Positions 1 through 64,000 of a DNA stretch of 64,000 bases are shown in pieces. A program made the position numbers and the translations under genes. The DNA comes from a virus. The notes under the pieces were generated by a model. It was given only the letters and a program-made list of their open reading frames with translations, ran no database searches and was not told the DNA's origin. The stretch lies in IMG/VR virus record IMGVR_UViG_3300028840_004447; one strand, given 5' to 3'. Positions within the stretch are counted from its first letter, which is position 1. The number at the start of each line of letters is the position of its first letter.

Positions 1-477
1 GAAGATGATGAGCTCCAGCTGGCCTTAGATAATTACCTTGAGGCTGAGGGCACAGTTCTGAGAGAACTCAGCATGATCGAAAAGTCCACCGTGGATGCTG
101 TTCTGCTTCAGGTCACCAGTGCAATTGAAGAAGGACTCAACGTGAATCAGTTGCAGCAAGCTATTCAGGATGCAGGTGTGTTTGAACCTGAAAGAGCGTT
201 AAGACTGAGTCGGACCATTACCGGGACCGCAGGAAGCATGGGCCAATTTGTATCGGCCGGCCATGCTGGTGCAACCCATAAGAAGTGGGTCGATTCAGGA
301 TTTGAAGTAAGGCCAGAACACCAGACCAGGGCAGGCGAAGCTTCTGTAAAGCTAAACGCCAGATTCTCGCCTCAGTTCGGCCAGATCAATGGGCCGCGGT
401 ATCCGCTAGACCCGATGCTTGTTCCAGCGGACCGAGTGAATTGCAGGTGTTCGATGACTTTCGAAATAAGGGAGTAA
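1..477 (+). CDS. Head morphogenesis / minor head protein (Mu gpF / SPP1 gp7-like), 5'-truncated
   Basis: Frame 1 is open from base 1. The C-terminus KKW..SG..VRPEH....G...P.DP......VNCRC is typical of this family, and it lies directly upstream of the prohead protease. Confidence 0.8.
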   Translation, partial: EDDELQLALDNYLEAEGTVLRELSMIEKSTVDAVLLQVTSAIEEGLNVNQLQQAIQDAGVFEPERALRLSRTITGTAGSMGQFVSAGHAGATHKKWVDSGFEVRPEHQTRAGEASVKLNARFSPQFGQINGPRYPLDPMLVPADRVNCRCSMTFEIRE

Positions 478-480
478 GTC

Positions 481-2127
481 ATGGCAGTTCAACTGGTCAA
501 GAAATCTGAGAAGTTTGCACGGTCACTGATCCATCAGGGCAAAATCAATGACAGCTCCTCATGGTCGTTTTCTGCCGCGGACGGTAACAAGCTGTTAGGA
601 GATGGGAACTGGGAGAACTATGCCAAATGGCATTTGGGCAAGGACACGGATGCTAACAAGGAGACAAAGGCGTATTACAAGTATCCGTTTGGCAAAAATG
701 GCAAGGTCTATATGTCTGCACTCAGGGCTATCAGGACCAGGGCCGCACAGGCAGGAGCGACCACGATCTTTGATGCGGCGGGCCGGCTGTTGAATGCTGC
801 TAAAGCAAAACTAGACAAAAGGGGAATCACAATGAAAAAGGAAATCAGATCTTATCACGTACCGGACGATTTGAAGATTCGGGCAAAAGACGGTGAAGGA
901 TCCGACGGCATATTTGAGGGATATGCAGTTGTATGGGATTCTGTCGACAGCCACGGCACCCGTTTCAAGAAAGGATCATTCACCAAGACACTTCAGGAGA
1001 GAGCCGACAAGGTCAAGGTCCTGTACAACCACCTCACCACCGAGCCGATCGGGAAACCGCTAGAGCTTCTGGAAGACGAAGTCGGTCTGTTTGTACGGGC
1101 TCAGTTGACCGAGGGCGTTCAGCGGGCCGATGAGACACGGCTGAACATTGAGGCCGAAGTCCTTGACACCCTGTCATTCGGATTTCAGACCATTGATTCG
1201 AAGCGTGCGGCTGATAAGGTGACCGATATCACTGAAGTCAAGTTGTACGAAATTTCTCCCGTGACCTTCGCTTCCAATGAGAAGGCCAAGATTACCGGGA
1301 TTAGGTCCGAGGATATGGTTACAGCGGACAATGATCCTGACTCGATCAAGCTCGAAGACATTGCTGATCGGCTGGAGGAAGTTCGGAAGAGATTGCTAGA
1401 AGGCGATGATGGTGCTGCGCCTTCCAGCGATGATGACCTGGATACGCGGGATGATGATCAGGCAGGAGCGAACTCTGCCGATGACCCGATTATCCCACAA
1501 TTGAGGGCTACGGACTTTGACGAATCAGCCCTGATTGAAGAGCTGTATGAAAAGGGACAGCAATTGAATTATGCATTGCGAGTTACCTTGTCCGATATCT
1601 GGTGGGCTGACGATATGGACAATGAGGCCACTTTGGCTTCCTTGGATACAGCCATTTCGAAATACCATGCAGCCTATTTGAATTGGTCCCGTGAGTTCAT
1701 CGGCAAGTTCTGGGAAGAGCGCCATTCGGTCATGCAGTCGGACGATCTGGATGGGGTTTTCAATAAGGAACTCCGCACACTCGGGAAGACAATCGAAACC
1801 ATAGCGGCCGAAACCTCTTTCACCGCTGATGAATTACGAACACTTTCGAGGGGTAACCTGTTATCGCTTGAAAGCCGTTCAAAACTGGCCGAGCTGCCTG
1901 AACCCATCCAAACAGCTCACCAGGAGAAGCGCAGGACGGTAGTGGAGATGCTCTGCAACGAACTGCGGTCGGGTAAGTTCACAAAAGCCGAGTCTGAACG
2001 ATTCCGCTCACTTTTGGAACTGAACGATGCGCGGGCCGAGGATGAGCATCGGTCGACGGACAGCGAGCTTGCAACAACGGTCCTGTCGGCATTGGATCGC
2101 TTGAGATCGGATATCTCAGGATCCTAA
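481..2127 (+). CDS. HK97-family prohead protease with N-terminal extension and C-terminal scaffold-like region
   Basis: FEGYAVVWDSVDSHG...F.K.L....VKVLYNH...PIG...EDEVGLFV...LSFGF...LYEISPVTFASN motifs. In-frame internal ATG at 832 with RBS AAAGGGG. Confidence 0.88.
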   Translation: MAVQLVKKSEKFARSLIHQGKINDSSSWSFSAADGNKLLGDGNWENYAKWHLGKDTDANKETKAYYKYPFGKNGKVYMSALRAIRTRAAQAGATTIFDAAGRLLNAAKAKLDKRGITMKKEIRSYHVPDDLKIRAKDGEGSDGIFEGYAVVWDSVDSHGTRFKKGSFTKTLQERADKVKVLYNHLTTEPIGKPLELLEDEVGLFVRAQLTEGVQRADETRLNIEAEVLDTLSFGFQTIDSKRAADKVTDITEVKLYEISPVTFASNEKAKITGIRSEDMVTADNDPDSIKLEDIADRLEEVRKRLLEGDDGAAPSSDDDLDTRDDDQAGANSADDPIIPQLRATDFDESALIEELYEKGQQLNYALRVTLSDIWWADDMDNEATLASLDTAISKYHAAYLNWSREFIGKFWEERHSVMQSDDLDGVFNKELRTLGKTIETIAAETSFTADELRTLSRGNLLSLESRSKLAELPEPIQTAHQEKRRTVVEMLCNELRSGKFTKAESERFRSLLELNDARAEDEHRSTDSELATTVLSALDRLRSDISGS

Positions 2128-2177
2128 CTGATAACAGGGAACCAACCCACTTTTTCTACTGATAAGGAGACCAAATC

Positions 2178-3410
2178 ATGAAAGAAACAGACCTGAACAA
2201 AATCAATGACATGCTGGGCCGTACTTTCGAGGAGTTCAAGAAACGCAATGATCAGGCCCTCGAGGAAATGGAACAGCGAAATGGCGTTGAGACCGGGGAG
2301 ACCCGGGCGGCAGTCGAGAAGGTTGAATCGGATATCACCGAGATTCGCAAGGCCATGAAAGAGATTGAGGTCCGCATGAATCGACCCGACTTCAGCCCGG
2401 AAGGGGAGCAGACCGAGGAGCAACAGCTCCATCACCGCGCCTTCGAGAAGTACTTGCGCGTCGGTAAGAACCCTGATGAAGATTCCCAATTTGCCTTCAC
2501 GCCTGATGAGCAGCGTGCTCTGACTTCGCAGTCGGACGGCTCCGGCGGATTCCTCGTGCCGATCGATTACGAGGGTGGGATCATCATGAATGCCTACAAC
2601 CTTGCCGAACTGCGACCCATTTGTCAGGTCGGGACCACGGGCAGGGATGTTGTCCAGCTGGGTGCGCTTTCCAAACCCTCCGTCGGATGGGGCAGGGCCG
2701 GTGTGCAGATCAGTACGCAGACCTTGACCGCAGGCGGACGCCGAATCACCATATATCCTCTGTATGGTCTGACGACCGTGGCCGTGGATACCTTGGATGA
2801 TGCGGAAGCGAACATCGAGCAAGAACTGAATGACGCCTTCTCCCGGGCAATCGCCGAGGCCGAGGATGATGCCTATGCAGCCAGCGCGGGTGATGACAGC
2901 CCGAAGGGCGTGGTAGCGGATACGAATGTTCAGGCCAATTATGTTGCCTCGGGCGTTGCAGCCGCTATCTCGGACGCCAATAACAACGGCGTGGATGTCC
3001 TGATCGAAATGCTTCAGTCGCTGAACAAGATCTATCGTCGGAACGCGACCTGGGCCATGAACAGCACGACCGAGGGTCTGGTCCGTAAGCTGAAGAACGG
3101 TGAGGGTGACTACATTTGGGCAATGGGCGTGGGTGCTACCGGAACCGTCGGGGCCAATCCTCCGACTCTGCTTGGTCGCCCGATCGTGAATCCTGAAGGA
3201 ATGCCTGATGTGTCCGCTGGTACCTACCCGATCGTAATCGGTGACTTTATGGCCGGCTACAAGATCCGGGACAACCGCGGCCTGTCCGTGCAGCGTCTGG
3301 TGGAGAAGTATGCGGACTACGATCAAATCGGCTTCAAGGTCAAGAAGAGAACCGGCGGTATGGTTACTCTGCCCGAGGCCTTCGTCCCGATGAAAATCGC
3401 GACCAGCTAG
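2178..3410 (+). CDS. Major capsid protein, HK97 fold
   Basis: N-terminal coiled-coil delta domain, then SDGSGGFLVP..., GDDSPKG, NATWAMN, LLGRP, GDF..GY.I.D, KRTGG. Position after the protease and a strong RBS fit. Confidence 0.93.
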   Translation: MKETDLNKINDMLGRTFEEFKKRNDQALEEMEQRNGVETGETRAAVEKVESDITEIRKAMKEIEVRMNRPDFSPEGEQTEEQQLHHRAFEKYLRVGKNPDEDSQFAFTPDEQRALTSQSDGSGGFLVPIDYEGGIIMNAYNLAELRPICQVGTTGRDVVQLGALSKPSVGWGRAGVQISTQTLTAGGRRITIYPLYGLTTVAVDTLDDAEANIEQELNDAFSRAIAEAEDDAYAASAGDDSPKGVVADTNVQANYVASGVAAAISDANNNGVDVLIEMLQSLNKIYRRNATWAMNSTTEGLVRKLKNGEGDYIWAMGVGATGTVGANPPTLLGRPIVNPEGMPDVSAGTYPIVIGDFMAGYKIRDNRGLSVQRLVEKYADYDQIGFKVKKRTGGMVTLPEAFVPMKIATS

Positions 3411-3476
3411 CAATAGCTGATTCGGTAATCCTCAGGAAAAGCTAACTCTCAGAAATCCGAAAAGGAGACCAATATC

Positions 3477-5492
3477 ATGAAACATTTCACCCGAATTTCC
3501 GCAATCCTCATGGTCCTGTTCCTGGTTTTTGCAGGAACAGCGTCGGCCCAGCAATACTACAGGCCCTGGGTCAAGACCGTTGAGCTCACTGTTCAGAATC
3601 CCCCGGTCTTTGAATCGGGACTTGGCCTGGCTGACTCCGGCGACGAATGGTTTGTCAATTCCAACGCATCAGGAACCGCTGCCGGTACCAGTTGGACAAA
3701 TGCATGTCTGACTATTGATGCTTGTATCAATCTGGCTACTGCGTCAAACGGGGACATTATCCATATCTCCTCCACCCATGCCGAGTCCTTTACAGCGGCG
3801 GACGGTTTTGACGTGGATAAGGCTGGCCTAACCCTGATCTTCCATGGTGAGGGACAGAACCAGGCCACCTTGACCTTTGCCGATACTGATGCAACCGTTG
3901 CATGTGGCGCGGCCAATGTAACCATCTTTGGTGGCCGCTATCTGGCAGGAATCTCCGCGGTTGTGCTTGGCATAGCTGTTGAGGCTACCTGCGATAATTT
4001 CACGCTCATCAATCCTGTCTTCCCTGAGCCCGCTACATCCTCGTATGAATTTCTGGATGCGATTGATCTGGCTGCGGGAGCTGATAACGTGAAGATCATC
4101 AATGCTTGGGCACGGTCCGCTGATGCTACCGGGGCTGCTCATTTTATCGAGGCCGGCAACGGGGTAAACAACGGGCTGGAAATCATCAATCCTGACATTG
4201 AGGGTGAATACTCTGTCGCGGCCATTTGGTCCGACACGGCTGATCTGGAAACCCGGATCGCTGGCGGTGTTATCACCAATATGACCAATGGCCAGCATGC
4301 GGTCGAGTTCACCGCGGCTGCAACAGGTGTCATTCAGGATATCCTGTTGAGAACGGATGCTCAGGGCACTGCCTTGGATCCGGGCTCCCTTGGTATGTCG
4401 AATGTCCTCTGGGATGATGATGCGGTGGCTGATGCCACGGCTGGTCCTGTTGTACTCGGTGCTCTCGGTCCTGCAACTATAGGTCCGATCAACTCCACCA
4501 CCACGGATTCTGTCAATGGTAAGATCGGGACGGATACCGAGATGGCGGACAGCTCTTTGTATGATCTGCTCGGTGCAGGTGCCAAGACCCTTGCTATTTC
4601 TGCATCAGTAGGTGCGGATGTGGATGGGGCCACGACCGATACCCTCCAGGGTAAGATCGGTACGGATACCGAGATGGCCGATAATTCCTTGTATGATCTG
4701 CTCGGCGCGGGAGCCAAGACCCTTGCTATTTCGACTTCTGTCGGGTCTGATGTAGATTCCGCTACCACGGACAATCTGCAAGGAAAGATCGGTACGGATA
4801 CCGAGCTGGCTGACAACAGCCTCTATGATCTGCTCGGTGCAGGATCCAAAACGCTTGACCTTTCTGCCGCTATTGGTTCCAGTGTCGACGGGACCACGAC
4901 AGATACCCTGCACGGGAAGATTGGAACCGATACCGAAATGGCTGATAGCTCCTTGTATGATATGCTCGGGGCGAATAATGCAACTACCACGGATTCGCTC
5001 AATGGTAAGATTGGAACCGACACCGAAATGGCGGATAGTTCCTTGTATGACATCTTGCTTCAGATGGAGCGGACGGCCACAGGTTCCACGGCTGTCATGG
5101 CCAACGGCGATACGATTTTCACCATTGCCGGCGGACCAATTAAGATCGTTGAACTGGTCTCGGTCTGTATCACCCTGAATGATGCCACAGCATCCACTCT
5201 GCAATATTCGGCTGATCCCACAGTCGGAGCTGCAACGACCATTTCAGGAGCTTCGGCTTCTTTGGCAAATGCGGCCGCGGGATCTGGTGTAGTTCTGAAT
5301 ATGACTGCGCTTGCAACCGCTCCAGACGTAGTGGATCCGCTTGTTGACCTCGGTGGCGTTGATACCCGCGGGATAATTGTGAATGAGGGTATTATCACAA
5401 TCGTGGTTGGGGTCGGAACAACGACCGGTACCTGGAAGCACTATATCAGGTATCAGCCGCTTGCACCCGGCGTGACTGTTACCGGCACATAG
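3477..5492 (+). CDS. Signal-peptide-bearing, repeat-containing protein next to the capsid gene (putative head decoration/fibre)
   Basis: N-terminus MKHFTRISAILMVLFLVFAGTASA. Beta-rich Ala/Thr/Asp/Gly composition with internal 44-aa repeats. Confidence 0.55.
   Translation: MKHFTRISAILMVLFLVFAGTASAQQYYRPWVKTVELTVQNPPVFESGLGLADSGDEWFVNSNASGTAAGTSWTNACLTIDACINLATASNGDIIHISSTHAESFTAADGFDVDKAGLTLIFHGEGQNQATLTFADTDATVACGAANVTIFGGRYLAGISAVVLGIAVEATCDNFTLINPVFPEPATSSYEFLDAIDLAAGADNVKIINAWARSADATGAAHFIEAGNGVNNGLEIINPDIEGEYSVAAIWSDTADLETRIAGGVITNMTNGQHAVEFTAAATGVIQDILLRTDAQGTALDPGSLGMSNVLWDDDAVADATAGPVVLGALGPATIGPINSTTTDSVNGKIGTDTEMADSSLYDLLGAGAKTLAISASVGADVDGATTDTLQGKIGTDTEMADNSLYDLLGAGAKTLAISTSVGSDVDSATTDNLQGKIGTDTELADNSLYDLLGAGSKTLDLSAAIGSSVDGTTTDTLHGKIGTDTEMADSSLYDMLGANNATTTDSLNGKIGTDTEMADSSLYDILLQMERTATGSTAVMANGDTIFTIAGGPIKIVELVSVCITLNDATASTLQYSADPTVGAATTISGASASLANAAAGSGVVLNMTALATAPDVVDPLVDLGGVDTRGIIVNEGIITIVVGVGTTTGTWKHYIRYQPLAPGVTVTGT
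4500..5057 (+). repeat. Intragenic tandem repeat, 132-bp (44-aa) period
   Basis: Five copies of the core GKIGTDTE(M/L)AD(S/N)SLYD. The first two cores start at 4518 and 4650. Confidence 0.92.
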
Positions 5493-5499
5493 TATATAG

Positions 5500-5566
5500 C
5501 CGTGGGGATAGGATGACGATCCGAAAAACCGAAATCCTGGCCGGTCTTCCCCACGGTCTGCTTTTT
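5500..5566 (+). terminator. Bulged hairpin plus T-run (possible terminator/attenuator)
   Basis: CCGTGGGGA (5500-5508) pairs with TCCCCACGG (5548-5556), inner AGGAT/ATCCT, followed by TCTGCTTTTT. Confidence 0.55.
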
Positions 5567-5618
5567 CCAGGAACCGAACAGACAACAACAACTCATTTAG
5601 TATAAGGAGACCTATATC

Positions 5619-5999
5619 ATGAAAACTGATCCCAAGAGCAATTTCACCATTGAGGATGGATTGGATGCACAGTCGAGAACAGCAGATACCTACTACACCA
5701 GCCCAGTTGTAGATCACGGTGATGCACCGGCTGTCACTTTCCACGTAAGCTGCGGTATCTTTGCCACGTCTTTCGTTGCTACTCTTCAGCACAGCGACGA
5801 CGGTGTAGCCTATACCGATGAAGCAGATACGTCATACGGCAATACCGTGAGCTTAACCCTGCTGGCCGCGGGTGAGGGGAATATCCATTGCCCCAACCCG
5901 AGAGCCCGCTATACCCGACTCAAGGTCGTCATTGGCGGCACTTGCGAATTCAGCGTGACCAATGTCTTCGGACCCCTGAGGTATGTCGATCAGGGCTAA
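5619..5999 (+). CDS. Small beta-rich head-associated protein (putative capsid decoration/cement)
   Basis: 126 aa, located in the head module, with the same leader as the capsid gene. Confidence 0.5.
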   Translation: MKTDPKSNFTIEDGLDAQSRTADTYYTSPVVDHGDAPAVTFHVSCGIFATSFVATLQHSDDGVAYTDEADTSYGNTVSLTLLAAGEGNIHCPNPRARYTRLKVVIGGTCEFSVTNVFGPLRYVDQG

Positions 6000-6136
6000 A
6001 GCCCACAATTGACGCCTCGCAGGCTGGTGCAATACGGGTGGCAGTTTGGACAAATGTAGCTCCGGGCTGTCCACCCGTATCTTACAAATGAAGTCAGGAC
6101 AAACCAGGACAACCTTGCCAGGAGAGGAGAAAGACA

Positions 6137-6877
6137 ATGAAACTCATTTTTTTGGAGAAAGCAAGAGGAAGTGAGAACGGGATTTTTGTCCGTGCTTACG
6201 AGGAAGGGGAGATTGCGGAAGTAACAAACCCCGACCTGATCCGGGCATTTGTAGAAGAAATGAAAGTTGCCCGACCACCAAGCGATCTGGAACTGATGGA
6301 AGCCGAGCCGGAAGATGATGCAGAAGGCGCAGCGATTCCTGACGATGACAGCGATGACGGCTCGACTGTAGTGGATTCTGATCCCGAGCCGGCAGATAAT
6401 GCAGAAGGTGCAGCGACCTCTGACGATGACAGCGATGACTCGGAAAAAACCGAGGATCCTGAGGCCGAGGTGGCAGAAGGCGCAGCAACCTCTGACGATG
6501 ACAGCAATGACAAACCCGCGGATCTGAATTCAATTGTGGATTCTGTCCTTTCAGATGAGATTGACGACGGGTTTGATCCAAATGCAATCGAAACTCCTGA
6601 AGGGGATACTGAGATTGAAACCGCGGATGATTCCGAGGTTGAGACACCCGCTGCCGATACCCCTGAAACACCGGAGAAAGAAGAGAAACCAGAAACCCCT
6701 GAGGATCCTCAACCGAGCGTGGGAATGGTCAAAGAAGGGGATCTGCTCAACGCATCAGGCAAGCCCTATAAGTCCCATGGGATTGCCATGGGAGCTCTGA
6801 AGATGCGAGGGCTGAGTCTGGATGATCACAAGCTCGTGGAAGTTCCCAACGGTTACGTCATTCGACCGAAGAAATAG
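6137..6877 (+). CDS. Very acidic low-complexity hypothetical protein
   Basis: Three copies of AEGAA(I/T)(P/S)DDDS(D/N)D. RBS GGAGAGGAG. Confidence 0.6.
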   Translation: MKLIFLEKARGSENGIFVRAYEEGEIAEVTNPDLIRAFVEEMKVARPPSDLELMEAEPEDDAEGAAIPDDDSDDGSTVVDSDPEPADNAEGAATSDDDSDDSEKTEDPEAEVAEGAATSDDDSNDKPADLNSIVDSVLSDEIDDGFDPNAIETPEGDTEIETADDSEVETPAADTPETPEKEEKPETPEDPQPSVGMVKEGDLLNASGKPYKSHGIAMGALKMRGLSLDDHKLVEVPNGYVIRPKK

Positions 6878-6885
6878 AGGTTACC

Positions 6886-7452
6886 ATGGCTCTTGAACTG
6901 ATATCATTCGCAAATCTGAAGAAACTGTTGACCCTGACGGATGCGGCCATTAGTGATTATCCTCCGCTTGAGGTGATCAACTCAACAATGGTGGATGCAT
7001 TCGAGGTATACTTGGGACGGAAGTTAGAATCCATGGAACGGACCGACACGCAGTATGTCAACACGTTCAAAAAGTGGAAGATCATGCTTCCTGCTATTCC
7101 CATTGCTTCTGTTGATTCTGTCACAGTCACATGGGGCGAAGACAGTGAATCCCTGACTGAGTTTGAGCATTATGAAATCGGGGCCTCTGGCCTTCGGCTA
7201 TATGATCGGATCAGCAACGCAAAGATCGTGACGGTCTATACGGGTGGCCTGTCCCTTGTGACTGAAGAGCCAAATCTCCAACGGGCTGCTCTGTATCAGA
7301 TTGCGTATGAGTTCCAAACGAAAGAATGGATCGGTTCGGAGAGTGTATCATCGGAAGGGGGAAATGTGACCCGGCCCGAACTCCAACTTCTGAAAGAAAC
7401 GAAGCGAATGTTAGGACCATCTCGGCATCCGCTGCACACGGGATTACCCTAA
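6886..7452 (+). CDS. Head-tail connector/adaptor (gp6-like)
   Basis: LK.LL...D..., E.YLGRKL, LP..PI.SV.SV, V.YTGG, L..A.L...A..F pattern. Syntenic position. Confidence 0.75.
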   Translation: MALELISFANLKKLLTLTDAAISDYPPLEVINSTMVDAFEVYLGRKLESMERTDTQYVNTFKKWKIMLPAIPIASVDSVTVTWGEDSESLTEFEHYEIGASGLRLYDRISNAKIVTVYTGGLSLVTEEPNLQRAALYQIAYEFQTKEWIGSESVSSEGGNVTRPELQLLKETKRMLGPSRHPLHTGLP

Positions 7453-7465
7453 AGAGAGGAAACCG

Positions 7466-7762
7466 ATGAAAAAGTTAATTCTATTCATATGCACCGTGGT
7501 TCTAGTTGGCTCAGTCATGATCGGGCTGGAAGCTCAAACGTATGTAAAGGTCACAGAGGATAATACGGTATCCGCTAAGGAGGATGTCGTTGTTCAGGAG
7601 ACCAAATCCACGGAAACCGTGACCCAGTATTCCCTGACCAGCATTGATAAGGATATTGCCCAAATTGATGCGCAGATTGCATACCTTCAGGCCAAACGGG
7701 CAGAACTCGTGACCCTGAGAGCGGCGGTGTCCACCGAGGCTGATAAAGTGGTCTTGAAATAG
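7466..7762 (+). CDS. Small exported coiled-coil protein
   Basis: Signal peptide MKKLILFICTVVLVGSVMIGLEA and C-terminal heptads. Confidence 0.6.
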   Translation: MKKLILFICTVVLVGSVMIGLEAQTYVKVTEDNTVSAKEDVVVQETKSTETVTQYSLTSIDKDIAQIDAQIAYLQAKRAELVTLRAAVSTEADKVVLK

Positions 7763-7844
7763 TCCCTAGGCGGCGTGAGCGCTGGGGTCACTTGCAGTAT
7801 ATCAGCCCTCGGGCCGTATATTACCCTTCGGGGAACTTAAGGGG

Positions 7845-7867
7845 CCTTAAAACGGCTCTGAGCGCGT
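7845..7867 (+). repeat. 23-bp exact direct repeat, copy 1
   Basis: CCTTAAAACGGCTCTGAGCGCGT, identical to 34316-34338. Both copies are intergenic. Confidence 0.9.
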
Positions 7868-7877
7868 TAGGAATACC

Positions 7878-8471
7878 ATGGCATTTGACGTTGAACTTAA
7901 GAATCTGGCTGAAATCGAGACGTATTTGGCTGATCTGCCTGAGGATACCTATGAGGATGCGAAAAAGGTATTCCAGAAGGCTGTTCTCGACGCCGATGCC
8001 AAGGTCAAAGCCAATTTTGGTCCTAAGCTCCAATCCCGATCAGGATCCTTGCGCAGATCCCTCGGGACTTCAGTAAGCGGACAAACCCTTGACACGCTGC
8101 GGGCTTCGATTTTCGGTGCAGCATTTGCTGGTGGGACAGCTTTGGTCTATACCCTAACCCAGGAATATGGGGCGACTATCAAAGCTAAAAAGGCGTACAG
8201 GAACGTGCCAGGCGGACCTTACCTCAATATCCCAACTAAAGCAAATAAGACCGCGGCAGGAGTAACCCGTTTGACAGCTCGGATGGTATTTGACCGGGGT
8301 GGTTACATTCAGCGAACGGCCAGTAAGAAGTGGGGCGTGTTCCTGAAGAATCAGATGATGTTTGCATTGGTCAAGCAAGTTGATATTCCCCCGCGGCTAG
8401 GAATGCGTGAAGCAGCCGCGGACGAAGTACCGACGATCCTTTATAAGTTGCAACAGATGATCGGAGAATAA
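7878..8471 (+). CDS. Neck/tail-completion protein (HK97 gp10-like)
   Basis: RSGSLRRS, Y...QEYGATI, IPPRLGMR motifs. Synteny. Confidence 0.65.
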   Translation: MAFDVELKNLAEIETYLADLPEDTYEDAKKVFQKAVLDADAKVKANFGPKLQSRSGSLRRSLGTSVSGQTLDTLRASIFGAAFAGGTALVYTLTQEYGATIKAKKAYRNVPGGPYLNIPTKANKTAAGVTRLTARMVFDRGGYIQRTASKKWGVFLKNQMMFALVKQVDIPPRLGMREAAADEVPTILYKLQQMIGE

Positions 8472-8472
8472 T

Positions 8473-9333
8473 ATGGGCACAACTCCATCAGTATTGAATA
8501 TCTTAGATGAGATTGACCTTCGGTTGAACCTGATCACAACCGGAAACGGTTACTGGTTCACAGCTAAGAAGGTCACACGTGCTCAGCTAACTCCGTTCAA
8601 AGGATATGATCTGCCGGCTATCAACTACTGGACTACGACTAACTTCAATACAAAGGATGCATACGATACGGATGAGCGGGAGCTGAGATTGTTTGTGGAA
8701 ATGCACAACTTGACCCGCGATGATCCTTTTATTGATGTGGCTGAGAAAATGGCCGCGGATGTTGTGACTGCTCTGAACCGCCGACCTGCCGACACAGCCG
8801 GTTGGTCAAAATCGCAGATCGGGGTTCCAACCGATATGACTGATTTTGCAGCCACAGAGACCAAGCTCAAAATCTCAGCCGATGGGGATGCAGCGGAAAC
8901 AGTCACATTTGACTGGTCGGCCAAAACGACTGGTGTTTTGATCGCTGCCGAGATGCAAACGAAGATCCGGGCCCTCGGAGGAAATAAGGCCACGGTAACT
9001 GTGTCGTTCGGGCAGGAGCGATATGTGATTACTTCTTCCAGTACAGGAGCATCATCTGCCATTGTAATCACCGCGGGAGCGACACTTGACTGTGCAGCTC
9101 GGCTAAGACTCGGAACAGCCAACAGCGGTGAGGAAGAATCGGGGCTGGTTGCTGCACCAGCCGTATCTGATGATCCGAGTTATGACCTTGGCAATACTGT
9201 CAAGGACGTGACCTTTGACGGTTACGATTATGAGGTTGGTGAAGGCCAAGAGCCCTGGTGTGGTATTCTGTGCAAATTCGGGATCAAGTTCCTGGCTGAT
9301 CCCTTTGACATGTTCACCTATATGAGGGAATAA
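8473..9333 (+). CDS. Tail terminator-like protein with an inserted ~120-aa domain
   Basis: IL.EI..RL..IT..NGY, LPAI, terminal WCG....F.I.F. Central insert ISADGD...TSSSTGASS. Confidence 0.55.
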   Translation: MGTTPSVLNILDEIDLRLNLITTGNGYWFTAKKVTRAQLTPFKGYDLPAINYWTTTNFNTKDAYDTDERELRLFVEMHNLTRDDPFIDVAEKMAADVVTALNRRPADTAGWSKSQIGVPTDMTDFAATETKLKISADGDAAETVTFDWSAKTTGVLIAAEMQTKIRALGGNKATVTVSFGQERYVITSSSTGASSAIVITAGATLDCAARLRLGTANSGEEESGLVAAPAVSDDPSYDLGNTVKDVTFDGYDYEVGEGQEPWCGILCKFGIKFLADPFDMFTYMRE

Positions 9334-9334
9334 A

Positions 9335-11551
9335 ATGACGACACCTAAGAAAAAGAAACCCGTTGCGAAGAAGGCTGCTCCCAGGAAAGCAGCTCCGAAG
9401 AAAGAAGCCCCGAAAAAACCAGCCGAGCCCGAGCTGAAGAAAGTCGCTGTAATCTGCGGACCGGGATTGGACAATCATCTCGGAGAAGTTGCCGATTTCC
9501 TAAAGGCAAACTATGAGGTCAAGATCTGTATCACTGCCGATCTGGAGACCATGTTCAATGCAGTCAAGTGGGCTGATGTAGTTTGGATTGAGTGGGCAAA
9601 CCAGACCGCCGTGGATGTAACATCTCTCGGCCATCTGATGTACCATAAGCAAGTGATTCTCCGCCTGCATTCATATGAGGCCTTTATCCCACAATTAGCT
9701 TACATCCATTGGGCCGCGGTCACGGATCTGATCTTTATAGCCGAGCATATCAAGGCCAAGGTCCTCAGGGATTATCCGACGATCAAATATAACGTGAACA
9801 GGATCCACGTTATACCAAATGGGATTGATTTAGACCGGTTCAAAATGCCGGCTTCCAAGAAGTATATGACTGCATCAGGCAAGGACATTGCCTATTTGGG
9901 ATATCTGAATTTCAAGAAGGGGACTCAGTTGATGCTCACGGCATTTGCTGAGCTCGTTCGGAATGACCCCGAGTTCGTTCTGCATATCGGGGGAGCATTC
10001 CAGGAAGAGCGATATATCGAATACCTGAACCAGATGTATGACCAGCATCCTGAGTTGAAGGACAAGATTCGCTTCCACGGCTGGATTGAGGATCCAGTCA
10101 AGTTCCTTTCTGACAAAAGCCATGTGATCTGCACCAGCTTGCTAGAGTCTCAGGCCAAGTTTGTTATGGAAGGGATGGCCATGGGCTGCAAGCCCCTGAT
10201 CCATAACTTCGTTGGGGCAAAGGGCATTTATCCTCCAGGCCTGCTTTGGGAAACGATTGGCCAGTTCTGTGATATGGCTCGGACTGGTGGCAATCGGGTA
10301 GTGTATCGGGATTTCATTCACGATAACTATAACACCAAAGACATAGTCAAGCGAATTGGGGATCTGATTGACAAATCGGATGAGAAGAAGGAAACATTCA
10401 AGGAAGGGGATCAGCCACCGATTAAGCTGTCAGTGGCGATGATCATGAAAGATGAAGAGAAGAACCTGCCGAGGTGCTTGGATTCCATAAAGGGGATTGC
10501 CGACGAATTGGTAATTGTGGACACAGGCTCGACAGATAAAAGCATGGAGATAGCAAAGAAATACGGGGCCAAGATCTATGAGCATCCGTGGCAGGACAAT
10601 TTCTCCTTGCATCGGAATCAGTCAATCGGCTACTGCACAGGTGACTGGATCCTCACAATCGATTGCGATGAAGAGCTGACCGGGAACGTGGAAGGCCTGA
10701 AGACTACCCTGTCGAAATTGCAAGATATCTATAACGCAGTTTCTATCAATCTCAAGGACGCGAATCAGGACGTTGGGAATGAGGTCAATGCAACTCGGAT
10801 CTTCAGGGCAGGCAAGGTCAAATATCGACGGGCCTGGCACAATGTTCCTATTGCAGAAGGCATGGATGAGTATGGGGCGGTGCTATATGCTGACGCGACC
10901 CTTATTCACTATGGATCAATCAATCAGATGGGTGAAGAGGATACGAAACGGAAGGCCATCAGGACGAAACAGTTGATTGAGAAATCCTTGGAGGACGATC
11001 CTGAAGATTGGGAGCTGTATTTCTACTTGTTCCAAACGTATGGGACAGAAGAGAAGTGGCAGGCTGCGGTGAATTGCGGGGAGAAATACCTTGCACAGAG
11101 AAACAATCTCCCCGGCTTTCAGTTGGCCATCTACCATTCCATGATTCGGGTATATGCAATCCATTTGGAAAACATCCCGAGGGCGATGGAGCTGTTTCAA
11201 GAAGCAATTATCCTTCTGCCCGAGGACTTAGATGTGGCTTACGTTCAGTGCGAGCTAGGTGTTCTGACCGGGCGTAAGGATATGATATTGGAAGGGGCGC
11301 GAAGATTCAACGTTTTGTATTCTACGTTCTCCAGGAATCCATCGGCAAAGGGCGGTCGGTTCATCTTCCATCTGAATCCCGATTCGCTATTTTTCTGTCT
11401 TAAGCACTCGACTGATTGTCTGATGCAGGACGGGGTCGAGTCCTTAAAGCTTCTGCAAAAGTCCGTGGGTCTCTTCCCGCAAGATCGGCGGGCTGACGTA
11501 GAAAAGCAGGTAGCAGAAGTGCTACAGCCATTGGGTATTGACACGAATTAA
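9335..11551 (+). CDS. Multidomain glycosyltransferase (GT-B/GT4-like + GT-A/GT2-like + TPR-like) with Lys-rich N-terminus
   Basis: VIPNGID...F, KGTQL, S..ESQ...MEGMAMG (GT4). LSVAMIMKDEE.NL.RCLDS...DE.VIVDTGSTD...W..NFS..RN......W...IDCDE (GT2). Helical C-terminus. Confidence 0.88.
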   Translation: MTTPKKKKPVAKKAAPRKAAPKKEAPKKPAEPELKKVAVICGPGLDNHLGEVADFLKANYEVKICITADLETMFNAVKWADVVWIEWANQTAVDVTSLGHLMYHKQVILRLHSYEAFIPQLAYIHWAAVTDLIFIAEHIKAKVLRDYPTIKYNVNRIHVIPNGIDLDRFKMPASKKYMTASGKDIAYLGYLNFKKGTQLMLTAFAELVRNDPEFVLHIGGAFQEERYIEYLNQMYDQHPELKDKIRFHGWIEDPVKFLSDKSHVICTSLLESQAKFVMEGMAMGCKPLIHNFVGAKGIYPPGLLWETIGQFCDMARTGGNRVVYRDFIHDNYNTKDIVKRIGDLIDKSDEKKETFKEGDQPPIKLSVAMIMKDEEKNLPRCLDSIKGIADELVIVDTGSTDKSMEIAKKYGAKIYEHPWQDNFSLHRNQSIGYCTGDWILTIDCDEELTGNVEGLKTTLSKLQDIYNAVSINLKDANQDVGNEVNATRIFRAGKVKYRRAWHNVPIAEGMDEYGAVLYADATLIHYGSINQMGEEDTKRKAIRTKQLIEKSLEDDPEDWELYFYLFQTYGTEEKWQAAVNCGEKYLAQRNNLPGFQLAIYHSMIRVYAIHLENIPRAMELFQEAIILLPEDLDVAYVQCELGVLTGRKDMILEGARRFNVLYSTFSRNPSAKGGRFIFHLNPDSLFFCLKHSTDCLMQDGVESLKLLQKSVGLFPQDRRADVEKQVAEVLQPLGIDTN

Positions 11552-11572
11552 CAACAATCAAAGGAGAAAATT

Positions 11573-12589
11573 ATGGCAACTTCTTCAAAAGGAAAAATCA
11601 GTATCGAAACGGGTCAAACCCTGACCACGTATGCGAAGATGACTGATAGTGGAGATCACCAGATCTTCTCTCTCGGCACCATCTGGTCAGGGAAGAGCGG
11701 GTTCGAGCCAGATGTCAGACCGAATGGCATGGTAGCTGGTCGAAATGTCCTTTCCGCTCATGCTTCGAATGACACGGTGAATGTCGGGGCATTTACGGCC
11801 TACAGCAAGGGCACTTTGCACACGATCACAGCCACCACGGATACCTTCACCCGTGGGACTGGGCCGGGCAAAGCTAAGATCATTTCAGTCACAATGGACT
11901 GCACGGGCGCGCTTGCTATTGTTCCCGGTGCAGAAGGAGCAGGTGCCACTTTCAGCGAAACGCGGGGTGCGGCTGGTGGGCCTCCTTACATTCCCGTTAG
12001 TTCCGTTGAGATTGGCCAGATCCGAACGACAGGTAGTACGGCTGCACCTGTGACCGCGGCTGAACTCTTCCAGGTCGTTGGACAGCATTCCGAGCGCTTT
12101 GACTTCCCAACCTGGGACGAATCCAACCTCGGCCTCGGGATTAATGCTCCTGTGTCTGCTCAGCAGAATTCGCACATCAAGCTGACGTCGGCCTTGCCGG
12201 CCAGCCATACGGGTGATACGTACAAAGACATCTACGTCCAGTATTATACCCCTGTCTTTGCGGAGCTGCCGAAGACCTTAGACTTTGTCCCGGCCGAACA
12301 ATCGCACTCGGTTTCCAGTACGCAGTTCTACAATGGAACCATTGCAAGTTCGGCTGCGTCCCTGAACGCAGGATCCTTCACGGCTCTGCTTGGGGATGGT
12401 ATCTCGGATGCTCTGATCAATGAGCAGGACGAGGTCATTACTGTCAAGATGTGGCCTGATAGAAACAAGACTCCGTTCATCCTCTCCCAGGGAGTGCTGG
12501 GTCTTTCGCGATCCTTCCCGCCGGCCGATCAGAACCAGGCGGCAGTCACGATCGCGGCTGAAGAGAAGTCCGCATCATTCTTGTCTTAA
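11573..12589 (+). CDS. Major tail (tube) protein
   Basis: Lies between the terminator and the chaperone/TMP, with a strong RBS and a downstream stabilising hairpin. No sheath gene seen. Confidence 0.65.
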   Translation: MATSSKGKISIETGQTLTTYAKMTDSGDHQIFSLGTIWSGKSGFEPDVRPNGMVAGRNVLSAHASNDTVNVGAFTAYSKGTLHTITATTDTFTRGTGPGKAKIISVTMDCTGALAIVPGAEGAGATFSETRGAAGGPPYIPVSSVEIGQIRTTGSTAAPVTAAELFQVVGQHSERFDFPTWDESNLGLGINAPVSAQQNSHIKLTSALPASHTGDTYKDIYVQYYTPVFAELPKTLDFVPAEQSHSVSSTQFYNGTIASSAASLNAGSFTALLGDGISDALINEQDEVITVKMWPDRNKTPFILSQGVLGLSRSFPPADQNQAAVTIAAEEKSASFLS

Positions 12590-12596
12590 CCCTAAT

Positions 12597-12624
12597 CCCG
12601 GGCTGGTTCAGGAGCCAGCCCGGG
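12597..12624 (+). other. Perfect GC-rich hairpin after the tail tube gene
   Basis: CCCGGGCTGG-TTCAGGAG-CCAGCCCGGG, with no U-tract. Confidence 0.7.
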
Positions 12625-12655
12625 TTACACCTGATTGCCAGGATGGAGGTGTCCG

Positions 12656-13093
12656 ATGAGTTTTGATTTACAGAAATATGAAGGTGCAAAGTTTGTCCCC
12701 CGCGAAGAAAACGTGCCTGTGCCTGAGTTAAAGGATTTTTTTGATGAGGATGAGAAACCAGAATTCAAGGTTCGGAATTTGGACGGTCCCGAAATCGCAG
12801 TGGCTAGAACAGCCATGCAGCGGAACCGGTCATTAGAGACTATGGTGGAAGGGCTCTCATCCCAGATCCATGATGAAAAAGTCAATGCTGTAAAGGAGGC
12901 ATTAGGAATCACAAGTGATACAAGTCCTGATGATTACGTTTATCGCGTATCAGTTCTTCATCAGGGGTGTGTGGATCCTCAGCTAGATGAATCTCAGGCA
13001 GTACGCATCGCAAGCACACACGGGGTTGTTTTTTACAAACTCACAAACAAGATCCTTCAGTTGACTGGAATGGGTAAGACCCTGGGGGAATAG
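12656..13093 (+). CDS. Tail assembly chaperone (gpG-like)
   Basis: ATG 12656 with RBS GGAGGT. Ends CTG GGG GAA TAG containing a slippery heptamer. Confidence 0.8.
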   Translation: MSFDLQKYEGAKFVPREENVPVPELKDFFDEDEKPEFKVRNLDGPEIAVARTAMQRNRSLETMVEGLSSQIHDEKVNAVKEALGITSDTSPDDYVYRVSVLHQGCVDPQLDESQAVRIASTHGVVFYKLTNKILQLTGMGKTLGE

Positions 13094-13278
13094 AACGCCT
13101 TTGGAACGAACCGCGGGTACGGAATGCACTAGAACTGTGTTCCAAAGGCATGGGCGGCCAACGATTTCTATTTGAAGTGTTGCCTGATTTTTTCCCGCAT
13201 GGTTTTCTCACTGAAGTTGAAATTGAATTGTGGTCTCTGTTCTACGCAAGTAAACAGAAGCAACCAACGGTGTCATAA
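13084..13278 (+). CDS. -1 frameshift extension of the tail chaperone (gpGT-like)
   Basis: Slippery G GGG GAA at 13084-13090. The -1 frame is open (GIERLWNEPRVRNALELC...KQPTVS) to TAA 13276-78, overlapping the TMP ATG. Confidence 0.85.
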   Translation, partial: GGIERLWNEPRVRNALELCSKGMGGQRFLFEVLPDFFPHGFLTEVEIELWSLFYASKQKQPTVS

Positions 13279-15887
13279 TGGCTGATAGCGTACAGAAAGT
13301 AATTGAAATCGTCTTTGCTGGGGACGACCAAGTTAGTGGGACAGTGCGCGACATTGGAAGCGCATTCTCCACGATTGAGTCAGGGGTGTCTGATGTTCTG
13401 AATCCCTTGGCCAACCTTGCCGACGGTGTTCTTGCCGCGGATGCTGCCTTAGCTGCTATGGCTGTTGGCGGTCTTGCCCTCGCATTAAAAGCTTCCGTTG
13501 AGTTCGAATCTTCGATGATTGAGTTGCAGAAGGTTGTCGGGGATCAACCAGACGAACTGAAAGCAGCCAAAGAAGCTGCATTCGCTCTGTCCACCCAATA
13601 TGGAGAGAGTGCTTCTGAGGTTCTGCTTTCTACTGCCGATTTCAAACAAGCGGGTTTTGATATCGAATCTGCAATGCTCCTCACGGCTAATGCCTTAGAT
13701 CTGGTAATTGCCGGCGGGGTCGGAGCGGATGAAGCCAGCTCCATTCTCGTTGCCACCCTGAAGGGTTTCAAAGCTCCAGCCGAGGATGCTGCCCGGCTCA
13801 TTGATGTCCTGAATGAAGTATCCAACAATTATGCCACGGACGTGCAACAGTTAGCCATTGCTATGGCTGCTCTGTCTCCTGTGGCCAGCACGATGGGTTT
13901 CTCCTTTGAGGAGACTGCGGGCGTACTCACACCCGTGATTGAAGTTTTCCGAAATGGTGGAGAAGCAGCAAATGCTCTGAAGGTTGGTTTGTTGCGTCTG
14001 GTCGATGATCAGAAACCAGTGCAGGAAGCTCTGGCTGCTCTCGGGGTTGCGCAGAAGGATGCGAACGGGGAACTCCGATCAGGCAAGGATATTCTTGCAG
14101 ATGTTGCCACAGCTTTTACGACCTTGGAAGAGAACCAGAAGCTTGCATTTGCTAGCCAGTTGGTCGGGATCAATCAGGCTGCAAGAATGGTTGAGGTATT
14201 CAACGGCCTGTCAAAGAGCACCGAGGTCACAGCTACTGCAATGAATGCGGCAGGATCCGCCGCGGCTGAAGTCGAGGCCCGGTTGGGATCTGCCGAGGTT
14301 GCAGTCAACCGATTCAAAGTTGGTTTTGAGAATCTCGGGATTATTGTCGGGGATGAATTCCTTGAGGCCGCAAAGGGAGCTATCAGCGGAGCAACCGAGA
14401 TCGAAGAAGCTCTTCAGGCTTTAGTGGCTGATGATACGTTTGATCCTCTGTTCACTCTGCTCAGAGAATGGGCAACAGAGTTCGGGGAATTTCTCACTGC
14501 TATAGCAGAAGCCTTGCCTGATGCATTTAAGCTCGTTAGTTTTGATCCGCTGCTTGAGGCGATCGGGGTGCTGCAAGGAGAGTTTGAGGATTTCTTCGAC
14601 GGGATAGATTTGGATACTCCCGAGGGGCTAGCTGAAGTAATCCAGTTTGTAGTTAACGCCATATCCGACTTGATTGTAGTTACTGCCGGAATGGTTGAGC
14701 AGTTTAGACCCTGGGTTGATGGCCTGATATCCACAATAGAGGGATTCAACGCCCTAGATGATGCCAGCAAAAAGACCACGGGGAACATTCTTGCTCTAGC
14801 AAAAGGGGTCGTGGACGGTGGCCTTTTGATAGTTGGCGCCTTGACTGTAATCGGGGAGCATGCCGAATTAGTCACAGGCGTGATTGATACCGTCTTCGGA
14901 GCGGTCAAGATCGGGATCAATATCCTTCAGGTTGCTTTCGATCAGTTGGCCTATGAGATTCTAGATATCGTGGCCACGATAAATGAAGGATTTGCTCTGA
15001 TCACATTTGGTGGCCTGTCCGACCAGTTTGAAGAATCAGCTAAGAGCATCCGTACGACCATGGATGCGATCGGTGAGAATCTTGTCCGAAATATGGGGGA
15101 GATGGGTGACGGTTGGGATCAGATGACCCGTGGCCTCGGGTTTGCCAACGATGAAGCAGAGAACCTGAGCCAAACTGTGAAGGACCTTCCTGCTCAGAAG
15201 GTTGTTGATGTTACAGTTGAAGCGGATAAGACAGCCGAGGAATATGAAGCCCTATTTGACGAGATCTTCGGACCGACAGGGGATAAGGTCAAAGTTCCAA
15301 TCGATGTTGAAGTCTCAGAGACAGCCGTTGAGAACTCATTCCAGGAACTAAACGACCAGATTGCTGCCGCAAAAGAGAAGTCCAAAATCGAAATTGAACC
15401 TGAGGTTAAGGAAATTTCGAAAGAGGATCTGGAGCGGATAAAGACCCAAGCTGAGATCATTCAAACTTCCCTGGAATTCTCTGCCAAAGTAGAAATCGCA
15501 GATATTGAGGCTAATGCAGATATCATGGTTGCGGCCTTCGATGCGGTTCAGGAGTCCGTTAGTTCAACAGCCGACGCAACTGCCACAATGTTCCAGGCTT
15601 TTACAGAGTTCGAAGGGACGTACTCGGAGAAGTTTTTCCTCAGGGATTTGCTAGAAGCCCAACAGGAGATCCAGCAAAACCTGTCGAACTCTCAGGTCGA
15701 ATTGAATAATGCTCAGGCTGATTATATCCGAGCAAAGACGGAAGCACTGGAAGAGGGTGAAGGCTTAATCACGATTTCCGCAGATGGGCTGGAACCTGAG
15801 CTAGAAGCATTCATGTGGAAGATCGTTGAGAAGATCCAGATCAGGGCAAATGAAGCAAGCGCTGAATTTCTATTAGGAATAGCATAA
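13278..15887 (+). CDS. Tape measure protein (TP901-type core)
   Basis: 869 aa, Ala-rich and helical. FESSM..L.KV, A...A..L....N...TD...LA, L...GV...DA.G.LR motifs. Confidence 0.92.
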   Translation: MADSVQKVIEIVFAGDDQVSGTVRDIGSAFSTIESGVSDVLNPLANLADGVLAADAALAAMAVGGLALALKASVEFESSMIELQKVVGDQPDELKAAKEAAFALSTQYGESASEVLLSTADFKQAGFDIESAMLLTANALDLVIAGGVGADEASSILVATLKGFKAPAEDAARLIDVLNEVSNNYATDVQQLAIAMAALSPVASTMGFSFEETAGVLTPVIEVFRNGGEAANALKVGLLRLVDDQKPVQEALAALGVAQKDANGELRSGKDILADVATAFTTLEENQKLAFASQLVGINQAARMVEVFNGLSKSTEVTATAMNAAGSAAAEVEARLGSAEVAVNRFKVGFENLGIIVGDEFLEAAKGAISGATEIEEALQALVADDTFDPLFTLLREWATEFGEFLTAIAEALPDAFKLVSFDPLLEAIGVLQGEFEDFFDGIDLDTPEGLAEVIQFVVNAISDLIVVTAGMVEQFRPWVDGLISTIEGFNALDDASKKTTGNILALAKGVVDGGLLIVGALTVIGEHAELVTGVIDTVFGAVKIGINILQVAFDQLAYEILDIVATINEGFALITFGGLSDQFEESAKSIRTTMDAIGENLVRNMGEMGDGWDQMTRGLGFANDEAENLSQTVKDLPAQKVVDVTVEADKTAEEYEALFDEIFGPTGDKVKVPIDVEVSETAVENSFQELNDQIAAAKEKSKIEIEPEVKEISKEDLERIKTQAEIIQTSLEFSAKVEIADIEANADIMVAAFDAVQESVSSTADATATMFQAFTEFEGTYSEKFFLRDLLEAQQEIQQNLSNSQVELNNAQADYIRAKTEALEEGEGLITISADGLEPELEAFMWKIVEKIQIRANEASAEFLLGIA

Positions 15888-16237
15888 TGATTTCTATTAC
15901 TACCACAACTTCGCAAACAAACGCGGCCGTCCTTATCAAAAATTACAAGGTTGGCTCCGATATCCAGGATGGATCGGCACGGATCAGCAAGAACAAGACG
16001 CTGGACGGCGCGGTGGCCATTATACACAACGGATTTGTTGAAGGGGACCGTACCCTTAAGGTGGAGGGCAGGCTGTCTGAGACCGAGTCTGACGTCCTCT
16101 GGGATATCTTTTCAACAGAGACCTTTGTCAATATAGCAATACCGGATGGGCTTTTCGACGGCGTCATTGCCCGATTGAAGAGGAAGTACGGGGTTATTAC
16201 AATGACCCTTGAACTGAAGGAGAAGCTTACATCATGA
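15887..16237 (+). CDS. Distal tail-like protein
   Basis: Immediately after the TMP. R.S...TLDG.V...H.G....DRTL motif. Confidence 0.55.
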   Translation: MISITTTTSQTNAAVLIKNYKVGSDIQDGSARISKNKTLDGAVAIIHNGFVEGDRTLKVEGRLSETESDVLWDIFSTETFVNIAIPDGLFDGVIARLKRKYGVITMTLELKEKLTS

Positions 16238-16407
16238 AGGTGAAATCAGATTTTGGCGCAAAGTTCGAGGCTGAACTGTGGCGAGATGGCAAATTGGTAC
16301 CTGATGAGCCTAAACCCACAATTGACCCGGATGCGGTTTTAGTCCAGAAAGATAGTGCAAGTATTATGCTTGCCGAGTTAACCAAAAAGGAGAAATCCCA
16401 TGAATGA
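16234..16407 (+). CDS. Small hypothetical protein (57 aa, not in ORF track)
   Basis: ATGA overlap with the upstream stop. MKVKSDFGAKFEAELWRDG... resembles the N-terminus of the next gene. Confidence 0.5.
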   Translation: MKVKSDFGAKFEAELWRDGKLVPDEPKPTIDPDAVLVQKDSASIMLAELTKKEKSHE

Positions 16408-16987
16408 CATTTTCAAACCAGACAACAGTTTGCTGCTTCCGAAACCCGGGCTTAGCCTCGTTGCACGGCCGATCGTCAAGTCGGTCTGGGATGTGGAGCA
16501 CTGGAGAAAAGGGGAACTGCTTGACAAAACCCGTGACCATAATATCGTAACAGCCGAAGGCCTGAACCAGCTCCTTCGGATCATGTTTACGGGCGGCACA
16601 CAGATCCCGCTTGCCAATTGGTATATTGCAATCTTCAAATCGGATACCACCCCTGCGGATGGTACCACATATGCGACGCCGGTTTATACTGAGGAAACCG
16701 ATTACGATTCGGCAACCCGACCGCAATGGCAAGGTGGTTCGGTCTCAGGCAAATCCGTGGATAACTCTGCCAATAAGGCCACGTTTGTTTTTGATGCCAC
16801 GTCTGATGGGGATACGATCTATGGAGCTTCCCTGGTCGGTGGATCAGGGGCGGATGTCAAGGGTGATACGGCTGACACTGATGGCCGATTGTATGCGGCT
16901 GCTCAGTTCAGTTCTTCCAAGACTGTAGAGGATGACGATACCCTGAAGGTCACGGTTACCTTAACCGCTGCCGACGACGGAGTATAA
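16400..16987 (+). CDS. Minor tail protein
   Basis: NIVT.EGLN..L, WYIAI, Y....R..W, IYGA.LV, G.LYAA..F...K.V...D.L.VT pattern common in siphophage tail tips. Confidence 0.65.
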   Translation: MNDIFKPDNSLLLPKPGLSLVARPIVKSVWDVEHWRKGELLDKTRDHNIVTAEGLNQLLRIMFTGGTQIPLANWYIAIFKSDTTPADGTTYATPVYTEETDYDSATRPQWQGGSVSGKSVDNSANKATFVFDATSDGDTIYGASLVGGSGADVKGDTADTDGRLYAAAQFSSSKTVEDDDTLKVTVTLTAADDGV

Positions 16988-16990
16988 CAC

Positions 16991-18649
16991 ATGGCTGTTA
17001 CTTGGAACCCATCCGATAAGTCCGCTTGTACGACCCTGAGCGCCGGAAACCTGAAGGCAACTGCTTCCGCTGGGGGTTGTGGCGTTCGATCTACGAACTA
17101 CAAAAGTTCAGGGAAGTGGTACGTTGAGTGTCTGTGGGAAACGCTCGGGAGTACTGGCGGGGTATGGAGCTTCGGGATGGCGAATTCCTCGGCTGTGTTA
17201 GGAAATACAGTCGGATCGGATGCGAATGCTTGGGGGTTCTGTGACCAATATTACGGGGATGGGACCAAGGCACACAACGGTTCCGGGTCTGCATACTATG
17301 GAAGTATTCCCGTTTCCGGCGACCGGATTATGATGGCGGTGGATTTGACTGCCGGGAAGGTCTGGTGGGGAATAAACGGTGTCTGGATAGCGTCCGGCGA
17401 CCCGGCGAACGGGACCAATGAAGCGTTCTCCGGGTTGTCTGGAAACCTATATGTGATGTGTCGGGGCGCTTATTATGGAGCTGCCCCGGATCAGACAGTC
17501 AACTTCGGCGGCTCGGCTTTCACGTACAGTATTCCTTCTGGTTTCTCTGCTTGGGATGCGCCGATTGAAGTTTCCATTACTGAAGGGGTTTCACTCGGGG
17601 ATACATTCGATGGCAACCATTTTTCTGAGAATCTTATTCAAGGAATCCTTCTCGGAGATACGTTTACTGATGAGCATTTTGTTGGAGCTCTAACCGAAGG
17701 AATTCTTCTAGGGGATACGCTTGCTGATGACCACTTCGTGGTAGCATTAACAGAAGGAGCTAAACTCGGGGATACCCTCACAGCCGCACATACGTTTTTC
17801 AAGGCTCTTACTGAAGGGGCCAGACTCGGAGACAGTATCGTTGATGAACATTTTGTCGGGGCTTTGTTAGAAGGTATCCTGCTCGGGGATGATATTGGAG
17901 CAGCGGGCACTTATGAAAAAGCTCTGAGCGAAGGTACTCTCCTCGGGGATACGATTGCAGACAATCATTATGTAGAAGCCCTGACAGAAGGAATCAAACT
18001 CGGTGAGGCCTTAGTTCGAACTCTGGAAGTCACAAAGGCCTTGACTGAAGGGGTCGTTCTCGGGGACGATATTGAAGGCCTGAACTGGACACAATGGCTG
18101 GAAGAGAATGCCGAGAAATCTGTCAAACGGTATTACCTAACCCTTACGGGGGATGCAGATGGCACGACTGATATAGAGATTCCGATGAAATCCTTTCAGG
18201 GCAGATTGAGGGATGGCGATCCGACTTGGCTGTCTTGTGTAGTCCCAGGAATCGTGATCAACGGGGTTGATTATGCGGCCGAGATTAACGCCCGATCAAA
18301 TGGGGATCTGAAAGTCGAAATGGCTTACGTTCTAGACGGAGAGGTTCAGCAAAGAGAGACCTTGGTCGAGGTAGATTTCGAAGAGATAGTTTTGTATGAA
18401 GGCTCAATCAATGAATCCATAACACTGACCGGGCACAGAACGGAGACATTTGTTCCGAAGACGGTTCTGCTAGACAATAGCACATATTACAGTTTGAATG
18501 ACGGCAAGATCCTGTATAGGTACCCTGAGCCAGACCTGTTCCTTCGACCAGGGGATACAGTGGAAACCCGATCGGATACATTCACAGTAGGCCTGATCAC
18601 GTACTTCATTGATGTTGGCCGACCGCAAATGCAGTTAACCGAGGCATAG
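16991..18649 (+). CDS. Tail protein with N-terminal SPRY/B30.2-like lectin domain and ~19-aa repeats
   Basis: WNPSDK...LS.GNL, SSGKWY.E, GD.I..AVDL.AGK.W.G.NG, NFG..F.Y.IPSGF. Nine xxALTEGxxLGD-type repeats. Confidence 0.7.
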   Translation: MAVTWNPSDKSACTTLSAGNLKATASAGGCGVRSTNYKSSGKWYVECLWETLGSTGGVWSFGMANSSAVLGNTVGSDANAWGFCDQYYGDGTKAHNGSGSAYYGSIPVSGDRIMMAVDLTAGKVWWGINGVWIASGDPANGTNEAFSGLSGNLYVMCRGAYYGAAPDQTVNFGGSAFTYSIPSGFSAWDAPIEVSITEGVSLGDTFDGNHFSENLIQGILLGDTFTDEHFVGALTEGILLGDTLADDHFVVALTEGAKLGDTLTAAHTFFKALTEGARLGDSIVDEHFVGALLEGILLGDDIGAAGTYEKALSEGTLLGDTIADNHYVEALTEGIKLGEALVRTLEVTKALTEGVVLGDDIEGLNWTQWLEENAEKSVKRYYLTLTGDADGTTDIEIPMKSFQGRLRDGDPTWLSCVVPGIVINGVDYAAEINARSNGDLKVEMAYVLDGEVQQRETLVEVDFEEIVLYEGSINESITLTGHRTETFVPKTVLLDNSTYYSLNDGKILYRYPEPDLFLRPGDTVETRSDTFTVGLITYFIDVGRPQMQLTEA

Positions 18650-18650
18650 T

Positions 18651-20045
18651 ATGGGTAAAGGCACGATACAATCTGATCTTGGAAGCGGACATTACTCCGT
18701 CGAACTGAACTTAGCGCGCGACGGATATAACGCAACTGTTGCCAGTATCAATGCTCAGATTACGACCTTGACTGCATATATTGCAACGCTGCCGGCTGGG
18801 GCTGAGAAGAACCTGGCTGAACTCAGGAAGACTGCTCTAGAGAAACGCCTGACTTATATGGCCGCAAACTTCCCGGCTGATCCCACAATTAATGCTTGGT
18901 GCGCGGATTCGACCGAAGGACTGTCAGGAGAGGTCGGCACGATTGAAGTTCCAGGTGAACGAGGTTCAGTCAATATCCAGCCCGGGTATGGTGGCAATGC
19001 TGTTTATGATTCTGCCCGGGACGGACAGCTCGGCCATCCGCTGAACAATCCACCGGAAGGAACTTGGTATAATTTGGCGATGCTTCCTGGCTGGCAGAAA
19101 TGGCAACCGACTTATCGGTATGGAACAATCACAGCTAAGCCAACTGTAGATACGGCAGATGTGACTCTGGATGCAGCCACAAGCAGTCAACAGTCATTAG
19201 ATGTTAATCAGACACCGACTTTGTCTGATGTTCCGATTTCGTATGAGGATTGCGATGGTGATGCGTTCAGTGTAACAGATGAGGTCTTAGTCAAATTCAC
19301 GAGTCAGAACTGGGCAAACCCGGTAATTGTGGGCTTTAAGGACAATCCCACTCCTTGCTATGTGGCTCCGACCGTTCAGCTAGGGAACCAGTTTGCGAAG
19401 GTTTATCAGTTGCAGCTATCATCCATGTTTGCTTATGGTGGGACAGGAGTGGGGCCGTTCAATTTCTCGGCTTCAGTAGGAACTTTTCTTACACCTAACA
19501 CGGGGCTCAATCATTCCGTATTAACTGTTTGGCAAGCTCCAACGGGTAGTGGATCTGCAACGATTACCGTGGATGATACGGGTCGGCCGCCTGATAAGGA
19601 TCAGCATACGATTACGTATCACAACACGCAACAGATCCCGAATGATACTCCGTTAACCGATAACTATTTGGGGGGTTGGACAGGTATTGTGTCCGCATCT
19701 ACTCAATACACGGGATATGTTTCATCAGGGTCACAGTGGTTCACACACCCTTCCCTAACTCCCGCAATAGGTACGATTAATATCGGGGATTTTGCAGTCA
19801 TGGGGATGAACCCAACTTGGACACCAGGCATGCCTTGTTATGATCTGTTTTTACCGTACCTTGCAAAAGGGGTTCCCTATATTGCATGCCAGATTATTGA
19901 TAAGGGGTATAATGGTGGGGTCGGATCTATAAAGACAGAATACAAGTGGTGCGAGAACTGTTCAGGTCAGTGGATAAACGTTTTCAGGGGCCGACCAGTT
20001 GTTGGCCGCGCATCTATGTCTATATTGCCAAATCAATTTTGCTAA
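18651..20045 (+). CDS. Tail tip/baseplate-associated protein
   Basis: MGKG.I....G.G.Y.V, AWCAD.TE.LSGEV.TIEVPGE, P.YR.G.IT motifs. Synteny. Confidence 0.55.
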   Translation: MGKGTIQSDLGSGHYSVELNLARDGYNATVASINAQITTLTAYIATLPAGAEKNLAELRKTALEKRLTYMAANFPADPTINAWCADSTEGLSGEVGTIEVPGERGSVNIQPGYGGNAVYDSARDGQLGHPLNNPPEGTWYNLAMLPGWQKWQPTYRYGTITAKPTVDTADVTLDAATSSQQSLDVNQTPTLSDVPISYEDCDGDAFSVTDEVLVKFTSQNWANPVIVGFKDNPTPCYVAPTVQLGNQFAKVYQLQLSSMFAYGGTGVGPFNFSASVGTFLTPNTGLNHSVLTVWQAPTGSGSATITVDDTGRPPDKDQHTITYHNTQQIPNDTPLTDNYLGGWTGIVSASTQYTGYVSSGSQWFTHPSLTPAIGTINIGDFAVMGMNPTWTPGMPCYDLFLPYLAKGVPYIACQIIDKGYNGGVGSIKTEYKWCENCSGQWINVFRGRPVVGRASMSILPNQFC

Positions 20046-20058
20046 AGGAGATAATAAA

Positions 20059-20391
20059 ATGGCCGTTCAAGCAATGGTAGAAAGAGCACTTGGTAGGAAA
20101 CCAGGATATCATCACACGGAGCAGTTAGCAGATGGGATCACAGGAGATCCCGTTGTTGTTCCCCCACTGAACGGGCAACCGGTCACGTGTACAATCAGGA
20201 TCACGGGAGTGAGTGGCAAGGTTCAGTTCACAACTTCGACCGATGCGGCCGTTGCAGCCGGCACGGCTGTCTGGCAGGATTGGCCAGAAGGAACTGTGAC
20301 CACAAATACTTCGGATACTCTGCTTGGTCCTGTTACGGCAGTTCGCGGTGTTTCGGTTTCCGGTGTTATTGACTTTGACGTTGTAGTATAA
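20059..20391 (+). CDS. Small virion-associated hypothetical protein
   Basis: ATG 20059 with RBS AAAGGAG. Beta-rich sequence. Confidence 0.5.
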   Translation: MAVQAMVERALGRKPGYHHTEQLADGITGDPVVVPPLNGQPVTCTIRITGVSGKVQFTTSTDAAVAAGTAVWQDWPEGTVTTNTSDTLLGPVTAVRGVSVSGVIDFDVVV

Positions 20392-20408
20392 CGGAAGGAA
20401 GGTGAAAC

Positions 20409-20768
20409 ATGGCACTTTGGTTAAGCGAACTAGGAGCAAATGGAGCAGCTGGTGGACTGGCCTGGGTAGATCGGGGAGTTGTTACTCTGAGTGGCGGAGT
20501 TCTAGATGCTTCTGCCGGCCCTGGGTTGTATACTGTTGCGGCAGAAACAGGCACGGCGGACAATCTTACTCAGATCACGGGGTTGACCCTATTTGAAGGG
20601 ATCAGGATCCAGCCTGATACAGGTGATACGATCACGGTCAAGGATGGGGCAAAACTGCATCTCCAAGGGGTCGACTTTCCCATGGATAACGTGAATGACC
20701 TGATGGAGCTAACATGCAATGTAGCTGGCGATGAATGTACTGAAGTATCGCGGGCTGATAACAACTAA
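20409..20768 (+). CDS. Small beta-rich tail-associated protein
   Basis: RBS GGAAGGAAGG, 119 aa. Confidence 0.5.
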   Translation: MALWLSELGANGAAGGLAWVDRGVVTLSGGVLDASAGPGLYTVAAETGTADNLTQITGLTLFEGIRIQPDTGDTITVKDGAKLHLQGVDFPMDNVNDLMELTCNVAGDECTEVSRADNN

Positions 20769-20780
20769 GGAGAACGCAAA

Positions 20781-23700
20781 ATGAAATTCAAGATCACAAC
20801 CCTACTGATGGTTGCCCTTCTCCTCTGCGCGTCTTCTGCTTTCGGTGGTATTGGGAGCCCGATGATTGAGGGGAAAGCACTCACAACTACCCTCATGGAA
20901 GCCCAGGGTGCAGATGTGGCCAGTGCAAATGCTCTGACCTTGGGAAACGACGGGAATGCTTTCGATATTACAGGCACGACCACGATTAATACTATTGCAA
21001 CCCAAGGTGTCGGGACTCGGGTCACGCTTCAGTTCGATGGTATTCTTCAGCTTACTCACAGTGCAGATCTTGTCTTGCCAACGGGTTCAAATATCACTAC
21101 AGCCGCGGGGGATATCGCAGTCTTCTACGAGTATGCATCAGGAGACTGGAGATGCGAGACTTATACCCGGGCAGATGGAACAGCCTTGTCGGCGGATGCT
21201 GCCTTGCTCCTCGACGGTTCTACTCAGATGACCGGCCCAGTGAAAATGGCTCAGGGATCTGATGTAGCCAGCGCGAATAATATGACCCTTGGGAATGATG
21301 GGAATTTTTTCGATATCACGGGAACTACAACCATTAATACCATTGCGACTAAGGCCGTTGGAACACGGGTCACGCTTCAGTTCGACGGGATCCTCCAATT
21401 GACCCATAGCGCAGATTTGGTTCTTCCTACGGGTGCGAATATTACAACAGCCGCGGGAGATATTGCTTCATTCTATGAGTATGCGACTGGTGATTGGCGG
21501 TGTGATACCTATCTTCGAGCAGATGGCACGGCCCTCGTAGATGATGATGGGTTGACCTCTGTAGCTGTCCAAACAGGAGCTTATTCAGCCAATGCGAATG
21601 AGTGGGTTCCGTGTAATGTTGCAGCAGGCGGATTTACGGTCACACTTCCTGCAACCCCGGCTAATGGAACTCGGATGGTCATAGCAAATGTTACAGTTGC
21701 CGCAGGAAATACAAATGTTCTTCAGATCGATTCGGCTGGTGGAGATACCTTTGCGATTGCCGCTGGTCCTACAAGTTTGTATTCAACAGAGTTTCTCGAA
21801 GTATATAATCTTCAGTATGATGCTTCAAAAGCAACCTGGGAACTTATTCAAACAGCAGCTCCTTCAAATTATGCTGTTAATTTCCCCGGTATAGATGCTC
21901 AAACCCCCTTAACTAGTGCTGATATTTCAGTAGATACAGGAACTCGAGTGCTTACAGTTACCCCTCCCTTAGGATACTTTAATATCGTAGTAAATGGGGA
22001 TGGAAGAGCTCGGAAGTTTAGAAAGGACGGTGCTCAGGCATTCCCTGCCTTCACAGATACTTCGGGGATGTGGTATTTCTATTTCAACTCCTCGGGAACA
22101 GCAACGACCACTCAAACTCCATGGACAGGTGCAGATTTCCATACTAGTGCTCTTGTATATCGGTTATACTGGAATGCTACGGAAACGGGTGCAGACAAAT
22201 TGGTGGATGAATATGTCGAGTACCATGAGAATGATATCCCGGCCGATACTCACCAATGGTTGCATTTGTATGGAGCTGTCTGGGTATCGGGTGGAGTGAT
22301 GACCAATAATGCTCTTACTTCAGGAGCACCGGCTGCGGATGGAAGCGAGACAGTTATCGGCCTTTCTACTGTCACGGTGACTGATGACAACCTAGAATAT
22401 ACAGTTACAAATGCAAGTTCTCCCTCGGCTGATTGGGAGCAGGATCTGGGTGAAACGAATGCCGGATCCTTGGATGCAACCAATAGCGGCCAGTTTGAAA
22501 TCTTCGTTCAAGATGGGGCTGGGCTAGTTACGTATTTGCCTGCAACTCGGTTCCCGTTTGACTGGGGATCAGGGGACAATATTCCTCAGTATATCACTTC
22601 GACAGGTACACGAACCGATGTTACGAATACCTATTACATGGTTTGGTTTGTTTATGCTACTCAGAATCCTAACCAGGGCGTAGCCGTCAAGCTTGTTTCG
22701 GCTCCAACTGAGTACGCAGATATTACTTCTGCGCGGAGTGTTACTTGGACGACTATTCAGAACACTTATTCGATTCTGAACGATGGGGAGATCCGGCCAC
22801 TTTACAGGTTGATTTCTCAAGTTCGGCATTCTGCCAGTCCGTATCCGGCAGGGGCTAAGTATACAGCTCTCCGTGAGACTCAGGACTTGAGGAAGGCCGA
22901 GGTTACCTCGACCACTGTTGCAACAGGTTCACTTCCTGCTTCATCTGTTACAGTCGTTGCCGCGGGGAACATATCCTCGACGAATGCGCAAGCAGCTCTG
23001 GAAGAACTGGACACTGAGAAATTCCAGTTGGCAGGAGTTGCGGGTGGCCAGACCGCGATTGGTGGAACTGCATCAGGGGATGACCTGATTCTTCAATCGA
23101 CTTCTGATGCAACTAAAGGGCTCTTCGGTTTTGATATTCCAACTCCAACGGCCAAGTATCATTTTGGTCATAATGCTGCTTACAGTGCAGTATTTGATAT
23201 GTATAGTACTACTAATTCAACGATGGCTGATATCGCGATCAGGAAGAGCTCAAGTGGAACCCTGGAAACGCTTGCTCAAACAGCCGATGGTGAGGATCTT
23301 GGAAGCATAAGCTGGTACGGAGTTAAAGGCACTCTAGCTTGGGCAATCGGTGCTAGGATTCGGGTCGCTCAGGACTCGACCACGAATGTATATACACCTG
23401 GGGCTTTGATCTTTGAAACATATGAGCGAACAAGCGGCGTAAGAACAAACGCATATCGGATCAATTCATCAGGCGGTTCGAGCTGGAACGTTTCAGCAGT
23501 GTCAATAGCGGACTTTGATATGAGGTCTAGTTCTGGAGCCACAGAACTAGCCTTAGCCTCCAATTCATCTGATGCCGATGTTACTCTTTCCTTTGCAGAT
23601 AATGCTGTAATCGAGTGGAATATCAAACGGGAAGAGACTGGCAACTATTTGGAGATCTGGGAGACCGGCGTGGGGATGTACACGCAGTATGCACCGGGTG

Positions 23701-24641
23701 GCAATATTGGTTGGGGCGGTGTGACTCCAACACAGAAGTATGAGTTTGCACATACTTCGGATTTCAAGTTTGCTGTTGATCTGTATAGTGTAACCAATAC
23801 AGACGAGGCAGAAATCGCTATTCGGAAAAACGGGAACGCCACTTATGGTGGTTGGACGAAAACCGTGGATGAAGAGGAAATTGGAGATCTTACTTTCTAT
23901 GGTGTCAATACGGGTGAGACTGATTGGGCTCCAATGGCTCGGATGCGGGTCGAACAGGAAGGGAATGCAGGGGCAACTTATAACCCATCTAAGCTGATCC
24001 TTGAACCGACAAGTTCTTCCGGCTACCTATCTTATAAGCTCGTGCTTGATACGAACGGGCTGTCTGGTATTAATACCGGTGGCAATCCTGCTTATGAGTG
24101 GCATGTTGGCGGAGCTAGTGTTTCGAGGATAGGTCTGACGACAGGCGGTTCTGATGATGCAACAATCCACTTCGCTGATGGGACCACGGATGAGTGGGAA
24201 CTGAAACGAGAAGAGACAGGGAACTATTTTGAGATCTATGAAACAGGGGTCGGCACGCACTTTCAGATGGCGCCTGGCGGGGCTGCGACCTTTGCCAGTA
24301 CAGTAGATGGGGAGACTGTTGTGAACCTGTCCACGGCTGCTACAGTGACCGTATCGGGTACAAATCAGTTCTATGTAAATAATGATGATGATGCAATCGA
24401 GTTTGATCTGCCGGCAGATCCCACGGGTAATATGTTTTGCTTCCGAAACCGGTATGCTCAGGCTATCACGATTGATCCGAATGGAACAGACGTGATCACA
24501 ATGACCGATACAGCGGCATCGGCAGGAGAGGCTGTAGTCTCAACAGGCGCGGCAGATGAATATATATGCCTGGCTGGTGTGGATACCTCCAACTGGATCG
24601 GTATGGGGATCGTCGGAACGTGGGCAGAAGAAACACCGTAA
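20781..24641 (+). CDS. Large modular tail-fibre/adhesin-like protein with signal peptide
   Basis: MKFKITTLLMVALLLCASSAFG. Two ~115-aa N-terminal repeats (AQG.DVASAN..TLGNDGN.FDITGTTTINTIAT...) and two C-terminal repeats (F.D....EW..KREETGNY.EI.ETGVG). Confidence 0.65.
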   Translation: MKFKITTLLMVALLLCASSAFGGIGSPMIEGKALTTTLMEAQGADVASANALTLGNDGNAFDITGTTTINTIATQGVGTRVTLQFDGILQLTHSADLVLPTGSNITTAAGDIAVFYEYASGDWRCETYTRADGTALSADAALLLDGSTQMTGPVKMAQGSDVASANNMTLGNDGNFFDITGTTTINTIATKAVGTRVTLQFDGILQLTHSADLVLPTGANITTAAGDIASFYEYATGDWRCDTYLRADGTALVDDDGLTSVAVQTGAYSANANEWVPCNVAAGGFTVTLPATPANGTRMVIANVTVAAGNTNVLQIDSAGGDTFAIAAGPTSLYSTEFLEVYNLQYDASKATWELIQTAAPSNYAVNFPGIDAQTPLTSADISVDTGTRVLTVTPPLGYFNIVVNGDGRARKFRKDGAQAFPAFTDTSGMWYFYFNSSGTATTTQTPWTGADFHTSALVYRLYWNATETGADKLVDEYVEYHENDIPADTHQWLHLYGAVWVSGGVMTNNALTSGAPAADGSETVIGLSTVTVTDDNLEYTVTNASSPSADWEQDLGETNAGSLDATNSGQFEIFVQDGAGLVTYLPATRFPFDWGSGDNIPQYITSTGTRTDVTNTYYMVWFVYATQNPNQGVAVKLVSAPTEYADITSARSVTWTTIQNTYSILNDGEIRPLYRLISQVRHSASPYPAGAKYTALRETQDLRKAEVTSTTVATGSLPASSVTVVAAGNISSTNAQAALEELDTEKFQLAGVAGGQTAIGGTASGDDLILQSTSDATKGLFGFDIPTPTAKYHFGHNAAYSAVFDMYSTTNSTMADIAIRKSSSGTLETLAQTADGEDLGSISWYGVKGTLAWAIGARIRVAQDSTTNVYTPGALIFETYERTSGVRTNAYRINSSGGSSWNVSAVSIADFDMRSSSGATELALASNSSDADVTLSFADNAVIEWNIKREETGNYLEIWETGVGMYTQYAPGGNIGWGGVTPTQKYEFAHTSDFKFAVDLYSVTNTDEAEIAIRKNGNATYGGWTKTVDEEEIGDLTFYGVNTGETDWAPMARMRVEQEGNAGATYNPSKLILEPTSSSGYLSYKLVLDTNGLSGINTGGNPAYEWHVGGASVSRIGLTTGGSDDATIHFADGTTDEWELKREETGNYFEIYETGVGTHFQMAPGGAATFASTVDGETVVNLSTAATVTVSGTNQFYVNNDDDAIEFDLPADPTGNMFCFRNRYAQAITIDPNGTDVITMTDTAASAGEAVVSTGAADEYICLAGVDTSNWIGMGIVGTWAEETP

Positions 24642-24667
24642 ACCCTAAACAACCCCTGAGGTACAAA

Positions 24668-27600
24668 ATGAAAAAGATACTTTGCCTAATTCTGGCATTT
24701 TGCCTGATTATCCCAGCTCCATCGTTTGCTCTGATGATAACCGCTCTCACGCCAAGTGGGAGCGGTGCCGAAACGGTGGGCTGGTTAGAGGACTGGGAAA
24801 AACGGGTTGAAATCACTCTTTCCAATACCAATGTGGATTCGGAGTTGACCAATTTCCCTGTCCTCGTTTATCTGAGTGCAAGCTCAGGAACTGGAACAGA
24901 TGATGTGAGTTTTGTCTTTGACGAACTTACATCAGATGATAATCGCAAACGAATAGCCTTAACTTCCTCGGATGGAACCACCCAGCTATACGGGGAGATT
25001 GAGCGCTGGGATGATGCGAATGAGAAAGCGTGGATCTGGGTCAAAGTCCCCACTGTTAGTGACTCGGAAGATACCACGATCTTTCTTTACTTTGATGACA
25101 ATCAGCCTGAAAACACGACCTATATTGGAGACTCGACTGATGACGTAGCACATAATGTATGGGACTCAAATTACGTGGCTGTCATGCATATGGCTCAGGA
25201 TCCGGATGGCGATGCAACGGATGCCATGAAGGATTCCACGTCCAATGAGAATGACGGTACTCCAACAGGGACCATGACCTCGGCTGATCTGGTTGACGGT
25301 AAGATCGGCAAGGCAATCGAGTTTGATGGGTCTGATGATGGGATTGAACTCAAGAACGAAAGTCAGTTCGATTTTGCTACTGAGTCCTTCACCCTGGAAG
25401 CATTTTTCTATACTGAGACTGTCGCATCTGGAAATTATGAGATTGCAGGGAAGCACCATGATGCAGATCCTTCGGGTTATTTTATGCGGGAAGATGGAAC
25501 GAATGGTGATTTCAATGCATGGATTTATGATTCGGGTGGTTATGAAAGTGCTGGGAGTTCGGGCGGAGTTATGTCTGTTCAAACTTGGTATTACGGCTCG
25601 ATGATGTATGATGCTACAGGCAATAATTTGTATGCAAACTTCAACGGGACAGATTATGGACCGACAGGAAGCGTGCTTTCTCCCGTCGGGAATAATAACC
25701 CGTTCACAATCGGTAAGGAAAACGACGGCACAGATTTCCCATGGGAAGGGCAGATTGACGAAGTCCGTGTTTCCAATATCAAACGAACAGATGATTGGTT
25801 GAAGGCCAGCCGTATCTCAGGCACGGATGGTCTTGCAAGCTACGGGTCTGAAGAAGAGTATGCAAATGTGTGGTTAGGGAGCTGGGAGAACAGGATTCCT
25901 TTGACTATATCCAATACAAATGTCGATTCCGACCTGACCGATTTTCCTGTCCTTGTTTATCTGTCAACCTCATCCGGGACAGGCACGACTGATGTAAGTG
26001 CAGTATTTGATGAACTGAAGTTCGACGGGAACAGGAAGAAAATCGCAATCACTTCAGCCGACAAACTCACACAGTTATACGTGGAGATTGAGCGCTGGGA
26101 TGATGCAAATGAGAAGGCCTGGCTCTGGGTAAAGGTTCCCACTGTTTCTTCATCCGCTTCTACTCTGCTTTATCTGTATTATGATATCAATCAGCCAGAC
26201 AATGCAGTCTATGTCGGGGATACAACCGAGACGGCTGCTCAGAATGTTTGGGATGCTAACTTTCTAAATGTCTATCATATGGCTCAGGATCCAAATGGAG
26301 ATGTAGCTGATTCGGTCAAGGACTCTACTTCTAATGCAACCCATGCAGATCCCGAAGGAACCATGACAACCGATGATCTTGTGGATGGAAAAATCGGCAA
26401 AGCAATTGAATTTGATGGATCTGATGATGCTTTAGGTGGGATCGGAAACTTTGCCGTTGCAACCGGAACAACAGAAGCTTATATCAATATGACGACCGAT
26501 ATTAGCGGTAATTACATGTGGGTCGGTAATGGAAATGGATCAAGTGATACGGTTTGGTTCAGTGGATTCGTAAGTTCGATTGACGATGTTCGGACATCGG
26601 TCTACAATAGCGGATGGACAGACCTTGACACAACAACGGGCGATTGGGAGACAAATACATATTACAGTATGGCAACCCTTTGGGGAACGGGTGGGATGAG
26701 CATCTGGGTTGGTGGTGCAGAATCTATAAACAATGCAACTACAACCTTGCCCGCTTCTCCCACGACTGGCTGGATTGCGGACTCATCTCCTAATGGAAAT
26801 CAACATTTTAAGGGGATCATTGATGAAGTTCGAATCTCAGATATCCAGAGATCTGATGAATGGCTAAAGGCGACTTACTATTCCAATGAAGACGGCCTGA
26901 TTGCTTATGGATCTGCATCCACTTCGGCACCGGGTTGGTTATCAGGGGAATGGGACAGTCGTATCCTGATCACTCTCGATGATACAAATGTTGACGGATC
27001 CTTGGCCAATATTCCTGTGCTCCTGTATATTAGTGCAGCCTCCGGTCCGGGTTCCGCTGATCTGTCTCCCGTGTTTGATGAACTGGCTTCTGATGCAAAT
27101 CGGAAGAAAATTGCAGTGACCAAAGCCGATGGCGTGACTGAACTGTATGTGGAGATTGAGCGCTGGGATGACGCAAATGAGAAGGCCTGGCTCTGGGTAA
27201 AGGTACCCAAACTATATATGAAAGGATCCAATTCACTATTCTTCTATTTTGATGCAGATCACGCAGACAATGATTCCTATGTGGGTGATACTACTGATGC
27301 AGTCGTTCATAATGTCTGGGATTCTAACTATGCCCTGGTTTACCATATGGCTCAGGATCCAAACGGGGATGTTGCAGATTCTATCAAGGACTCTACTTCC
27401 AACGAGAATGACGGAACTCCTGTCGGATCCATGACCACTGCGGATCTGGTTGACGCCTATATCGGCAAAGGTCTAGAGTTTGATGGGTCTAATGATTATA
27501 TCTCTGTAGGTGACCATACTTCCATTAGAGTTACAACAGGGCTCACGATTGAAATTGCAGCCAATTTGACAGCCACCACGGACGAGGGTATTATTCAGAA

Positions 27601-29068
27601 GGGCACGGACTTCAATAACGAGTACGGAGTCTATGCAATCTCAAATGCTGGCGGAGCTTGGAAGCTCAGATTGAATGCTTCAGACACAGAAGGGAATGGA
27701 AAAGAGTCCGGGGGATCTGCTTCGACAGGAACCTGGTACTCGGTATTTGGTAGTTATGGTGACCAAACTATGTCCTTGTCCGTGGACACGGCCAGCATCG
27801 GTTCGTCTTCCTTCACGGGACCACTGAACACTGACACAAATGCGATTCGGGTTGGTGATTACTGGTCCTCCTTATTCACAATTAACGGGCTGCTTGACGA
27901 GGTCCGACTTTCAAATATAGCCCGAAGCGCTGATTATGAAAAGGCAACTTACTATTCCAATACGGATGACCTTGCTTATTACAGCTCGGTAGAAAACGAC
28001 CCTGATTTCCTGAGCGGCTGGGATCAGCGGCTTAGGATTGACCTGGACAATTCCTTCTTTACCTCTGCCGAGACTGATTTCCCTGTTCTCGTCTACTTGA
28101 GTGCGAGTTCAGGCAAAGGGGCGAGGGATGTAAGCTATGTGTTTGATGAACTGGCTTCAGATGCCAATCGGAAAAAGATTGCAGTTACGAGTTCTGATGG
28201 TGAGACAGAACTATACGCCGAGATTGAACGCTGGGACGATGCGAATGAGAAAGCATGGCTATGGGTCAAGATTCCAACCTTCAAAACAGAAGGGAATGCC
28301 ATGTCTCTGTTTTTCTATTTTGACGCAGACCACGCAGACAATACAACCTACATTGGAGACACAACTGATGCAGTAACTCATAATGTATGGAACTCGGATT
28401 TCTCAGTTGTCTACCATATGGCTCAGGATCCAAACGGGGATGTTGCGGGGTCTATAAAGGATTCGACTTCCAATGGCGACGATGCGGATCCAAACGGATC
28501 CATGGTCACGGCTGATCTGGTTGACGGCCAGATTGGTAAGGGTATTGAGTTCGACGGCTCCTCCCAATATTTGGATGGGATCACAGAAGTCTTCTTTGCT
28601 GATGCAACCGGCACGATAGAGGTCTGGGGCAAATGGACAGCTATTGCAGCAAACCGAACACTGGTTGGAGTTCAGAATGGAAGCAGTGATGGAGTCGGAG
28701 CTATTCAGTATCAAAATGCACAAGATGCTTTGCGATTGGCCATACACGATGGTGGCTGGGACACGATTGATTGTGTGGGCTGTATTTCCGCAGGAACATT
28801 CTATGGTGGTGCAGGAACCTGGGACGGTAGCGGAAAGATACTTTATCTCAACGGCACCGCTGTTGGAACTAACTCAGATACAGGCGGCTCGGTTGGTGCA
28901 GCCTCTTCATCAGTCGGTCGCCATTCTGGCAATGGTCCTGAGTATATGTACGGAATAATTGATGAGGTTAGATATTCGACAATCAGCCGGGATGCGGAGT
29001 ATCTGAAGGCAACCTATAATTCTAATATTGACAATATAGGATATTTCAGCGCAGAAGAAACCCCATAA
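24668..29068 (+). CDS. Exported protein with four tandem DUF2341-like + LamG/ConA-like modules
   Basis: Start moved to ATG 24668 (MKKILCLILAFCLIIPAPSFA). Four copies of W..R......VDS.L..FPVL.YLS.SSG / EIERWDDANEKAW.WVK.P / HMAQDP / DG.IGK.IEFDGS / IDEVR.S..R...W.KA. Confidence 0.85.
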   Translation: MKKILCLILAFCLIIPAPSFALMITALTPSGSGAETVGWLEDWEKRVEITLSNTNVDSELTNFPVLVYLSASSGTGTDDVSFVFDELTSDDNRKRIALTSSDGTTQLYGEIERWDDANEKAWIWVKVPTVSDSEDTTIFLYFDDNQPENTTYIGDSTDDVAHNVWDSNYVAVMHMAQDPDGDATDAMKDSTSNENDGTPTGTMTSADLVDGKIGKAIEFDGSDDGIELKNESQFDFATESFTLEAFFYTETVASGNYEIAGKHHDADPSGYFMREDGTNGDFNAWIYDSGGYESAGSSGGVMSVQTWYYGSMMYDATGNNLYANFNGTDYGPTGSVLSPVGNNNPFTIGKENDGTDFPWEGQIDEVRVSNIKRTDDWLKASRISGTDGLASYGSEEEYANVWLGSWENRIPLTISNTNVDSDLTDFPVLVYLSTSSGTGTTDVSAVFDELKFDGNRKKIAITSADKLTQLYVEIERWDDANEKAWLWVKVPTVSSSASTLLYLYYDINQPDNAVYVGDTTETAAQNVWDANFLNVYHMAQDPNGDVADSVKDSTSNATHADPEGTMTTDDLVDGKIGKAIEFDGSDDALGGIGNFAVATGTTEAYINMTTDISGNYMWVGNGNGSSDTVWFSGFVSSIDDVRTSVYNSGWTDLDTTTGDWETNTYYSMATLWGTGGMSIWVGGAESINNATTTLPASPTTGWIADSSPNGNQHFKGIIDEVRISDIQRSDEWLKATYYSNEDGLIAYGSASTSAPGWLSGEWDSRILITLDDTNVDGSLANIPVLLYISAASGPGSADLSPVFDELASDANRKKIAVTKADGVTELYVEIERWDDANEKAWLWVKVPKLYMKGSNSLFFYFDADHADNDSYVGDTTDAVVHNVWDSNYALVYHMAQDPNGDVADSIKDSTSNENDGTPVGSMTTADLVDAYIGKGLEFDGSNDYISVGDHTSIRVTTGLTIEIAANLTATTDEGIIQKGTDFNNEYGVYAISNAGGAWKLRLNASDTEGNGKESGGSASTGTWYSVFGSYGDQTMSLSVDTASIGSSSFTGPLNTDTNAIRVGDYWSSLFTINGLLDEVRLSNIARSADYEKATYYSNTDDLAYYSSVENDPDFLSGWDQRLRIDLDNSFFTSAETDFPVLVYLSASSGKGARDVSYVFDELASDANRKKIAVTSSDGETELYAEIERWDDANEKAWLWVKIPTFKTEGNAMSLFFYFDADHADNTTYIGDTTDAVTHNVWNSDFSVVYHMAQDPNGDVAGSIKDSTSNGDDADPNGSMVTADLVDGQIGKGIEFDGSSQYLDGITEVFFADATGTIEVWGKWTAIAANRTLVGVQNGSSDGVGAIQYQNAQDALRLAIHDGGWDTIDCVGCISAGTFYGGAGTWDGSGKILYLNGTAVGTNSDTGGSVGAASSSVGRHSGNGPEYMYGIIDEVRYSTISRDAEYLKATYNSNIDNIGYFSAEETP

Positions 29069-29133
29069 TCTTCTTTCTTGCCGATCCCGAAACCGGAGCT
29101 CAAACGACTAATCCATGACAAGGGAGAACAGTT

Positions 29134-29478
29134 ATGCCGAAAGATGACTTGAAACTTAGCTTGCAACGACGGTCAACAGAGAACGGAATCACAAGTGCTA
29201 ATTTCGAGGCCATGGATGATGTCACCCGGGCCTGGCACCTCTATTCACGGATCAATGCCGTCGGGGGAGCTGTTGAAAGTCTTGTAGATCATCTGTCCGA
29301 TCACTGTCCTGCTCAGCAAGATGAATGTGTAGACAAATTCATCAAGTTAGAAGCAAAAGTGGATAAGATAAAGATCGGAGCAATCATCTGTATTTCTCTC
29401 TCGCTAGGAACGGCAATCGGGATGGGAGTACTCAACCACGATAAAGCAATCGGGATCTTGCTTAAGCTCTTTGCCTGA
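29134..29478 (+). CDS. Membrane-anchored protein (holin/antiholin-like)
   Basis: C-terminal hydrophobic segment, directly upstream of the endolysin. Confidence 0.45.
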   Translation: MPKDDLKLSLQRRSTENGITSANFEAMDDVTRAWHLYSRINAVGGAVESLVDHLSDHCPAQQDECVDKFIKLEAKVDKIKIGAIICISLSLGTAIGMGVLNHDKAIGILLKLFA

Positions 29479-29505
29479 TCCCACAATTAGCCAGGAGACC
29501 GGGAT

Positions 29506-29928
29506 ATGAAACCAGCAGCAATTGTGATACACCACAGTTTGACAAAAGATTCGAAATCTGTTTCATGGTCAGCCATCCGTCGCTATCACAAACAAACCTG
29601 CGGGTGGCGTGAAATTGGTTATCACTATGGAATCGAAATGGTCGGCACAGAACCTGAGATCTTTGTCGGGCGTATGATGAATGAATACGGCGCTCATTGC
29701 AAGGACTCGGGCATGAATCGCATTTCACTAGGGATCTGTTTAGTCGGGAACTTTGACGAGGAAGCTCCGCCCACAATTCTCTGGGAGCGAGGGTTAGTTC
29801 TAGTTCGGAGCTTGCTCGATCTGCTGGACATTAGTCCATCTGATGTTTACGGCCACCGGGATTTTTCTGACAAGTCCTGCCCTGGGGATATGTTTGATAT
29901 GGATCAGTTCAGAAAGGATTTGATATGA
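29506..29928 (+). CDS. Endolysin, N-acetylmuramoyl-L-alanine amidase (Amidase_2)
   Basis: IVIHHS, IRRYH...GW..IGYHY, GAH, N..SLGICLVGNFD, GHRDF..KSCPG zinc-amidase motifs. Confidence 0.93.
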   Translation: MKPAAIVIHHSLTKDSKSVSWSAIRRYHKQTCGWREIGYHYGIEMVGTEPEIFVGRMMNEYGAHCKDSGMNRISLGICLVGNFDEEAPPTILWERGLVLVRSLLDLLDISPSDVYGHRDFSDKSCPGDMFDMDQFRKDLI

Positions 29929-30275
29929 ACCCGGAAATCAGGGAAATTATCCAGACAATCAAACCCGAGATCTTTATGCTGTTAGGCTGGGCGTCAATTG
30001 TGGGATTCCTAGCCCTAGTAGCACAGGGGATCATCAGGAGCTATGTGGCGTATTATTTCTTCCTGACGAATGAGCAACTCTGAGTGAACACAAAGGTCCG
30101 AGTTCGCGGACACGACGGAGTGATCACGAAATACAACAGGAAGAATATCATCATCCGAGTGGCTGATGGCGTGGAGCTGATTGATATGCGCGATTGGCGA
30201 AAGGAGAAATGGGCAATCCTGTATAACGGAGAGTTCAAACGTGTAGCTGATATAGGAAAAGGAGAAGAATCATGA
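29925..30275 (+). CDS. Membrane protein with MscS-like beta domain, interrupted by in-frame TGA at 30081-30083 (readthrough or pseudogene)
   Basis: ATGA-coupled to the endolysin. TM helix, then ...EQL*VNTKVRVRGHDGVITKYNRKNIIIR in the same frame. Confidence 0.55.
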
Positions 30276-30475
30276 AACCGATGAAGGGATGGAAGACATG
30301 GACAGGGGCCGTGCTGATTATTCTATCAGCATTTGCAGCGAAGATCTGTGTGGCATTAACCGTACCTGAGTACGCGGCGGATGCTTCCAATATTTGTATG
30401 AAGGCAGGAATGGCTCTCGGCGGAGTGGGCGTTGCTCACAAGGTTGAGAAATTGATGACAGCTCTGAAGAGCTAA
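30272..30475 (+). CDS. Small two-helix membrane protein (holin-like)
   Basis: KGWKTW.GA N-terminus and hydrophobic segments. Located in the lysis region. Confidence 0.5.
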   Translation: MKPMKGWKTWTGAVLIILSAFAAKICVALTVPEYAADASNICMKAGMALGGVGVAHKVEKLMTALKS

Positions 30476-30513
30476 CAGACGGTCAGGACTAAGGCCAGGA
30501 AAGGAGAACCAAA

Positions 30514-30978
30514 ATGAAAGCAATTGTAACGAGACGAATGATTCGGTGGAGTTTGTTGGGCGTATTCATGTTTCTGTGTCTGATCTTCGGGTGCGCACAT
30601 CTGCCCGGGGCGCCTTCTGTTTGTGATGATATTAAGGGCAGGTCATTGCTCTGCCAAATGTCTGAGCAAAGTGGGGTGGCCTTGGAAGATATTGGCAATG
30701 CATTCGTGATTGCGAATGCAGTGGCCATCGGTGAGGGTTTGTATACCAAAGATCAGGCGCTGGACGTGATGCAGGAATTTCTACGCTTCCTAGAGGCTCC
30801 AGTTTCATATGTATTTGTCCGGAATACAGTGAAGCAATATACGGACAAATACCCCGGTCTTCTGGTCGTTTCTCAGATGTATGTGGACCGCTTCATCAGT
30901 GGGCGGATCATGTATAAGGACGACCAGGAAATTCTCAAGGCTTGGCTGGCTAAGCAAGTCAAAACACTCTCATCCTAA
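30514..30978 (+). CDS. Predicted lipoprotein
   Basis: Basic N-region, hydrophobic core, lipobox LIFG-C. Confidence 0.65.
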   Translation: MKAIVTRRMIRWSLLGVFMFLCLIFGCAHLPGAPSVCDDIKGRSLLCQMSEQSGVALEDIGNAFVIANAVAIGEGLYTKDQALDVMQEFLRFLEAPVSYVFVRNTVKQYTDKYPGLLVVSQMYVDRFISGRIMYKDDQEILKAWLAKQVKTLSS

Positions 30979-30989
30979 AGGAGGACCGT

Positions 30990-31223
30990 ATGAAGAGGAC
31001 CATTTTGATTTTGACCTTGAGCCTGCTCTTTGTGGCTGTTGCAACGGCTGGTCCGATCATTGAGGAGGATCTTCTCCCGGAAGTTACAGAGGAAGAAGTC
31101 CAGGACCAGTTTGAGATGGAAGGACAGAAACAGAAAATCGATGATCCGAAGTTCAAGAAGATCATCGTCAAGAAACCCGAAAAGCTGGTGAAAACCAAAA
31201 ACAAGGATAAGGAGGAGCTATGA
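30990..31223 (+). CDS. Small exported charged protein
   Basis: MKRTILILTLSLLFVAVATA signal peptide. Confidence 0.6.
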   Translation: MKRTILILTLSLLFVAVATAGPIIEEDLLPEVTEEEVQDQFEMEGQKQKIDDPKFKKIIVKKPEKLVKTKNKDKEEL

Positions 31224-32419
31224 AAAAACAAATGATACTTAGTTGGGTTCTGTTCCTTCTTTTGGTTTTCTCGGGATCGGCAGGGGCAACCATCACCCAG
31301 TTGTATTTCTTTGATGATACTGAAGGCACGACAAAGATGCTCACGGGCACGGGTGATATGGCCTTCTACCACGGGACCGTCGGCAATCAGCATTACAAGA
31401 GTGCTAGCAAGGCCTACACAGATGGCGTTACAGAAGGTGCCCCGTATGCAGATAATACACTGAGGTTCCTTCGGACACCGAATATAGATCTGTCAAAGCA
31501 CTCAGGGAGTCTGTATGCTAGCTATTCAATTTGGCATCAGTTGTTCGAGGGGGATACCCTTCGGGTTATGTCCTGCAAAGATGCCACGACTTGCTATCTG
31601 ATGGCAACTCGGGAGTGTGCACTCACTTCCAGTATGACATCCTATTATTTCACGATTCCCCAGGACCATAAGACGTCGACCTGGCATTTGCGCTTCCAGC
31701 TGGATACGGAATCAGATAATGCAGATGGTGTCTATATTGATGATATCATCATCAGTGACGACCAGAATGCAAATATGACTGCCGTGAATGCTCTTGGTCC
31801 TCCGACCACTCCTTGGTGTTCGGGCGGTTGCCCCGACGGGCCTGATCTGGAACCCAAGCTTTTGTCGGGATGGGATAACAAAATCATCCCTTCCAAGGTT
31901 ACCGGCACACGAACTTCTGTGACCGAGTTCACAACTTCAGATACGATCTATGTGGACTACAATTGCGGGAACACTGATGCAAGTCAGGCTGTCTCTGGCA
32001 CTTGGCGCTATGGGTTATATCTGAATGATACCCGAATCAAGTATTTCGAACGGACGGCGGACCTTGCTGCCGGATCGACTTCCTATATCAGTGATTCGGA
32101 TATCGGAACTTTGTCCGCGGGCACTCATTCCCTGAAAGTCGTATGTGATTACGATTCGAACATCGGGGAGGATGATGAAACTAACAACTCCTATACACGG
32201 AGTAGCATCACGGTCACAAGTGATTCAACAGGTACTTGGACATTGACTGCCACCCAGCAATGCACTCCGGTTACTCAAGATGATGGTCCTCAGTCCGGCG
32301 GCTGTGATTACGATCCGCAGGATCCTCCGAAATGGGACGTGCTCTGCACGAGCTGTTGCCAAGGTCCGATGGGAATGATGTGGAATATCGTCGATACATG
32401 GGCTTGTATCGAAAACTAG
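31220..32419 (+). CDS. Exported beta-sandwich + CARDB-like + 6-Cys C-terminal domain protein
   Basis: Signal peptide. L.TP.IDL...VYIDDI.I jelly-roll pattern. PDL.P...GTHSLKVV.DY...I.E.DETNN (CARDB). Confidence 0.7.
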   Translation: MKKQMILSWVLFLLLVFSGSAGATITQLYFFDDTEGTTKMLTGTGDMAFYHGTVGNQHYKSASKAYTDGVTEGAPYADNTLRFLRTPNIDLSKHSGSLYASYSIWHQLFEGDTLRVMSCKDATTCYLMATRECALTSSMTSYYFTIPQDHKTSTWHLRFQLDTESDNADGVYIDDIIISDDQNANMTAVNALGPPTTPWCSGGCPDGPDLEPKLLSGWDNKIIPSKVTGTRTSVTEFTTSDTIYVDYNCGNTDASQAVSGTWRYGLYLNDTRIKYFERTADLAAGSTSYISDSDIGTLSAGTHSLKVVCDYDSNIGEDDETNNSYTRSSITVTSDSTGTWTLTATQQCTPVTQDDGPQSGGCDYDPQDPPKWDVLCTSCCQGPMGMMWNIVDTWACIEN

Positions 32420-32434
32420 AAAGGAGATGATACC

Positions 32435-32596
32435 ATGAAAAGAATCGCGATTATACTGATCATTCTCGGTTTGGTTTTTAGCCCGGTAGTCTATGCAAAA
32501 AAGAAAGCTGCAAAGGCTACTCCCGTGGATCAGCAGGAAGAGGTCCAGAAGGACAAGGATATTCGACCTGTCAAGGAATCCAAGAAGTCGAAATGA
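32435..32596 (+). CDS. Small exported basic protein (53 aa, not in ORF track)
   Basis: RBS AAAGGAG. MKRIAIILIILGLVFSPVVYA-KKK... Confidence 0.6.
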   Translation: MKRIAIILIILGLVFSPVVYAKKKAAKATPVDQQEEVQKDKDIRPVKESKKSK

Positions 32597-32652
32597 GGCC
32601 AAGCTAAGAACTGGGATACGGTCGTAGAACCTAGAAAGGAGAACTGATTATT

Positions 32653-33447
32653 ATGAAACGATTTTTGATTATCCTCTTGGCCTTTGGCCTGATGGCAGGG
32701 TATGCTTCGGCAGAAATCACGAAGCTATATTATTATACGGATTTCGAAAGCAATCCGAGCTGGGGCCAGGGGAGTCCGTACAATTGGGAGCTGGCCATGC
32801 GGCCTTCTGCATATCCTCAGTATATGGAGAGCGGCTGGTCAGGTTTTGCTCATTACAGCTTAACCGGCCATGATCCGTGGGATACTTACGATGCCAACTA
32901 TGACACGGGCAGGTTATACTCGCCTGAGATTGATCTGTCGAGTGAATCAGATCCGATCTATGTCACATATTCCATGTATTACGGGATTGCAAAAGATGGT
33001 GACCTTCTCAAGATTTGGGTTTGCAATGATGGGACTTGCACACTCAGATTCTCAGCCGAGTGTTCTACCTTTGGAAAGCAAACCAGATTCTATTTCCAGA
33101 TCCCGTCGGAAGATTATGATACGGATACGCAGATTGCCTTCCAGCTCATTACCAATTCCTCGGGAAATGCTTTCGGTGTAATTCTTGACGATTTCATCAT
33201 CAGTGATGACCCGCAGGCTGATATGGATGACATAGATAATCTTGGCAATCCCTCGGTCCCTTGGTTCGACGGGGGAACATGGACAAAAACCCTTAGCTAT
33301 GAATGCCTCCCGATTACTACTGATGATGGTCCACAAAGTGGTAACTGTCCAACAGTAGATGAAATCAAATGGGATATCCTGTGCTACAATTGCTGTGATG
33401 AGTTCAATATGTGGCACAGGATGGACCAATGGAAGTGCGTTGATTAG
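32653..33447 (+). CDS. Exported paralog of 31220..32419 lacking the CARDB domain
   Basis: Signal peptide. Aligns by eye across the N-domain and the C-terminal DDGPQSG.C...KWD.LC..CC...W.C domain. Confidence 0.7.
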   Translation: MKRFLIILLAFGLMAGYASAEITKLYYYTDFESNPSWGQGSPYNWELAMRPSAYPQYMESGWSGFAHYSLTGHDPWDTYDANYDTGRLYSPEIDLSSESDPIYVTYSMYYGIAKDGDLLKIWVCNDGTCTLRFSAECSTFGKQTRFYFQIPSEDYDTDTQIAFQLITNSSGNAFGVILDDFIISDDPQADMDDIDNLGNPSVPWFDGGTWTKTLSYECLPITTDDGPQSGNCPTVDEIKWDILCYNCCDEFNMWHRMDQWKCVD

Positions 33448-33456
33448 GAGTCAGCC

Positions 33457-33897
33457 ATGAGAGGCGAAATCCGAGACCATAATGGGATCAGGTATAAGGT
33501 CCTGACGAACTGGCACCTGTTCCGCAATAGGTATGAACTGCTTGAGCCCTATTTTATTCGCACGGGGTTCATCGGTTATGATATCGAGACGGATCGGGTT
33601 AAATTGACCCCTGACGGAATGCTGTGCCTGAAAGCAGGATATACATGGGACGGTCCGTCAGGTCCCACAGTTGACACGAAGAACTTCATGCGCGGATCGC
33701 TAGGGCACGATGGGAAGTATGAGCTATTCCGATTAGGTCTGCTTCCTCACACAGGCCGGATCATTGCAGATTTGGAACTTCAGAAGGATTGCTTGAAGGA
33801 TGGAATGTCAGGACTTCGAGCCATGTGGGTCTTCTGGGGTGTGCATCTGTTTGCTTCATTTGCAGCTCGGCCCACGGTCATAATGAAAGGAGTATGA
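33457..33897 (+). CDS. DUF1353-like protein
   Basis: GY.WDGPSGP..DT...R.SL.HD..Y motif and final hydrophobic helix. Confidence 0.7.
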   Translation: MRGEIRDHNGIRYKVLTNWHLFRNRYELLEPYFIRTGFIGYDIETDRVKLTPDGMLCLKAGYTWDGPSGPTVDTKNFMRGSLGHDGKYELFRLGLLPHTGRIIADLELQKDCLKDGMSGLRAMWVFWGVHLFASFAARPTVIMKGV

Positions 33898-34220
33898 AGA
33901 TGAAACTACTGCCAGGATTTTTGATGATAACTGTCCTCGTATTCTCGGGGTGTGGAACAGCCAAGAGGATCGGGCTGGCCAAGCTGGGGATGACCACGAC
34001 CACAATTGAACTAAGCGAGGACAAGAAGAAAGCAGAAATTGTATCCAAGTCGGATTCAAAGGTCACATTCACGGCGGATGCGAATGGAATTACTGGAGCA
34101 ACCGTGGATAATCAGGGCCGGCCAGGTTTGCCTGAACGATTGGCCGAATCCCTGGTCAACAGGACCTCGCTTGTGGTCGGATCCGGGGTGGATACCATTA
34201 AGCAAGATTCCGATGATTAA
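33894..34220 (+). CDS. Predicted lipoprotein
   Basis: ATG 33894 (ATGA overlap). Lipobox VFSG-C. Confidence 0.65.
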   Translation: MKMKLLPGFLMITVLVFSGCGTAKRIGLAKLGMTTTTIELSEDKKKAEIVSKSDSKVTFTADANGITGATVDNQGRPGLPERLAESLVNRTSLVVGSGVDTIKQDSDD

Positions 34221-34315
34221 GGTCTGGATCCTGTCCCTAGCGGGCTACGCCAGCCCGTGCAAGCGACAGTTTCTAACCTTTTCCCATGGGTATACACGGC
34301 CAAGGGCCTTGAGGC

Positions 34316-34338
34316 CCTTAAAACGGCTCTGAGCGCGT
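34316..34338 (+). repeat. 23-bp exact direct repeat, copy 2
   Basis: Identical to 7845-7867. Confidence 0.9.
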
Positions 34339-34486
34339 CGGATTATGGGTGATCTGGCCGCGTTCAGAGCCGATCTAGGCACCGTTCTGTTTGGGGGATA
34401 TATCAGTATGGGTATTCTCTCGGGCGGGCAGGGTGCGTACGTGGGGGAGCCCGGCAGGGGTGTTTCAGGGGTTGGACACCCCTGCC
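34324..34486. terminator. Hairpins at the convergent junction of the two genome arms
   Basis: CGGCTCTGAGCGCG (34324-37) / CGCGTTCAGAGCCG (34359-72). GGCAGGGGTGT (34453-63) / ACACCCCTGCC (34476-86). Confidence 0.6.
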
Positions 34487-34495
34487 CGGCACACG

Positions 34496-34831
34496 TTACT
34501 TTTTGCGGCGTTTCTTGCCACTTGGTTGACCTTCCTCTTTCTCCTTTGCCTCGGCTTCTTCATCAGCTAGCCGCTTCTGCTCTGTAGCAATTGCAGCTTG
34601 GGTCTCCTGCATCTGTTGACGAAGCTGTTTCGACCGAAGTTGCAGCAAGGCCTGCCGGTTCCTCAGTTGAACCAGAATGACAGCCAAGTGCTCATTCTCC
34701 TCTCCGAGGTACTGATCCATTTGTTGAATAGCGGTCAACTTGGCCTTCAGTGCGTCGAGGGGTTCTGCTTGACTGATCCCGCACCAAAAGAGCAGGCCGA
34801 TCAAAGTTAATACTACTAGCATCCGTTTCAT
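34496..34831 (-). CDS. Exported coiled-coil protein
   Basis: MKRMLVVLTLIGLLFWCGISQA signal peptide and Gln/Leu heptads. Confidence 0.6.
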   Translation of the reverse strand: MKRMLVVLTLIGLLFWCGISQAEPLDALKAKLTAIQQMDQYLGEENEHLAVILVQLRNRQALLQLRSKQLRQQMQETQAAIATEQKRLADEEAEAKEKEEGQPSGKKRRKK

Positions 34832-35265
34832 ATTATTCTCCTTTTGTTTTTGCGGTCCAGGATCTCAACCAGTTCCGTAACAGGGATCGACCTCGACCAG
34901 TGTTGAACAGCATTCTCGATTAGTCCCGATCGGGGAACCTCCCCGAGGAATCCGTGACAAAGGTAATCGAAGATGAAATACTCCCGATCTACCTGAAGCA
35001 GAACAAACACATTTGCTCCAGCCATCCCGTGCCTCTTCAGCCAGCCTTTTTGGGCCGGGGTGAAATGGTCTAGCCTAAGCGGAGTAGTTGGACGCTTTGG
35101 CCATCTGTGAGCATACTTTAGCTCGATCCAGCCCATGGATCCATTCACGGTAGTTGTGAAGTATACATCCGGCGTCCCTTCATCAACTAGGTTCTCAATT
35201 CGTTCAGCAATCCAAACAGGCTTCATTCGATTATACAGATATCTCCAAAAACCAGATTCATTCAT
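34828..35265 (-). CDS. PD-(D/E)XK nuclease (VRR-NUC / resolvase-like)
   Basis: E..F...RIEN....GTPD......WIELK motif, adjacent to the polymerase. Confidence 0.75.
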   Translation of the reverse strand: MNESGFWRYLYNRMKPVWIAERIENLVDEGTPDVYFTTTVNGSMGWIELKYAHRWPKRPTTPLRLDHFTPAQKGWLKRHGMAGANVFVLLQVDREYFIFDYLCHGFLGEVPRSGLIENAVQHWSRSIPVTELVEILDRKNKRRII

Positions 35266-37196
35266 TTTACATCACTCCAATCTCTTCCCGTGTCAGGATC
35301 CACGACAACGGGAAGCTTCAGGGGGATTGCTCGTTCCATCAGTCGGGCCGATTCTGCAAAGGCCTCTTTTCCTGCGGGCGTGTTAGGAACCGACCAATCC
35401 AATTCATCGTGGACTGTCAGAAGAGGAAATCCAAGCTCGTCAAATATCCCTGCTTCAGCAATATCAACCATGGCCTGCTTCATGATATCGGCTGCGCTGC
35501 CCTGATCGATAGCATTGAAGGCCTTATAACAGCCGGCCCGCTGAACTCCCCAACCGCCCATCTTCTTGGTAATTTCCAGCATCTTTTGTTTGTCTTTCAT
35601 GGCCGTTACCTCTTTGGCCAGATCAAACTTGTTTGGCTCCCACAGATCAAACCTTCGTTTCCGACCGAGGATAGTTCGGACATATCCTTTCTTCATTGCC
35701 TGAGATGAGGCCGTATTCAAAGTTCGCTTCAGGAAGGGGAGCTTCTCATAGTACATTCTGATGAAGCTCTCGGCCTCATCCTTGGGAATCCCGAGGGAAA
35801 CAGCCAGCTTTGCAGCTCCCATGCCATATATGATCCCGAAGTTAATAGTCTTCGCAGCCTTCCGGCTGATCCCCGCGGTGTCTGCGCACCACTGATGATA
35901 ATCGAGGGCCCGGTCATTCTTGAATGCTTCCCGAATATCATCTGCTCCTTCCCCGATAGCAAAATGGGCCAAGACCCGAATCTCAATCTGAGAATAGTCA
36001 GCCCTGCCCCACAGTTCCCCTTCATCAGGAATGAAGATGGATCTGCACAGAGGACCGAGCTCAGGATCTCGGCCAGGGATAAACTGCAAGTTAGGATTGG
36101 AAGAACTGAAACGGCCAGTCACCGTCCCACCCTCGTCTCCCTTGAGCTGGTTGAACTGGCAGTGGATCCGATCCCCGATTACCTGGTCAAGCAAGGATCC
36201 TCGAAGGAAAGTACCGATGAATTTGTCGACCTTCCGATAGTCCACAATTAGCTTTGTGACATCAGATCCGTGCCGCTCGAGCCATGTTTGTTGGAAGGAT
36301 GGTTGACCTGTCTTGGTCCTTGGATAATCCCAGCCTTGCTTTTTGAAATAGCGGCCAATGGACTGGTTTGCCCACGGGTCAATATCGAACTTCGTTAATT
36401 GGTGGCTCAGGCGCTTAAGTTCCTGCTCCTTTCTGTCAATGGCCACATGCAATTTCTGCATGTCTACACGGACGCCACGCTGTCTCATTCCGAGCAAGAT
36501 AGGTATTAAGGCAGATTCCATTTTGAACAGATCTATCAGCCCTTCACGTTGCATTTTATCCCATTGCTTGAGAAAGATCTGAATCGGTTGGATAGCATCA
36601 GACTCGGCATATGGGCCGACAATGTTCGAGGGGAGTTTCCAGAGGTGTTCTTGGGGCTTGGATTTCTTGCTCTTTCTGAAGGGCCGGGTCGCTTCCTCGA
36701 TCAGGTCTTCATTTTTAGTTTCACCCAAATACTCCTGGCATAAACTGTCGAGGGAATAGACCCGTTTGTTCTCATCAATCAGGGGTTCTGCCACTTGGAC
36801 GTCATAAAATGGACCTGCAACAGGCACGCCCTCTGCATATAACCAGTCAAGGTCATAGAGCAGGTTTGCCCCGATCTTAGGTTGGTTGGGTCTGCACAGT
36901 TCTTGCCGGGCCCATTTGAGGACCACTTTCTTATTGAACTGCGGACCCTCAAAATGGCCGAATGGCAAATACCATGTCTGTCCTTCAGGAACCGCGATCG
37001 AAATCCCGAGAATATAGTTCCCCTCCCGACGGACACCAGGTCCTTTTGTTGTCAGGTCTTTGTCTCGGGTCTCGATATCCAGCCCAATAGCTCTTGCGTC
37101 TCCGAGTCGGGGGAGCTGTTCCGGAATTTCCCAATCTGATTTGGGCTGGAATAAAGGTTGCTGAAAGGCATCCACAGTCGACCTTGAGATTTCCAT
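35262..37196 (-). CDS. polA: Family A DNA polymerase with 3'-5' exonuclease
   Basis: DIET (ExoI), TGRFSSSNPNLQ, DYSQIE (motif A), AKTINFGIIYG (motif B, Phe at the 762-equivalent), VHDEL (motif C). Confidence 0.95.
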   Translation of the reverse strand: MEISRSTVDAFQQPLFQPKSDWEIPEQLPRLGDARAIGLDIETRDKDLTTKGPGVRREGNYILGISIAVPEGQTWYLPFGHFEGPQFNKKVVLKWARQELCRPNQPKIGANLLYDLDWLYAEGVPVAGPFYDVQVAEPLIDENKRVYSLDSLCQEYLGETKNEDLIEEATRPFRKSKKSKPQEHLWKLPSNIVGPYAESDAIQPIQIFLKQWDKMQREGLIDLFKMESALIPILLGMRQRGVRVDMQKLHVAIDRKEQELKRLSHQLTKFDIDPWANQSIGRYFKKQGWDYPRTKTGQPSFQQTWLERHGSDVTKLIVDYRKVDKFIGTFLRGSLLDQVIGDRIHCQFNQLKGDEGGTVTGRFSSSNPNLQFIPGRDPELGPLCRSIFIPDEGELWGRADYSQIEIRVLAHFAIGEGADDIREAFKNDRALDYHQWCADTAGISRKAAKTINFGIIYGMGAAKLAVSLGIPKDEAESFIRMYYEKLPFLKRTLNTASSQAMKKGYVRTILGRKRRFDLWEPNKFDLAKEVTAMKDKQKMLEITKKMGGWGVQRAGCYKAFNAIDQGSAADIMKQAMVDIAEAGIFDELGFPLLTVHDELDWSVPNTPAGKEAFAESARLMERAIPLKLPVVVDPDTGRDWSDVK

Positions 37197-37585
37197 AAAT
37201 CCTTTCCTTCTGTCGGGTAATCCTCATCAAAGACAAGGATCGTGCATGAAGTGTTGAGGAGCATGGCCGTACAGATAAGGCAAGGGGCCGTTGTAATGAA
37301 GGCCATTTGTATGCTGTAAGGATCCTGGCATTGCAATACAGCATTTACCTCAGCATGTACGGCCACGCATTTATCAAGATCCTGTCCACTTCTGCCGATC
37401 CTCGGGCACGATGCTTCAGTGCAGTGGGGCATCCCGGCTGGAATACCGTTATACCCCGTTGCCTTGATATGGTTCCGCTCATTGACGAGGACACAACCGA
37501 CTTTCCGGGTCAGGCAAGTGGATCGCTGTGCAACCAACTTGGCCAGCTCCATAAAGTATTCATATTGGTCCAGTCTGGGTTTCAT
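37052..37585 (-). CDS. dCMP deaminase-like zinc deaminase
   Basis: RSTC..RKVG, TGYNG.P.G.PHC, HAE.NA, PC..C. The 3' end overlaps the polymerase start by 145 nt. Confidence 0.9.
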   Translation of the reverse strand: MKPRLDQYEYFMELAKLVAQRSTCLTRKVGCVLVNERNHIKATGYNGIPAGMPHCTEASCPRIGRSGQDLDKCVAVHAEVNAVLQCQDPYSIQMAFITTAPCLICTAMLLNTSCTILVFDEDYPTEGKDLWKSQGRLWMPFSNLYSSPNQIGKFRNSSPDSETQELLGWISRPETKT

Positions 37586-38301
37586 TAGAAGATATTCCTG
37601 TCCTTCAGATCCCCGTGGAATGCATGCAAAGATCCAAGAAAGTGAGTGAAGTTCCCCGCTTCGATACGGAGTTCTTCTGCAATGTGCTTCATCAGTTGGA
37701 TTGTAAGGAAAACGTCCGCGCCGAAGAACTTGATGAAATCACAGGATCGCTGGTTGTAGATCAGATGCAGCTTGTTTGCCCGAATCATGAACTGGTAGGT
37801 CAAACTGCACGGAACTCTGTCACGTCCGCCCCAGTTCATCATATCCTGGTGCCGATCATACATGGTCATGATGGCCTGCCGGGAGTTCGGCCGAAGTCGG
37901 AGTTCATTTACGACATAGCTGATCTGTTCTTGCCACCGCTCCGCGTATGAATAGGAGAACTTGCCGTCACGAAGGAAAGGTTCCCACAATTGCTTGTTCT
38001 CTTTCCAAGCTGTGCCGGGGTTCAGGGTTGCCCCGACCGGCATTCCGAACAGACCGCCCAGCCGTTCTCGCTCTTCGGCCTTCAGCCAAGCAGCATTCAA
38101 ATTGAGGTACTGAATGAGCTCGGACAGGTCTTCATATTTGGTAAGTGTGTATGCGTACCCGAAAAGCTCGATGGTCTGGAAGTCTGGGTTATCCGCAACC
38201 TCCTGATCCTGAACCGTGGCCGTTTGGTATCTGATCCCCATTTCAAACAGATCCCGCTCGACCTCTTTCACCATTTCTAACGTGTTCTGATAAATCCTCA
38301 T
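37585..38301 (-). CDS. Thymidylate-synthase-family enzyme with dCMP-type specificity residue (putative dCMP hydroxymethylase/methylase)
   Basis: SRQA, catalytic PC, QRSCDFIKFFGAD (Asp where dUMP enzymes have Asn177), GSLH.F. Confidence 0.8.
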   Translation of the reverse strand: MRIYQNTLEMVKEVERDLFEMGIRYQTATVQDQEVADNPDFQTIELFGYAYTLTKYEDLSELIQYLNLNAAWLKAEERERLGGLFGMPVGATLNPGTAWKENKQLWEPFLRDGKFSYSYAERWQEQISYVVNELRLRPNSRQAIMTMYDRHQDMMNWGGRDRVPCSLTYQFMIRANKLHLIYNQRSCDFIKFFGADVFLTIQLMKHIAEELRIEAGNFTHFLGSLHAFHGDLKDRNIF

Positions 38302-38478
38302 TCATGCCTCCTTTTTGACTTTCTGAGGGTTAAGATATAACTTGCAAAACGACTTCATATAAAGACGATAGCATTTCACGGTACATACATGGTCGCCATT
38401 ATCTAATTTCCACATGGATCGGCAGTTTGTGAGATTTGTCCCGCATTCTGCACAGTATATTTCTTGCTCAGTTTCCAT
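38302..38478 (-). CDS. Small Cys-rich (zinc-finger-like) protein, probably leaderless
   Basis: CAECG...HVC...C. The ATG lies 7 nt from the -10 box and has no RBS. Confidence 0.5.
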   Translation of the reverse strand: METEQEIYCAECGTNLTNCRSMWKLDNGDHVCTVKCYRLYMKSFCKLYLNPQKVKKEA

Positions 38479-38484
38479 GGGTTC

Positions 38485-38513
38485 TTTATACCATAAAGAA
38501 ATTATTCTGTAAA
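38485..38513 (-). promoter_or_regulatory. sigma70-type promoter
   Basis: TTTACA-N17-TATAAA. Confidence 0.75.
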
Positions 38514-38520
38514 CCATTTT

Positions 38521-38590
38521 TCAAAAAAGGACGCCCGACCAGGGAGGTAGTCTGGCCAGGCGCCCGAACTCGGATCTGGTTGGCGGCGAG
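38521..38590 (-). terminator. Double hairpin plus U-tract after the C5-MTase-like gene
   Basis: On the - strand: CTCGGACTGGTT..AACCAGATCCGAG, then GGGCGCCTGGCCAG..CTGGTCGGGCGTCC-TTTTTT. Confidence 0.75.
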
Positions 38591-38602
38591 AACCAGTCCG
38601 AG

Positions 38603-39826
38603 CTACCTCTTACAAGGCAACCAGCAAGTTTGACAGATGAGCTTTTGCCGTGCCTTGGGTTTGTATCCGTGGGTCTCACAATACCATTTCTTCGCCTCAT
38701 CGATATAGGGATTCGGGTTGATGACCCGCTGATTGAAGAGCTTCTCCCGGGTTTCCACAACGGGTTTCCCCGCGATATGGGCTGCAATAAGTTCAGCCAC
38801 ATACGTGCAGAACTGAACCGGCATGAATTTGCCGATCTGCTTATAGACAGCCGAATAGGTTTTGAAGTCCCTCAGGTAATCCAGCGGATAGAAAATGAAA
38901 TCATCCGGGCATCCTTGGATCCTTGCCCGTTCCCGCATGGTCAGGGGATTCAACGTGTCCTCTCTGTAGTGGTTATCGAGAGCAGATCCCCCGCCGGTCA
39001 TAACGGGGCAGGTATTGTCCAGACAGATCTTCGAATAGCCGGGTTTGAAATGCTGGACACCCTGCTTGTTGTAGTACTGAAAGTTCCGCTTTGAAGGATA
39101 ATCCCTGATGACCTCTTTGAAGTCGCCCAGGGTCACAACCTCCTTGTCTCGGGTCTCAGCGAAATTGTGTGGGCTGAACCCGTGCAGCCGATCCTTATCC
39201 TTCACATGCACGTGATTGATCTTTTTGATGTCCCTCTTCGGAGGTAGTCCTTTGAGCATATGCCGCAAATGGGTAATGTGCTCAAATTCCCCCGGGACAA
39301 AAACGAACTTTTCCTTCTTCAGTGCACCGATCATGAAGAACCGCCGACGGAAGAACTGCGAATTGCCGTAATGGTAATTCGAAATCCATTCGGGGAACAA
39401 ATCGTAGTCGGGCAGGGCCTCTTTCCATTGCTGAATTGTCCAGCCGATCAGTGACTTCGGAAGGTTGTCCTGAACGAAGAACCGTGGCTTCAGGCGATTG
39501 ACCAGTTCACAAAATAGCGGAATATCTCCCGGGTCTTTCAGCTTAGCCGTCTTGTTCGGCCTGAGGTTGGAATAGGATCCACACTCGGGATGACCCATGG
39601 CCAGATCTATCTTCCCCCGAAGAGCACGGATCTGTTTCTCATCCAGTTCATCTATCTTATGGACGAGGAATGCTCCGGGGAAATTCTCGGTGAATGTGTT
39701 CCGGCCTTGGTCGTCCTGCCAATGGTAGTATGGACGCCATTCAATATTTCCGAGGACAGTAAATCCTGCCGCTCGGGCTCCGATCAGCATCGAGCCGATC
39801 CCTGATGTTAGTCCAATTGCCCTCAT
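38603..39826 (-). CDS. Divergent DNA cytosine-C5 methyltransferase homolog (possible carboxymethyl/alkyl transferase)
   Basis: Start ATG 39826 with RBS GAAGGAG. Motifs I LTSGIGS, IV GHPECGSYS, VI QDNL, VIII Q..RRR, IX RERARIQG.PDDF, X QIGKFMPV. Confidence 0.8.
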   Translation of the reverse strand: MRAIGLTSGIGSMLIGARAAGFTVLGNIEWRPYYHWQDDQGRNTFTENFPGAFLVHKIDELDEKQIRALRGKIDLAMGHPECGSYSNLRPNKTAKLKDPGDIPLFCELVNRLKPRFFVQDNLPKSLIGWTIQQWKEALPDYDLFPEWISNYHYGNSQFFRRRFFMIGALKKEKFVFVPGEFEHITHLRHMLKGLPPKRDIKKINHVHVKDKDRLHGFSPHNFAETRDKEVVTLGDFKEVIRDYPSKRNFQYYNKQGVQHFKPGYSKICLDNTCPVMTGGGSALDNHYREDTLNPLTMRERARIQGCPDDFIFYPLDYLRDFKTYSAVYKQIGKFMPVQFCTYVAELIAAHIAGKPVVETREKLFNQRVINPNPYIDEAKKWYCETHGYKPKARQKLICQTCWLPCKR

Positions 39827-39828
39827 AA

Positions 39829-40698
39829 CTATTTCTCCTTCCTGAATACCAAAATGGTTTGGTATGCCGGAACTTTGATATCCAGATCCGGAAACCGTTT
39901 GTTGTATGTGTTCATGAACAGGGTCGGCGGATAATGGGGCAGGAGCGCCATACAAACGAACTCCATCCCGAGGCCGAGAAGAATCTCCCCGTACATCTTA
40001 TGGAGCAGGTACGGGGCTTTGTTCTGAACCATGTCCTTCACGCCGATGCAGAAATGCCCGCCAGCCTTCAGCATGCCCAAGCTGTCCTCATAGATCTGCC
40101 GAATGTCGTCCCAATATTGTGGAGTTTCCTTCATCCGGCCGAGACCCTTCTGTTGCAAATAGAACGCGGTGCTGGGTTTCCCGAAGATCTTTTGATGCTG
40201 ATCCCCGGAGTACGGGGGATTGTTTACAATTAGGCCGAACTTCCTGCGACCGAGATGCTTGCGGATATCCCGTGCGTCTCCATCCACGATGTTCCACTGA
40301 ATGGACTTGGGGAGTCCCTGCTCCTTCCAGACATAGTTCACATTTGCCTGAGCATACTCGGCAAACTCCAGTTCAACACCGGCTGCACACCTGCCCAGCA
40401 TCATGGCTTCGACGGCTGTTGTCCCGACGCCAATTGTGGGATCAAGCACCCAGTCTTTCGGTTTGGAAAATTCCTGAATGCACCAGCGGGCAACATGGAG
40501 AGGAGTCTTGGCAATATGGGCGAGGTCGGCCTGTTTGTTGTAATACTGCCGGCGCTCCAGTTTGCTATACGGGGTTCCATCAGGACGGATCAGGACGCCG
40601 CGGAATGTCTTGGGCTTGCAGAAGTCACAGTTGCAGTGATAATCCTTTGGCGTCCGTTTGAGGGGCTTTACTTCAACAGTCTCAATCTCATACTTCAT
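39829..40698 (-). CDS. Amino (N6-A / N4-C type) methyltransferase
   Basis: VLDPTIGVGTT (SAM binding), GDAR, NNPPY (catalytic). N-terminal HCNCDFC. Confidence 0.82.
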   Translation of the reverse strand: MKYEIETVEVKPLKRTPKDYHCNCDFCKPKTFRGVLIRPDGTPYSKLERRQYYNKQADLAHIAKTPLHVARWCIQEFSKPKDWVLDPTIGVGTTAVEAMMLGRCAAGVELEFAEYAQANVNYVWKEQGLPKSIQWNIVDGDARDIRKHLGRRKFGLIVNNPPYSGDQHQKIFGKPSTAFYLQQKGLGRMKETPQYWDDIRQIYEDSLGMLKAGGHFCIGVKDMVQNKAPYLLHKMYGEILLGLGMEFVCMALLPHYPPTLFMNTYNKRFPDLDIKVPAYQTILVFRKEK

Positions 40699-41072
40699 AA
40701 TTCCTCCTTATCGTAATGTCTTGTGGATATGCGTTTTCGTTCGGGGTTGTATCCTGTGTCACCCTTCCCGATCGGCACGATTACAGAGAAGCCGAAAAGC
40801 AGGGGCATCCCTTCTGCGGATAGGATATTGTTGCAGCAAAACTCGAGCAGGGATTCCATGCCGTGCAGTCTCTCGACGAAGTCCGCTAGTTTCCGCTTTC
40901 GGTAATCAACCTCACCGGCCAAGGAAATAGCTTTGAGTATATTCTCCTTCAATACTTCTTCAGGGGAATGCTCATCCATGATCCCGACCAAAAGCCAGGA
41001 CAGCAATTCCGATCCCTTATAAACCGGGAGTGGTTCACTGCCCTGGATCTTTACCCAAGCTTGAACTCGCAT
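40695..41072 (-). CDS. Hypothetical protein within the modification cluster
   Basis: Tightly coupled to both neighbours. No recognisable motif. Confidence 0.55.
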   Translation of the reverse strand: MRVQAWVKIQGSEPLPVYKGSELLSWLLVGIMDEHSPEEVLKENILKAISLAGEVDYRKRKLADFVERLHGMESLLEFCCNNILSAEGMPLLFGFSVIVPIGKGDTGYNPERKRISTRHYDKEEL

Positions 41073-41073
41073 A

Positions 41074-41502
41074 TTAGTACTCGGACCGCTGGCGGAATTT
41101 GTTGACGAGGGATTTCTTCAGATACAGCATGGCCACATCCTTCGCATCCAGACCGGACAGGATAAACAGTTCGACCATGAAGTGAAGTGCATCTGCCAGC
41201 TCTTCATAGAAGTGATCCCGGTCGGTGAGCATCTGTGTCTGTTTCCAGGGTTTGTTCTTCAGGCAGTTCATGGCTTCGCCGAGCTCCTCGGTCACTCTCC
41301 AGGCGAAGTCTTTCAGTCGGGCCTGACCCTTGGCCGAGTCCAGATCAACAGGCACATCGGGCGAAAGGAGTAGGTCATTTGCAGCCTCAATCGGATGGTA
41401 CTTTTCCATGAGTTCTTTCTGCCGATCGAAGATAGCCTCGAGCATATCTGTATCCCCGAGGAAGTCCAGAATGTCTTCATCAGTTACATCGTTGATGTTC
41501 AT
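41074..41502 (-). CDS. All-alpha NTP pyrophosphohydrolase (dimeric dUTPase/dCTPase/MazG-like)
   Basis: EELGEA, KPWK, EELADALHF, Y..K..VN..RQ..Y. Confidence 0.85.
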   Translation of the reverse strand: MNINDVTDEDILDFLGDTDMLEAIFDRQKELMEKYHPIEAANDLLLSPDVPVDLDSAKGQARLKDFAWRVTEELGEAMNCLKNKPWKQTQMLTDRDHFYEELADALHFMVELFILSGLDAKDVAMLYLKKSLVNKFRQRSEY

Positions 41503-42862
41503 AGTACATTTCCTCCGCTAATCCTTTGAATTGGTTGATTAAGTGTAGCCGCCAGCTCATTTTGTCCTGACGGATGGCTGGGATCTTCAGGGCTTCTTTC
41601 TTCCGTGCTTGTATAGCTTGGGGGACAATATCTGCAAAGGTCTTCTTCAGGATTCGCTTGTTCATACGCCTCTCGTAAGGGATCTGTAGGGCGTTATTCA
41701 CGACATCCGGGGCTAAGAACGGGCTCCTGAGCTCCACGGTACTGGCCATCATCAGCCGATCCAACCGGGGCAAATGGTAATATACCAGTTCATCAAAGAT
41801 GTCCGTGTATTGGCTGTCATACTGCGCTATACGACGGTATCCGCCGAACAGCTCATCAGCCCCATCACCTGAGATTGCTACGTCGAATCCTTCCTTCCTG
41901 ATTGCCCGACCTAACAGATATTGGGGGAGCATGGATCCAAGGTCGACTGGTGTCTGGTTTGCAGCCAATGCCCCGAGCAGATCATCCCCCTCGAGTTCAA
42001 TCTGCTTCAGTTCCACACCTGAGAAGTCAATGTAGTTCAGCCACTCAGCCTCGTCGTTGTCCACGTGGAACACGGTCAGGGGTTGGTTGGAGAATTCTCG
42101 GGTGAGGTAATACACGATTGTGCTGTCCAGTCCTCCTGATACTAATAAGGAGACTGGCACATCTGATACCAGCCGATTCTTGACTGCTTCCTCAATGGCT
42201 GTTCTGAGCTCCCGGGTAGGTTGCCGTGGCCATTGGAGATTCTGCCTGAGGATATGCTCGACTTGCAGGTTCTCCATATTCAGGATCATATGGCAGTTCG
42301 CTGGGATCTTCATTATGTTTTTGAACGGGGTGGTCTCGGCTGGGTGATAGCCCCATTTAGCAGTGGCCGACATATTGTGCTGATCCCATTCCAGCTCATC
42401 AAGGAGCAGCATCAGTGGGAGAATCTCCGAGCAGATTGCTACAGATTCCTCGGCCACCATAATGTATAGGGGTTTCTTTGCAAGATGGTCAGTGAAGATA
42501 TGGGCGCGCTTGCCCGTGATTCTGCGATGGCCGTCTATATGCACAATAGACCAGAAGCCATCAAACCACTCAAAACTCTGGATGGGAATCCTGCCCATCA
42601 TCAGATCGTGGACGGCCTCGATATCTGAGGAATAGTCCCCGAACGTTTTGTAGTTGAATATCTCTCCGACGAATAAGGTCTGATCCCGAAACGGTTGGTC
42701 AAACTCAGGATCCAATCCTTGAATAGGCAGGCGGACGTGCCCCAGGGAATAGGTCGCGAAATGTTCGGCCCGCGACCTGATCCCCCGATGGGTCATGTGG
42801 TTGATCAGGGTGAGTAGATTTTCTTCATGGTTTTTTCCGATACATAGGGCTAATCCACACAT
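41480..42862 (-). CDS. Asparagine synthetase B-like glutamine amidotransferase
   Basis: N-terminal MCG (Ntn nucleophile), HRG, GH.RL.I, GEI.N, KPLY, SGGLDS, SGDGADELFGGY, DR..MA..VE.R.PFL. Confidence 0.92.
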   Translation of the reverse strand: MCGLALCIGKNHEENLLTLINHMTHRGIRSRAEHFATYSLGHVRLPIQGLDPEFDQPFRDQTLFVGEIFNYKTFGDYSSDIEAVHDLMMGRIPIQSFEWFDGFWSIVHIDGHRRITGKRAHIFTDHLAKKPLYIMVAEESVAICSEILPLMLLLDELEWDQHNMSATAKWGYHPAETTPFKNIMKIPANCHMILNMENLQVEHILRQNLQWPRQPTRELRTAIEEAVKNRLVSDVPVSLLVSGGLDSTIVYYLTREFSNQPLTVFHVDNDEAEWLNYIDFSGVELKQIELEGDDLLGALAANQTPVDLGSMLPQYLLGRAIRKEGFDVAISGDGADELFGGYRRIAQYDSQYTDIFDELVYYHLPRLDRLMMASTVELRSPFLAPDVVNNALQIPYERRMNKRILKKTFADIVPQAIQARKKEALKIPAIRQDKMSWRLHLINQFKGLAEEMYYEHQRCN

Positions 42863-43370
42863 CGTGCAATTCCTCCGTTGGCATGGTATCCCGATTGAAC
42901 CAGAGAATATTCAAACCCGATCGGACCATCCTCATCATCACCCGGTCGTACTGGTAGATGAGACGCAGTCGCTGAGCCTGAACCTTCTCCACATGGTCGG
43001 GCAGTTTGTGTGCTTTGGCTGTTATAAGGTGCCCCGTGATCGTCTTGATTGATGGACGACAGAAGACGATGAGAGGATCCTCTTTGAGTAGCCGACCAGT
43101 AAAGGACTGGATATCCTCATCTGATAGGAGACAGCCATCGCGGACAATGGGACCATATACCTGCTCGGAAAAGAGTGCGAACCGATCCACAAGGGTCTCT
43201 TTCCCGGGCTGTTGCAGATCCAGGACGGAGTCCATACGGCAGAGCAAATCCGCCCTCGATTTCGGTGGTCCCTGGGTCGGAAACAGGGAGAAGCTATCTG
43301 GGGCTTTTTCGAGTAGGTACTGCACCAGATAACTCTTCCCTGAACCGTCCGGGCCTTCGAAGATGATCAT
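42825..43370 (-). CDS. P-loop nucleotide (dNMP-like) kinase
   Basis: IIFEGPDGSGKS Walker A and DR motif (VDRF). Confidence 0.8.
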   Translation of the reverse strand: MIIFEGPDGSGKSYLVQYLLEKAPDSFSLFPTQGPPKSRADLLCRMDSVLDLQQPGKETLVDRFALFSEQVYGPIVRDGCLLSDEDIQSFTGRLLKEDPLIVFCRPSIKTITGHLITAKAHKLPDHVEKVQAQRLRLIYQYDRVMMRMVRSGLNILWFNRDTMPTEELHDVWISPMYRKKP

Positions 43371-43371
43371 C

Positions 43372-44232
43372 TTAGGCCTCGTCCCCCGTTGCCACGGAGT
43401 AGGTCTTATCCTTCCGGTTGAACTGAATGTCGATCATGTTCTCCGGCTTGGTTCGCTTGGCGTTCCGGAGAATGGCACAGGCGGTGACCAGATTCTTGGC
43501 ATCATACCCGGTCCGCTCAATGAGCTCTTCCTGCTTCCAGACAGGCTTCTCATCGAAGGCGGACTTCAGGAGACTGGACTTGGTAATCCGCGGTGCCGGT
43601 TTGCCGAGGGCCTTCAGCCCCTCGAAGATGGTGCTGGTCAGCTCCCCTTTGTTCTTCCCGGGGCCGTCCAGTTCGAGGGCCTTCTTCAGGCGTTTCAGAT
43701 CCCCGACGGACAGTTCAGCGAGGTCTTCCTCTTTCGCGATTTCCATGTAAACATCGTCGGCGCAGATCTCTTTTGCGGCCTTCGCGCTGTTCACGGTTTC
43801 CTTCAGTGTCATTTCGTTTGTGTCAATGATAAATCTCTTAGCCATGGTGGGCCTCCTTTTAGTGTTGGGTCTCGATGACCCGAAGTTAGATTTGATGAAA
43901 GCTTCCTGATCTTCCACGCTGAGTACTATATCACCTTTCAAGCGCCTTGTAAATAAATTTTTCCGTATTTCTTTGTTATTTTTCACGCAATTACGGCAGT
44001 ATACGTCCGTCTCTGCCTTGAAGAAGCACCATCGTTTGTTGACCAACCATCCATGGAAGGGACAGTTGAAATCATCAGGCACGAACTCCCGATCAGTCTT
44101 CTTCGTGCAGTCCTCGACACATGGCCAGACATTACCCTTAGACTCCCGATGGTAGTATTGCCTGTATGCGCATTCGAGGACGGTAATCTGATCTTCCTCT
44201 TTCTCCTGATTCGGACAGATGAACTCGGTCAT
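43372..44232 (-). CDS. Winged-helix-like DNA-binding protein, family member 1 (internal start 43845; Cys-rich N-extension)
   Basis: Internal RBS AAGGAGG before MAKRF. C-terminus ITKSSLLKSAFDEKPVWKQEEL.ERTGYD.KNL..A..ILRN.KRTK. Confidence 0.6.
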   Translation of the reverse strand: MTEFICPNQEKEEDQITVLECAYRQYYHRESKGNVWPCVEDCTKKTDREFVPDDFNCPFHGWLVNKRWCFFKAETDVYCRNCVKNNKEIRKNLFTRRLKGDIVLSVEDQEAFIKSNFGSSRPNTKRRPTMAKRFIIDTNEMTLKETVNSAKAAKEICADDVYMEIAKEEDLAELSVGDLKRLKKALELDGPGKNKGELTSTIFEGLKALGKPAPRITKSSLLKSAFDEKPVWKQEELIERTGYDAKNLVTACAILRNAKRTKPENMIDIQFNRKDKTYSVATGDEA

Positions 44233-44241
44233 GGTTCCCCC

Positions 44242-44415
44242 TTAGATAAAATCCGCCTGACGGCGAGCAATGGCTTTGTCCAGATCCGACCAATTCTCAT
44301 TCTCCAGTTCCGGGTGATGCTTCAGAATGGCCTTGCGGATTTCCTGAGGATCTCCGTCTGGCCCACAGTGTTTGATGTATTCTGAAATTTCGAATTCGGC
44401 GTCTGAACTTATCAT
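44242..44415 (-). CDS. Small hypothetical protein (57 aa)
   Basis: Directly downstream of the promoter at 44449, with RBS AGGGGGA. Confidence 0.55.
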   Translation of the reverse strand: MISSDAEFEISEYIKHCGPDGDPQEIRKAILKHHPELENENWSDLDKAIARRQADFI

Positions 44416-44448
44416 TTAGTTTCCCCCTTGTTTGATTGTGTTAAGTGT

Positions 44449-44477
44449 ACTCTACCACACCTGCAAACGTTTGTAAA
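44449..44477 (-). promoter_or_regulatory. sigma70-type early promoter repeat
   Basis: GGGG-TTTACA-N17-TAGAGT with an A-tract UP element. Confidence 0.8.
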
Positions 44478-44486
44478 CCCCTTTTT

Positions 44487-45053
44487 TCATCTTTTTTCAA
44501 ATCTTTCGATAATTTCCCACCACTTCAGTTTCGGGGCTTGGGGATCTGCCACGGGGGACATGCCGGCCATCAGCTCCTCATAAAGGCCTTGGCTGTAGTC
44601 GGGCTGAGTCGGTTTAGCATCAGGCGCATCCGGACCGAATAAATGGTTTATGTTGAGGAAGGCTGCAAAGGTTGCACGGGCTGTTTTATCCAGTTCCGCG
44701 CTCAGAGCCGTTTTAAGCAGGTCGAATTTCCTCTGGAGGGTTTCCCCTTCCTTAGGGTTCAACTGGACAAGGACAACCATCTGGCCGTCCTTTTCATGGG
44801 ACTGGTGCGGCATATTGAATGTGTCAAACTCGCTGCAATAGATCTGAACCAGAAGGAGCTTCTCGAACGGGGTAGAATACGGGAAGATGAATGTCTCCTC
44901 ATCTTCAACGGCCAGCCTAACCTGATCAATCGTGACCCCGTGCTTGTCCATCAGTCGGACGAGCAGAGCCTTTGCAGACTCTTGCTCGCCCTCGTGACCC
45001 ATTGCAGCAAGCTTATAGACCTTGCCGAGCTTGCTGAGTAGTTTCTTATCCAT
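44487..45053 (-). CDS. DUF2786-like helical protein, paralog A
   Basis: MDKKLL.KL.K.Y.LA..G..GE.E.A...L..LM.KH. Start refined to 45053. Confidence 0.55.
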   Translation of the reverse strand: MDKKLLSKLGKVYKLAAMGHEGEQESAKALLVRLMDKHGVTIDQVRLAVEDEETFIFPYSTPFEKLLLVQIYCSEFDTFNMPHQSHEKDGQMVVLVQLNPKEGETLQRKFDLLKTALSAELDKTARATFAAFLNINHLFGPDAPDAKPTQPDYSQGLYEELMAGMSPVADPQAPKLKWWEIIERFEKR

Positions 45054-45588
45054 TGGATATTTTCCTTGCGTTAGGATCCGCCACGGCCCACATCGAGTTG
45101 TAAATCTGGGAGAAGACATCCATATCAAATCCCGGGTCTTGAGTCTCTGCATCAGGATCCGGATCACCGAACAAATTGTTCTTCGAGAAGAATGCTTGCT
45201 GGGTCATTTCCATGACCTCTTTAAGCTGAACCCGGAGGGCCTTCTTCAAGAGCGTGTATCGCTGGCTGATTTCCTTATACTGACTCGGGGTCAATTTGAT
45301 CCTGATCCGCCTCTTGCGGTCTCTGTTTGCCCGGAACTCCATGCTATTACAGTTCAGGACTTTGCAATAGACCTGGATCAAAAGGGATTTCTCCATTTTG
45401 TCAAAGTATGGGAACTCGTAATATTGCTCCTGCTCAATCACCTCTCGGAGCTCCTCGATGGTCATGTTGTGAGCGGCCATCAGTTCTGCCAATTTCCGGC
45501 CGGCAGTTTCCTTCTCACCACCGATCCCGCGAGTTGCCAAATTGTAGATCTTCTCCAGCCGACTGATCAATTTCTTGTTGTCTCTCAT
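45046..45588 (-). CDS. DUF2786-like helical protein, paralog B
   Basis: Same N-terminal motif as paralog A. Shares Y....EK.LL.Q.YC and N.LFGP/D.PDA. Confidence 0.55.
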   Translation of the reverse strand: MRDNKKLISRLEKIYNLATRGIGGEKETAGRKLAELMAAHNMTIEELREVIEQEQYYEFPYFDKMEKSLLIQVYCKVLNCNSMEFRANRDRKRRIRIKLTPSQYKEISQRYTLLKKALRVQLKEVMEMTQQAFFSKNNLFGDPDPDAETQDPGFDMDVFSQIYNSMWAVADPNARKISNG

Positions 45589-45608
45589 CAGGGTATCCTC
45601 CAATTAGC

Positions 45609-45941
45609 TTAGACGGTTCTCCAGGAGTTCCGAACATCCTGTCTCATTTCTTCCATAACATTCTGAGCTAAGGAAACCTCAGAACCCCACTCACTGTGGG
45701 ACTCGCACCAGGCTTCCATTTCTCTTAATGCTGCCATCTGATCCTCAGTGGTCCGATGCCTGACCGAACAGGTCATTTCTAATTCTCTCCGCCAGACTCT
45801 GTTTCCGCCCTCATCCCAGACGACTGTCATTGACTGCCATTCCTCTTCAGAGACCATGACCTCAACTTCCATCTGGCCTCGGCCTGTGCAGCGCCTGACG
45901 GCGACTGTTTGGTTTTCGGAGTTTCTCATTTCAGTTGACAT
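45609..45941 (-). CDS. Hypothetical protein
   Basis: First gene after the promoter at 45974, with RBS AAAGGGG. Confidence 0.55.
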   Translation of the reverse strand: MSTEMRNSENQTVAVRRCTGRGQMEVEVMVSEEEWQSMTVVWDEGGNRVWRRELEMTCSVRHRTTEDQMAALREMEAWCESHSEWGSEVSLAQNVMEEMRQDVRNSWRTV

Positions 45942-45973
45942 TGTGTATCCCCTTTCTCATTGTGTTTAGAAAG

Positions 45974-46002
45974 ATTATATCACAGAGAAATCTTTTTGTA
46001 AA
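45974..46002 (-). promoter_or_regulatory. sigma70-type early promoter repeat
   Basis: TTTACA-N17-TATAAT. Confidence 0.85.
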
Positions 46003-46032
46003 CCCCTTTTTTGCATTTTTTGCAAAAAAGTT

Positions 46033-46383
46033 TTAGGCTGACAGAAACCCGGACTCGCTGGAGCTGAAACGGGACAGCTCAATAGAGACAGATTGGAACT
46101 TCCTAATCCGGTCAATGCTGAAGATCACCCGAAGAATCACGCCCTGATATCGTCCCTCATCCTGCTCGAACGGGATCTGGAATGCGATGGATTTCCCCGT
46201 GCTCCAGGTCTGTTCTTCTTGCACCTTATAAATACCCTTCAGACCATTGACAGCCCAACCGACGCGGGCTTTCATCTGAGGATTGACCTTGACCCCGAGG
46301 TCGCATGCATCAGGGTAAAGACGAACCTGTTTCTTCATCAGGCCTTCTAAGAAGTGATAGTACTGATCCCCGGCGATACTCAT
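46033..46383 (-). CDS. Hypothetical protein
   Basis: ATGA-coupled to the HNH gene. Confidence 0.5.
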   Translation of the reverse strand: MSIAGDQYYHFLEGLMKKQVRLYPDACDLGVKVNPQMKARVGWAVNGLKGIYKVQEEQTWSTGKSIAFQIPFEQDEGRYQGVILRVIFSIDRIRKFQSVSIELSRFSSSESGFLSA

Positions 46384-46703
46384 TTGACTAACCTCCTCTT
46401 TGTGTTGCGGCGGATTCTCCGCCCGATCTTATCAGTGGCCACCCCGCGCTTCCTCAGATATGCGAAGAACTGCCGGATGGTCTTGGATCCTTTTTGGCTG
46501 TTGCAGGTCTTGCAAGCGGTGACCAGATTAGACTCGTGATTGGATCCGCCGAGCTCCTGGGGGATCAGATGGTCGAGGGTGAAGATGATTCCATCCTCAA
46601 TCCCCTTTCCGCAGTATACACAGGCCAGATCATCGCGGACATAAATAGCTTTCCGTTTTTTAGGCCTGATCCATTTCCCACCGTTGTTAGCTGCATTAGC
46701 CAT
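46380..46703 (-). CDS. HNH endonuclease
   Basis: CVYCG...TLDHLIP..LGGSN..SNLVTACK.CN..KG. Confidence 0.9.
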   Translation of the reverse strand: MANAANNGGKWIRPKKRKAIYVRDDLACVYCGKGIEDGIIFTLDHLIPQELGGSNHESNLVTACKTCNSQKGSKTIRQFFAYLRKRGVATDKIGRRIRRNTKRRLVK

Positions 46704-46714
46704 TCTGATCTCCC

Positions 46715-46951
46715 CTATGCTACGGCCTGAATGATAATGGTATGGGTTTCTACATAAGCAAATCCAGTCCCGAGCTCCAGACCAGAATCAAAAGCATTAC
46801 AGGCTGCATCATGATCTGCAAAACTTGCGATGGCGTGAACTGTATCTTCCCCCATCTGGTTCCGCCCGCCGCGGTATTCAATTACCTCACCTGCGAGCTC
46901 TTCTACCTGAATCATGATGTCCAGAATTTTCTCTTCTTGTTGGTTGGTCAT
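46715..46951 (-). CDS. Small hypothetical protein
   Basis: Follows the promoter/leader repeat, starting ATGACC. Confidence 0.55.
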   Translation of the reverse strand: MTNQQEEKILDIMIQVEELAGEVIEYRGGRNQMGEDTVHAIASFADHDAACNAFDSGLELGTGFAYVETHTIIIQAVA

Positions 46952-46983
46952 TTTGTTTCCCCCTGTGTTATTGTGTTAAGTGT

Positions 46984-47012
46984 ACAATAACACACCTGCA
47001 AACATTTGTAAA
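46984..47012 (-). promoter_or_regulatory. sigma70-type early promoter repeat
   Basis: TTTACA-N17-TATTGT, near-identical over ~95 bp to the 54430-54525 copy. Confidence 0.85.
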
Positions 47013-47046
47013 CCCCTTTTTTGCATTTTTTTGAAAAAAGTTTGCA

Positions 47047-47214
47047 CTACTTGAATTTGCCCTGGTCCTTCAGATCCCGGAAGGCCTTATCGCTCGCGGC
47101 CTCTCTGTCCATCCCTTCTGCCATCAGCTGGTCCATCAGTTCCTTGTGGATCCTCAGGTTGTGCCTGATCCGTCTATCGTGGGTTTTGTAGTCCCGATTC
47201 GTGCCGAGTCCCAT
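47047..47214 (-). CDS. Small hypothetical protein (55 aa)
   Basis: RBS GGAGG. MGLGTNRDYK... Confidence 0.5.
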   Translation of the reverse strand: MGLGTNRDYKTHDRRIRHNLRIHKELMDQLMAEGMDREAASDKAFRDLKDQGKFK

Positions 47215-47278
47215 GGGTATCCTCCAATTAGGTTTTTGCCGATCCCCCGCCGTAGCAGGGGATCAGCTAATTGTGGGC

Positions 47279-48163
47279 TTAAGCAGCCTGGCAGGATTCT
47301 TCGGCTGCGTCCTCGATCCCGATCAGGTGAGGTCTGGATCCGAAAGCGAAATGAGGATCATCTTTGCTGACGGAGAAGGTTGCGCGGAAATGGATTTTGA
47401 TCCCGCGGTCAATCCCTTCGCCGTAGTTAGGAGCCGTGCACCATACCTTGCTGTTGTTAGCCAGTTTGACCAGCATCTTCAGGGAGCCGCCGAAATCGTT
47501 GTCGCGCCATTTGACTGAGAGGACCTCTCCCTTGACCTCGACCCGACCTTCTGGGGCTGGTCCTTTTTCCTCATTGTCCTCGGCCTGCCGTTTGGCCTCG
47601 TACTCGTGATCCCGGGCAACGGCCTGAACGAATGCGGTGATCTGCCGTTCGGACAGTTTGTGATAGCGGAAGAACTTGGCCTGGATATCCCGTGCGAAGG
47701 TGTTCCGCATATGGGTGCTGTCCTTGTGCTCATCCAAGCATTTTATAGCAGCCTCTAGCCCCGGGTTCTCGTCCATGATCTTCTGCCGGGCCTCGGCATT
47801 TTTCTTGGCCTGCCTCTCTAGGTTGGCGCGGGTTCTGATGTGCTTGGATTTGAACTCGCTGGCATTCGCGAAGCCTAATCTGTTCACGCATACATCGCCG
47901 AAGGTAACGACCTCACCTGAGGGGATGTGCTCACAGGCCACGATATACCGAACATTGCCCTGACCGCAGTGCACGCAGCGGTGGATTTTGCTGCGGAAGT
48001 CTGGACCATAAACCCTCTCCAGATCAGCCTTCCACTGTTCTACCATGTGCGCGAAGTGATCCATATCCATTCCGAAGTAGTACTCGGGCGGATGGTTGTC
48101 GAAATACTCAATAACGCGGTAGTCTCGGGGTTCGAAATTTTTGGGATTGTGTACGGTTGACAT
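47279..48163 (-). CDS. Hypothetical protein with Cys/His cluster and possible C-terminal OB-like fold
   Basis: Start 48163 (RBS GGAGGA). C.HCG...CEH...C motif. Confidence 0.55.
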   Translation of the reverse strand: MSTVHNPKNFEPRDYRVIEYFDNHPPEYYFGMDMDHFAHMVEQWKADLERVYGPDFRSKIHRCVHCGQGNVRYIVACEHIPSGEVVTFGDVCVNRLGFANASEFKSKHIRTRANLERQAKKNAEARQKIMDENPGLEAAIKCLDEHKDSTHMRNTFARDIQAKFFRYHKLSERQITAFVQAVARDHEYEAKRQAEDNEEKGPAPEGRVEVKGEVLSVKWRDNDFGGSLKMLVKLANNSKVWCTAPNYGEGIDRGIKIHFRATFSVSKDDPHFAFGSRPHLIGIEDAAEESCQAA

Positions 48164-48207
48164 ATTTTCCTCCTGGCTGTTGGGTTGATGTTTGATTGTT
48201 AAGAAAG

Positions 48208-48236
48208 AATATATCATCAGTACGAATGTTTGTAAA
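48208..48236 (-). promoter_or_regulatory. sigma70-type early promoter repeat
   Basis: TTTACA-N17-TATATT. Confidence 0.8.
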
Positions 48237-48256
48237 CCCCTTTTTTGCATTTTTTG

Positions 48257-48290
48257 AAAAAAAATTAGGGCCACCCTTTCGGGTGACCCT
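48257..48290 (-). terminator. Intrinsic terminator
   Basis: AGGGTCACCC-GAAA-GGGTGGCCCT followed by a T-run that doubles as the next promoter's UP element. Confidence 0.75.
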
Positions 48291-48307
48291 GATGGGGCTG
48301 GCTGGGA

Positions 48308-48844
48308 TCAGTCAACCAGCAGATAGGTCTTCGAGACCCGATCATACTTCACCCGAAGGATCTGATCCTCTTTGGTCCGTTTGGGGTTCCGAAGGATGGC
48401 TAGGGCCACGGTCAGGTTATTCTTATCATAACCGGTCCGCTTCAGAAGCTCATCCCGAGTCCAGACCACCTTCTCATCAAAGGCGGATCTGAGCAACGAG
48501 GCCTTAGTAATACGGACAGGCTTATCATCCGCCTTTGGGGCCTCATCAGCCTTCGGGGTTTCAGGGATCAGGTCTTCCGGTTTGGTATCCGGTGCCACAG
48601 TGTTCTCATCCTCTTCCTCGAGGGTCGGGACAGATTCCATCTCATCCCAGAGCATCTGAGCAAGCTCTGCCTTCTTCATATTGGCAGCTCCCACCTTATT
48701 ACCGAGGACCTTCTTCAGCTTACGGAGGGTCGGGATGGACAGAGCCTTGCAGAGTTCCTCTGCGCTGTTCACTACGGCCACGTGATCCTGGTTATTGTCA
48801 TTGCTCTCGATTGCCCCTGTTTCCTTATTGATGTGAACGGTCAT
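48308..48844 (-). CDS. Winged-helix-like DNA-binding protein, family member 2
   Basis: Start 48844 (RBS GAAAGGAG). ITKASLLRSAFDEKVVWTRDELLKRTGYDKNNL..AL.ILRNPKRTK. Confidence 0.65.
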   Translation of the reverse strand: MTVHINKETGAIESNDNNQDHVAVVNSAEELCKALSIPTLRKLKKVLGNKVGAANMKKAELAQMLWDEMESVPTLEEEDENTVAPDTKPEDLIPETPKADEAPKADDKPVRITKASLLRSAFDEKVVWTRDELLKRTGYDKNNLTVALAILRNPKRTKEDQILRVKYDRVSKTYLLVD

Positions 48845-48907
48845 TTTGATCTCCTTTCTGTGTTGTGTATGTGGTTTGTTTTGTCTCATGATCTAGCAAT
48901 AGTATAC

Positions 48908-48924
48908 TGCCAAACCTGTGCCAA
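48908..48924 (-). promoter_or_regulatory. sigma54-like (-24/-12) promoter
   Basis: TTGGCACAGGTTTGGCA, with GG-N10-GC spacing. Confidence 0.6.
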
Positions 48925-49034
48925 AAAGGAGAAAACTGCGAAACTTTTTTCGATGCAAATATTCGCAATGATTCTAAGATGTTAGCAGGCTATGTGTTTC
49001 TTTGGGGATCAGGGGATGGGTAGCAGGTAGGCCT

Positions 49035-49177
49035 GAAAATTCACGTATATGAATCACATTTTTGTAGGAAACGAATATTTGCAATGATCATAAGGACTTA
49101 TGCGGATTTTGCGAAATTCACGTATTTGAACCGAAAAATCGCAGATTTGCATAAGCCCTTATAATCATTAGCAATAT
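49035..49177. repeat. Intergenic direct and inverted repeats
   Basis: AAATTCACGTATwTGAA at 49037 and 49114. Imperfect ~40-bp inverted repeat 49075-49114 / 49139-49177. Confidence 0.75.
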
Positions 49178-49213
49178 GCACAGTTCACGATATTCTGTTT
49201 TTTGAACCCTTTA

Positions 49214-49774
49214 CTATTTCGACAGGATCCAGGTCGCTATCTGATCCTCGGGGCCATATTTTGCATGTAACTCGACCCGAAGACTGTGATCAGAAAAGAA
49301 GGAATTGTAATCATGATAAAAGCAATGCTTCGACGGAACCCGTCCTTCGATTCCGACTGATGAAGTTAGGAAGATCAGCCCGTTGGAAATCCGAACGTGC
49401 TCTGCAAAGATCCCGGCCAGGTCCTGAGGAGGAACATGCAGAAGGACATATGAAGAGATAACCAGATCAAATGCCCCCTCTGCTTCAGGGATCTGGTGGC
49501 CGTCCCATCCATTTGGCCGTTGCCCTGTTGCAGCTAGACAGCACGTTCGCATGGATTCCACAAAGTCATACATGGTCAGCCGAGCGCGGAACAGCAAACC
49601 TTTCTTCTCTAGGGCTGAATAGATCCGACCATAGCCAGACCCCACCTCGCAAATCTTTCGGAGAGGTTCCGTTTGCAGCAAGGCGGACAGGTAGTCCAGT
49701 TCAATATCATGGGTTTCTCCGCGGTAGGACTTCCCCCGCGCTTCCCAGTATTCTTTCGGATTGTAAGTGGTCAC
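49214..49774 (-). CDS. Class I SAM-dependent methyltransferase (small-molecule/glycan type)
   Basis: YWE.R, ICEVGSGYGR, FDLV.S..VL.HV. Confidence 0.85.
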   Translation of the reverse strand: MTTYNPKEYWEARGKSYRGETHDIELDYLSALLQTEPLRKICEVGSGYGRIYSALEKKGLLFRARLTMYDFVESMRTCCLAATGQRPNGWDGHQIPEAEGAFDLVISSYVLLHVPPQDLAGIFAEHVRISNGLIFLTSSVGIEGRVPSKHCFYHDYNSFFSDHSLRVELHAKYGPEDQIATWILSK

Positions 49775-50388
49775 TTTCCCTCCTGAAGGGTATAGGTTTT
49801 TGCAGCCCGGTCGAACTTGACTTCGAGGATCAGATCGGGCTTTGTCCGTTTGGGGTTTCTCATTATGGCTAGAGCCGTGTTCAGATTACGAGCATCGTAT
49901 CCGGTCTTCGTTAGCAGATCATCCTGAGCCCATGTGGGCTGTTCTGCAAAGGCCTCTCGGAGTAGGGCTGTCTTGGTCTTCTTCTTGGGCCCGGTCGGCT
50001 GCTTCCGTGGTGGCCGTTTGTTTGCAACGGGTCCTCTGGGTTTCCGATCCCGTTTCCCTGCGTTCGGGTTGCTATAACTGAAGATCAGGGGCACATCTGA
50101 TGCTTCCCGGTTGGCCAGATCCTCGGCCGTGATTGTCTTCGGGGGATTGTCCTTCGCGTACTGAATCCCTGCACAGATCGGGCAGGACTTGATATGCTCC
50201 CAGAAGTTATATTCAGGATGCTTCGGGCATTTGAAGTTACCCACTTTCATATCCTCCTTTCGGTGATGGCAGATCGGACAGTTGTCCTCTTTCCAATCAT
50301 AATGAGGAAATCCACAGAACTTGCAGAAGTGATGGAACTGGGGATCGAAGATGAACCGCCGTTCTTCAGTCATTGTCTTTGGCCTCAT
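49771..50388 (-). CDS. Winged-helix-like DNA-binding protein, family member 3, with zinc-ribbon N-terminus
   Basis: Several CxxC pairs. TKTALLREAF.EQP.W.QDDLL.KTGYD.RNL..AL.I.RNPKRTK. Confidence 0.65.
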   Translation of the reverse strand: MRPKTMTEERRFIFDPQFHHFCKFCGFPHYDWKEDNCPICHHRKEDMKVGNFKCPKHPEYNFWEHIKSCPICAGIQYAKDNPPKTITAEDLANREASDVPLIFSYSNPNAGKRDRKPRGPVANKRPPRKQPTGPKKKTKTALLREAFAEQPTWAQDDLLTKTGYDARNLNTALAIMRNPKRTKPDLILEVKFDRAAKTYTLQEGK

Positions 50389-51002
50389 TCTCCCGCTGGA
50401 TCTGCTTGGCCATCCAGCATATCATAATAAAGAACAGAACTAGCCAAATGAGGAAGCAGGGCATAGTGGGGAATGAGTCCGCGATCAGAATCAGCATACT
50501 CGCCCCAAGTGTTGCACCTACCAAAACTTTACCCGCGTTGCATATGAATTGCCGTATCATCCTGTTAGCTCCTTATCCAGAAAATCCTGAAGGACCTGGA
50601 CAATCGTCAGAGCATCCTCGATTGGGTGATGCATCTGATATGAGATGGAATGGTTTTCATTGTGGATCAGTTTCAGCCACGTGCCGTCTCGATCCTCAAC
50701 AACCTCTGCTCGGATAGGGTCACGCATCGGGATTCTCCTCGTAGAATTTCTCCCATCGTTTGGACTCGCCCGGCTTGCAGGTCAGATGGTGCTCAACCTG
50801 TTCGGGGGATTCTGCATATGCGCCACAGTCATTACAGACATGGACACCAGCCTCTTCGATTTCGGTATATTCCCGTTCGGGGATCTGTTCATCAGGAAAG
50901 CAGGTCTCGCACATCGGGTCACCGCATTTCTCTTCCCATTCGCCCATTGATCTAACCTCCGTGGGCAGGATCCGAAGACCCTGCCCTGGTGTCAATTGTG
51001 GG

Positions 51003-51743
51003 TTAAGCAGCCTTCAGGGCTACCATATAGTCGTCAGCGACCCCGTGAAGGGTATCAGTCTGGCGAGCAATCTGCCACAGGCTGGTCTCTCTCATCAGCC
51101 GGGTGGCTGCACCGTGCCAGGTGTACAGAGTCGGGGCCTCGGTCTGCGCGACCTTCAGCTCCTCATCATGGCAGGCCAAGAACTGGGGGAATTTCCCCGG
51201 GCTGAAGACCCCGCGGTCCATTGCATCATAGGTCAGGACCTTGAAGGCTTCCGATTCCAGGGGGAACTGATTGAGCTCATCCAGCCAGTCCACCTGATAC
51301 TGGATCTTCGAAATGAGCTGGCCGACTGCCCGATGAGCAACCTCGTGGATCTCGGCCTCATCCAGATGAGCAGTGTGCCGACGGAACTCCAGGAACTCTC
51401 CCGAGAAGGCCATGTTAGAACAGACGAAGACCTTCGTGCCGGCTGTGATTCCCAACGCGAAAGTCTTACGGATGGAGTTGCGGAAGCCGATCTGCCAACC
51501 GATCTTGTCCGTGCCGCCGTCCAGACCCCATGTGCCGAAGAGGTTATCCCCATCGGCTGCGAGGGAGTAGTCCCGATCCGTTACCACCAGCCCGTGGTCC
51601 TGAACTGCCTTGCCCAAGCAATCGAGCACCTTGCCGTGGCTGTACGGGCGCCAGGTTTCGGTGAACTCAGGTTCCTTGACTGCCCTTACCGCTGCCTCAC
51701 TTACCCTTGTACCGTGTCCGTGTTCTGCGATCCTTGCTGTCAT
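51003..51743 (-). CDS. DUF932-family protein
   Basis: P.SH...L, FRNS......GI.AG..VFVCSNM.F, RRHT. Confidence 0.8.
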   Translation of the reverse strand: MTARIAEHGHGTRVSEAAVRAVKEPEFTETWRPYSHGKVLDCLGKAVQDHGLVVTDRDYSLAADGDNLFGTWGLDGGTDKIGWQIGFRNSIRKTFALGITAGTKVFVCSNMAFSGEFLEFRRHTAHLDEAEIHEVAHRAVGQLISKIQYQVDWLDELNQFPLESEAFKVLTYDAMDRGVFSPGKFPQFLACHDEELKVAQTEAPTLYTWHGAATRLMRETSLWQIARQTDTLHGVADDYMVALKAA

Positions 51744-51787
51744 GTTGACCTCCTTATTTAAGTGTGAATATCTGAACTGTTAAAATG

Positions 51788-51816
51788 AATGTATCACGGA
51801 ATAATTTCTTTGTAAA
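51788..51816 (-). promoter_or_regulatory. sigma70-type early promoter repeat
   Basis: TTTACA-N17-TACATT. Confidence 0.75.
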
Positions 51817-52300
51817 CCCCTTTTTTGAAAAAAGATCAAAAAAGTTTCAGCCTAACTTCGCGGCCTCTTTCAGACGGTCGATGGCCTTTAGAAGAGCATT
51901 GATCTCCCGGTTGTGGGATTTCTTCTCATTATCGGCTGCGATAATATGGTCGGCGATTTCCAGTCTCAGAAGATTGATTGCACGTTCCATTTGATTCTCC
52001 TTTCGGGGATCTGCGGACAGATCCCCAGTCGGTTAGTAGATTGAATCCCCATCACAGATGGAGTGGCTCAGGATAACCTCTTTGCAGTTGATGATTGCGG
52101 GCATCTGAACGACCGCAATGGGCTGAACTGCCCGACAAGGATCAAACTCAGGGAACTGCACCGAGGCCTGCTCGGGGTATAGGATCCGACCAGACTTCTG
52201 AAGGTTGCGAGTGGCTGTTTTGATCATTTCGGATTCGATTAGGTCCTGATTCATTTTCCCCTCCTTGGGGTGCCCTGCCCGAAGGCAGGGCGGTTGAGGA

Positions 52301-52483
52301 TTAGATTGACTGAACATAACCCATTTTGGTAAGTTTCTTTTCCAGTTCCACTCGGGTCTTTGCTCGGGCGAGGTAGCTGATGCTGAGGGAATCCTTAGCA
52401 TTCTTTGCATACCAGTGTCCGCTGAAGCCGATTCGGAAGATTTTGATCTGGATGAGTTTTCCTTCTCGTTCGTAGTATGGCAT
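52301..52483 (-). CDS. Small basic hypothetical protein
   Basis: Start 52483 with RBS GGAGGT, downstream of the second sigma54-like promoter. Confidence 0.55.
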   Translation of the reverse strand: MPYYEREGKLIQIKIFRIGFSGHWYAKNAKDSLSISYLARAKTRVELEKKLTKMGYVQSI

Positions 52484-52526
52484 GTTTTTGACCTCCGGGT
52501 TGTTGTTAGTGTTACCATTTAATATA

Positions 52527-52543
52527 TGCCAAATCTGTGCCAA
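52527..52543 (-). promoter_or_regulatory. sigma54-like (-24/-12) promoter
   Basis: TTGGCACAGATTTGGCA, 16/17 identical to the 48908 copy. Confidence 0.6.
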
Positions 52544-52701
52544 GTTAGCAGGATTTATTGAGTTATTATTTGCAATCATTTCAATCATTTAGCGATCTGT
52601 GGTTTTTGGGTTGTCCCGATTCCTGCTGGGAGTTACAAAAGGATGCAATCTGAATTACATCCTTTTGTAACTGGGGGATCGGTTCAGATCCCCCGAGCAA
52701 G

Positions 52702-52911
52702 TTAGCCAATGTCCCCATTCTCCATTGCCAGCCCCATCTGAATTTCCCCGATCGGTTCTTCAGTATTCATCAGGGTAGCTGCAACCGCCTCACCCTCTGC
52801 CGAGTAGTCAGTTCCCTTGGTGGCGAACTTCATCAGTTTGGCAGCGCGCTCGATCAGTTCCTCAGCCTGTCTCATTGCCTTTTTTCGATCTTCGTATCTC
52901 ATTTTTCCTCC
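52702..52911 (-). CDS. Small hypothetical protein
   Basis: MRYEDRKK..., RBS GGAGG, after the promoter at 52934. Confidence 0.5.
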   Translation of the reverse strand, partial: GGKMRYEDRKKAMRQAEELIERAAKLMKFATKGTDYSAEGEAVAATLMNTEEPIGEIQMGLAMENGDIG

Positions 52912-52933
52912 CTGTTTGATTGTTGTTGAGTGC

Positions 52934-52962
52934 ATTGTATACTATCTGCAAACGTTTGTAAA
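52934..52962 (-). promoter_or_regulatory. sigma70-type early promoter repeat
   Basis: TTTACA-N17-TACAAT. Confidence 0.85.
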
Positions 52963-52984
52963 CCCCTTTTTTGCATTTTTTTGA

Positions 52985-53019
52985 AAAAAGTTTGCGGGGG
53001 ATCAGATCAGATCCCCCGC
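52985..53019 (-). terminator. Intrinsic terminator
   Basis: GCGGGGGATC-N6-GATCCCCCGC followed by AAACTTTTTT on the - strand. Confidence 0.7.
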
Positions 53020-53027
53020 TTGCGGGG

Positions 53028-53333
53028 TTAGATTTGTCGGGTGAGTTCTGTCAGATCAGACGGAATTTCGGACTGGGATTCGGTTAGCTGTTTCACAAGC
53101 TGGATCAGTTTGTGAATGTCAGGCTGGATCTGAATCAGAACAGCGCGAAGGATACAGGATTCGGCAGAATCGATAGCAAGATATCCTTCGTACAGTTCAG
53201 TTGTCAGAGTATCTAAGTCTGATCGGCTGTAGATGGTGAGCAGTTTTTTCATTTGCTCAGGAACGACGGAATCCATCTGGCTGTAGTTTTCAGAGTTGAA
53301 AAGGTCTGTCATTTCTTGAATTAGGTCAGTCAT
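53028..53333 (-). CDS. Small hypothetical protein
   Basis: Single-gene cassette between a promoter and a terminator. Confidence 0.55.
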   Translation of the reverse strand: MTDLIQEMTDLFNSENYSQMDSVVPEQMKKLLTIYSRSDLDTLTTELYEGYLAIDSAESCILRAVLIQIQPDIHKLIQLVKQLTESQSEIPSDLTELTRQI

Positions 53334-53365
53334 TTTTTCCTCCCTTTTGAATTGTTGTTAAGTAT

Positions 53366-53394
53366 ACAATAACACATTTCCTAACCTTTGTAAA
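53366..53394 (-). promoter_or_regulatory. sigma70-type early promoter repeat
   Basis: TTTACA-N17-TATTGT. Confidence 0.85.
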
Positions 53395-53437
53395 CCCCTT
53401 TTTTGCATTTTTTTTGAAAAAGTTCAAACTTTTTTTG

Positions 53438-53487
53438 TACCACAAAGTGCAGCCATGTCCTACCACACTGTGTTATACCACAAAGTG
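53438..53487. repeat. Three 12-bp direct repeats
   Basis: TACCACAAAGTG (53438), TACCACACTGTG (53461), TACCACAAAGTG (53476). Confidence 0.8.
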
Positions 53488-53604
53488 GTAAGTCGCGATT
53501 GGAGCCTGCCTACTTCCTAAAGGTTCGAAAGAAAGTCCGGCAAAGGAAATCCCCTGCCGGAGCAGGGGATCGGGTGGAAGGACGACGGGCGGAGTTGGGG
53601 TGGG

Positions 53605-54433
53605 TTAGAAGTATTTGGCCTTTGCTTCCTCGTAATCTACCTCCTCGAATTCGGGGCCTTCCTGATAGACGAGGAAACCCAGTTTGTCTTCGTGGCTGAT
53701 GATCAGATAGCTGGTCATGTCTGCTCGGACCGAGGTGTCGTCCAGATCAGAATCAACCTGCTCGCGGAGCCATTCAATAGCATCTGATGAATTCACAAAG
53801 TGGTAATTCATCTGGAGAACCTCCTCTCGGTCTTCTTGATAGCAGTTAGGACTTCATGCATCCGGATCGTGGCCGTGCTGATCGTGGCCATATGGGCCGG
53901 GCTGTCACCATTGATGATTGTCCATTGGAACAGATACCCTCGGGAACTTGCCCCATAGTCGGGCTGAACCCCATCAAACCGAACTCCCGGTAGCGAGGTA
54001 CGGGCTTTGAAATCCTGTCCTGCCGTAAAGGCTGCTTTCCCGAATTTGGTCAGGGCTGTATTTTTGTGGCCGTCAAACCCCATCCAGAACATCTTAAAGA
54101 TAGGGTTGTCTACTGATCTGGAACCATCCTCCAAATCATACGGGGGATGGTCCACCAAATACTGCCTGAGCTCCGAAGGATTAGTATTTCTGATCTGATT
54201 GCTGGTCATGAGGATTCCTCCTTAAGAAATAATATGGGCCTCATCAATGTATCCCCAGTAGCTACCAGCAAAAATCTTCGGGGCCAACCCCTTAGCTTTG
54301 CAGTCTTCTTCTGAGAATTCATAACCGAAAGTTCCGTCTTCCTCATTTATACTGGAGACGGTTACGATGTTTTCGTCGAGGCTTACGTTGTAGATTCTAA
54401 CTCTGTTTCCTATTTGCAGTTTATTCTCGGTCA
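53605..54433 (-). other. Cassette of three small hypothetical genes (53605-53811, 53808-54209, 54222-54433)
   Basis: Each has a GGAG/GGGG RBS or an ATGA overlap, downstream of the promoter at 54468. Confidence 0.5.
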
Positions 54434-54467
54434 TTTTGTTTCCCCCTTGTGTTATTGTGTTAAGAAT

Positions 54468-54496
54468 ACAATAACACATCTGCAAACGTTTGTAAA
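54468..54496 (-). promoter_or_regulatory. sigma70-type early promoter repeat
   Basis: TTTACA-N17-TATTGT. Confidence 0.85.
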
Positions 54497-54525
54497 CCCC
54501 TTTTTTGCATTTTTTTGAAAAAAGT

Positions 54526-55292
54526 TCAAACTTTTTTCTGAGGACGAAATCCATCGGCCTCGGTCGGCTGACCGGCCAGCAGCTTGCGGAGCTCCTGAGC
54601 ACAGTGGGAATATACCGGGCCGGATCCGTTCTCGGCCTTATCTGCCCGCTCTGTCCATTTGTCAATCAGCTCCTGAACCCTAACTTTGTCCCGTCGTTGC
54701 ATGTTCCTAATCTCCTTTGACCTGTTCTAGGGATTTGATAAATCTCATCAGCCCCTTCTCTGTCTTGGGGATCTTCAGACCCCGAATGGCATGGGCTGCT
54801 CGTATGCGAAGTCTCTTCAATCGGATTCTCTTCTGGAACTGCTCATCATATTCTTGGATCCTGTTCCGGTGCCACGTGTCCCCTGGTTCGCGGCCATCCG
54901 ACCGCCGAAACCTGTACTCGATCTCGGGGTCCTCAGGATGGATCTGATGCACGATGAACTGGGTCTTTGTCAGCCGTTTGACCCTGCCCGTATAGATCCG
55001 ATCCCCGCGGGTGCTGCTCAGGGTTACTCCCACAATTGACCCAATCTGAAGTCTGCTCATCCATTCACTAAGTTCCATTGTAAATCTCCATGACTTTTTG
55101 GACTTGATCCTCGGACAGTTCCCGACGAAGTTTGGCACCGCTCAGGATCCTGATCTCTCTGCCTGTCCTCATATTGGTTGCTCGCCAGCCTTGCTTATTC
55201 TTCCGGATTTGTTTTTCAATCCGAACGGCTGTCAACCGCCCACTCACCTTAGCCACGTACAGTGCCCCAACTTTGACTTCCTTCTTCAGCAT
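54526..55292 (-). other. Cassette of small hypothetical genes (54526-54702 and the ORFs at 54707-55138 and 55068-55316, true starts probably internal)
   Basis: Open frames with RBS-like leaders, downstream of the promoter at 55321. Confidence 0.45.
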
Positions 55293-55320
55293 GTTCCTTC
55301 CTCCGATTTGTTTCAAACAG

Positions 55321-55349
55321 ATTGTACCACAAAGAAATTATTCTGTAAA
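55321..55349 (-). promoter_or_regulatory. sigma70-type promoter
   Basis: TTTACA-N17-TACAAT. Same spacer class as the 38485 copy (GAATAATTTCTTT). Confidence 0.8.
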
Positions 55350-55387
55350 CCATTATTTTGGGGCCGGCCGAAACCGACCCCGTTTGG

Positions 55388-56193
55388 TTAGTTAGTAATC
55401 TCTACCCAGCCGACCATGTCGCACTGCCAGGCGGTGTCTGTTTCCATATCCCAGACAACGTCCCCGACCGACATGGACGTGTGCTTCAGGCCGAGGCCTT
55501 GGATCAGTTCGCGGGCCTCTCCCATCGGGCTCCAAACCTCTCCCTGCATCAGGCGGAACACGTCCCCATATTCTTCTGCCTGGATCTCTTTGACCTGACG
55601 GTGTGTCCGTTCTGACAGAACGTCCTCGCGGGTTAGGTTCTTGTCTAGCATGAAGGTCGGTTCTGTTCGGTAGTATACGGTGAATTCTTTCATTGTTACC
55701 TCCGTGGGGGATCTGAACAGATCCCCCGAGTTTGGGTTAGGCCAATTCTTCCAGGGCCGTCGCGATGGTTTCAATCAGGTACTCAGGAAGATCTGCATCA
55801 TCCAGAATATCCGCCCCTTCACATTCCTCTTTGAAATCCTGGAACCGTTCCATCAGGCGGCTTGTGATATACTCAGCCTTTATAATCTGAATCCCTCTCT
55901 TTACTGAACCGCAGTTTGAACTGTCATAATGTAGCATTTGAACCTCCTAATTTTGGGGAATGGTTATAAACTTCTGGCTATTTGAACTCCAAGCAATCTG
56001 GATTCCGTAATCTCTCAGCACGCCCTCAATCCCGGTTTCCACCCGACCCTTAAGAAAACTGATCCGATCAGCAACCCCTTTCCACTCACGGTCAGGAACT
56101 TCCCCGTTAGCAATTCGGTTGCACAGTTCTTCGTAGGTCTGTTGGAAATCGGTGAGCTGGCTGATCTCTTTTCTCATTTCTTTCATTTCGTTT
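55388..56193 (-). other. Cassette of three small hypothetical genes (within ORFs 55388-55774, 55737-55937, 55947-56252)
   Basis: GGAGGT / GGGAG RBS before internal ATGs, downstream of the promoter at 56235. Confidence 0.45.
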
Positions 56194-56234
56194 TTGGTCA
56201 TTTTGTTTTCTCCCTGTTTGATTGTTGTAAGTAC

Positions 56235-56263
56235 ACTATACACCATCTGCAAATGTTTGTAAA
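56235..56263 (-). promoter_or_regulatory. sigma70-type early promoter repeat
   Basis: TTTACA-N17-TATAGT. Confidence 0.85.
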
Positions 56264-56294
56264 CCCCTTTTTTGCATTTTTTTGAAAAAAGTGC

Positions 56295-56327
56295 AAAAAA
56301 AATCGACCCCGGTTTCCCGAGGCCGAT
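56295..56327 (-). terminator. Intrinsic terminator ending the replication operon
   Basis: ATCGGCCTCGG-GAAA-CCGGGGTCGAT-TTTTTTT. Confidence 0.75.
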
Positions 56328-56379
56328 CAGTATTATATTATAGAATATAGTTCAATTTCGTGGATGGAGCCAGCCGAGG

Positions 56380-56598
56380 TTAGTCCTCCCAGTCTATCCG
56401 TCGCCAGACACTTCTGCTCTTTCTGAACCCGCGGCCAGTCTCAGTCTTATTCGGATTTCTCCTCTCGAAAGTATAGTACTTGTGACCACAGGCCAAGCAT
56501 TTGATTCGCCGACGGATCATAATTCGTTTTGTATTCTTGTGCTGTAGAACCCGGGTCTCGATTGTCTTTATATAGGTAGCGCATTTTGAACAGGGCAT
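56380..56598 (-). CDS. NrdR-like N-terminal zinc-ribbon protein (no ATP cone)
   Basis: CSKC...T.ETR......RRR.KC..CG.KY.TFER. Confidence 0.7.
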   Translation of the reverse strand: MPCSKCATYIKTIETRVLQHKNTKRIMIRRRIKCLACGHKYYTFERRNPNKTETGRGFRKSRSVWRRIDWED

Positions 56599-56608
56599 CC
56601 AGATCCTC

Positions 56609-57064
56609 CTAATAGCAGAGGTTCATGAATGGATGTTGCCCCTGTCGGTAATACTGCTCCTTAGTGATCCCGACTCCATACGGGATCAGGTATTGCAGAT
56701 TGCCGATCGTGTTCAGTTCGGGGATTGCTTCCACGGAATAGATCCGGAGGACCTCATCCTCAATCTGTTGGAAGTCATTCACCCGATCAGTGAAAGCATA
56801 ATACACGTGGCAGATAAATAGCCCGCTGTCATTATTGACACCGGACAAGCAAGCTGCATTCAGCCACGGGATATCATCCAGCCCCGTTTCCTCTTTGCAC
56901 TCCCGCTGGATTGCTTCCCAGCCTTCCTCACCATCTTCAATATGTCCACCGATCCCGTTCAGTTTCCCAGCCTGCCAGTCAGGCCGATTCTTCTTGACCA
57001 GAAGAACCCGAGATGCATCCTCGGTGAATATGAATCCAACTACATATTTTGACATCTCAGTCAT
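56609..57064 (-). CDS. Nudix hydrolase
   Basis: GIGGHIEDGE....AIQRECKEETGL Nudix box. Confidence 0.88.
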   Translation of the reverse strand: MTEMSKYVVGFIFTEDASRVLLVKKNRPDWQAGKLNGIGGHIEDGEEGWEAIQRECKEETGLDDIPWLNAACLSGVNNDSGLFICHVYYAFTDRVNDFQQIEDEVLRIYSVEAIPELNTIGNLQYLIPYGVGITKEQYYRQGQHPFMNLCY

Positions 57065-57522
57065 GTGCTTCCTCCCTTCTTAGGTTTCGGCGGATAATAC
57101 GGTTCCAGATCAGGTGGGATATCTTTGAAGACTGTTCCATACCTGACCGGGTTCTTAGCCACCAATTGACTTTGTTGAAATTTATGATACTGAGGATCAC
57201 CAACAAAATGCGGTTTCACTGCATACCCCATATGGGGCACGTACGGGATCTTCTGTTCGAACCCTCGCTCTTCCCACAAGGCCAAAGCTGTGTTGCAGTA
57301 GAATGTAAGTGAGCGAGAATACCCTTTCCATAAAAGGACGTCCGGGTGCTGAGCATATTTCTCCCAGAAGACCTTCTTCTGGATCGGCAAATGGTTCGTG
57401 AACTGAAACCCTGTCAACATCCCGACGATCGTGTAAGCATCTCGGCACTGCTTCCTCAGATCCTCATCGCTCAGGATCCGAAGAGAAGCCGTGTATGACT
57501 GGTATGGCAGATGGATATTCAT
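57061..57522 (-). CDS. Pyrimidine-dimer-glycosylase-like (DenV / MSMEG_6728-type) protein
   Basis: MNI.LPY.....S...L.D..L.KQ......I...HP...LW.GY...L..Y....L..WE.RG. Confidence 0.7.
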   Translation of the reverse strand: MNIHLPYQSYTASLRILSDEDLRKQCRDAYTIVGMLTGFQFTNHLPIQKKVFWEKYAQHPDVLLWKGYSRSLTFYCNTALALWEERGFEQKIPYVPHMGYAVKPHFVGDPQYHKFQQSQLVAKNPVRYGTVFKDIPPDLEPYYPPKPKKGGST

Positions 57523-58544
57523 CGCATTTCCCTCCAATCGTCTTCGGGGTAGTCCGGCGGATCTGGTTCATCATACTCAGGGTTGCTTACATCAGCATCA
57601 CAACAGCATGATATCTCGACCCACTGAACATCAACCCCGGGTGCGCCCCAATATTCATAGGATCCTATCCCCACGTCTTCCATATAGAATTCGCATTCCT
57701 CGCCGCATTCGTCACAGATCCCCGTGCCACTTCTAACTGGTTGCTGTGCCATGAGTAGTCTCCCAAAGTTTCCGCTCTGTTCTGTTCAGGAACTTCTGGT
57801 ACTTCCCGCAGGCCTTGCAATACAGTTCCTTGTGCGGTCCGTTATCCCGAACATCCAGATCAGAGCTTCCACAGTCTTTGCAGTTTGTGGGCAGCATTAG
57901 CCTTATCCTCCAATTAGGATTTCTTCTTAAGCCATCGGTCATATGACTTGGGCTCCTGTTTTGCTTTTGCCGGGTTCAGATACATGCTCAAAAGGATCGG
58001 TTCCCGTCGGACAGGGCACATAGCCCAGGATGTATATGGCTCGGCATGGACGACCTGAGGTCCTGATTTGAACTCTTTGAACTCAAGCGAATTGTGGTTT
58101 TTCCCGCAACGGGAGCAGTTCTTGATTCGGATCAGAACGACAGTTTGCTTGCCCTGTTTCTTAGTGCTGAGTACCTCGGCTGATGGTTTATTCGTCGGCA
58201 TCTGTCTCTCCAAAACGTTTGTTGAATTCATCAACAGCCTCGTTAGCATTTTTGGTCGCGGTCAGGTATCCGCTATCCGTACCGAGGGTCTTCAAAAAGC
58301 ATTCCATCCAAAGGGTTTCCTCTTTGTTGAAGATCTCCCCATCGCATTCACAGTCGTCCGGATCCGGATCCTCAAGGGACAGTTCCCCTGTATCAGCCAA
58401 CGGGTGAATGACCTCATCCAGAATTTGCTGGGATAAATCCATTAGCATCAGTTGGACCTTTGCATCGGCCTCCCGGATGTTGTGCTCGGACAGCGCGTGC
58501 TCTCCTAGTGAAATGATCATTCCTTGGATCTCTTTGTCTTCCAT
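57519..58544 (-). other. Four small hypothetical genes, several with CxxC pairs (57519-57752, ~57733-57900, 57914-58249, 58188-58544)
   Basis: Tightly packed ORFs on the operon strand. Confidence 0.45.
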
Positions 58545-58556
58545 TTCTTTCTCCTT

Positions 58557-60011
58557 TCAAAAGCGGTAGTATAAATCGGTTTGCGGTCTGATGATGAACA
58601 GGTTCTTTCGGGCCCGGGTTACTCCCACATAGAAGACCCGGTGTTCTGCGTCTGGATTCTGATCCATCCCCTCTTTGGTCCTGAACGAAATATCTGACAT
58701 GACTGCCACATTGTCAGCCTCTCCGCCCTTTACCCCGTGGATAGTATCGATATGAATGTTCGGCTGTCGAGCGAGGTTTCCCCCGTTCCTGAGGATGGCC
58801 TGATAATATGCCCGGCGTCCTGGCGGCATCTTAACCAGCGCGTCGAACCATGGGCGGTTCAGATGAAGGCCCACGTCCGTGTGGCTGATCTGATCCTTGT
58901 CGGGTAATGGTAACTTATGGCCAAGGGCTTTGCACATCGTCTGCGCGTCCTCAGCAAGCACCTGCTTGCCCTTCCGCAGTCTTTCATAGGTATATATGGC
59001 CACTCTGTCTTTCGGGTCTACAGATCCGCCCGACTTAGTTGTGTACGGATATCCTTGAAGTCGAACCTCGTCAATATATGTGTCAAGCAGGTATCTGTTC
59101 CGAGCCAGAAGCAGCCAAGACTCATCATTGAACTGTAACAGATCCGGAAAGGAAACCAGCTCCACGTGGCCTGCTTCCTCTTTCGGTCTGAAGACCTTAG
59201 TATACCGGGAAACGATTTTGCTTGAGACGGACTGGCCGACCTGATGAATTGTTTTGGGGATTCTGTGCGACTGTGCAAGGATCTGTTTGGATCCTTGGAT
59301 GGACAGGAAGGAATCTACGTCCGCCCCTGACCACTGATATATAGCCTGATCATCATCCCCCGCAATATAGATCCGCTGGCAGTTCCGAAAAGCAATCCGG
59401 ACCATTTCCCACTGTAGCTTTGACAGGTCTTGGGCCTCATCAATGATGGCCACATCCACGGGGATCGGGTCACGATCCAGAACAAACTGCTCAATCATAT
59501 CAGTGAAATCGATCAGGGCAAACTTCTGTTTGTATTCCTCAAAGGTATCATTGAAATATTTGAGCTGCATCCAGTCCAGATCTCGGCCGATCAGTCGCCA
59601 GGTTTCTTCTAACGACTTGCGGATGTTCCGTGCGTATCCGCAGACAAAGTTGAGGGTATCCCCGAGAAGCGAACTGTAAGGATCATCCTCATTCACAAAT
59701 CCCCTGAACGGGAATCCTGTCAAGTTGGCGATCTCCTTATAATGCTCCCGCTGGATAACCCGATCGGATGAAGCACCTGTCCATTTGAAAGCGATACTGT
59801 GCAGGGTTCTGAACCACGGCAGTTCTCTCTGGCTATAGCCAAACTGCTCCATGATCCGATCCCGGCCTTCATACGCGCCCTTCTTGGTAAAGGACACAAA
59901 AGCAATTCTGTCGACAGGGGTTCCGCCTTGGATTTCTTCTTCAAGGACTTCTAATAAGGTGGTTGTTTTCCCGGTTCCTGGCGGACCGAGGATGAGCTTA
60001 TTTTCTGGCAT
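58557..60011 (-). CDS. Superfamily 1 (UvrD/Rep-like) DNA helicase
   Basis: GPPGTGKTT, SFT.K, IIDEAQD, AGDDDQAIY.W.GA, QS.R.P, LARN, T.HG.KG.EA, YV..TRA. Confidence 0.93.
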   Translation of the reverse strand: MPENKLILGPPGTGKTTTLLEVLEEEIQGGTPVDRIAFVSFTKKGAYEGRDRIMEQFGYSQRELPWFRTLHSIAFKWTGASSDRVIQREHYKEIANLTGFPFRGFVNEDDPYSSLLGDTLNFVCGYARNIRKSLEETWRLIGRDLDWMQLKYFNDTFEEYKQKFALIDFTDMIEQFVLDRDPIPVDVAIIDEAQDLSKLQWEMVRIAFRNCQRIYIAGDDDQAIYQWSGADVDSFLSIQGSKQILAQSHRIPKTIHQVGQSVSSKIVSRYTKVFRPKEEAGHVELVSFPDLLQFNDESWLLLARNRYLLDTYIDEVRLQGYPYTTKSGGSVDPKDRVAIYTYERLRKGKQVLAEDAQTMCKALGHKLPLPDKDQISHTDVGLHLNRPWFDALVKMPPGRRAYYQAILRNGGNLARQPNIHIDTIHGVKGGEADNVAVMSDISFRTKEGMDQNPDAEHRVFYVGVTRARKNLFIIRPQTDLYYRF

Positions 60012-60028
60012 ATCTTCCTCCGAGAAGA

Positions 60029-60568
60029 TTAGTCAGGTAGTTTTGTTGTTTCATCAGGCCTCAGGTCTCTGTGCCTGTATGCCCAATATCTACCAAATTT
60101 ACGAACGGATGTAAACCATAAAGTTCGAGTTTCTGTGCTGATCCCTTCTTTCTTGTGTCTGATATGGGCATGCCCCATATATTCTTTGATCTCTCCTGAC
60201 AGCATAACCCGCGGCAGATACAGCCAGGGAGGTTCAATCCACATGCTCATCTTATCAGCCACGCACAGTCGGGAGAATCCGACCCCGTGCCGCTTAGCAA
60301 GGAAGCGACTGTGATACAGGCAGAACTCGTGCCACTTCTGTCCGAACCAATACCCCATCTTCTCAGCGGCCCACCATGGGTGCAGTTCCCCTTCTTCACC
60401 GTCCATGTTCGGGCATTCCCAATATCCCCAGTCGTGAATTACAAATGCAATCCAGAGCCGCGGGTCTGAAGGAAACCCGTACAATTTCCACCAAGCAAAG
60501 AAGACACAGATGGGGTGAATGATGAACTGATGTGCTCCAAATAGAATACTCTTCGTTCCGAGTTTCAT
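60029..60568 (-). CDS. HD-domain-like metal-dependent phosphohydrolase
   Basis: H...H, VIHDWGY, E.HP, YHS, ADK spacing of HD-fold ligands. Confidence 0.6.
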   Translation of the reverse strand: MKLGTKSILFGAHQFIIHPICVFFAWWKLYGFPSDPRLWIAFVIHDWGYWECPNMDGEEGELHPWWAAEKMGYWFGQKWHEFCLYHSRFLAKRHGVGFSRLCVADKMSMWIEPPWLYLPRVMLSGEIKEYMGHAHIRHKKEGISTETRTLWFTSVRKFGRYWAYRHRDLRPDETTKLPD

Positions 60569-60816
60569 ATCAACCCCTTTTCTTCAGCCAGCCACCGGGG
60601 AACTTCAATCGAATAGACAGCTCCCGGAATGAAATCATCTCGGTCATGCTCCTTTATTTGAGAATAAGGAATCCAGATCTCATCCCCCGTGTCAAAGATC
60701 GGATCCTCTTCCGCGACCTTCAGAGCATTCCGCCCGACCAGTTCAACCTCAATTCCTACATCCACCCATTCTTCCGATTCTGGATCTCTGTCCATGAATT
60801 CATCTACTCGTTTCAT
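60565..60816 (-). CDS. Small acidic hypothetical protein
   Basis: Probable start 60816, just past the primase stop. Confidence 0.45.
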   Translation of the reverse strand: MKRVDEFMDRDPESEEWVDVGIEVELVGRNALKVAEEDPIFDTGDEIWIPYSQIKEHDRDDFIPGAVYSIEVPRWLAEEKGLI

Positions 60817-60817
60817 T

Positions 60818-62338
60818 TCAAAATGGCTCCTCTTCCGGCCCATCAGGCCCGAATGGTTCTTCGATTTCTGGCAGGTCAAACTCTTCCACTTGCTTCTCGA
60901 ACTCAGGCACCCACCAAGTACGGATTTGCTTGCCTTTGACTTTCATTGGTTTGGTTTTGCCACCAATTGACGAGATTGCTTCATATATCTGGTTGGTACT
61001 GTATGCAGCAAACTTCTTGCTGCTAAGGTATTTGATCAGATCAGACGACAGGAAATAGGTCTTCTTTTCCTCGGCATTTGTCCACGGTCTCCCCCTCAGC
61101 AATCCGTCTCGCTGATCATCCACACCGGACGTGCAGAAAGTCTGCAAATGAAATAAGAACTGTCCTCGAGGTCCTGCATCTACCGGGGCATCAATGATCT
61201 CACACTTGTCCAGTTTCTCACCTAACAGACGATCCCAAGTATCAGCCTTCATGCGCGGCGGAATCTTCTTCACTCGTTCCATGCACACTCTGCGAAATCT
61301 GTTCTGGTCCATCAGGTCGGACGTGTCAAATTGAATGAGCGTGGATTCAACGCTCATATACCATATAGGGGGATCTGTCTCCAGACATTTCAAAATCCCC
61401 ATCTTCAACCGAGGCGTGGATTCTGATTGCCCTATTCCAAAGGGCTGAGTCATGCAGCGGTCCCGGTTGCAAAATTCCTTAATTGGTGGCTTATTGCACG
61501 TGTAGAAGTAGGTCTTCTTTTTGTGGGGTTTCATCACTTTGACCAAGGTTGAAGACTTGGCCGGCGGGTCAACATACGTTCTGTTTATCTCTTCTAAGTG
61601 CCCTTCCCAATCCTCCGGATATTTGAGCTTGCAGTAAACAGCAAAGTTGAAAAGGCTTGCATCTTTTTCCCCTGACTGAACCCCACGTGTGGCTAAGTAC
61701 TGCAAGCACGGCGGAGCATCAGACAGGGCCTCTACAAGTTTAGGTTCTATCTCCTCTAACTGTTCTTCCGTGACTGATAATTCCCCAGCATACTCAAGGA
61801 ACTCCTCCAATTCAAGCAGTGGCTCGCCATCCTTATAAGCATAGCGGGTCGTATGTTCAGCCTCGAAATATGGAAGGTTGATCCAGTTCCCTATCTCATC
61901 ATCGTCATTGATCTCAGTTTGTTTGGGGAATATCTCGGCATCGGGGTGACCGAGTGAGGCTGCATATTCGAACAGTTTGTTCCGAAGGATTATTGCAGAA
62001 ATCGGTTCATTGAGGAAGATGTACAGGTGTGCTCCGCCCGACTTACTCCGACACAGAACAAGGGGCAACTCCATGCTCACGAGCTGCCTGCTCAATGTCT
62101 CAAGGGGCAATTTGTAATCATCTACATCTATCGCGCCCCAGAAGCACGTGCCATCCGGTCTGATCGGAATAATGCCGAGACCTACCTTACCTTCGAGATG
62201 CTCTTGCCAGTGTTGGTCGGTCAGGGGCTCGACCTTGGTATAGGCTCGCCCCTGGACCTTTTGCTGAGCAGTCTTCTCAATAAGGTAGATCCCGAACGCA
62301 TCATCCCGACCCTGAAATAACTCAGGAAAGGATTTCAT
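60818..62338 (-). CDS. Archaeo-eukaryotic-type primase-polymerase with PriCT-like region
   Basis: W..HL.G..GLGIIPI, WGAIDVD.Y, RSKSGGAH.Y.F, GN.INLPY, PPC. Confidence 0.85.
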   Translation of the reverse strand: MKSFPELFQGRDDAFGIYLIEKTAQQKVQGRAYTKVEPLTDQHWQEHLEGKVGLGIIPIRPDGTCFWGAIDVDDYKLPLETLSRQLVSMELPLVLCRSKSGGAHLYIFLNEPISAIILRNKLFEYAASLGHPDAEIFPKQTEINDDDEIGNWINLPYFEAEHTTRYAYKDGEPLLELEEFLEYAGELSVTEEQLEEIEPKLVEALSDAPPCLQYLATRGVQSGEKDASLFNFAVYCKLKYPEDWEGHLEEINRTYVDPPAKSSTLVKVMKPHKKKTYFYTCNKPPIKEFCNRDRCMTQPFGIGQSESTPRLKMGILKCLETDPPIWYMSVESTLIQFDTSDLMDQNRFRRVCMERVKKIPPRMKADTWDRLLGEKLDKCEIIDAPVDAGPRGQFLFHLQTFCTSGVDDQRDGLLRGRPWTNAEEKKTYFLSSDLIKYLSSKKFAAYSTNQIYEAISSIGGKTKPMKVKGKQIRTWWVPEFEKQVEEFDLPEIEEPFGPDGPEEEPF

Positions 62339-62347
62339 GGGAAGTCA

Positions 62348-63169
62348 CTAAAACGGAGGTTCGCTGTCGGGAGCATCATCATCGCCTTCGACTCCCTGTG
62401 CTCCATCAGCGGCCGCATAATCAACTTTAGCAACCCCACTGGCCAGAAGATCCCGAGCAGCCTTAACGGCCTCGAATTCCTCTGCATTGATCAGACGAGA
62501 GAACTCATACTTGCCGGCTGACTTGGAGCCGATCTGGTACCAGTTGCCCTCATCCCCTTCGTTCAGAACCGTGGACAGTTCCCAGACTCCCAGGAAGATA
62601 GGATTGTTGACTTTCTTGGTGACAGGGTTCACCAGCCGGCGCATCATCGACATCCACCGTTTGGAATGCCTGATCCCCGTGGATACGAGGGAGAAGATCA
62701 TCGGACCCTCTTCCAGCCGGTCGGGAAGCAGAATGAAGTGGTTGCGGGATTCCTGGAGGACATTCCCGTTGTCCATGATCTGCTCATTCTTCTCGGAGAC
62801 TTCCACGATTCGCTGTCGGATCCGCTCATCATCCCCGTGGGACATAACAAATCCGCCGCGATCAGGACGCCATTCGATGAAATCCCGGCCGAAGTGGCAG
62901 TTGATAACCTGAACGGTCTTGCCGTACACGTCACCGGTTAGTGTGTTGAAGAAGTGGCCAGCCTTGGCACCATCCAGATATGCGTCGGATTCTTCCAAGA
63001 GCTGCGGGCTGTTCTGCTGAAGGATCCGCAGAAACGGGACGGCAAAGGAATCTTGAGTTGCGTCCTCATATCCGTCCTGGCCATATCCTTCCATCTGGGC
63101 AACCAGTTCCTGAGCTGCTTTGGTCGCCAAGTCTTTGCCTGCTTGGGCATTTGCTTTCTTCTTTGCCAT
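62348..63169 (-). CDS. Single-stranded DNA-binding / annealing-like protein
   Basis: P.LRILQ.NSPQ, FIEWR...GGFV, acidic C-tail ending in F. Replication synteny. Confidence 0.6.
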   Translation of the reverse strand: MAKKKANAQAGKDLATKAAQELVAQMEGYGQDGYEDATQDSFAVPFLRILQQNSPQLLEESDAYLDGAKAGHFFNTLTGDVYGKTVQVINCHFGRDFIEWRPDRGGFVMSHGDDERIRQRIVEVSEKNEQIMDNGNVLQESRNHFILLPDRLEEGPMIFSLVSTGIRHSKRWMSMMRRLVNPVTKKVNNPIFLGVWELSTVLNEGDEGNWYQIGSKSAGKYEFSRLINAEEFEAVKAARDLLASGVAKVDYAAADGAQGVEGDDDAPDSEPPF

Positions 63170-63182
63170 GATAACTTCCTCC

Positions 63183-63827
63183 TTATTTGATCTTGGTGTA
63201 TTTGTATTCAAAAACAGAAACCGAATCCGGGTATTGCTTGCCCTTCTCCTTGAATTCGCCCATGAGCTTCTTCAAGGTTTGTGCGTGCACATCCTCCTTT
63301 TCCTTTAGGGTACACTTATCGCGATCTGCGTAGTACCGGTTAACATATTTGACGAACCGCTTGGACGACTTTCGGCCTTCCATGGGGAATAGGACCACGA
63401 CCTGATTCTTAATCGCGTCCTGGTACCCTGCCCGGATCAGAGCTTCTTTCAGGGCCTCCTTATCTTTGACCGTGACGGACAGTCCATCCTTCACTTCAAT
63501 CGATCCGCCGCTCTTCAGCGTAAACGATGAAAAACCGAGTTCCTCCATCTTCTCAGGAAGCTCGGTCATTCTAACCTGTTGGTAGACCTGGTTGACCTTG
63601 GTTTGTACCGCGCTGATTGTTGCCAGGGATACCCCGCGTTCGATCAGGGATTTGAAAAGCGACGCGACGATTTTCTCATCTGGTCCTGCTTCAAAAACCT
63701 TCTGTCGTTCTGCGAGGGCTGACAAACCTTCAAGGTCGGCCTCGGTGACAGACTTCTTGGCCTCTTCATCCATATCGGCGAAGATGTCCTGATCTGTCTT
63801 TGTGTCAGCTTTTTTCTTTTTTGCCAT
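63183..63827 (-). CDS. Conserved phage replication-module protein of unknown function
   Basis: LPE.M.E.G...FTL..G..I.V, IKN.V...F pattern, adjacent to the SSB-like gene. Confidence 0.55.
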   Translation of the reverse strand: MAKKKKADTKTDQDIFADMDEEAKKSVTEADLEGLSALAERQKVFEAGPDEKIVASLFKSLIERGVSLATISAVQTKVNQVYQQVRMTELPEKMEELGFSSFTLKSGGSIEVKDGLSVTVKDKEALKEALIRAGYQDAIKNQVVVLFPMEGRKSSKRFVKYVNRYYADRDKCTLKEKEDVHAQTLKKLMGEFKEKGKQYPDSVSVFEYKYTKIK

Positions 63828-63970
63828 GTTACCTCCGTGTAGTTTAAGGTTTGCTACCCGGCTATCACCAACCGGGTAGCTCCGTTGGATCTGCGTTGGG
63901 TTTAATCAGCTAATCATAGTGACCACCTCCTTCACAAATCGTTGTTCGGTCGTTCTTAAAAACTGAACGC

Positions 63971-63999
63971 AGTATAACACAAATAAATTTATCTGTAAA
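63971..63999 (-). promoter_or_regulatory. sigma70-type promoter
   Basis: TTTACA-N17-TATACT. Confidence 0.75.
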
Positions 64000-64000
64000 C

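Follow-up and report, generated by a model that had tools for sequence, protein, structure and literature searches.

A sharply invariant 9-bp word dispersed over both strands of an uncultured phage genome is a putative recognition site for a DNA-binding protein

The exact 9-bp word CCCACAATT occurs 14 times in the 64,000-nt window (the whole stretch of phage DNA that was analyzed), with nine copies on the + strand and five on the - strand. In the circular genome of 77,857 bp, rebuilt by joining identical contigs, it occurs 17 times (11 on + and 6 on -), which corresponds to one copy per 4.6 kb and ~30 times the expected count. Dinucleotide shuffles gave a chance number of 0.68 (largest, 4), and Markov models of orders 0 to 4, under all of which the enrichment stayed, gave 0.45 to 0.94, in line with the ~0.5 copies expected by an earlier sequence-only reading of the window. 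That reading had counted at least 13 copies, eight of them on +; the excess was real, but one + copy had been missed. CCCACAATT was the top-significance 9-mer of the whole genome (Poisson 1e-20). The one-mismatch copies named earlier do exist, but as a class such variants were at chance (15 vs ~18.5 expected), and the core is sharp. We tentatively regard CCCACAATT as a duplex-DNA recognition word of a phage-encoded protein, resembling stoperators or other dispersed operators but lying outside the stoperator family; this is a possible reading, held with less than even confidence.

CCCACAATT sits as an invariant core within a longer site of ~16 bp, T-N-A-K-CCCACAATT-R-R-C, which is asymmetric and lacks dyad symmetry. 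Across the genome, the flanking positions were T-4 in 13/17 copies, A-2 in 14/17, K-1 in 15/17, R+1 in 16/17, and C+3 in 11/17; the flanks noted earlier were recovered in the window, with A at -2 in 11 of 14 copies and RRC after the core in nine. The flanks were conserved equally in sense and antisense copies, and five antisense copies carried them where ~0.25 would be expected by chance. The copies occupy all three codon offsets, on peptides that tolerate the word; in a methyltransferase gene, for example, GAT CCC ACA ATT encodes a D-P-T-I/M motif. Codon-preserving shuffling inside open reading frames did not remove the excess (mean 1.4 and maximum 6, vs 14 observed in the same permissive ORF set). 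Because both strands carry the same flanks, all frames are used, and the excess survives codon shuffling, the simplest reading is that a protein recognizes the site. These results bear out the proposal that the site acts at the DNA level and indicate selection on the DNA word itself.

The copies are as follows (each span is the 9-bp core).
1494..1502, + strand: sense, at codon offset 2 within the gene for the prohead protease/scaffold (481-2127)
6002..6010, + strand: sense, in a spacer, 2 nt past the stop of 5619-5999; a strong hairpin (6032-6080) lies downstream, then an RBS and the start of 6137-6877
9688..9696, + strand: sense, in a dual glycosyltransferase gene (9335-11551)
16315..16323, + strand: sense, between 15887-16237 and 16400-16987, with the next start 77 nt on
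18882..18890, + strand: sense, in 18651-20045, convergent with the copy at 19325
19325..19333, - strand: antisense, in 18651-20045
29480..29488, + strand: sense, in the gap between 29134-29478 (TGA stop, 1 nt upstream of the copy) and the amidase endolysin gene (29506-29928; ATG, 17 nt downstream)
29770..29778, + strand: sense, in the endolysin gene, with atypical flanks
29996..30004, - strand: antisense, in a 52-codon ORF (29925-30083), convergent with the copy at 29770
37983..37991, + strand: antisense, in a thymidylate-synthase-like gene (37585-38301), peptide Q-L-W-E
40432..40440, - strand: sense, in an N6/N4 DNA methyltransferase gene (39829-40698), at conserved D-P-T-I codons
47269..47277, - strand: sense, 1 nt past the stop (TAA) of the SSB-like gene 47279-48274; next come a UACG hairpin of 13 bp (47267-47238), an RBS, and the start (ATG) of a 55-codon gene
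50994..51002, - strand: sense, immediately past the TAA stop of a DUF932 gene (51003-51743); a 10-bp UUCG hairpin (50986-50963) follows, then an RBS and ATG
55029..55037, + strand: antisense, in 54707-55138 (weak ProQ-C-like match)
Beyond the window, genome positions 66931 (+), 67022 (-), and 72351 (+)

The copy at 16315 can alternatively be placed within a doubtful 57-codon ORF.

Transcription diverges along two arms of the genome, the leftward of which encodes a family A DNA polymerase, and an iteron-rich, origin-like region lies between them. Non-coding spacers are favored, with seven of the 17 copies in or at them (six sense and one antisense) and the other 10 intragenic. Four sense copies (6002, 29480, 47269, and 50994) begin 0 to 2 nt past a stop codon, as had been noticed earlier, and under uniform placement this has P ~5e-8. 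Copies also precede late module boundaries, namely packaging/head (72351), neck/tail (6002), the post-tape-measure genes (16315), and lysis (29480). None of the sigma70-type promoters mapped in the genome contains the word, even in part; the copy nearest to one lies in the divergent control region, with 50 nt between its end and the downstream -35 of the second rightward promoter. Relative to transcription, 12 copies are sense and five antisense (binomial p=0.14, not significant); the split first given as 9:4 is corrected to 10:4 in the window. When tight clusters were merged, the loci were more evenly spaced than random (P ~0.01, post hoc).

The UNCG hairpins followed by an RBS that had been described after two of the stop-adjacent copies are present, with UACG at 47269 and UUCG at 50994. 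As a property of the motif, however, they did not hold up, as an unusually stable downstream fold was found at only 3/17 copies. Moreover, the closest relative, G001, has the same stop, a 16-nt linker, the UUCG hairpin, and the RBS, but without CCCACAATT, which argues that the hairpins are not part of the element. The sequence standing at the word's place in this homologous junction does not recur within G001.

Among the relatives and other viral contigs sampled, CCCACAATT is private to this phage. The phage is uncultured, was recovered from sediment and seawater metagenomes, and belongs to a lineage without a cultured member; its best relative, on a 62-kb contig in run SRR31656008, shows 69% identity in DNA polymerase. 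De novo k-mer scans of five whole and six partial related contigs found no sharp equivalent of CCCACAATT. The two closest relatives have a 4-7-fold excess of CCCAATTG (11 vs 2.4 expected and 4 vs 0.6 expected), with flanks that are not conserved. The relatives without CCCACAATT differ in G+C content and probably in host too; no hint of the host came from the names of MAGs that hold distant relatives. A scan of IMG/VR with the 14-mer TGATCCCACAATTA gave single chance matches among those listed and no fetched locus enriched in the core, and in full-text literature searches the only papers matching the 9-mer or its complement concerned unrelated eukaryotic or virus subjects, none dealing with a phage motif. 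All other copies of this phage were 100% identical, and contigs from four public runs over window positions 1-20000 showed one SNP only, leaving no variation among strains on which conservation could be judged.

The candidate readers of the site are three winged-helix paralogs, all on the - strand (43372-44232, 48308-48889, and 49771-50388), and a private T5orf172/MUG113 protein. The domain common to the three paralogs models as a winged helix, consistent with their earlier nomination as binders, but relatives without CCCACAATT also encode them, so nothing ties the paralogs to the word. Two copies lie just upstream of the T5orf172/MUG113 gene, a feature of no other gene, and the product of this gene had no homolog but itself among 5.8 billion proteins. 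A private HNH gene lies at 46380-46703. A comparison of gene content with relatives left so many private genes that no one of them stood out as the reader. Pfam and PHROGs scans of the whole genome found no integrase, ParA/B, or immunity-repressor family, and the sole result of the repressor search was a 73-aa HTH_17 protein common to relatives. No tRNAs were found in the phage.

In the reading that we favor, a sequence-specific phage protein would read the ~16-bp site, probably as a monomer since the site has no dyad; there is precedent for monomeric phage regulators on dispersed asymmetric sites (PMC6550527, PMC9283540). Selection on the word would keep about one locus per 6 kb round the circular map, and new copies would settle where constraint is lowest, in the linker between stop and hairpin or RBS and where the encoded peptide can accommodate the word. 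Once bound, the protein may punctuate or insulate the long transcription units where genes meet, or organize the chromosome in some other way, a function that would be stoperator-like or dispersed-operator-like, yet without an immunity system. Membership of the stoperator family itself was not supported, given the absence of an integrase, partition, or immunity-repressor module in the scans, the non-significant orientation, and the lack of promoter overlap. Other points also weigh against the favored reading: most copies are intragenic, the paralogs occur in relatives that have no sharp word, and no lysogeny module was found. Transcription-factor sites are, in addition, usually more degenerate than this core.

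Several other readings of the word can be envisaged. CCCACAATT might mark single-strand interruptions made in packaged DNA by a phage-encoded nickase, as in T5, phiKMV-like phages, and tf, although we consider this unlikely. The closest formal match to the statistics of CCCACAATT is Pseudomonas phage tf, whose 46 kb contain 14 exact copies of the 9-mer TACTRTGMC; the near-miss variants tested there escape nicking, and the consensus is shifted in its relatives (PMC3517423). Here, 17 exact copies fall in 78 kb with near misses at chance. The phage also looks virulent, carries private nuclease-type genes (HNH and T5orf172/MUG113), and has fairly even spacing between copies. By contrast, every site lies on one strand in the described nick systems (PMC3517423), whereas CCCACAATT lies on both, and nicking would leave the spacer excess without a reason. 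High-coverage contigs bridge six sites unbroken, though assemblies cannot show nicks, and in the public contigs over window positions 1-20000 the low-coverage fragments end at places unrelated to the six copies. In a variant that we likewise hold to be improbable, the word would be a private "self" mark read by the T5orf172/GIY-YIG-like or HNH protein, which would nick or process both arms, mostly with replication and transcription; if so, it would represent a two-strand, arm-switching localized-nick system or a phage-encoded Chi-like self-recognition. The word could also be set by the host, either as a Chi-like signal for host RecBCD/AddAB or as the target of some other host protein, and be accumulated by the phage so as to protect or manage its DNA ends. 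Chi in bacterial genomes has a comparable density and orientation bias, and CCCACAATT is an exact word with a 71% bias to one arm-relative orientation; if the genome termini lie close to the terminase genes, a RecBCD-type enzyme coming in from either one would read the G-rich complement AATTGTGGG in 12/17 copies. The lack of the word in relatives of other G+C content, and probably other hosts, fits this explanation as well. However, the site is longer than Chi, and we know of no Chi as long as core plus flanks; the excess at stops and spacers would be explained only by permissiveness; and the association of arm with strand was not significant (Fisher p=0.16). We consider a host-determined word distinctly unlikely.

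A role in replication, as a loading or start site for an AEP-type primase/helicase on the lagging-strand template with a strand switch at the iteron cluster, is suggested by the origin-like region between the arms, as 12/17 copies would lie on the lagging-strand template for forks leaving it, and by the two closest relatives, which share the primase/helicase module together with the weak CCCAATTG excess. We assign this a low probability: the arm-by-strand association is the same non-significant one, the flanks of CCCAATTG are not conserved, and known primase recognition sites are ~3 nt, far shorter than this site. Sites 4.6 kb apart on average, five of them misplaced as to strand, would also make a poor priming grid. 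It is very doubtful that CCCACAATT is a phage-specific middle or late promoter starting at the purine after the core and used by an unrecognized RNA polymerase or sigma-like factor. A purine does follow the core directly in 16/17 copies, six sense spacer copies lie 17-190 nt upstream of gene starts (including those of the lysis cassette and the late-operon head), hairpins right after the would-be start resemble 5' stabilizers, and the 40-kb late arm has just two sigma70-like promoters, both at its head. On the other hand, no phage RNA polymerase or sigma factor was found by Pfam or PHROGs, though many small function-unassigned proteins remain; five copies are antisense with normal flanks; and several sense copies are mid-gene, with >600 nt between four sense copies and the next gene start. 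For the copy at 29480, host polymerase initiating ~7 nt downstream would begin within the RBS. No consistent -10 element was found downstream of the copies, a sigma54 scan was at chance level overall, relatives share the same early promoters without an equivalent sharp motif, and G001 retains the hairpin junction without the word. Least probable, to the point that we give it hardly any weight, is that the sense copies act in the transcript, for example as endoribonuclease processing sites or as intercistronic antitermination elements of the boxA/nut type. The basis of this idea is the order of stop, 9-mer, UNCG hairpin, and RBS at 47269 and 50994, more loosely at 6002; the antisense copies with the same flanks exceed chance, the link to hairpins is not general, and at least one hairpin is ancestral and independent of the word. 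An Rfam scan found no family for the element, its lone match being an unrelated int-alpA RNA, and the complement of CCCACAATT was not found in the structured non-coding elements of the phage (the int-alpA element and the TerS-TerL repeats).

Sharply conserved dispersed words are a recurrent find in phage genomes, but the few kinds that are understood are stoperators, phage-polymerase promoters, nick sites, and Chi. CCCACAATT departs from each of these families in at least one feature, so identification of its reader would probably uncover either an unfamiliar role for a winged-helix or GIY-YIG-type phage protein or a novel kind of genome marking. With a 9-bp core and no tolerated variants, CCCACAATT is unusually clean among dispersed words, and the 16-bp site offers a simple handle on its lineage.

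Compared with the nick (sci) sites of tf, phiKMV-like phages, and T5, the present system is similar in that an apparently virulent phage carries an exact 9-bp word at one copy per 3-5 kb and relatives have a different consensus or none, with near misses at chance here and not nicked in tf, but it differs in using both strands (11:6) and in favoring spacers. Like Chi, CCCACAATT is an exact word of similar density with an orientation bias of ~70% that lies in genes in any frame; unlike Chi, it has 9 bp plus flanks and is enriched in spacers. T7-type phage-polymerase and T4 late promoters are sharply conserved short words, and here too a sharp short word is followed by a purine, with some copies before genes with 5' hairpins, although the scans detected no polymerase or sigma factor and the copies include five antisense ones and several sense ones in mid-gene. 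Cluster A stoperators are asymmetric sites of ~13 bp in 20-30 dispersed copies with predominantly one orientation (PMC6550527, PMC9283540). They belong to temperate phages that have a cognate immunity repressor together with an integrase or parABS; the repressor binds the sites and stops elongation there, and some sites are true operators within the early lytic promoter. Unlike these L5 gp71-type sites, CCCACAATT has a weak orientation bias (12:5), a 9-bp core that is fully invariant, 10/17 intragenic copies, and no copy that serves as an operator within a recognized promoter, and no integrase, partition, or immunity-repressor module accompanies it. Like them, it is a short asymmetric site (~16 bp, 17 copies in 77.9 kb) spread genome-wide with many copies at junctions and stops, its specificity is private to a narrow phage group, and, as in Cluster A phages, the genome has two divergent arms, the leftward one encoding a family A DNA polymerase.

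The 64-kb window comes from the genome of a tailed phage. Its rightward genes (1-34.4 kb) specify a prohead protease, an HK97-type capsid, a tape measure, a dual glycosyltransferase, large fibre proteins and an amidase endolysin. The leftward part (34.5-64 kb) carries genes for a family A DNA polymerase, a thymidylate-synthase-like enzyme, C5 and N6/N4 DNA methyltransferases, an Asn-synthase-like amidotransferase, a UvrD-type helicase, an AEP primase and Pam3 gp33/gp34-like proteins. DNA 100% identical to the phage was detected on contigs of several sediment and seawater metagenomes, and a circular genome of 77,857 bp was rebuilt from the overlaps of these contigs. The 14 kb beyond the window contains TerS, TerL, portal, SNF2 helicase and ThyX genes, genes for a T5orf172/MUG113 protein and a 73-aa HTH_17 protein, and a 1.1-kb divergent control region. 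No close relative was found among GenBank phages; its structural module and many of its early genes are not shared with its relatives. Among the assignable proteins of the whole genome, none was recognised as an integrase, part of a partition system, member of a repressor family, RNA polymerase or sigma factor, and the phage therefore looks virulent. The spacer that follows a 671-aa capsid-adjacent gene matches the Rfam int-alpA RNA motif at 5501-5571 (+), with 46.9 bits (gathering score 35.8).

The 9-base word CCCACAATT was present in 14 exact copies in the window and 17 in the genome, compared with 0.68 expected from dinucleotide shuffles and 0.45-0.94 from Markov models of orders 0-4, and ranked first in significance among the genome's 9-mers. 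The sequence-only reading was essentially right in its counts and flanks, and its copy list was mostly complete, with one + strand copy overlooked. The excess also persisted against codon background: 14 copies lie in ORFs of a permissive set, whereas shuffling codons in that set, with every protein and per-gene codon usage held constant, gave a mean of 1.4 and a maximum of 6. The extended site is ~16 bp long (T-N-A-K-core-R-R-C) and has no dyad symmetry. Recognition of the core appears to be all or none, because its one-mismatch variants (15 vs ~18.5 expected) are at chance or below. Five copies contain GATC, as TGATCCCACAATT. The 77.9-kb genome has 682 GATC sites, ~2.2 times as many as base composition predicts, and relatives have GATC at similar frequency; several DNA methyltransferases are encoded by the phage, which probably has a base-modification toolkit.

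Relative to local transcription, 12 copies are sense and 5 antisense (p=0.14, not significant), and the antisense copies have the same flanks as the sense copies. All three codon offsets are represented among intragenic copies. In the two that could be compared with relatives' homologs, the peptide accommodates the word by changes that are synonymous or conservative: the methyltransferase gene, for instance, encodes a conserved D-P-T-I/M with GAT CCC ACA ATT. Three observations indicate that selection acts on duplex or single-stranded DNA: antisense copies keep normal flanks, the word is independent of reading frame, and its excess survives codon shuffling. These same observations ruled out an RNA signal as a general explanation, and it ranked last of the listed readings, as a very improbable one.

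Seven copies, six in sense orientation, are located in or at non-coding spacers. As previously noted, four copies (6002, 29480, 47269 and 50994) begin 0-2 nt past a stop codon (P ~5e-8 under uniform placement). This adjacency is partly forced by spacer layout, because the only free spacer segment is the short linker from stop codon to hairpin/RBS. Genes whose stops adjoin copies encode a DUF932 protein and an SSB-like protein, neither a regulator. These two genes, each upstream of a copy, share their last nine bases, GCT GCT TAA (Ala-Ala-stop):

47279-47287, - strand, GCT GCT TAA gene end
51003-51011, - strand, GCT GCT TAA gene end

The UACG/UUCG hairpins reported after 47269 and 50994 are real but do not belong to the motif; only 3 of the 17 copies are followed by an unusually stable fold. 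G001 is the closest retrievable relative. Following its DUF932 gene, the junction still has the stop, a 16-nt linker, a UUCG hairpin, an RBS and an ATG, and the linker is unrelated to the word and does not recur in that genome. Because the homologous junction has this layout with an unrelated linker, the word appears to have colonised an already existing free linker. A word under selection for presence and density would behave in this way; a composite RNA element does not fit.

CCCACAATT was absent from relatives with 40-63% identical polymerases (whole contigs of 35-82 kb and partial loci), and an IMG/VR scan with the extended 14-mer revealed no word enrichment in any locus among the matches listed. 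A modest excess of CCCAATTG, with flanks not conserved, was observed in the two closest relatives (11 vs 2.4 expected and 4 vs 0.6). This weak lead may reflect related specificity within the lineage and does not show homology of the two systems. A distant relative (L006, 5820-6850) carries ~29 tandem 36-bp units in which two conserved 9-mers, AGTGAACCA and AAGAAACCC, are separated by variable 9-nt spacers; the array seems iteron-like and does not look like CRISPR.

The early arm contains a very conserved repeat distinct from CCCACAATT, comprising GGGGTTTACA, 17 nt and TAnnnT, which reads as a sigma70-type promoter with an A-rich UP element. At least 12 such promoters lie on the leftward arm (11 in the window) and 2 rightward ones at the late-arm head; relatives L002 and L003 carry the same type.

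Sigma70-type repeats in the window
44449-44481, - strand
45972-46006, - strand
46984-47016, - strand
48206-48240, - strand
51788-51820, - strand
52934-52966, - strand
53366-53398, - strand
54468-54500, - strand
55321-55353, - strand
56233-56267, - strand
63971-64003, - strand

These repeats divide the early arm into many small transcription units, and several are preceded by a hairpin (e.g. at 48240 and 52966), one with a T-run. Two near-identical 16-mers, TGGCACAG(G/A)TTTGGCA, with sigma54-like GG-N10-GC spacing (48908-48923 and 52527-52542, - strand) lie ~9-19 nt upstream of annotated ORF starts, leaving little or no leader room; sigma54-like matches across the window were overall at chance.

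The divergent control region lies at 3070-4210 of contig L017, outside the window (genome ~71.4-72.55 kb). Of its three sigma70-like promoters, one points leftward and two rightward, and it also has ~12 iterons, CCGTATGC/GCATACGG, grouped in three clusters (L017 3459-3788). The region is probably a replication origin or operator array, and includes one copy of the word:

L017 4014-4022, CCCACAATT copy in the control region

Three ~169-bp tandem repeats between the TerS-like and TerL genes (L017 4852-5363), each ending with CTTGACCCACTACGAA and containing short inverted repeats, may represent a pac region or genes for small RNAs.

None of the CCCACAATT copies overlaps a mapped sigma70-type promoter, the control-region copy ending 50 nt upstream of a -35. 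No common -10 element was found downstream of the word, and at 29480 a host-polymerase start would land within the RBS. Reading the word itself as a promoter therefore requires a T7-like enzyme, which is not visibly encoded in the genome. With no polymerase or sigma factor detected in the phage, copies in mid-gene and no equivalent in relatives sharing the transcription set-up, this reading ranked fifth and is improbable.

Our tentative first choice is a site for a phage-encoded DNA-binding protein, ranked first because the RNA, promoter, stoperator, nick, Chi-like and priming readings each meet objections. Such a protein would bind the predicted CCCACAATT sites and, once bound, would serve in punctuation or organisation of the chromosome. 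Three phage proteins share a C-terminal domain of ~75 residues. Modelled from an alignment (pLDDT 77), it shows the topology of a winged helix; its structural matches were all winged-helix DNA-binding domains, with weak E-values (0.04-0.2). These paralogs are candidate readers through the predicted domain, which relatives without the word also carry. Another candidate reader, the T5orf172/MUG113 protein, scores above Pfam cut-offs and is private to the phage, as is a small HNH nuclease gene; the T5orf172/MUG113 gene alone has two copies just upstream, convergent and 91 bp apart.

Ranked second, and unlikely, are nick sites: those of phage tf offer the analogy that best fits the statistics of the word, but the copies violate their one-strand rule (PMC3517423). 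The mild arm-related orientation agrees both with a host Chi-like word, a doubtful reading ranked third, and with a priming signal, for which we see little likelihood and which ranked fourth; however, the arm association was not significant (Fisher p=0.16). An explanation outside those listed has a small chance, of the order given to nick sites.

The proposed analogy with stoperators held in form. Stoperators are defined by a repressor with the corresponding lifestyle, by operator use and by orientation (PMC6550527), whereas this phage, with no detected repressor family, looks virulent and its mapped promoters are free of CCCACAATT. In orientation the copies lean towards sense, 12:5, short of significance (p=0.14). 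Dispersed words are already known in several families, and the kind is not new. For every named family there is a defining test that CCCACAATT fails. The word is private to a single uncultured phage, and the value of the finding hinges on identifying its reader.

Follow-up and report, generated by a model that had tools for sequence, protein, structure and literature searches.

The window, the whole 64-kb stretch of DNA that we analyzed, comes from a tailed phage of marine sediment. Its late region contains signal-less virion genes, whose roles were assigned by PHROGs, and two groups of genes with predicted export signals, small lysis or envelope proteins encoded downstream of the endolysin and large glycan-binding, tailspike- or fibre-module proteins. 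The features are as follows, with genes named by their first coordinate.

481 to 20768, plus strand: signal-less virion genes, namely protease (481), major capsid (2178), adaptor (6886) and tail completion (7878), with a glycosyltransferase (9335), tube-like (11573), chaperone-like (12635), tape measure (13278) and tail-tip genes (15887-20768) in the same stretch
3477 to 5492, plus strand: 671-aa signal-bearing tailspike-like protein, immediately 3' of the major capsid gene
7466 to 7762, plus strand: 98-aa coiled-coil protein whose N terminus is a signal or membrane anchor, encoded between the genes for the head-tail adaptor and tail completion
20781 to 24641, plus strand: 1286-aa acidic fibre-like protein, signal at residues 1-22
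24668 to 29068, plus strand: 1466-aa protein with four DUF2341 + LamG/ConA-like modules
29134 to 30475, plus strand: lysis block, its first ORF of 114 aa with a C-terminal membrane helix
29506 to 29928, plus strand: amidase endolysin without signal (PHROGs amidase/endolysin match, 9e-24)
29925, plus strand: 52-aa membrane ORF with one helix, in the lysis block, which also holds a 63-aa ORF
30272, plus strand: 67-aa holin-like membrane protein, in the lysis block
30514 to 30978, plus strand: 154-aa putative lipoprotein, LIFG-C, Ala at +2
30990 to 31223, plus strand: 77-aa small charged protein with signal
31220 to 32419, plus strand: 399-aa signal-bearing, Cys-rich protein (13 Cys) with a CARDB domain (Pfam, 2.5e-7)
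32435 to 32596, plus strand: 53-aa small basic protein with signal
32653 to 33447, plus strand: 264-aa signal-bearing, Cys-rich protein (9 Cys), paralog of 31220
33894 to 34220, plus strand: 108-aa putative lipoprotein, VFSG-C, Gly at +2, its start overlapping the stop of 33457 by 4 nt
34496 to 34831, minus strand: 111-aa coiled-coil protein with a basic tail, its N terminus a signal or anchor, last gene of a leftward operon

The initial annotation had claimed export signals on 11 starts, and all 11 are found at their coordinates and read as described, either as Sec-type or as lipoprotein-type. Nine of these ORFs (3477, 7466, 20781, 24668, 30990, 31220, 32435, 32653 and 34496) fit the architecture of a signal peptidase I signal, with a basic n-region and an uncharged hydrophobic core of 10-15 residues, about 18-26 residues in all. 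Cleavage, marked here by a slash, is predicted at MKHFTRISAILMVLFLVFAGTASA / QQ in 3477, MKKLILFICTVVLVGSVMIGLEA / QT in 7466, MKFKITTLLMVALLLCASSAFG / G in 20781, MKKILCLILAFCLIIPAPSFA / L in 24668, ...AVATA / G in 30990, ...SGSAGA / T in 31220, ...PVVYA / K in 32435, ...GYASA / E in 32653 and ...GISQA / E in 34496 on the minus strand. Small residues occupy positions -3/-1 just past the core (ASA, AFG, SFA, ATA, AGA, VYA, ASA, SQA, LEA), with 7466 having the least typical site of the nine. The other two ORFs contain a lipobox-like cysteine. Compared with the consensus [LVI][ASTVI][GAS]C, the Gly at -1 and the Cys fit in both V-F-S-G-C (33894) and L-I-F-G-C (30514), and each has an atypical Phe at -3 or -2. 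Shine-Dalgarno sites precede all 11 starts, the one at 24668 being weaker (GAGG).

We scored N termini with a home-made heuristic, which demands a basic n-region, an uncharged 10-residue core with a mean Kyte-Doolittle hydropathy of at least 2.2, and either a -3/-1 site or a lipobox. Among late ORFs of at least 70 aa, 9 of 31 were positive by this measure, rising to 12-13 once short ORFs, the holin-like 30272 among them, are counted. Core hydropathy cleanly separated the signal-bearing ORFs (2.7-3.6) from the remaining late ORFs (at most 1.9). By the same heuristic, the early ORFs of the window gave 2/44 positives, both doubtful, and 85 related phage loci gave 33/809 and 28/752 (about 4%); random N termini of matched composition scored in 118 of 20,000 cases (0.6%) and internal Met windows in 1 of 148. 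The late ORFs thus differ from the related loci (Fisher p = 3e-6) and from the early genes of the window (p = 0.004). It could be argued that these hydrophobic N termini arise by chance or from a wrong choice of start, and are untranslated or meaningless. The weak ribosome-binding site of 24668 and the calling of signals with our own heuristic only would be in line with this. The low chance rate, the presence of Shine-Dalgarno sites and the retention of a signal of varying sequence in 49/49 members of the 3477 clade (see below) however bring such an artefact close to refuted. We conclude that the signals are real and enriched in late genes, that export of the proteins is well supported by their sequences, and that twelve late genes start with predicted Sec/signal peptidase I or lipoprotein-type signals.

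The carriers had been described as virion-module genes; about half of the listed genes are instead located in or beyond the lysis cassette. The gene after the major capsid gene (3477) and the two largest fibre-like genes (20781 and 24668) do carry signals, as claimed. No positive was returned by the heuristic for the recognisable virion proteins (protease, capsid, adaptor, tube, tape measure and tail tip). Two of the signal-less tail-tip proteins, 16991 and 18651, combine conserved parts with variable C termini and are candidates for available receptor binders. Promoter-like and terminator-like sites were no commoner than in shuffled sequences and did not flank the signal-bearing genes, and the large ones appear to be co-transcribed with the structural genes. 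Their base composition is not deviant either (GC 0.48 versus 0.50). There is no integrase within the 64 kb, which makes lysogenic conversion unlikely. Morons, autonomous accessory genes of late operons, are marked by a separate promoter and terminator and by deviant base composition, traits not seen here, and they come and go between conserved neighbors in related phages. Presence and absence of this latter kind is seen at three places: a close relative (contig P0008) has no gene at the position of 7466, the 3477 cassette occurs in phages with unrelated head genes, and the slot after the tail tip is filled by unrelated signal-bearing proteins in the relative L050.

The putative lipoprotein 30514 has no family match in Pfam or PHROGs and no viral relatives; 33894 likewise matches no family, and its sequence is not rich in Pro. 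The Cys-rich proteins 31220 and 32653 are paralogs (E 1e-27) with a common conserved Cys pattern; 31220 is a near-orphan in homology searches, and 32653 has only 6 hits in 1.84 billion representatives. Two-component spanins (Rz/Rz1) pair a coiled-coil protein anchored in the inner membrane with an outer-membrane lipoprotein, the two genes being adjacent, overlapping or embedded close to the endolysin. On the opposite strand and convergent with 33894, 34496 weakly matches the Rz-like spanin family phrog_89 (E 0.0045) and is a weak Rz-like (i-spanin) candidate. Its N terminus and that of 7466 contain longer hydrophobic stretches that lead into coiled coils, and the signal-bearing genes are clustered near the endolysin, which is what one would expect if the N termini were uncleaved anchors. 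In such a case, the proteins would be fixed in the inner membrane like i-spanins, with most of each chain in the periplasm, and would act in the timing of lysis or in envelope breakdown. Most h-regions are only 10-14 residues long and are followed by Ala at -1 and a small residue at -3, which fits cleavage, and lectin or beta-helix bodies of 670-1470 aa are not known as lysis parts. We thus regard uncleaved anchoring of the set as quite unlikely.

The AF2 model of 3477 shows a signal (residues 1-24), a linker, a right-handed parallel beta-helix (55-320, pLDDT >95), a repeat stalk (330-520, low confidence) and a C-terminal beta-sandwich (530-671). Foldseek relates it to PL9 and pectate lyases, to tailspikes and to fibres of phage 7-7-1. 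A trimer model scored 0.67 compared with 0.00 for the best control, a score that may partly reflect memory of solved tailspikes; the mark for this score was reached by 21/30 solved homomers and 0/23 single chains. Contacts agreed in at least 62% of runs, with partner pLDDT of at least 83. The modeling thus supports 3477 as a predicted homotrimer of the tailspike type. Only about 30 residues, a low-confidence linker, separate the signal from the helix, and hence there is no large anchor domain. A signal is present in 85/120 homologs. On one side of a branch with 99% support, 49/49 members keep it, with a single change on the tree, although they share only 35-70% identity and the sequence of the signal itself is variable. 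This retention points to selection for export. 3477 is the founding member of a deep clade of proteins from uncultured phages, all sampled members of which have a predicted signal peptide. Signal-bearing and signal-less members of the family do not differ in Cys content.

The 3477 cassette is common to phages with unrelated head genes. In four loci (L002, L003, L005 and L006), no gene other than the 3477-type one resembles a late protein of the window (48-60% identity), which marks it as a mobile cassette that has not co-evolved with a particular capsid. A beta-helix gene, with or without a signal, nevertheless lies directly 3' of the capsid gene in at least three distinct capsid families, and this adjacency could reflect a tie to the head.

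In 20781, the signal is followed by two copies of a beta-sandwich module of about 100 aa (residues 40-135 and 158-250). Foldseek likens these modules to tailspike N-terminal (docking) and baseplate domains and to a phage capsid spike. The same modules occur in other phage fibre-like proteins behind 40-330 aa of N-terminal sequence, and one that is 80% identical is found in a signal-less, 473-aa fibre-like protein (L088). The predicted signal of 20781 thus stands in place of the N-terminal region of other homologs. Pfam finds Laminin_G_3 (2e-46) and DUF2341 (2e-24) in four stretches each of 24668. All 24 viral homologs of this protein lack a signal and begin at MAWLxGW (motif MAWLxGWxKR), and 24668 has 36 extra residues, a 21-aa signal and a 15-aa linker, before this usual start. 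Here, signal and linker appear to be grafted onto a signal-less family. Homologs that start downstream of the hydrophobic segment had been named in advance as evidence against the reading in the initial annotation: they are indeed the rule for 24668 (24/24) and 20781 (8/10), but not in the 3477 clade.

Another conceivable reading is that one gene makes two products, an exported one from the upstream start and a cytoplasmic, virion-joining one from an internal start. This would apply to 24668 and perhaps to 20781. Val-37 of 24668, encoded by GTG at 24776, aligns exactly with the start codon (Met-1) of all signal-less homologs, some of which start with GTG or TTG themselves. A GGGAG lies upstream of this GTG and another upstream of an in-frame ATG at 20862 in 20781, just beyond the predicted cleavage site. 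Their spacings of 14 nt and 4 nt are however outside the 6-9 nt seen at the clear starts of this phage. In addition, the ATG of 20781 is not conserved in L015, no internal start was found in 3477, and GTG 24776 may be a mere relic of the ancestral start. We consider dual products very improbable.

The main idea of the initial annotation was one of virion proteins that are matured periplasmically and join the particle at or after lysis. In detail, the large proteins would be true head or tail appendages that fold and trimerize in the periplasm and dock on finished, cytoplasm-built particles when the inner membrane is breached by the holin, ahead of or during lysis; in a variant, internal starts would yield exported and virion-bound forms of one fibre. 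The placement of the genes within the structural operon, where they have neither a promoter nor a terminator to themselves, the neighborhood of 3477-family genes and the capsid gene in several capsid families, the tailspike-like, predicted trimeric beta-helix of 3477, the resemblance of the 20781 modules to docking, baseplate and capsid-spike domains, and the tail-fibre positions of signal-less homologs of 24668 and 20781 are all compatible with such a route. Our analysis does not support it. Core virion proteins of this phage have no signal, 16991 and 18651 are at hand as signal-less receptor-binder candidates, and the relatives of 24668 function without a signal. 3477 has no anchor domain between signal and helix, and its movement among phages with unrelated head genes makes a specific docking site unlikely. 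The absence of 7466 in a relative, the L050 slot and the lysis-cassette location of about half of the genes also speak against it. A literature search returned neither a tailed phage shown to assemble via periplasm-matured parts nor a published description of export signals on tailed-phage fibres, and we know of no tailed phage with this two-compartment route. We therefore judge it unlikely that the large proteins are parts of the particle; if they were, tailed-phage assembly would need a second compartment, a major revision.

On balance, we find it somewhat likely that the signal-bearing genes encode exported accessory proteins which act on envelope or matrix glycans, most of them probably not particle parts. 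This agrees with an alternative offered in the initial annotation, namely remodeling of the infected cell surface. The proteins would be made alongside the structural proteins from the late operon, carried across the inner membrane by Sec, cleaved, and folded in the periplasm. The two lipoproteins (30514 and 33894) would be acylated and probably sorted to the outer membrane, as they have no Asp at +2. The small endolysin-adjacent proteins would represent ordinary lysis or envelope factors, i.e. holin-like and spanin-like proteins and Llp/Cor/Bor-type lipoproteins. The large ones (the trimeric beta-helix of 3477, the fibre-like 20781, the four lectin modules of 24668 and the Cys-rich paralogs 31220 and 32653) may be glycan-binding or glycan-cutting modules drawn from tailspike and fibre proteins, in which the signal occupies the place of the virion-proximal N terminus of their relatives. 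Their targets over a long latent period would be envelope polysaccharides or the periplasmic precursors of these, which they would bind or cleave; after release by lysis, they would act on the surrounding matrix. This might reduce receptor display and the loss of progeny on debris, ease spread through sediment biofilm, or alter cell adhesion. Against an accessory role stands that the large proteins are made of virion-type modules, including beta-sandwiches like those of tailspike N termini, and that about 12 kb of coding capacity is much for accessory genes. In addition, neither a separate promoter or terminator nor a distinct base composition sets them apart, there is no integrase, 3477 adjoins the capsid gene, and Cys content in the 3477 family is no different with or without a signal.

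Exported proteins of phages are familiar as small factors of exclusion or conversion; in the present phage, entire tailspike, fibre and lectin modules appear to be re-routed to the periplasm. Were they free or envelope-bound glycan binders or depolymerases, they would constitute a neglected means by which sediment phages manage receptors, debris and biofilm, and a source of secretion-competent depolymerases and lectins. Such genes would then also form an annotation trap, as they get named tail fibres, nosD or carbohydrate 'auxiliary metabolic genes'.

We compared the locus to known systems. Lambda lom and bor, T5 llp and cor of T1/phi80/N15 are signal-bearing genes in late or tail regions, whose products are exported or lipidated and act on the host envelope by receptor block or surface change, and are not found in the particle. 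Their products have only 60-210 aa, and the genes occur singly and are frequently prophage-expressed. The signal genes of our phage likewise lie among or just after fibre and lysis genes, but five of their products have 264-1466 aa and tailspike, fibre or lectin modules, with no promoter of their own and no integrase seen. Pfam and PHROGs searches revealed no sequence similarity to lom, bor, llp or cor products. Tailspikes bind the particle through a domain at the N terminus, lack a signal peptide, and assemble onto the virion in the cytoplasm. With those of P22, HK620, Det7 and CBA120 (TSPs), 3477 shares the right-handed parallel beta-helix and the predicted side-by-side homotrimer, and 20781 shares beta-sandwich modules of the tailspike type. 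Unlike tailspikes, 3477 has a signal, about 30 residues before the helix and no particle-binding domain. In sediment viruses, nosD-like right-handed beta-helix genes adjoin terminase, protease and other structural genes, and one has a signal peptide predicted by SignalP; roles in adhesion, lysis or the matrix were proposed (Narayanan et al. 2026, PMC13452462). By this description, they resemble 3477 as beta-helix genes beside structural genes, but only a single signal peptide is reported, and the paper describes no clade of signal-bearing members and no position next to the capsid gene, both of which we see for 3477. Genes with Sec signals in Porphyromonas gingivalis phages were read as modifying the envelope via host secretion (Matrishin et al. 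2023, PMC10367356). There, the signals concern capsid genes, spanins and unknown genes of a Bacteroidota host and follow the Q rule, and no fibre- or tailspike-like proteins are named. In Bdellovibrio, mosaic adhesive trimer (MAT) fibres are phage-tail-fibre-like, Sec-exported trimers displayed on the surface (Caulton et al. 2024, PMC10769870). MAT fibres belong to the predator cell and are not encoded by a phage, and their likeness to 20781 is one of architecture, with a conserved beta-rich domain behind a signal peptide and a Foldseek probability of only 0.06 between 20781 and Bd1334. The export and display of MAT fibres nonetheless show that folds of this type are able to traverse Sec and to assemble beyond the cytoplasm.

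The late operon of this siphovirus-like phage runs along the plus strand from 73 to ~34,220, and comparison with PHROGs identifies the following genes in it.

Late genes identified with PHROGs (position, strand, product)
within the late operon, plus, head-morphogenesis fragment
481, plus, prohead protease
2178, plus, major capsid protein, HK97-type (phrog_10, 5e-58)
6886, plus, head-tail adaptor
7878, plus, tail-completion protein
9335-11551, plus, double glycosyltransferase, 738 aa
11573, plus, conserved tube-like protein, 338 aa
13278, plus, tape measure protein
up to 20768, plus, tail-tip genes
29506, plus, amidase endolysin

Replication and nucleotide genes (PolA, a UvrD-like helicase, an AEP primase, a thymidylate-synthase-like protein and a C5 methylase) occupy the minus strand from 34,496 onward, and no integrase was seen within the 64-kb window. 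The double glycosyltransferase sits between the tail-completion and tube-like genes, a place that is kept in relatives (the contig carrying homolog P0008 and the phage loci L050 and L015); this conserved position suggests glycosylation of virion or exported proteins. DNA of the window is present in sediment and seawater metagenome DNA runs, a candidate source, with no RNA run listed.

We analyzed the export signals proposed in the initial annotation for eleven proteins starting between 3477 and 34,831. All of these starts are present, each reads as a signal peptide or a lipoprotein signal, and Shine-Dalgarno sites precede the signal-bearing starts at normal spacing, with a weaker site (GAGG) at 24668. 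Signals were called throughout with a heuristic rather than a trained predictor, requiring a basic n-region, an uncharged hydrophobic 10-mer and either a -3/-1 site or a lipobox. By this measure the late ORFs fall into two clean groups, and their signal rate exceeds that of related loci (Fisher p = 3e-6).

Sequences passing the signal heuristic
Late ORFs of at least 70 aa: 9/31
Early ORFs: 2/44, both doubtful
ORFs in related phage loci L001-L047: 33/809
ORFs in related phage loci L048-L085: 28/752
Random N-termini of the same composition: 0.6%
Internal Met windows: 1/148

The count in the window rises to 12-13 when short ORFs are included (32435, 33894 and the holin-like 30272). Export of the signal-bearing proteins is thus well supported at the level of sequence. 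Promoter-like or terminator-like sites bracketing these genes were no more frequent than chance predicts, and their GC differs little from that of adjacent genes; they belong to the late genes and are not autonomous lysogeny genes. PHROGs and Pfam gave no match for most of their products.

The signal-bearing genes occupy four places: directly after the capsid gene (3477), between the adaptor and tail-completion genes (7466), beyond the last tail-tip genes (20781, 24668), and in the lysis block and further (30272 to 33894), together with 34496 on the opposite strand. Their earlier description as virion-module genes thus applies to about half of them, the other half lying in or beyond the lysis block. 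Most of this latter group is unremarkable in a phage that infects a diderm host. The group comprises holin-like small membrane proteins, two putative outer-membrane lipoproteins, small charged periplasmic peptides and a coiled-coil protein with a weak Rz-like match (phrog_89, E 0.0045). Three small membrane ORFs surround the endolysin (29134-30475): 29134 with a C-terminal helix, the 52-aa ORF 29925 and the 67-aa ORF 30272. ORF 33457, which shares 4 nt with the lipoprotein gene 33894, encodes a hydrophobic helix at its C-terminus. The paralogs 31220 and 32653 (E 1e-27; 31220-33447) share a ~200-aa N-terminal domain and a six-cysteine C-terminal tail, contain 13 and 9 cysteines in a common pattern, and one of them carries a CARDB domain. 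Both are near-orphans, and a set of 1.84 billion representative proteins contains hardly any relatives of them; in IMG/VR, 31220 and 30514 have no relatives.

In the AF2 model, 3477 starts with a signal helix (residues 2-21) and a disordered linker. A right-handed beta-helix predicted with very high confidence spans 55-320, a repeat region of low confidence spans 330-520, and a beta-sandwich forms the C-terminus. Foldseek matches include PL9 and pectate lyases, rhamnogalacturonan lyase, pectin methylesterase, several tailspikes and phage 7-7-1 tail fibres; by sequence, no solved structure was matched for 3477, 20781 or 24668. The predicted trimer, built from residues 46-335 of each chain, has the three helices side by side along their length, with a score of 0.67 versus 0.00 for the best control, contacts agreeing to at least 62% between runs and pLDDT of at least 83. 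The mark passed here was attained for 21 of 30 solved homomers and none of 23 single chains, and the pass may in part reflect memory of solved tailspikes.

The 3477 family is large and uncultured, with 166 matches but none among 50,697 deposited phage records. The expectation that homologs retain the signal is borne out for this protein: by the heuristic, it is present in 85 of the 120 best homologs and in 49/49 members of the signal clade. In a tree of the helix region these 49 form one side of a branch with 99% support, and a single signal change is found, which rejects toggling of the signal on and off within subfamilies. The signal has thus persisted through deep divergence even as its own sequence drifted, as a working export signal would be expected to. 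Cysteines are equally frequent in signal-bearing and signal-less clades. The cysteine pairs 77/83 and 143/172 co-occur in just 6-8 of the 49 signal-bearing homologs and may represent lineage-specific disulfides; among 22 signal-less homologs, Cys143 and Cys172 occur in none, Cys77 in two and Cys83 in one. The signal-less relatives have no match in PHROGs or Pfam.

A 3477-type gene immediately follows the capsid gene in the window, in loci L001, L005, L006 and L009 and in the P0008 contig. Across at least three capsid PHROG families it is found next to the capsid gene, signal-less members being placed likewise. In L002, L003, L005 and L006 it is the only gene similar to late proteins of the window (48-60% identity, full-length in L002 and L003). 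3477 thus behaves as a mobile cassette, which is carried between phages whose head genes are unrelated and has a preferred landing site beside the capsid gene. A free exported enzyme or lectin, encoded at the site of highest late expression, readily accounts for such mobility, which is hard to reconcile with a protein obliged to dock on a particular capsid.

We regard a late Sec-exported set of envelope- and matrix-directed proteins as the most economical model, with a chance slightly better than even. The large exported proteins would be reused tailspike, fibre or lectin modules in which a signal has taken the place of the virion-proximal end or been added in front of it. The initial annotation had favoured virion proteins that are exported, mature in the periplasm and attach at or after lysis. 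We consider this route improbable: the signal-bearing genes do lie in the structural operon, encode virion-type modules and include one adjoining the capsid gene, but none of the late proteins with a recognisable virion role carries a signal by our heuristic, and the 3477 cassette is found in phages with unrelated head genes.

The strongest point favouring a link to the virion comes from predicted folds in 20781, where the signal is followed by two copies of a ~100-aa beta-sandwich module. The module resembles the Mu fibre-chaperone complex, a Klebsiella phage baseplate chain, a Pseudomonas phage capsid spike and the N-terminal domains of CBA120 TSP4, and a Protein Atlas feature search leads to phage fibre-like clusters, all below 0.9. 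Elsewhere this type of module stands behind 40-330 N-terminal residues. Residues 42-125 are matched at 80% identity by residues 231-314 of a signal-less fibre-like protein of 473 aa (5368-6789 of L088, a phage-like contig of a Thioalkalispiraceae MAG), a weak hint at either a gammaproteobacterial sulfur-oxidiser host or recent module exchange. Retention of the signal is seen in L015, which carries an ortholog, and in L016, and the other 8 of 10 relatives are without it. Two further loci, L050 and L051, carry unrelated signal-bearing proteins (672 aa and 246 aa) in the 20781 slot, and PHROGs and Pfam gave no match for those of L050. The tail module is common to 38 loci, most without a large signal-bearing protein, although the closest relatives do have such proteins. 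The close relative with P0008 keeps the signal-bearing beta-helix gene and has no gene at the 7466 position.

Protein 24668 consists of four DUF2341 and LamG modules, and here signal retention does not hold: 0/24 IMG/VR relatives carry a signal. All 24 have MAWLxGWxKR at their N-terminus, immediately preceded in the DNA by a stop codon and a ribosome-binding site. Protein 24668 has 36 additional residues, a 21-aa signal and a 15-aa linker, and its signal is thus a lineage-specific graft. Val-37 is encoded by an in-frame GTG at 24776 that aligns exactly with the start codon of every signal-less homolog. With GGGAG 14 nt before it, this codon may be a remnant of the ancestral start or a weak second start. 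The use of an upstream and an internal start within one gene is weakly supported, since the Shine-Dalgarno sequences stand 14 nt and 4 nt from the internal starts (24776 and 20862), against a norm of 6-9 nt. Among the tail genes of Methanoculleus virus Blf4 is a homolog with 30% identity; virion proteomics for it was not found in the published description. In L061, a related phage, a tail-tip protein (7971-9911) opens with MSWLTGW, a motif of DUF2341 type, and closes with the C-terminal domain found in 16991 from the window; DUF2341 modules can thus belong to a signal-less tail-tip protein. The tail-tip proteins 16991 and 18651 combine conserved parts with variable ends, so the particle has signal-less candidates for receptor binding.

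Our literature searches turned up no account of signal peptides on the fibres of tailed phages. The nearest published work concerns Porphyromonas phages (Matrishin et al. 2023, PMC10367356), nosD-like beta-helix genes of sediment viruses, which share the beta-helix with 3477 and include one reported signal peptide (Narayanan et al. 2026, PMC13452462), and the MAT adhesins of Bdellovibrio, which are fibre-like and exported, as we read the large proteins of the window (Caulton et al. 2024, PMC10769870). The tube-like protein 11573 has a 72% identical counterpart on a 3.2-kb contig, L086, binned to a Nanoarchaeota MAG; we rejected this host link, the contig being probably of phage origin and misbinned. 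The other match of 11573 is to a distant Marinobacter phage, PS3.

Follow-up and report, generated by a model that had tools for sequence, protein, structure and literature searches.

The presence of a thymidylate synthase (TS) homologue among nucleotide-metabolism genes beside a DNA polymerase raises the question of whether this phage alters its cytosine before replication and, if so, how. The window analysed was a stretch of 64,000 nucleotides (IMG/VR record IMGVR_UViG_3300028840_004447), whose source is an uncultured marine phage. The named genes of the block 35262-43370 all lie on the minus strand and mostly abut or overlap, as listed below; the activities given here, and the products discussed later, are predicted from sequence.

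35262-37196, minus strand: PolA, family A DNA polymerase with a 3'-5' exonuclease domain (Pfam DNA_pol_A, 1.5e-66, and DNA_pol_A_exo1)
37052-37585, minus strand: zinc deaminase of the dCMP/dCTP family, 177 aa (Pfam dCMP_cyt_deam_1, 2.6e-17; PHROG 174, 1.1e-35)
37585-38301, minus strand: TS-fold enzyme, predicted to modify C5 of dCMP, 238 aa (Pfam Thymidylat_synt, 2.8e-15)
38302-38517, minus strand: Cys-rich (zinc-ribbon-like) ORF, 71 aa (ORF listing)
38603-39826, minus strand: Lys-type C5-cytosine-methyltransferase homologue (Pfam DNA_methylase, 1.3e-22)
39829-40698, minus strand: amino-methyltransferase (N6/N4-type), 289 aa (Pfam N6_N4_Mtase, 3.8e-16; weak UPF0020)
40695-41072, minus strand: small ORF after the pyrophosphatase, 125 aa
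41074-41502, minus strand: all-alpha NTP pyrophosphatase of the dimeric-dUTPase/MazG type, 142 aa (Pfam dUTPase_2, PF08761, 32.4 bits)
41480-42862, minus strand: asparagine-synthetase-like (AsnB-like) amidotransferase/ligase, 460 aa (Pfam Asn_synthase, 1.1e-44, and GATase_7)
42825-43370, minus strand: P-loop dNMP/thymidylate-kinase-like kinase, 181 aa (PHROG 761 'thymidylate kinase', 3.7e-13)

The tail of the deaminase gene overlaps the start of PolA by 145 nt, and PolA comes after the deaminase in related loci too. The first 38 nt of the AsnB-like gene lie within the 3' end of the kinase gene, and the likely start of the C5-methyltransferase homologue is the ATG at 39826, preceded by the ribosome-binding site AGGAAGGAGA. 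The preliminary description had placed a kinase, a deaminase and a pyrophosphatase near the polymerase, and all were found with PolA, the pyrophosphatase in the family of T4 gp56. The genes that it named were present; the C5-methyltransferase homologue, the N6/N4-type methyltransferase and the AsnB-like amidotransferase in the same interval had gone unmentioned. No DHFR or second ThyA-type TS was detected in the window by tblastn, and no scanned window ORF gave a ThyX family match.

The TS homologue carries a dCMP-type signature

The ORF at 37585-38301 contains YNQRSCDFIKFFGADVF. When aligned to solved TS chains with HMMER, and with MAFFT, its R185-S-C-D188 paired with R166-S-C-D169 of the E. 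coli enzyme, and D196, 11 residues past the Arg, fell on E. coli Asn177, as described earlier for this locus. Asp occupied this position in all 139 of the family's cluster representatives that were aligned, and Asn was never seen. According to mutagenesis quoted in PMC8670742 and PMC13326640, residue 177 governs the choice between dCMP and dUMP; the Asp177 signature thus supports the earlier assignment of the TS homologue as a dCMP-type enzyme. One relative, L026, has an additional TS homologue with Asn177, so thymidylate in that relative does not come from the Asp enzyme.

The TS homologue keeps the catalytic Cys (C165, in 'VPCS') and His207, with 12 residues beyond the latter. In E. coli numbering its residues are Arg143, Cys146, Ser147, Arg166, Asp169, Phe173, Asp177 and His207. 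Asp169 is kept in 138 of 139 family members, and the clade is further marked by Arg in place of Leu143 and by the absence of Gly173. This clade, separate from the others by tree analysis, comprises at least 220 clusters and is so far uncharacterised. The phylogeny with T4 gp42 that had been suggested as a check did not place the two together, and an orthologue of gp42 was rejected on the basis of the separate clade, the missing Gly173 and the lack of the acidic residue that gp42 has at position 143. All folate-dependent comparators examined keep Gly173, in contrast to the TS homologue. Ser or Thr at position 147 is common to T4 gp42, RB69 gp48 and the TS homologue, whereas Xp12 has Pro147. The likeness to gp48 extends to a short protein without Gly173, with Ser147 in place of gp48's Thr147. 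Identity as an Xp12-type methylase was also rejected, as the TS homologue falls outside the clade of ThyA and Xp12 and lacks its full C-terminal segment, Pro147 and Gly173.

An AF2 model of the TS homologue (pLDDT 75.6, pTM 0.78) was compared with solved structures by Foldseek, and ranks 1-2 were 9iqc and 9iqu, the flavin-dependent HY126 dCMP hydroxylase. The same chains were matched by phmmer at 1.6e-10, compared with about 1e-6 for TS chains. Among characterised enzymes, RB69 gp48 was the top BLASTP match (58.9 bits) and Xp12 gave 56.6 bits. NCBIfam TS models all scored far under their cut-offs, the best being a short archaeal TS model. The closest cultured relatives, from Clostridium perfringens phages, are 39% identical and annotated 'thymidylate synthase'.

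Nucleotide-level neighbours

The dUTPase_2 (PF08761) match of the pyrophosphatase exceeds the family cut-off. T4 gp56 (dCTPase/dUTPase) matches PF08761 as well and is 36% identical to the C-terminal 42 residues of the window protein, which is a candidate dCTPase/dUTPase. The kinase has the P-loop motif 'FEGPDGSGKS' and aligns at 29% identity with the N-terminal portion of RB69p045, a 'thymidylate kinase' within the 5-hydroxycytosine cluster of RB69. The deaminase has HAE and PCxxC motifs and is 29% identical to the Xp12 deaminase. In Xp12-like systems the deaminase turns 5-methyl-dCTP into dTTP, and the window deaminase therefore need not act as T4 cd.

A rebuilt C5-methyltransferase homologue and a ligase

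As in a normal C5 enzyme, the catalytic Cys and a Q-x-R-x-R motif are present in the C5-methyltransferase homologue, which has HPECG rather than PCQ as motif IV, QDN rather than ENV as motif VI and IGK rather than GN as motif X. Its Lys fell on the motif-X Asn in alignments to M.HaeIII, and on Arg350 of the S-B43 carboxymethyltransferase CmoX by BLASTP. This site, equivalent to M.HhaI Asn304, was invariably Lys in 14 cassette homologues and Lys or Arg throughout a wider survey of the methyltransferase family. In CmoX, Arg at this position binds the carboxylate of carboxy-SAM, and the engineered M.MpeI N374K uses the same position to do so (PMC12783734). The Arg-type CmoX of phage S-B43 acts on plain cytosine, and no TS homologue occurs in that phage. 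The carboxy-SAM synthase CmoA is encoded on about three quarters of contigs with an Arg-type CmoX (PMC12783734); searches for CmoA in the window, in five related records and up to 10 kb away in 42 Lys-type loci found none.

The N-terminal domain of the ligase is a class-II glutaminase with Cys2 ('MCGL'); the protein also has a synthetase domain with the PP-loop 'SGGLDS' and matched NCBIfam asn_synth_AEB under the cut-off. This predicted glutamine-dependent, asparagine-synthetase-like enzyme is comparable to CmoY. An asparagine synthetase homologue amidates the carboxylate resulting from the CmoX reaction, and a putative ligase cluster with a glutaminase domain is also mentioned (PMC12783734). 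More than 100 metagenomic homologues of the window ligase were found, and all seven sampled contexts were related cassettes in which it adjoined the C5-methyltransferase homologue, the TS homologue or both. Its translational coupling to the kinase and pyrophosphatase could point to a nucleotide rather than a DNA substrate.

Co-occurrence in related loci

Two surveys were made, one of 42 IMG/VR loci selected by the TS homologue and one of 42 loci selected by the Lys-type methyltransferase, in which a TS homologue was sought within 10 kb. In the first, the dUTPase_2-type pyrophosphatase was present in 40 loci, PolA in 29, the deaminase in 26 and the kinase in 24; the TS homologue and pyrophosphatase are the core module. 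The methyltransferase was present in 13 and the ligase in 8, with both in 7 of those 8 (Fisher p = 4e-4; the loci counted are not phylogenetically independent). In the second survey, a TS homologue lay inside the 10-kb limit in 39 of the 42 loci, mostly in the same orientation and separated by 0-700 nt; the ligase was present in 33. The cassette at 35262-43370 is conserved, and its gene set, signature residues, separate clade and nested co-occurrence were established directly. The nesting (core, then Lys-type enzyme, then ligase) suggests stepwise hypermodification of a new base. It is imperfect, as a complete relative (L003, an 82-kb contig) has the ligase and no C5-methyltransferase homologue, and L024 has the ligase with no such homologue within 7 kb. 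In metaviromes, contigs that carried both an Asp177 TS and a deaminase, in most cases with an NTP pyrophosphatase and PolA close by, were enriched among fully cytosine-modified DNA (10.1101/2024.12.05.627091; PMC8670742), under a selection that retains only DNA modified at every cytosine (PMC8670742). We found no paper describing this combination of TS homologue, Lys-type methyltransferase homologue and ligase.

Proposed pathway and product

With modest confidence, we favour the reading that the block is a cassette for DNA with modified, probably hypermodified, cytosine, its core acting before replication and an add-on after it. The gp56-family pyrophosphatase would take dCTP (and dUTP) back to the monophosphate, and the TS-fold enzyme, with Asp at the base-specificity position, would put a group on C5 of dCMP. 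The phage kinase would begin rephosphorylation and PolA would incorporate the analogue, while the deaminase would feed a thymidine branch from dCMP or modified dCTP. After replication, and only in this sub-lineage, the methyltransferase homologue, rebuilt at its transfer site (Gln to Gly, Glu to Asp, Asn to Lys), may install a carboxyl-bearing group on the new base, most simply carboxymethyl from host carboxy-SAM. The glutamine-dependent AsnB-like ligase would then convert the carboxylate to an amide. With the Lys-type homologue and ligase taken into account, the cassette would probably serve hypermodification rather than simple replacement. Of the "T4-like" toolkit first proposed, likely C5 modification of dCMP before replication and a gp56-family pyrophosphatase stood, and a gp42-type enzyme did not.

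As the TS homologue and a C5-methyltransferase both target C5, this sequential scheme needs the latter to work on a base whose C5 is occupied, which has no known natural precedent and counts against it. The invariant catalytic Cys of the methyltransferase homologue also suits attack at C5 of plain cytosine better than O-alkylation. The missing CmoA, the translational coupling of the ligase to the kinase and pyrophosphatase, and the ligase without a C5-methyltransferase homologue in L003 and L024, are further points against the pathway.

Published residue rules, which derive from clades other than that of the TS homologue, tentatively favour hydroxymethyl as the group it adds. Methyl would be unlikely, some other group equally so, and hydroxyl more doubtful still. 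Ser/Thr147, the charged residue 143, the short C-terminus, the lack of DHFR and a gp56-type rather than PRA-PH pyrophosphatase lean towards a non-methyl product. Position 143 of the Xp12 methylase is Asn, however, not a hydrophobic residue, and since the best NCBIfam match is a short archaeal TS model, a short C-terminus is compatible with methyl transfer.

Alternative explanations

A true thymidylate synthase, whose neighbours would serve routine phage dNTP supply and restriction evasion, would agree with the annotation of the C. perfringens phage proteins and with the merely general TS family given by Pfam and NCBIfam. The invariant Asp177, the low NCBIfam scores and the separate clade make this barely credible. 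An Xp12-type route, in which a dCMP methylase converts all cytosine to 5-methylcytosine, the deaminase turns part of the 5-methyl-dCTP into dTTP, and the methyltransferase homologue and ligase are unrelated or touch up residual cytosines, is unlikely. It draws on the finding that 5 of 7 deaminase-linked Asp177 TS homologues of modified metavirome contigs gave 5-methyl-dCMP, with a linked deaminase acting on 5-methyl-dCTP (10.1101/2024.12.05.627091). The order of TS homologue then deaminase is also that of Xp12 and PaMx74, the BLASTP score to Xp12 is on a par with that to any characterised enzyme, and the retained Asp169 is compatible with folate. Against it stand the clade and residue differences from Xp12, the DHFR and PRA-PH pyrophosphatase that flank the Xp12 and PaMx74 genes and are both missing here, and the 16 of 42 family loci with no recognisable deaminase. 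Moreover, 5-methylcytosine DNA offers a C5-methyltransferase homologue no substrate, yet nearly all loci with this homologue also have the TS homologue.

Two independent systems might instead share the operon. One, made up of the TS homologue with the deaminase, pyrophosphatase and kinase, would provide only a thymidine-type nucleotide (either 5-hydroxymethyl-dUMP or dTMP by way of 5-methyl-dCMP), and the Lys-type enzyme and ligase would form a CmoX/CmoY-like, motif-specific 5-carbamoylmethylcytosine system on otherwise unmodified cytosine. Each DNA-level step has a direct precedent on plain cytosine in CmoX, CmoY and the engineered N374K enzyme (PMC12783734), the kinase is thymidylate-kinase-like, the methyltransferase homologue retains its Cys and Q-x-R-x-R motif, and no two enzymes would clash over C5. 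We nevertheless regard this as rather unlikely: it leaves the TS homologue near the Lys-type enzyme in 39 of 42 loci unexplained, many family cassettes lack the deaminase, L026 has its separate Asn177 enzyme, CmoA is absent from the records and loci searched, and Asp177 TS and deaminase contigs were enriched by selection for DNA modified at every cytosine (PMC8670742). A hydroxylase route modelled on tRNA cmo5U appears quite improbable. Here, a flavin-dependent 5-hydroxy-dCMP synthase would be followed by transfer of carboxymethyl from carboxy-SAM to the 5-hydroxyl, in the manner of CmoB on 5-hydroxyuridine, and by amidation. A 5-hydroxyl is a good nucleophile toward a sulfonium donor and every step has a precedent; the HY126 structures and gp48 are also the best matches, and the TS homologue resembles gp48 in length, position 147 and loss of Gly173. 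However, Asp169 to Asn is the diagnostic change, all tested enzymes with it having given 5-hydroxy-dC (PMC13326640), and the family keeps Asp169 almost throughout. In addition, position 143 is Arg, not Glu, no supported tree grouping with gp48 was obtained, and CmoA was again not found in the window, related records or Lys-type loci. The conserved Cys of the methyltransferase homologue is unnecessary for O-alkylation.

Accessory genes

The amino-methyltransferase, with the SAM motif 'DPTIGVGTT' followed by 'NPPY', is an accessory cassette member, present in 14 of the 42 Lys-type loci. In L003, which lacks the C5-methyltransferase homologue, the position upstream of the TS homologue is taken by the amino-methyltransferase. 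The 71-aa Cys-rich ORF between the methyltransferase and TS homologues had no Pfam or PHROG family match and was not recurrent in related loci. The 125-aa ORF at 40695-41072 had no Pfam, PHROG or NCBIfam match and atlas leads under a useful score; a homologue lies at the same position in L002, and an HMM built from it and the same-position ORFs detected it in 3 of 42 loci.

Genomic setting and organization of the cassette

The window encodes an HK97-type capsid protein, a prohead protease, a tape-measure protein and an amidase on its plus strand and the replication genes on its minus strand. Its DNA was found in Logan contigs from 7 sequencing runs, all of them sediment or seawater metagenomes and none an RNA dataset, and a megablast search of cultured phages with positions 35000-44000 gave no match. 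Ten minus-strand genes, for the most part abutting or overlapping, occupy 35262-43370:

42825-43370 (-), P-loop kinase
41480-42862 (-), AsnB-like amidotransferase (the ligase)
41074-41502 (-), dUTPase_2/MazG-like pyrophosphatase
40695-41072 (-), 125-aa ORF (orf125), function unknown
39829-40698 (-), NPPY amino-methyltransferase
38603-39826 (-), C5-cytosine-methyltransferase homologue
38302-38517 (-), 71-aa Cys-rich ORF
37585-38301 (-), thymidylate synthase (TS) homologue
37052-37585 (-), dCMP-family deaminase
35262-37196 (-), PolA

No family match was obtained for orf125, and its atlas hits lay under a useful score. The deaminase ORF overlaps the start of PolA by 145 nt in another frame (37052-37196), and the related record L002 has a counterpart of ~108-118 nt. 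In the 'N6/N4' methyltransferase (39829-40698, minus strand) the SAM motif precedes NPPY, and the protein gave weak matches to two families of RNA guanine-N2 methyltransferases, UPF0020 and Trm14; in the complete relative L003, the 'N6/N4' methyltransferase occupies the place of the C5-methyltransferase homologue.

The TS homologue belongs to a family with invariant Asp177

The preliminary description drew its case for cytosine replacement in part from an Asp located 11 residues after the Arg of the TS homologue. The string in question, RSCDFIKFFGAD, is present. In alignments with E. coli ThyA, whose numbering is used below unless stated, and with TS chains of solved structure, the Arg of this string fell on Arg166 and its last Asp (window D196) on Asn177. 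The protein retains the catalytic Cys, Ser167, Asp169 and His207, ends ~12 residues after His207, and matches Thymidylat_synt (PF00303) in Pfam with E=2.8e-15. Its AF2 model (pTM 0.78) gave 396 PDB matches at E<=0.001, and the 50 best, which were those listed, were all TS-fold proteins.

A family profile was searched against 1.84 billion cluster representatives, yielding 220 clusters at E<1e-30, and residue conservation was counted over 139 aligned representatives. Asp occupied position 177 in 139/139, which confirms the observation and makes the residue a family trait. C165, R185-S186 and H226 (window numbering) were also invariant, while Asp169 (window Asp188) and an Arg at position 143 (window Arg162, three residues before the catalytic Cys) were each found in 138/139. 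Position 147 is Ser or Thr (Ser in the window), and His or Phe (Phe in the window) stands in place of Gly173, which is present in all folate-dependent comparators. The window enzyme carries the signature of dCMP-specific TS homologues and is predicted to be a member of this Asp177 type.

A tblastn search of the window recovered neither a DHFR nor a further ThyA-type TS, and ThyX had no match among the window ORFs scanned with Pfam. One related record, L026, encodes two TS homologues, of 293 aa with Asn177 (dUMP type; L026:4900-5781) and of 237 aa belonging to the Asp177 family (L026:14473-15186).

Phylogenetic placement and residue rules

The window enzyme and its relatives were placed in a maximum-likelihood tree with enzymes whose products are known or assigned, namely T4 gp42, Xp12, PaMx74, SPO1 gp29, M6-like and ViI-like dUMP hydroxymethylases, T5-like TS, E. 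coli ThyA and RB69 gp48. They formed a clade of their own (support 100/98) that excludes ThyA and the Xp12 methylases, gp42, the dUMP hydroxymethylases and gp48; the branches are long and the deeper relations unsure. Membership in the T4 gp42 type was not supported, as gp42 falls elsewhere in this tree and position 143 holds Arg rather than an acidic residue.

According to published residue rules, Asp177 denotes dCMP as substrate, position 143 is bulky and hydrophobic in enzymes with methyl products and acidic in those with hydroxymethyl or hydroxyl products, and Asn169 marks the flavin-dependent 5-hydroxy-dCMP synthases (PMC13326640). Read onto the family alignment, these rules cannot assign the product of this TS-fold family.

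Partner enzymes and the comparison with T4

The window pyrophosphatase and T4 gp56 both score above the 22.9-bit cut-off of PF08761 (dUTPase_2), at 32.4 and 25.4 bits respectively, and 42 C-terminal residues of the two proteins align with 36% identity. The kinase is thymidylate-kinase-like and resembles the kinase of the 5-hydroxy-cytosine cluster of RB69. The deaminase (PF00383, Pfam 2.6e-17) has the zinc motifs 'VHAEVNA' (HAE) and 'APCLIC' (PCxxC).

The 5-hydroxymethyl-cytosine pathway of T4 comprises gp42 dCMP hydroxymethylase, gp56 dCTPase/dUTPase, gp1 dNMP kinase and cd dCMP deaminase. The likeness to T4 drawn in the preliminary description holds for the partners, since the pyrophosphatase is in the Pfam family of gp56 and a kinase and a deaminase are present, and fails for the central enzyme, which by clade and residue 143 is not a gp42 orthologue. 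Shared with T4 are the Asp at the Asn177 position, Ser (Thr in gp42) after the catalytic Cys, the gp56 Pfam family, a phage kinase, a deaminase and the predicted modification of the nucleotide before replication. In contrast to gp42, the TS homologue (~24% identity, separate clade) has Arg rather than Asp at the Leu143 position, lacks Gly173 and has an even shorter C-terminus. Also unlike T4, the genes form a single cassette beside a family A polymerase and include a C5-methyltransferase homologue and an AsnB-like ligase, with no DNA glucosyltransferase; neither T4 beta-glucosyltransferase nor the Xp12 HAD hydrolase was found in the window by tblastn. A 738-aa GT1+GT2+TPR protein (9335-11551, plus strand) was considered as a DNA glycosyltransferase and rejected, as it is encoded within the tail operon and had no match in five related records; this fusion is probably a virion-protein glycosylation enzyme.

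A C5-methyltransferase homologue with Lys in motif X

The C5-methyltransferase homologue (Pfam DNA_methylase, 1.3e-22) keeps an invariant catalytic Cys. In 14 cassette copies, motif IV reads HP(E/S/D)CG rather than PCQ, motif VI reads D(N/D)L rather than ENV, and the Asn of motif X is replaced by Lys. Across the wider family motif IV reads HP(E/S/D/K)C (HPEC in the window), and motif X has Lys at this position except in two members, which have Arg. In a BLASTP alignment, this Lys sits on Arg350 of CmoX from Synechococcus phage S-B43, which corresponds to the position of M.HhaI Asn304; we refer to these proteins as Lys-type enzymes. Arg350 of CmoX binds the carboxylate of carboxy-SAM, an engineered M.MpeI N374K does likewise with Lys, and the product of CmoX is 5-carboxymethyl-cytosine (PMC12783734).

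M.HaeIII is a closer relative of the window protein than SpCmoX, with which identity is only 21%, and the SPPC motif, the authors' defining feature for the CmoX family, is absent from the window homologue. A phage-encoded CmoA accompanies ~76% of CmoX contigs (PMC12783734); the window, five related records and 42 Lys-type loci yielded none. The Methyltransf_11 ORF at 49214-49774 (minus strand), a small class-I SAM methyltransferase, was tried as CmoA and rejected by NCBIfam. Canonical C5-methyltransferases can bind DNA containing 5-hydroxymethyl- or 5-hydroxy-cytosine (PMC11347137), so that catalysis on such a base by a re-tooled pocket is conceivable, though unprecedented.

The AsnB-like ligase is a member of the cassette

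The AsnB-like gene (Pfam Asn_synthase, 1.1e-44) encodes an intact glutaminase nucleophile and a PP-loop, 'SGGLDS'. A single-protein scan of IMG/VR gave no match, and tblastn against cultured phages matched only a Streptomyces phage fragment; metagenomic homologues (41-48% identity) came from a larger protein search. All 7 of the contexts sampled for these homologues were related cassettes, in which the gene adjoins the C5-methyltransferase homologue and/or the TS homologue, usually together with a dUTPase_2 pyrophosphatase and a deaminase. The AsnB-like gene is therefore a cassette member and not a stray metabolic gene.

In the published carboxymethylation system, the Asn-synthetase homologue CmoY amidates the product of CmoX, and a second ligase cluster, whose function was not assayed there, carries a glutaminase domain as the window ligase does (PMC12783734). 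Between the window ligase and SpCmoY there was no significant BLASTP match, and the glutaminase domain of the former is absent from the latter. The pairing of methyltransferase homologue and ligase looks, from these sequences, like an analogue of CmoX/CmoY. The window shares with the S-B43 CmoA-CmoX-CmoY system a C5-methyltransferase homologue whose Asn304 position is basic, loss of the Gln of PCQ, and an accompanying ATP-dependent ligase of the Asn-synthetase family; the S-B43 system yields 5-carboxymethyl-cytosine and then its glycine amide. It differs from S-B43 in that Lys replaces Arg, HPEC replaces SPPC and, in motif VI, Asp replaces Glu, in lacking CmoA, and in the tie of the methyltransferase homologue to an Asp177 TS homologue. 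As the ligase gene overlaps those of the kinase and the pyrophosphatase, the ligase may act at the nucleotide level.

Directly upstream of cmoA-cmoY-cmoX in S-B43 is a 135-aa ORF (L030:127-534) that appears MazG-like by eye. If it is, a pyrophosphatase would also neighbour the published carboxymethylation cluster.

Co-occurrence of the cassette genes

As the TS homologue and the C5-methyltransferase both target C5, their presence together is a puzzle. Partners were counted in both directions; these counts ignore shared ancestry. Around the TS-homologue loci recovered by an IMG/VR profile search (n=42), the pyrophosphatase was present in 40/42, PolA in 29/42, the deaminase in 26/42 and the kinase in 24/42. 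The Lys-type enzyme was present in 13/42 and the ligase in 8/42, and 7 of these 8 had both (p = 4e-4). Conversely, among the Lys-type loci that scored >=280 bits in an IMG/VR profile scan (n=42), 39 had an Asp177 TS homologue within 10 kb, in most cases on the same strand and at a distance of 0-700 nt, and 33 had the ligase. At least two of the three loci without a TS homologue (L086 and L092) lie at contig ends. Distant relatives of the Lys-type enzyme (53-130 bits) had these neighbours in 2/14 (Fisher p = 6.5e-8), and no TS homologue at all is encoded by S-B43, in which the substrate of the Arg-type CmoX is ordinary cytosine.

The counts form a nested pattern, in which the set with TS homologue and pyrophosphatase contains the set with the Lys-type enzyme, which in turn mostly contains the set with the ligase, as a stepwise pathway predicts. 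The complete relative L003 has the ligase and no Lys-type enzyme, and the related record L024 has no methyltransferase within 7 kb.

A proposed pathway and its alternatives

Replacement of cytosine before replication, as put forward in the preliminary description, is well grounded in Asp177, the partner counts and two published studies. It is of a kind already known, and the add-on genes had been missed; the clade, its signature and the partners obligatory to it are new. Earlier work connected Asp177 TS homologues that adjoin deaminases with DNA modified at every cytosine, and NTP pyrophosphatase (PRA-PH) and PolA were among the top co-localised domains; some of the TS homologues make 5-methyl-dCMP, and a linked deaminase converts 5-methyl-dCTP to dTTP (PMC8670742; 10.1101/2024.12.05.627091, both from NEB). 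We consider it likely that the phage replaces dC with a C5-modified dC before replication. For the fuller statement, that this replacement is followed by elaboration by two add-on enzymes whose activities we infer, the balance is only slightly favourable. Within that, hydroxymethyl is the leading candidate for the added group at somewhat below an even chance, methyl has a distinctly lower weight, equalled by that of the remaining groups taken together, and hydroxyl is a little less probable again.

An Xp12-like 5-methyl-cytosine system is a less probable alternative. Like Xp12, PaMx74 and the MetaGPA contigs (mSCD-B5 deaminase), the window has an Asp177 TS homologue immediately followed by a deaminase, with an NTP pyrophosphatase upstream, in a PolA phage. 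The window pyrophosphatase, however, is dUTPase_2 rather than the PRA-PH of Xp12 and PaMx74, and enzymes of the Xp12 type group with ThyA in the tree, measure 289-298 aa, have Pro147 and Gly173, and are encoded between PRA-PH pyrophosphatase and DHFR. The window enzyme has no Pro147, no full C-terminus and no DHFR or PRA-PH partner, features that lean away from an Xp12-type methylase. The same features stop short of proving hydroxymethylation. Position 143 is Asn in Xp12 itself, and the NCBIfam model that fits best describes a short archaeal TS; the short C-terminus was dropped as proof of a hydroxymethylase on the latter ground. A hydroxylase route resembling tRNA cmo5U synthesis, also a less probable alternative, has on its side the best solved matches in both sequence and fold, 9iqc and 9iqu, titled 'phage HY126 dCMP hydroxylase AfhB' in Foldseek. 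With the 5-hydroxy-dCMP synthases (HY126 AfhB, RB69 gp48, DLP3 gp80) the window enzyme shares a similar length (234-238 aa), Ser/Thr147, the lack of Gly173 and Asp177, and RB69 likewise has a thymidylate-kinase-like gene nearby. Unlike those synthases it has Asp169 instead of the diagnostic Asn and Arg instead of Glu at 143, and no arabinose or glycosyl-transfer gene cluster is present. Hydroxylase chemistry is not assignable from similarity, as BLASTP scored gp48 highest among the characterised enzymes at 58.9 bits and Xp12 at 56.6, with SPO1 nearly tied, and the tree gave no supported sister relation.

In tRNA, CmoB uses 5-hydroxyuridine and carboxy-SAM, so that hydroxylation at C5 is followed by carboxymethylation of the oxygen. 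The chemical logic is the same as that considered here, whereas the folds are unrelated and the substrate is RNA; we know of no amidation by an AsnB-type enzyme in that pathway. The cassette might also hold two independent systems, a less probable reading that leaves unexplained why the Lys-type enzyme has a TS homologue nearby in 39/42 loci when S-B43 has none.

One operon thus seems to bring together the two recently discovered ways of modifying cytosine, by TS-type chemistry on the nucleotide and by carboxy-SAM chemistry on DNA. A single pathway joining them would begin with the TS-fold clade placing an oxygen-bearing group on C5 of dCMP. The re-tooled C5-methyltransferase fold (Gln->Gly, Glu->Asp, Asn->Lys) would then attach a carboxylate-bearing group after replication, on the already substituted base, and the glutamine-dependent AsnB-like enzyme would amidate the carboxylate, giving for example 5-(carbamoylmethoxy)- or 5-(carbamoylmethoxymethyl)-cytosine. 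That these three steps produce a cytosine derivative new to DNA is a tentative proposal, which we regard as rather unlikely in its full form. If true, it would provide the first natural C5-methyltransferase homologue with a pre-modified cytosine as substrate, and the first link of the thymidylate-synthase route to the carboxy-SAM route in phage DNA hypermodification. We found no paper in the literature joining a TS homologue, a C5-methyltransferase homologue and an Asn-synthetase homologue.

The cassette defines a large TS-fold family (at least 220 clusters at 50% identity, 42 IMG/VR contigs) and shows genetic linkage of this enzyme to two further families, distinct Lys-type C5-methyltransferases and ligases with a glutaminase domain. 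Whether a given restriction, CRISPR or type IV system can stop a phage depends on the hypermodification of its DNA, and phage modification has supplied epigenetic sequencing tools such as T4 BGT, mSCD-B5 and carboxymethyltransferases.

Additional observations in related cassettes

Among the family loci, 17/29 of those without the Lys-type methyltransferase and 0/13 of those with it encode, as a direct neighbour of the TS homologue, a member of an unannotated family of 240-310 aa proteins. Members include L036:9200-9994, L041:10708-11436, L043:9090-9998 and L063:9050-9796, among others, as well as gp2 of phage Clo-PEP-1 (L001:11208-11957). The family has a weak hhalign match to the TS catalytic core (E ~4e-4), with Cys, 'RS.E' and Asp at matching places, and may represent another TS-fold enzyme, highly diverged, in the same slot.

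Of the genes in the early region of the window (56609-57537, 58557-60011, 60818-62338 and 62348-63827, minus strand), those for a UvrD-type helicase, an AEP-type primase and two proteins of the cyanophage Pam3 gp33/gp34 families recur in several related cassettes; a NUDIX hydrolase and a DenV-like pyrimidine-dimer glycosylase are encoded there as well. Uracil-DNA-glycosylase-superfamily domains also occur in related cassettes (L005:4554-5732; L017:9753-10268 and L017:14583-17060), where they are found fused to the kinase, free-standing after the pyrophosphatase, or fused to PolA.
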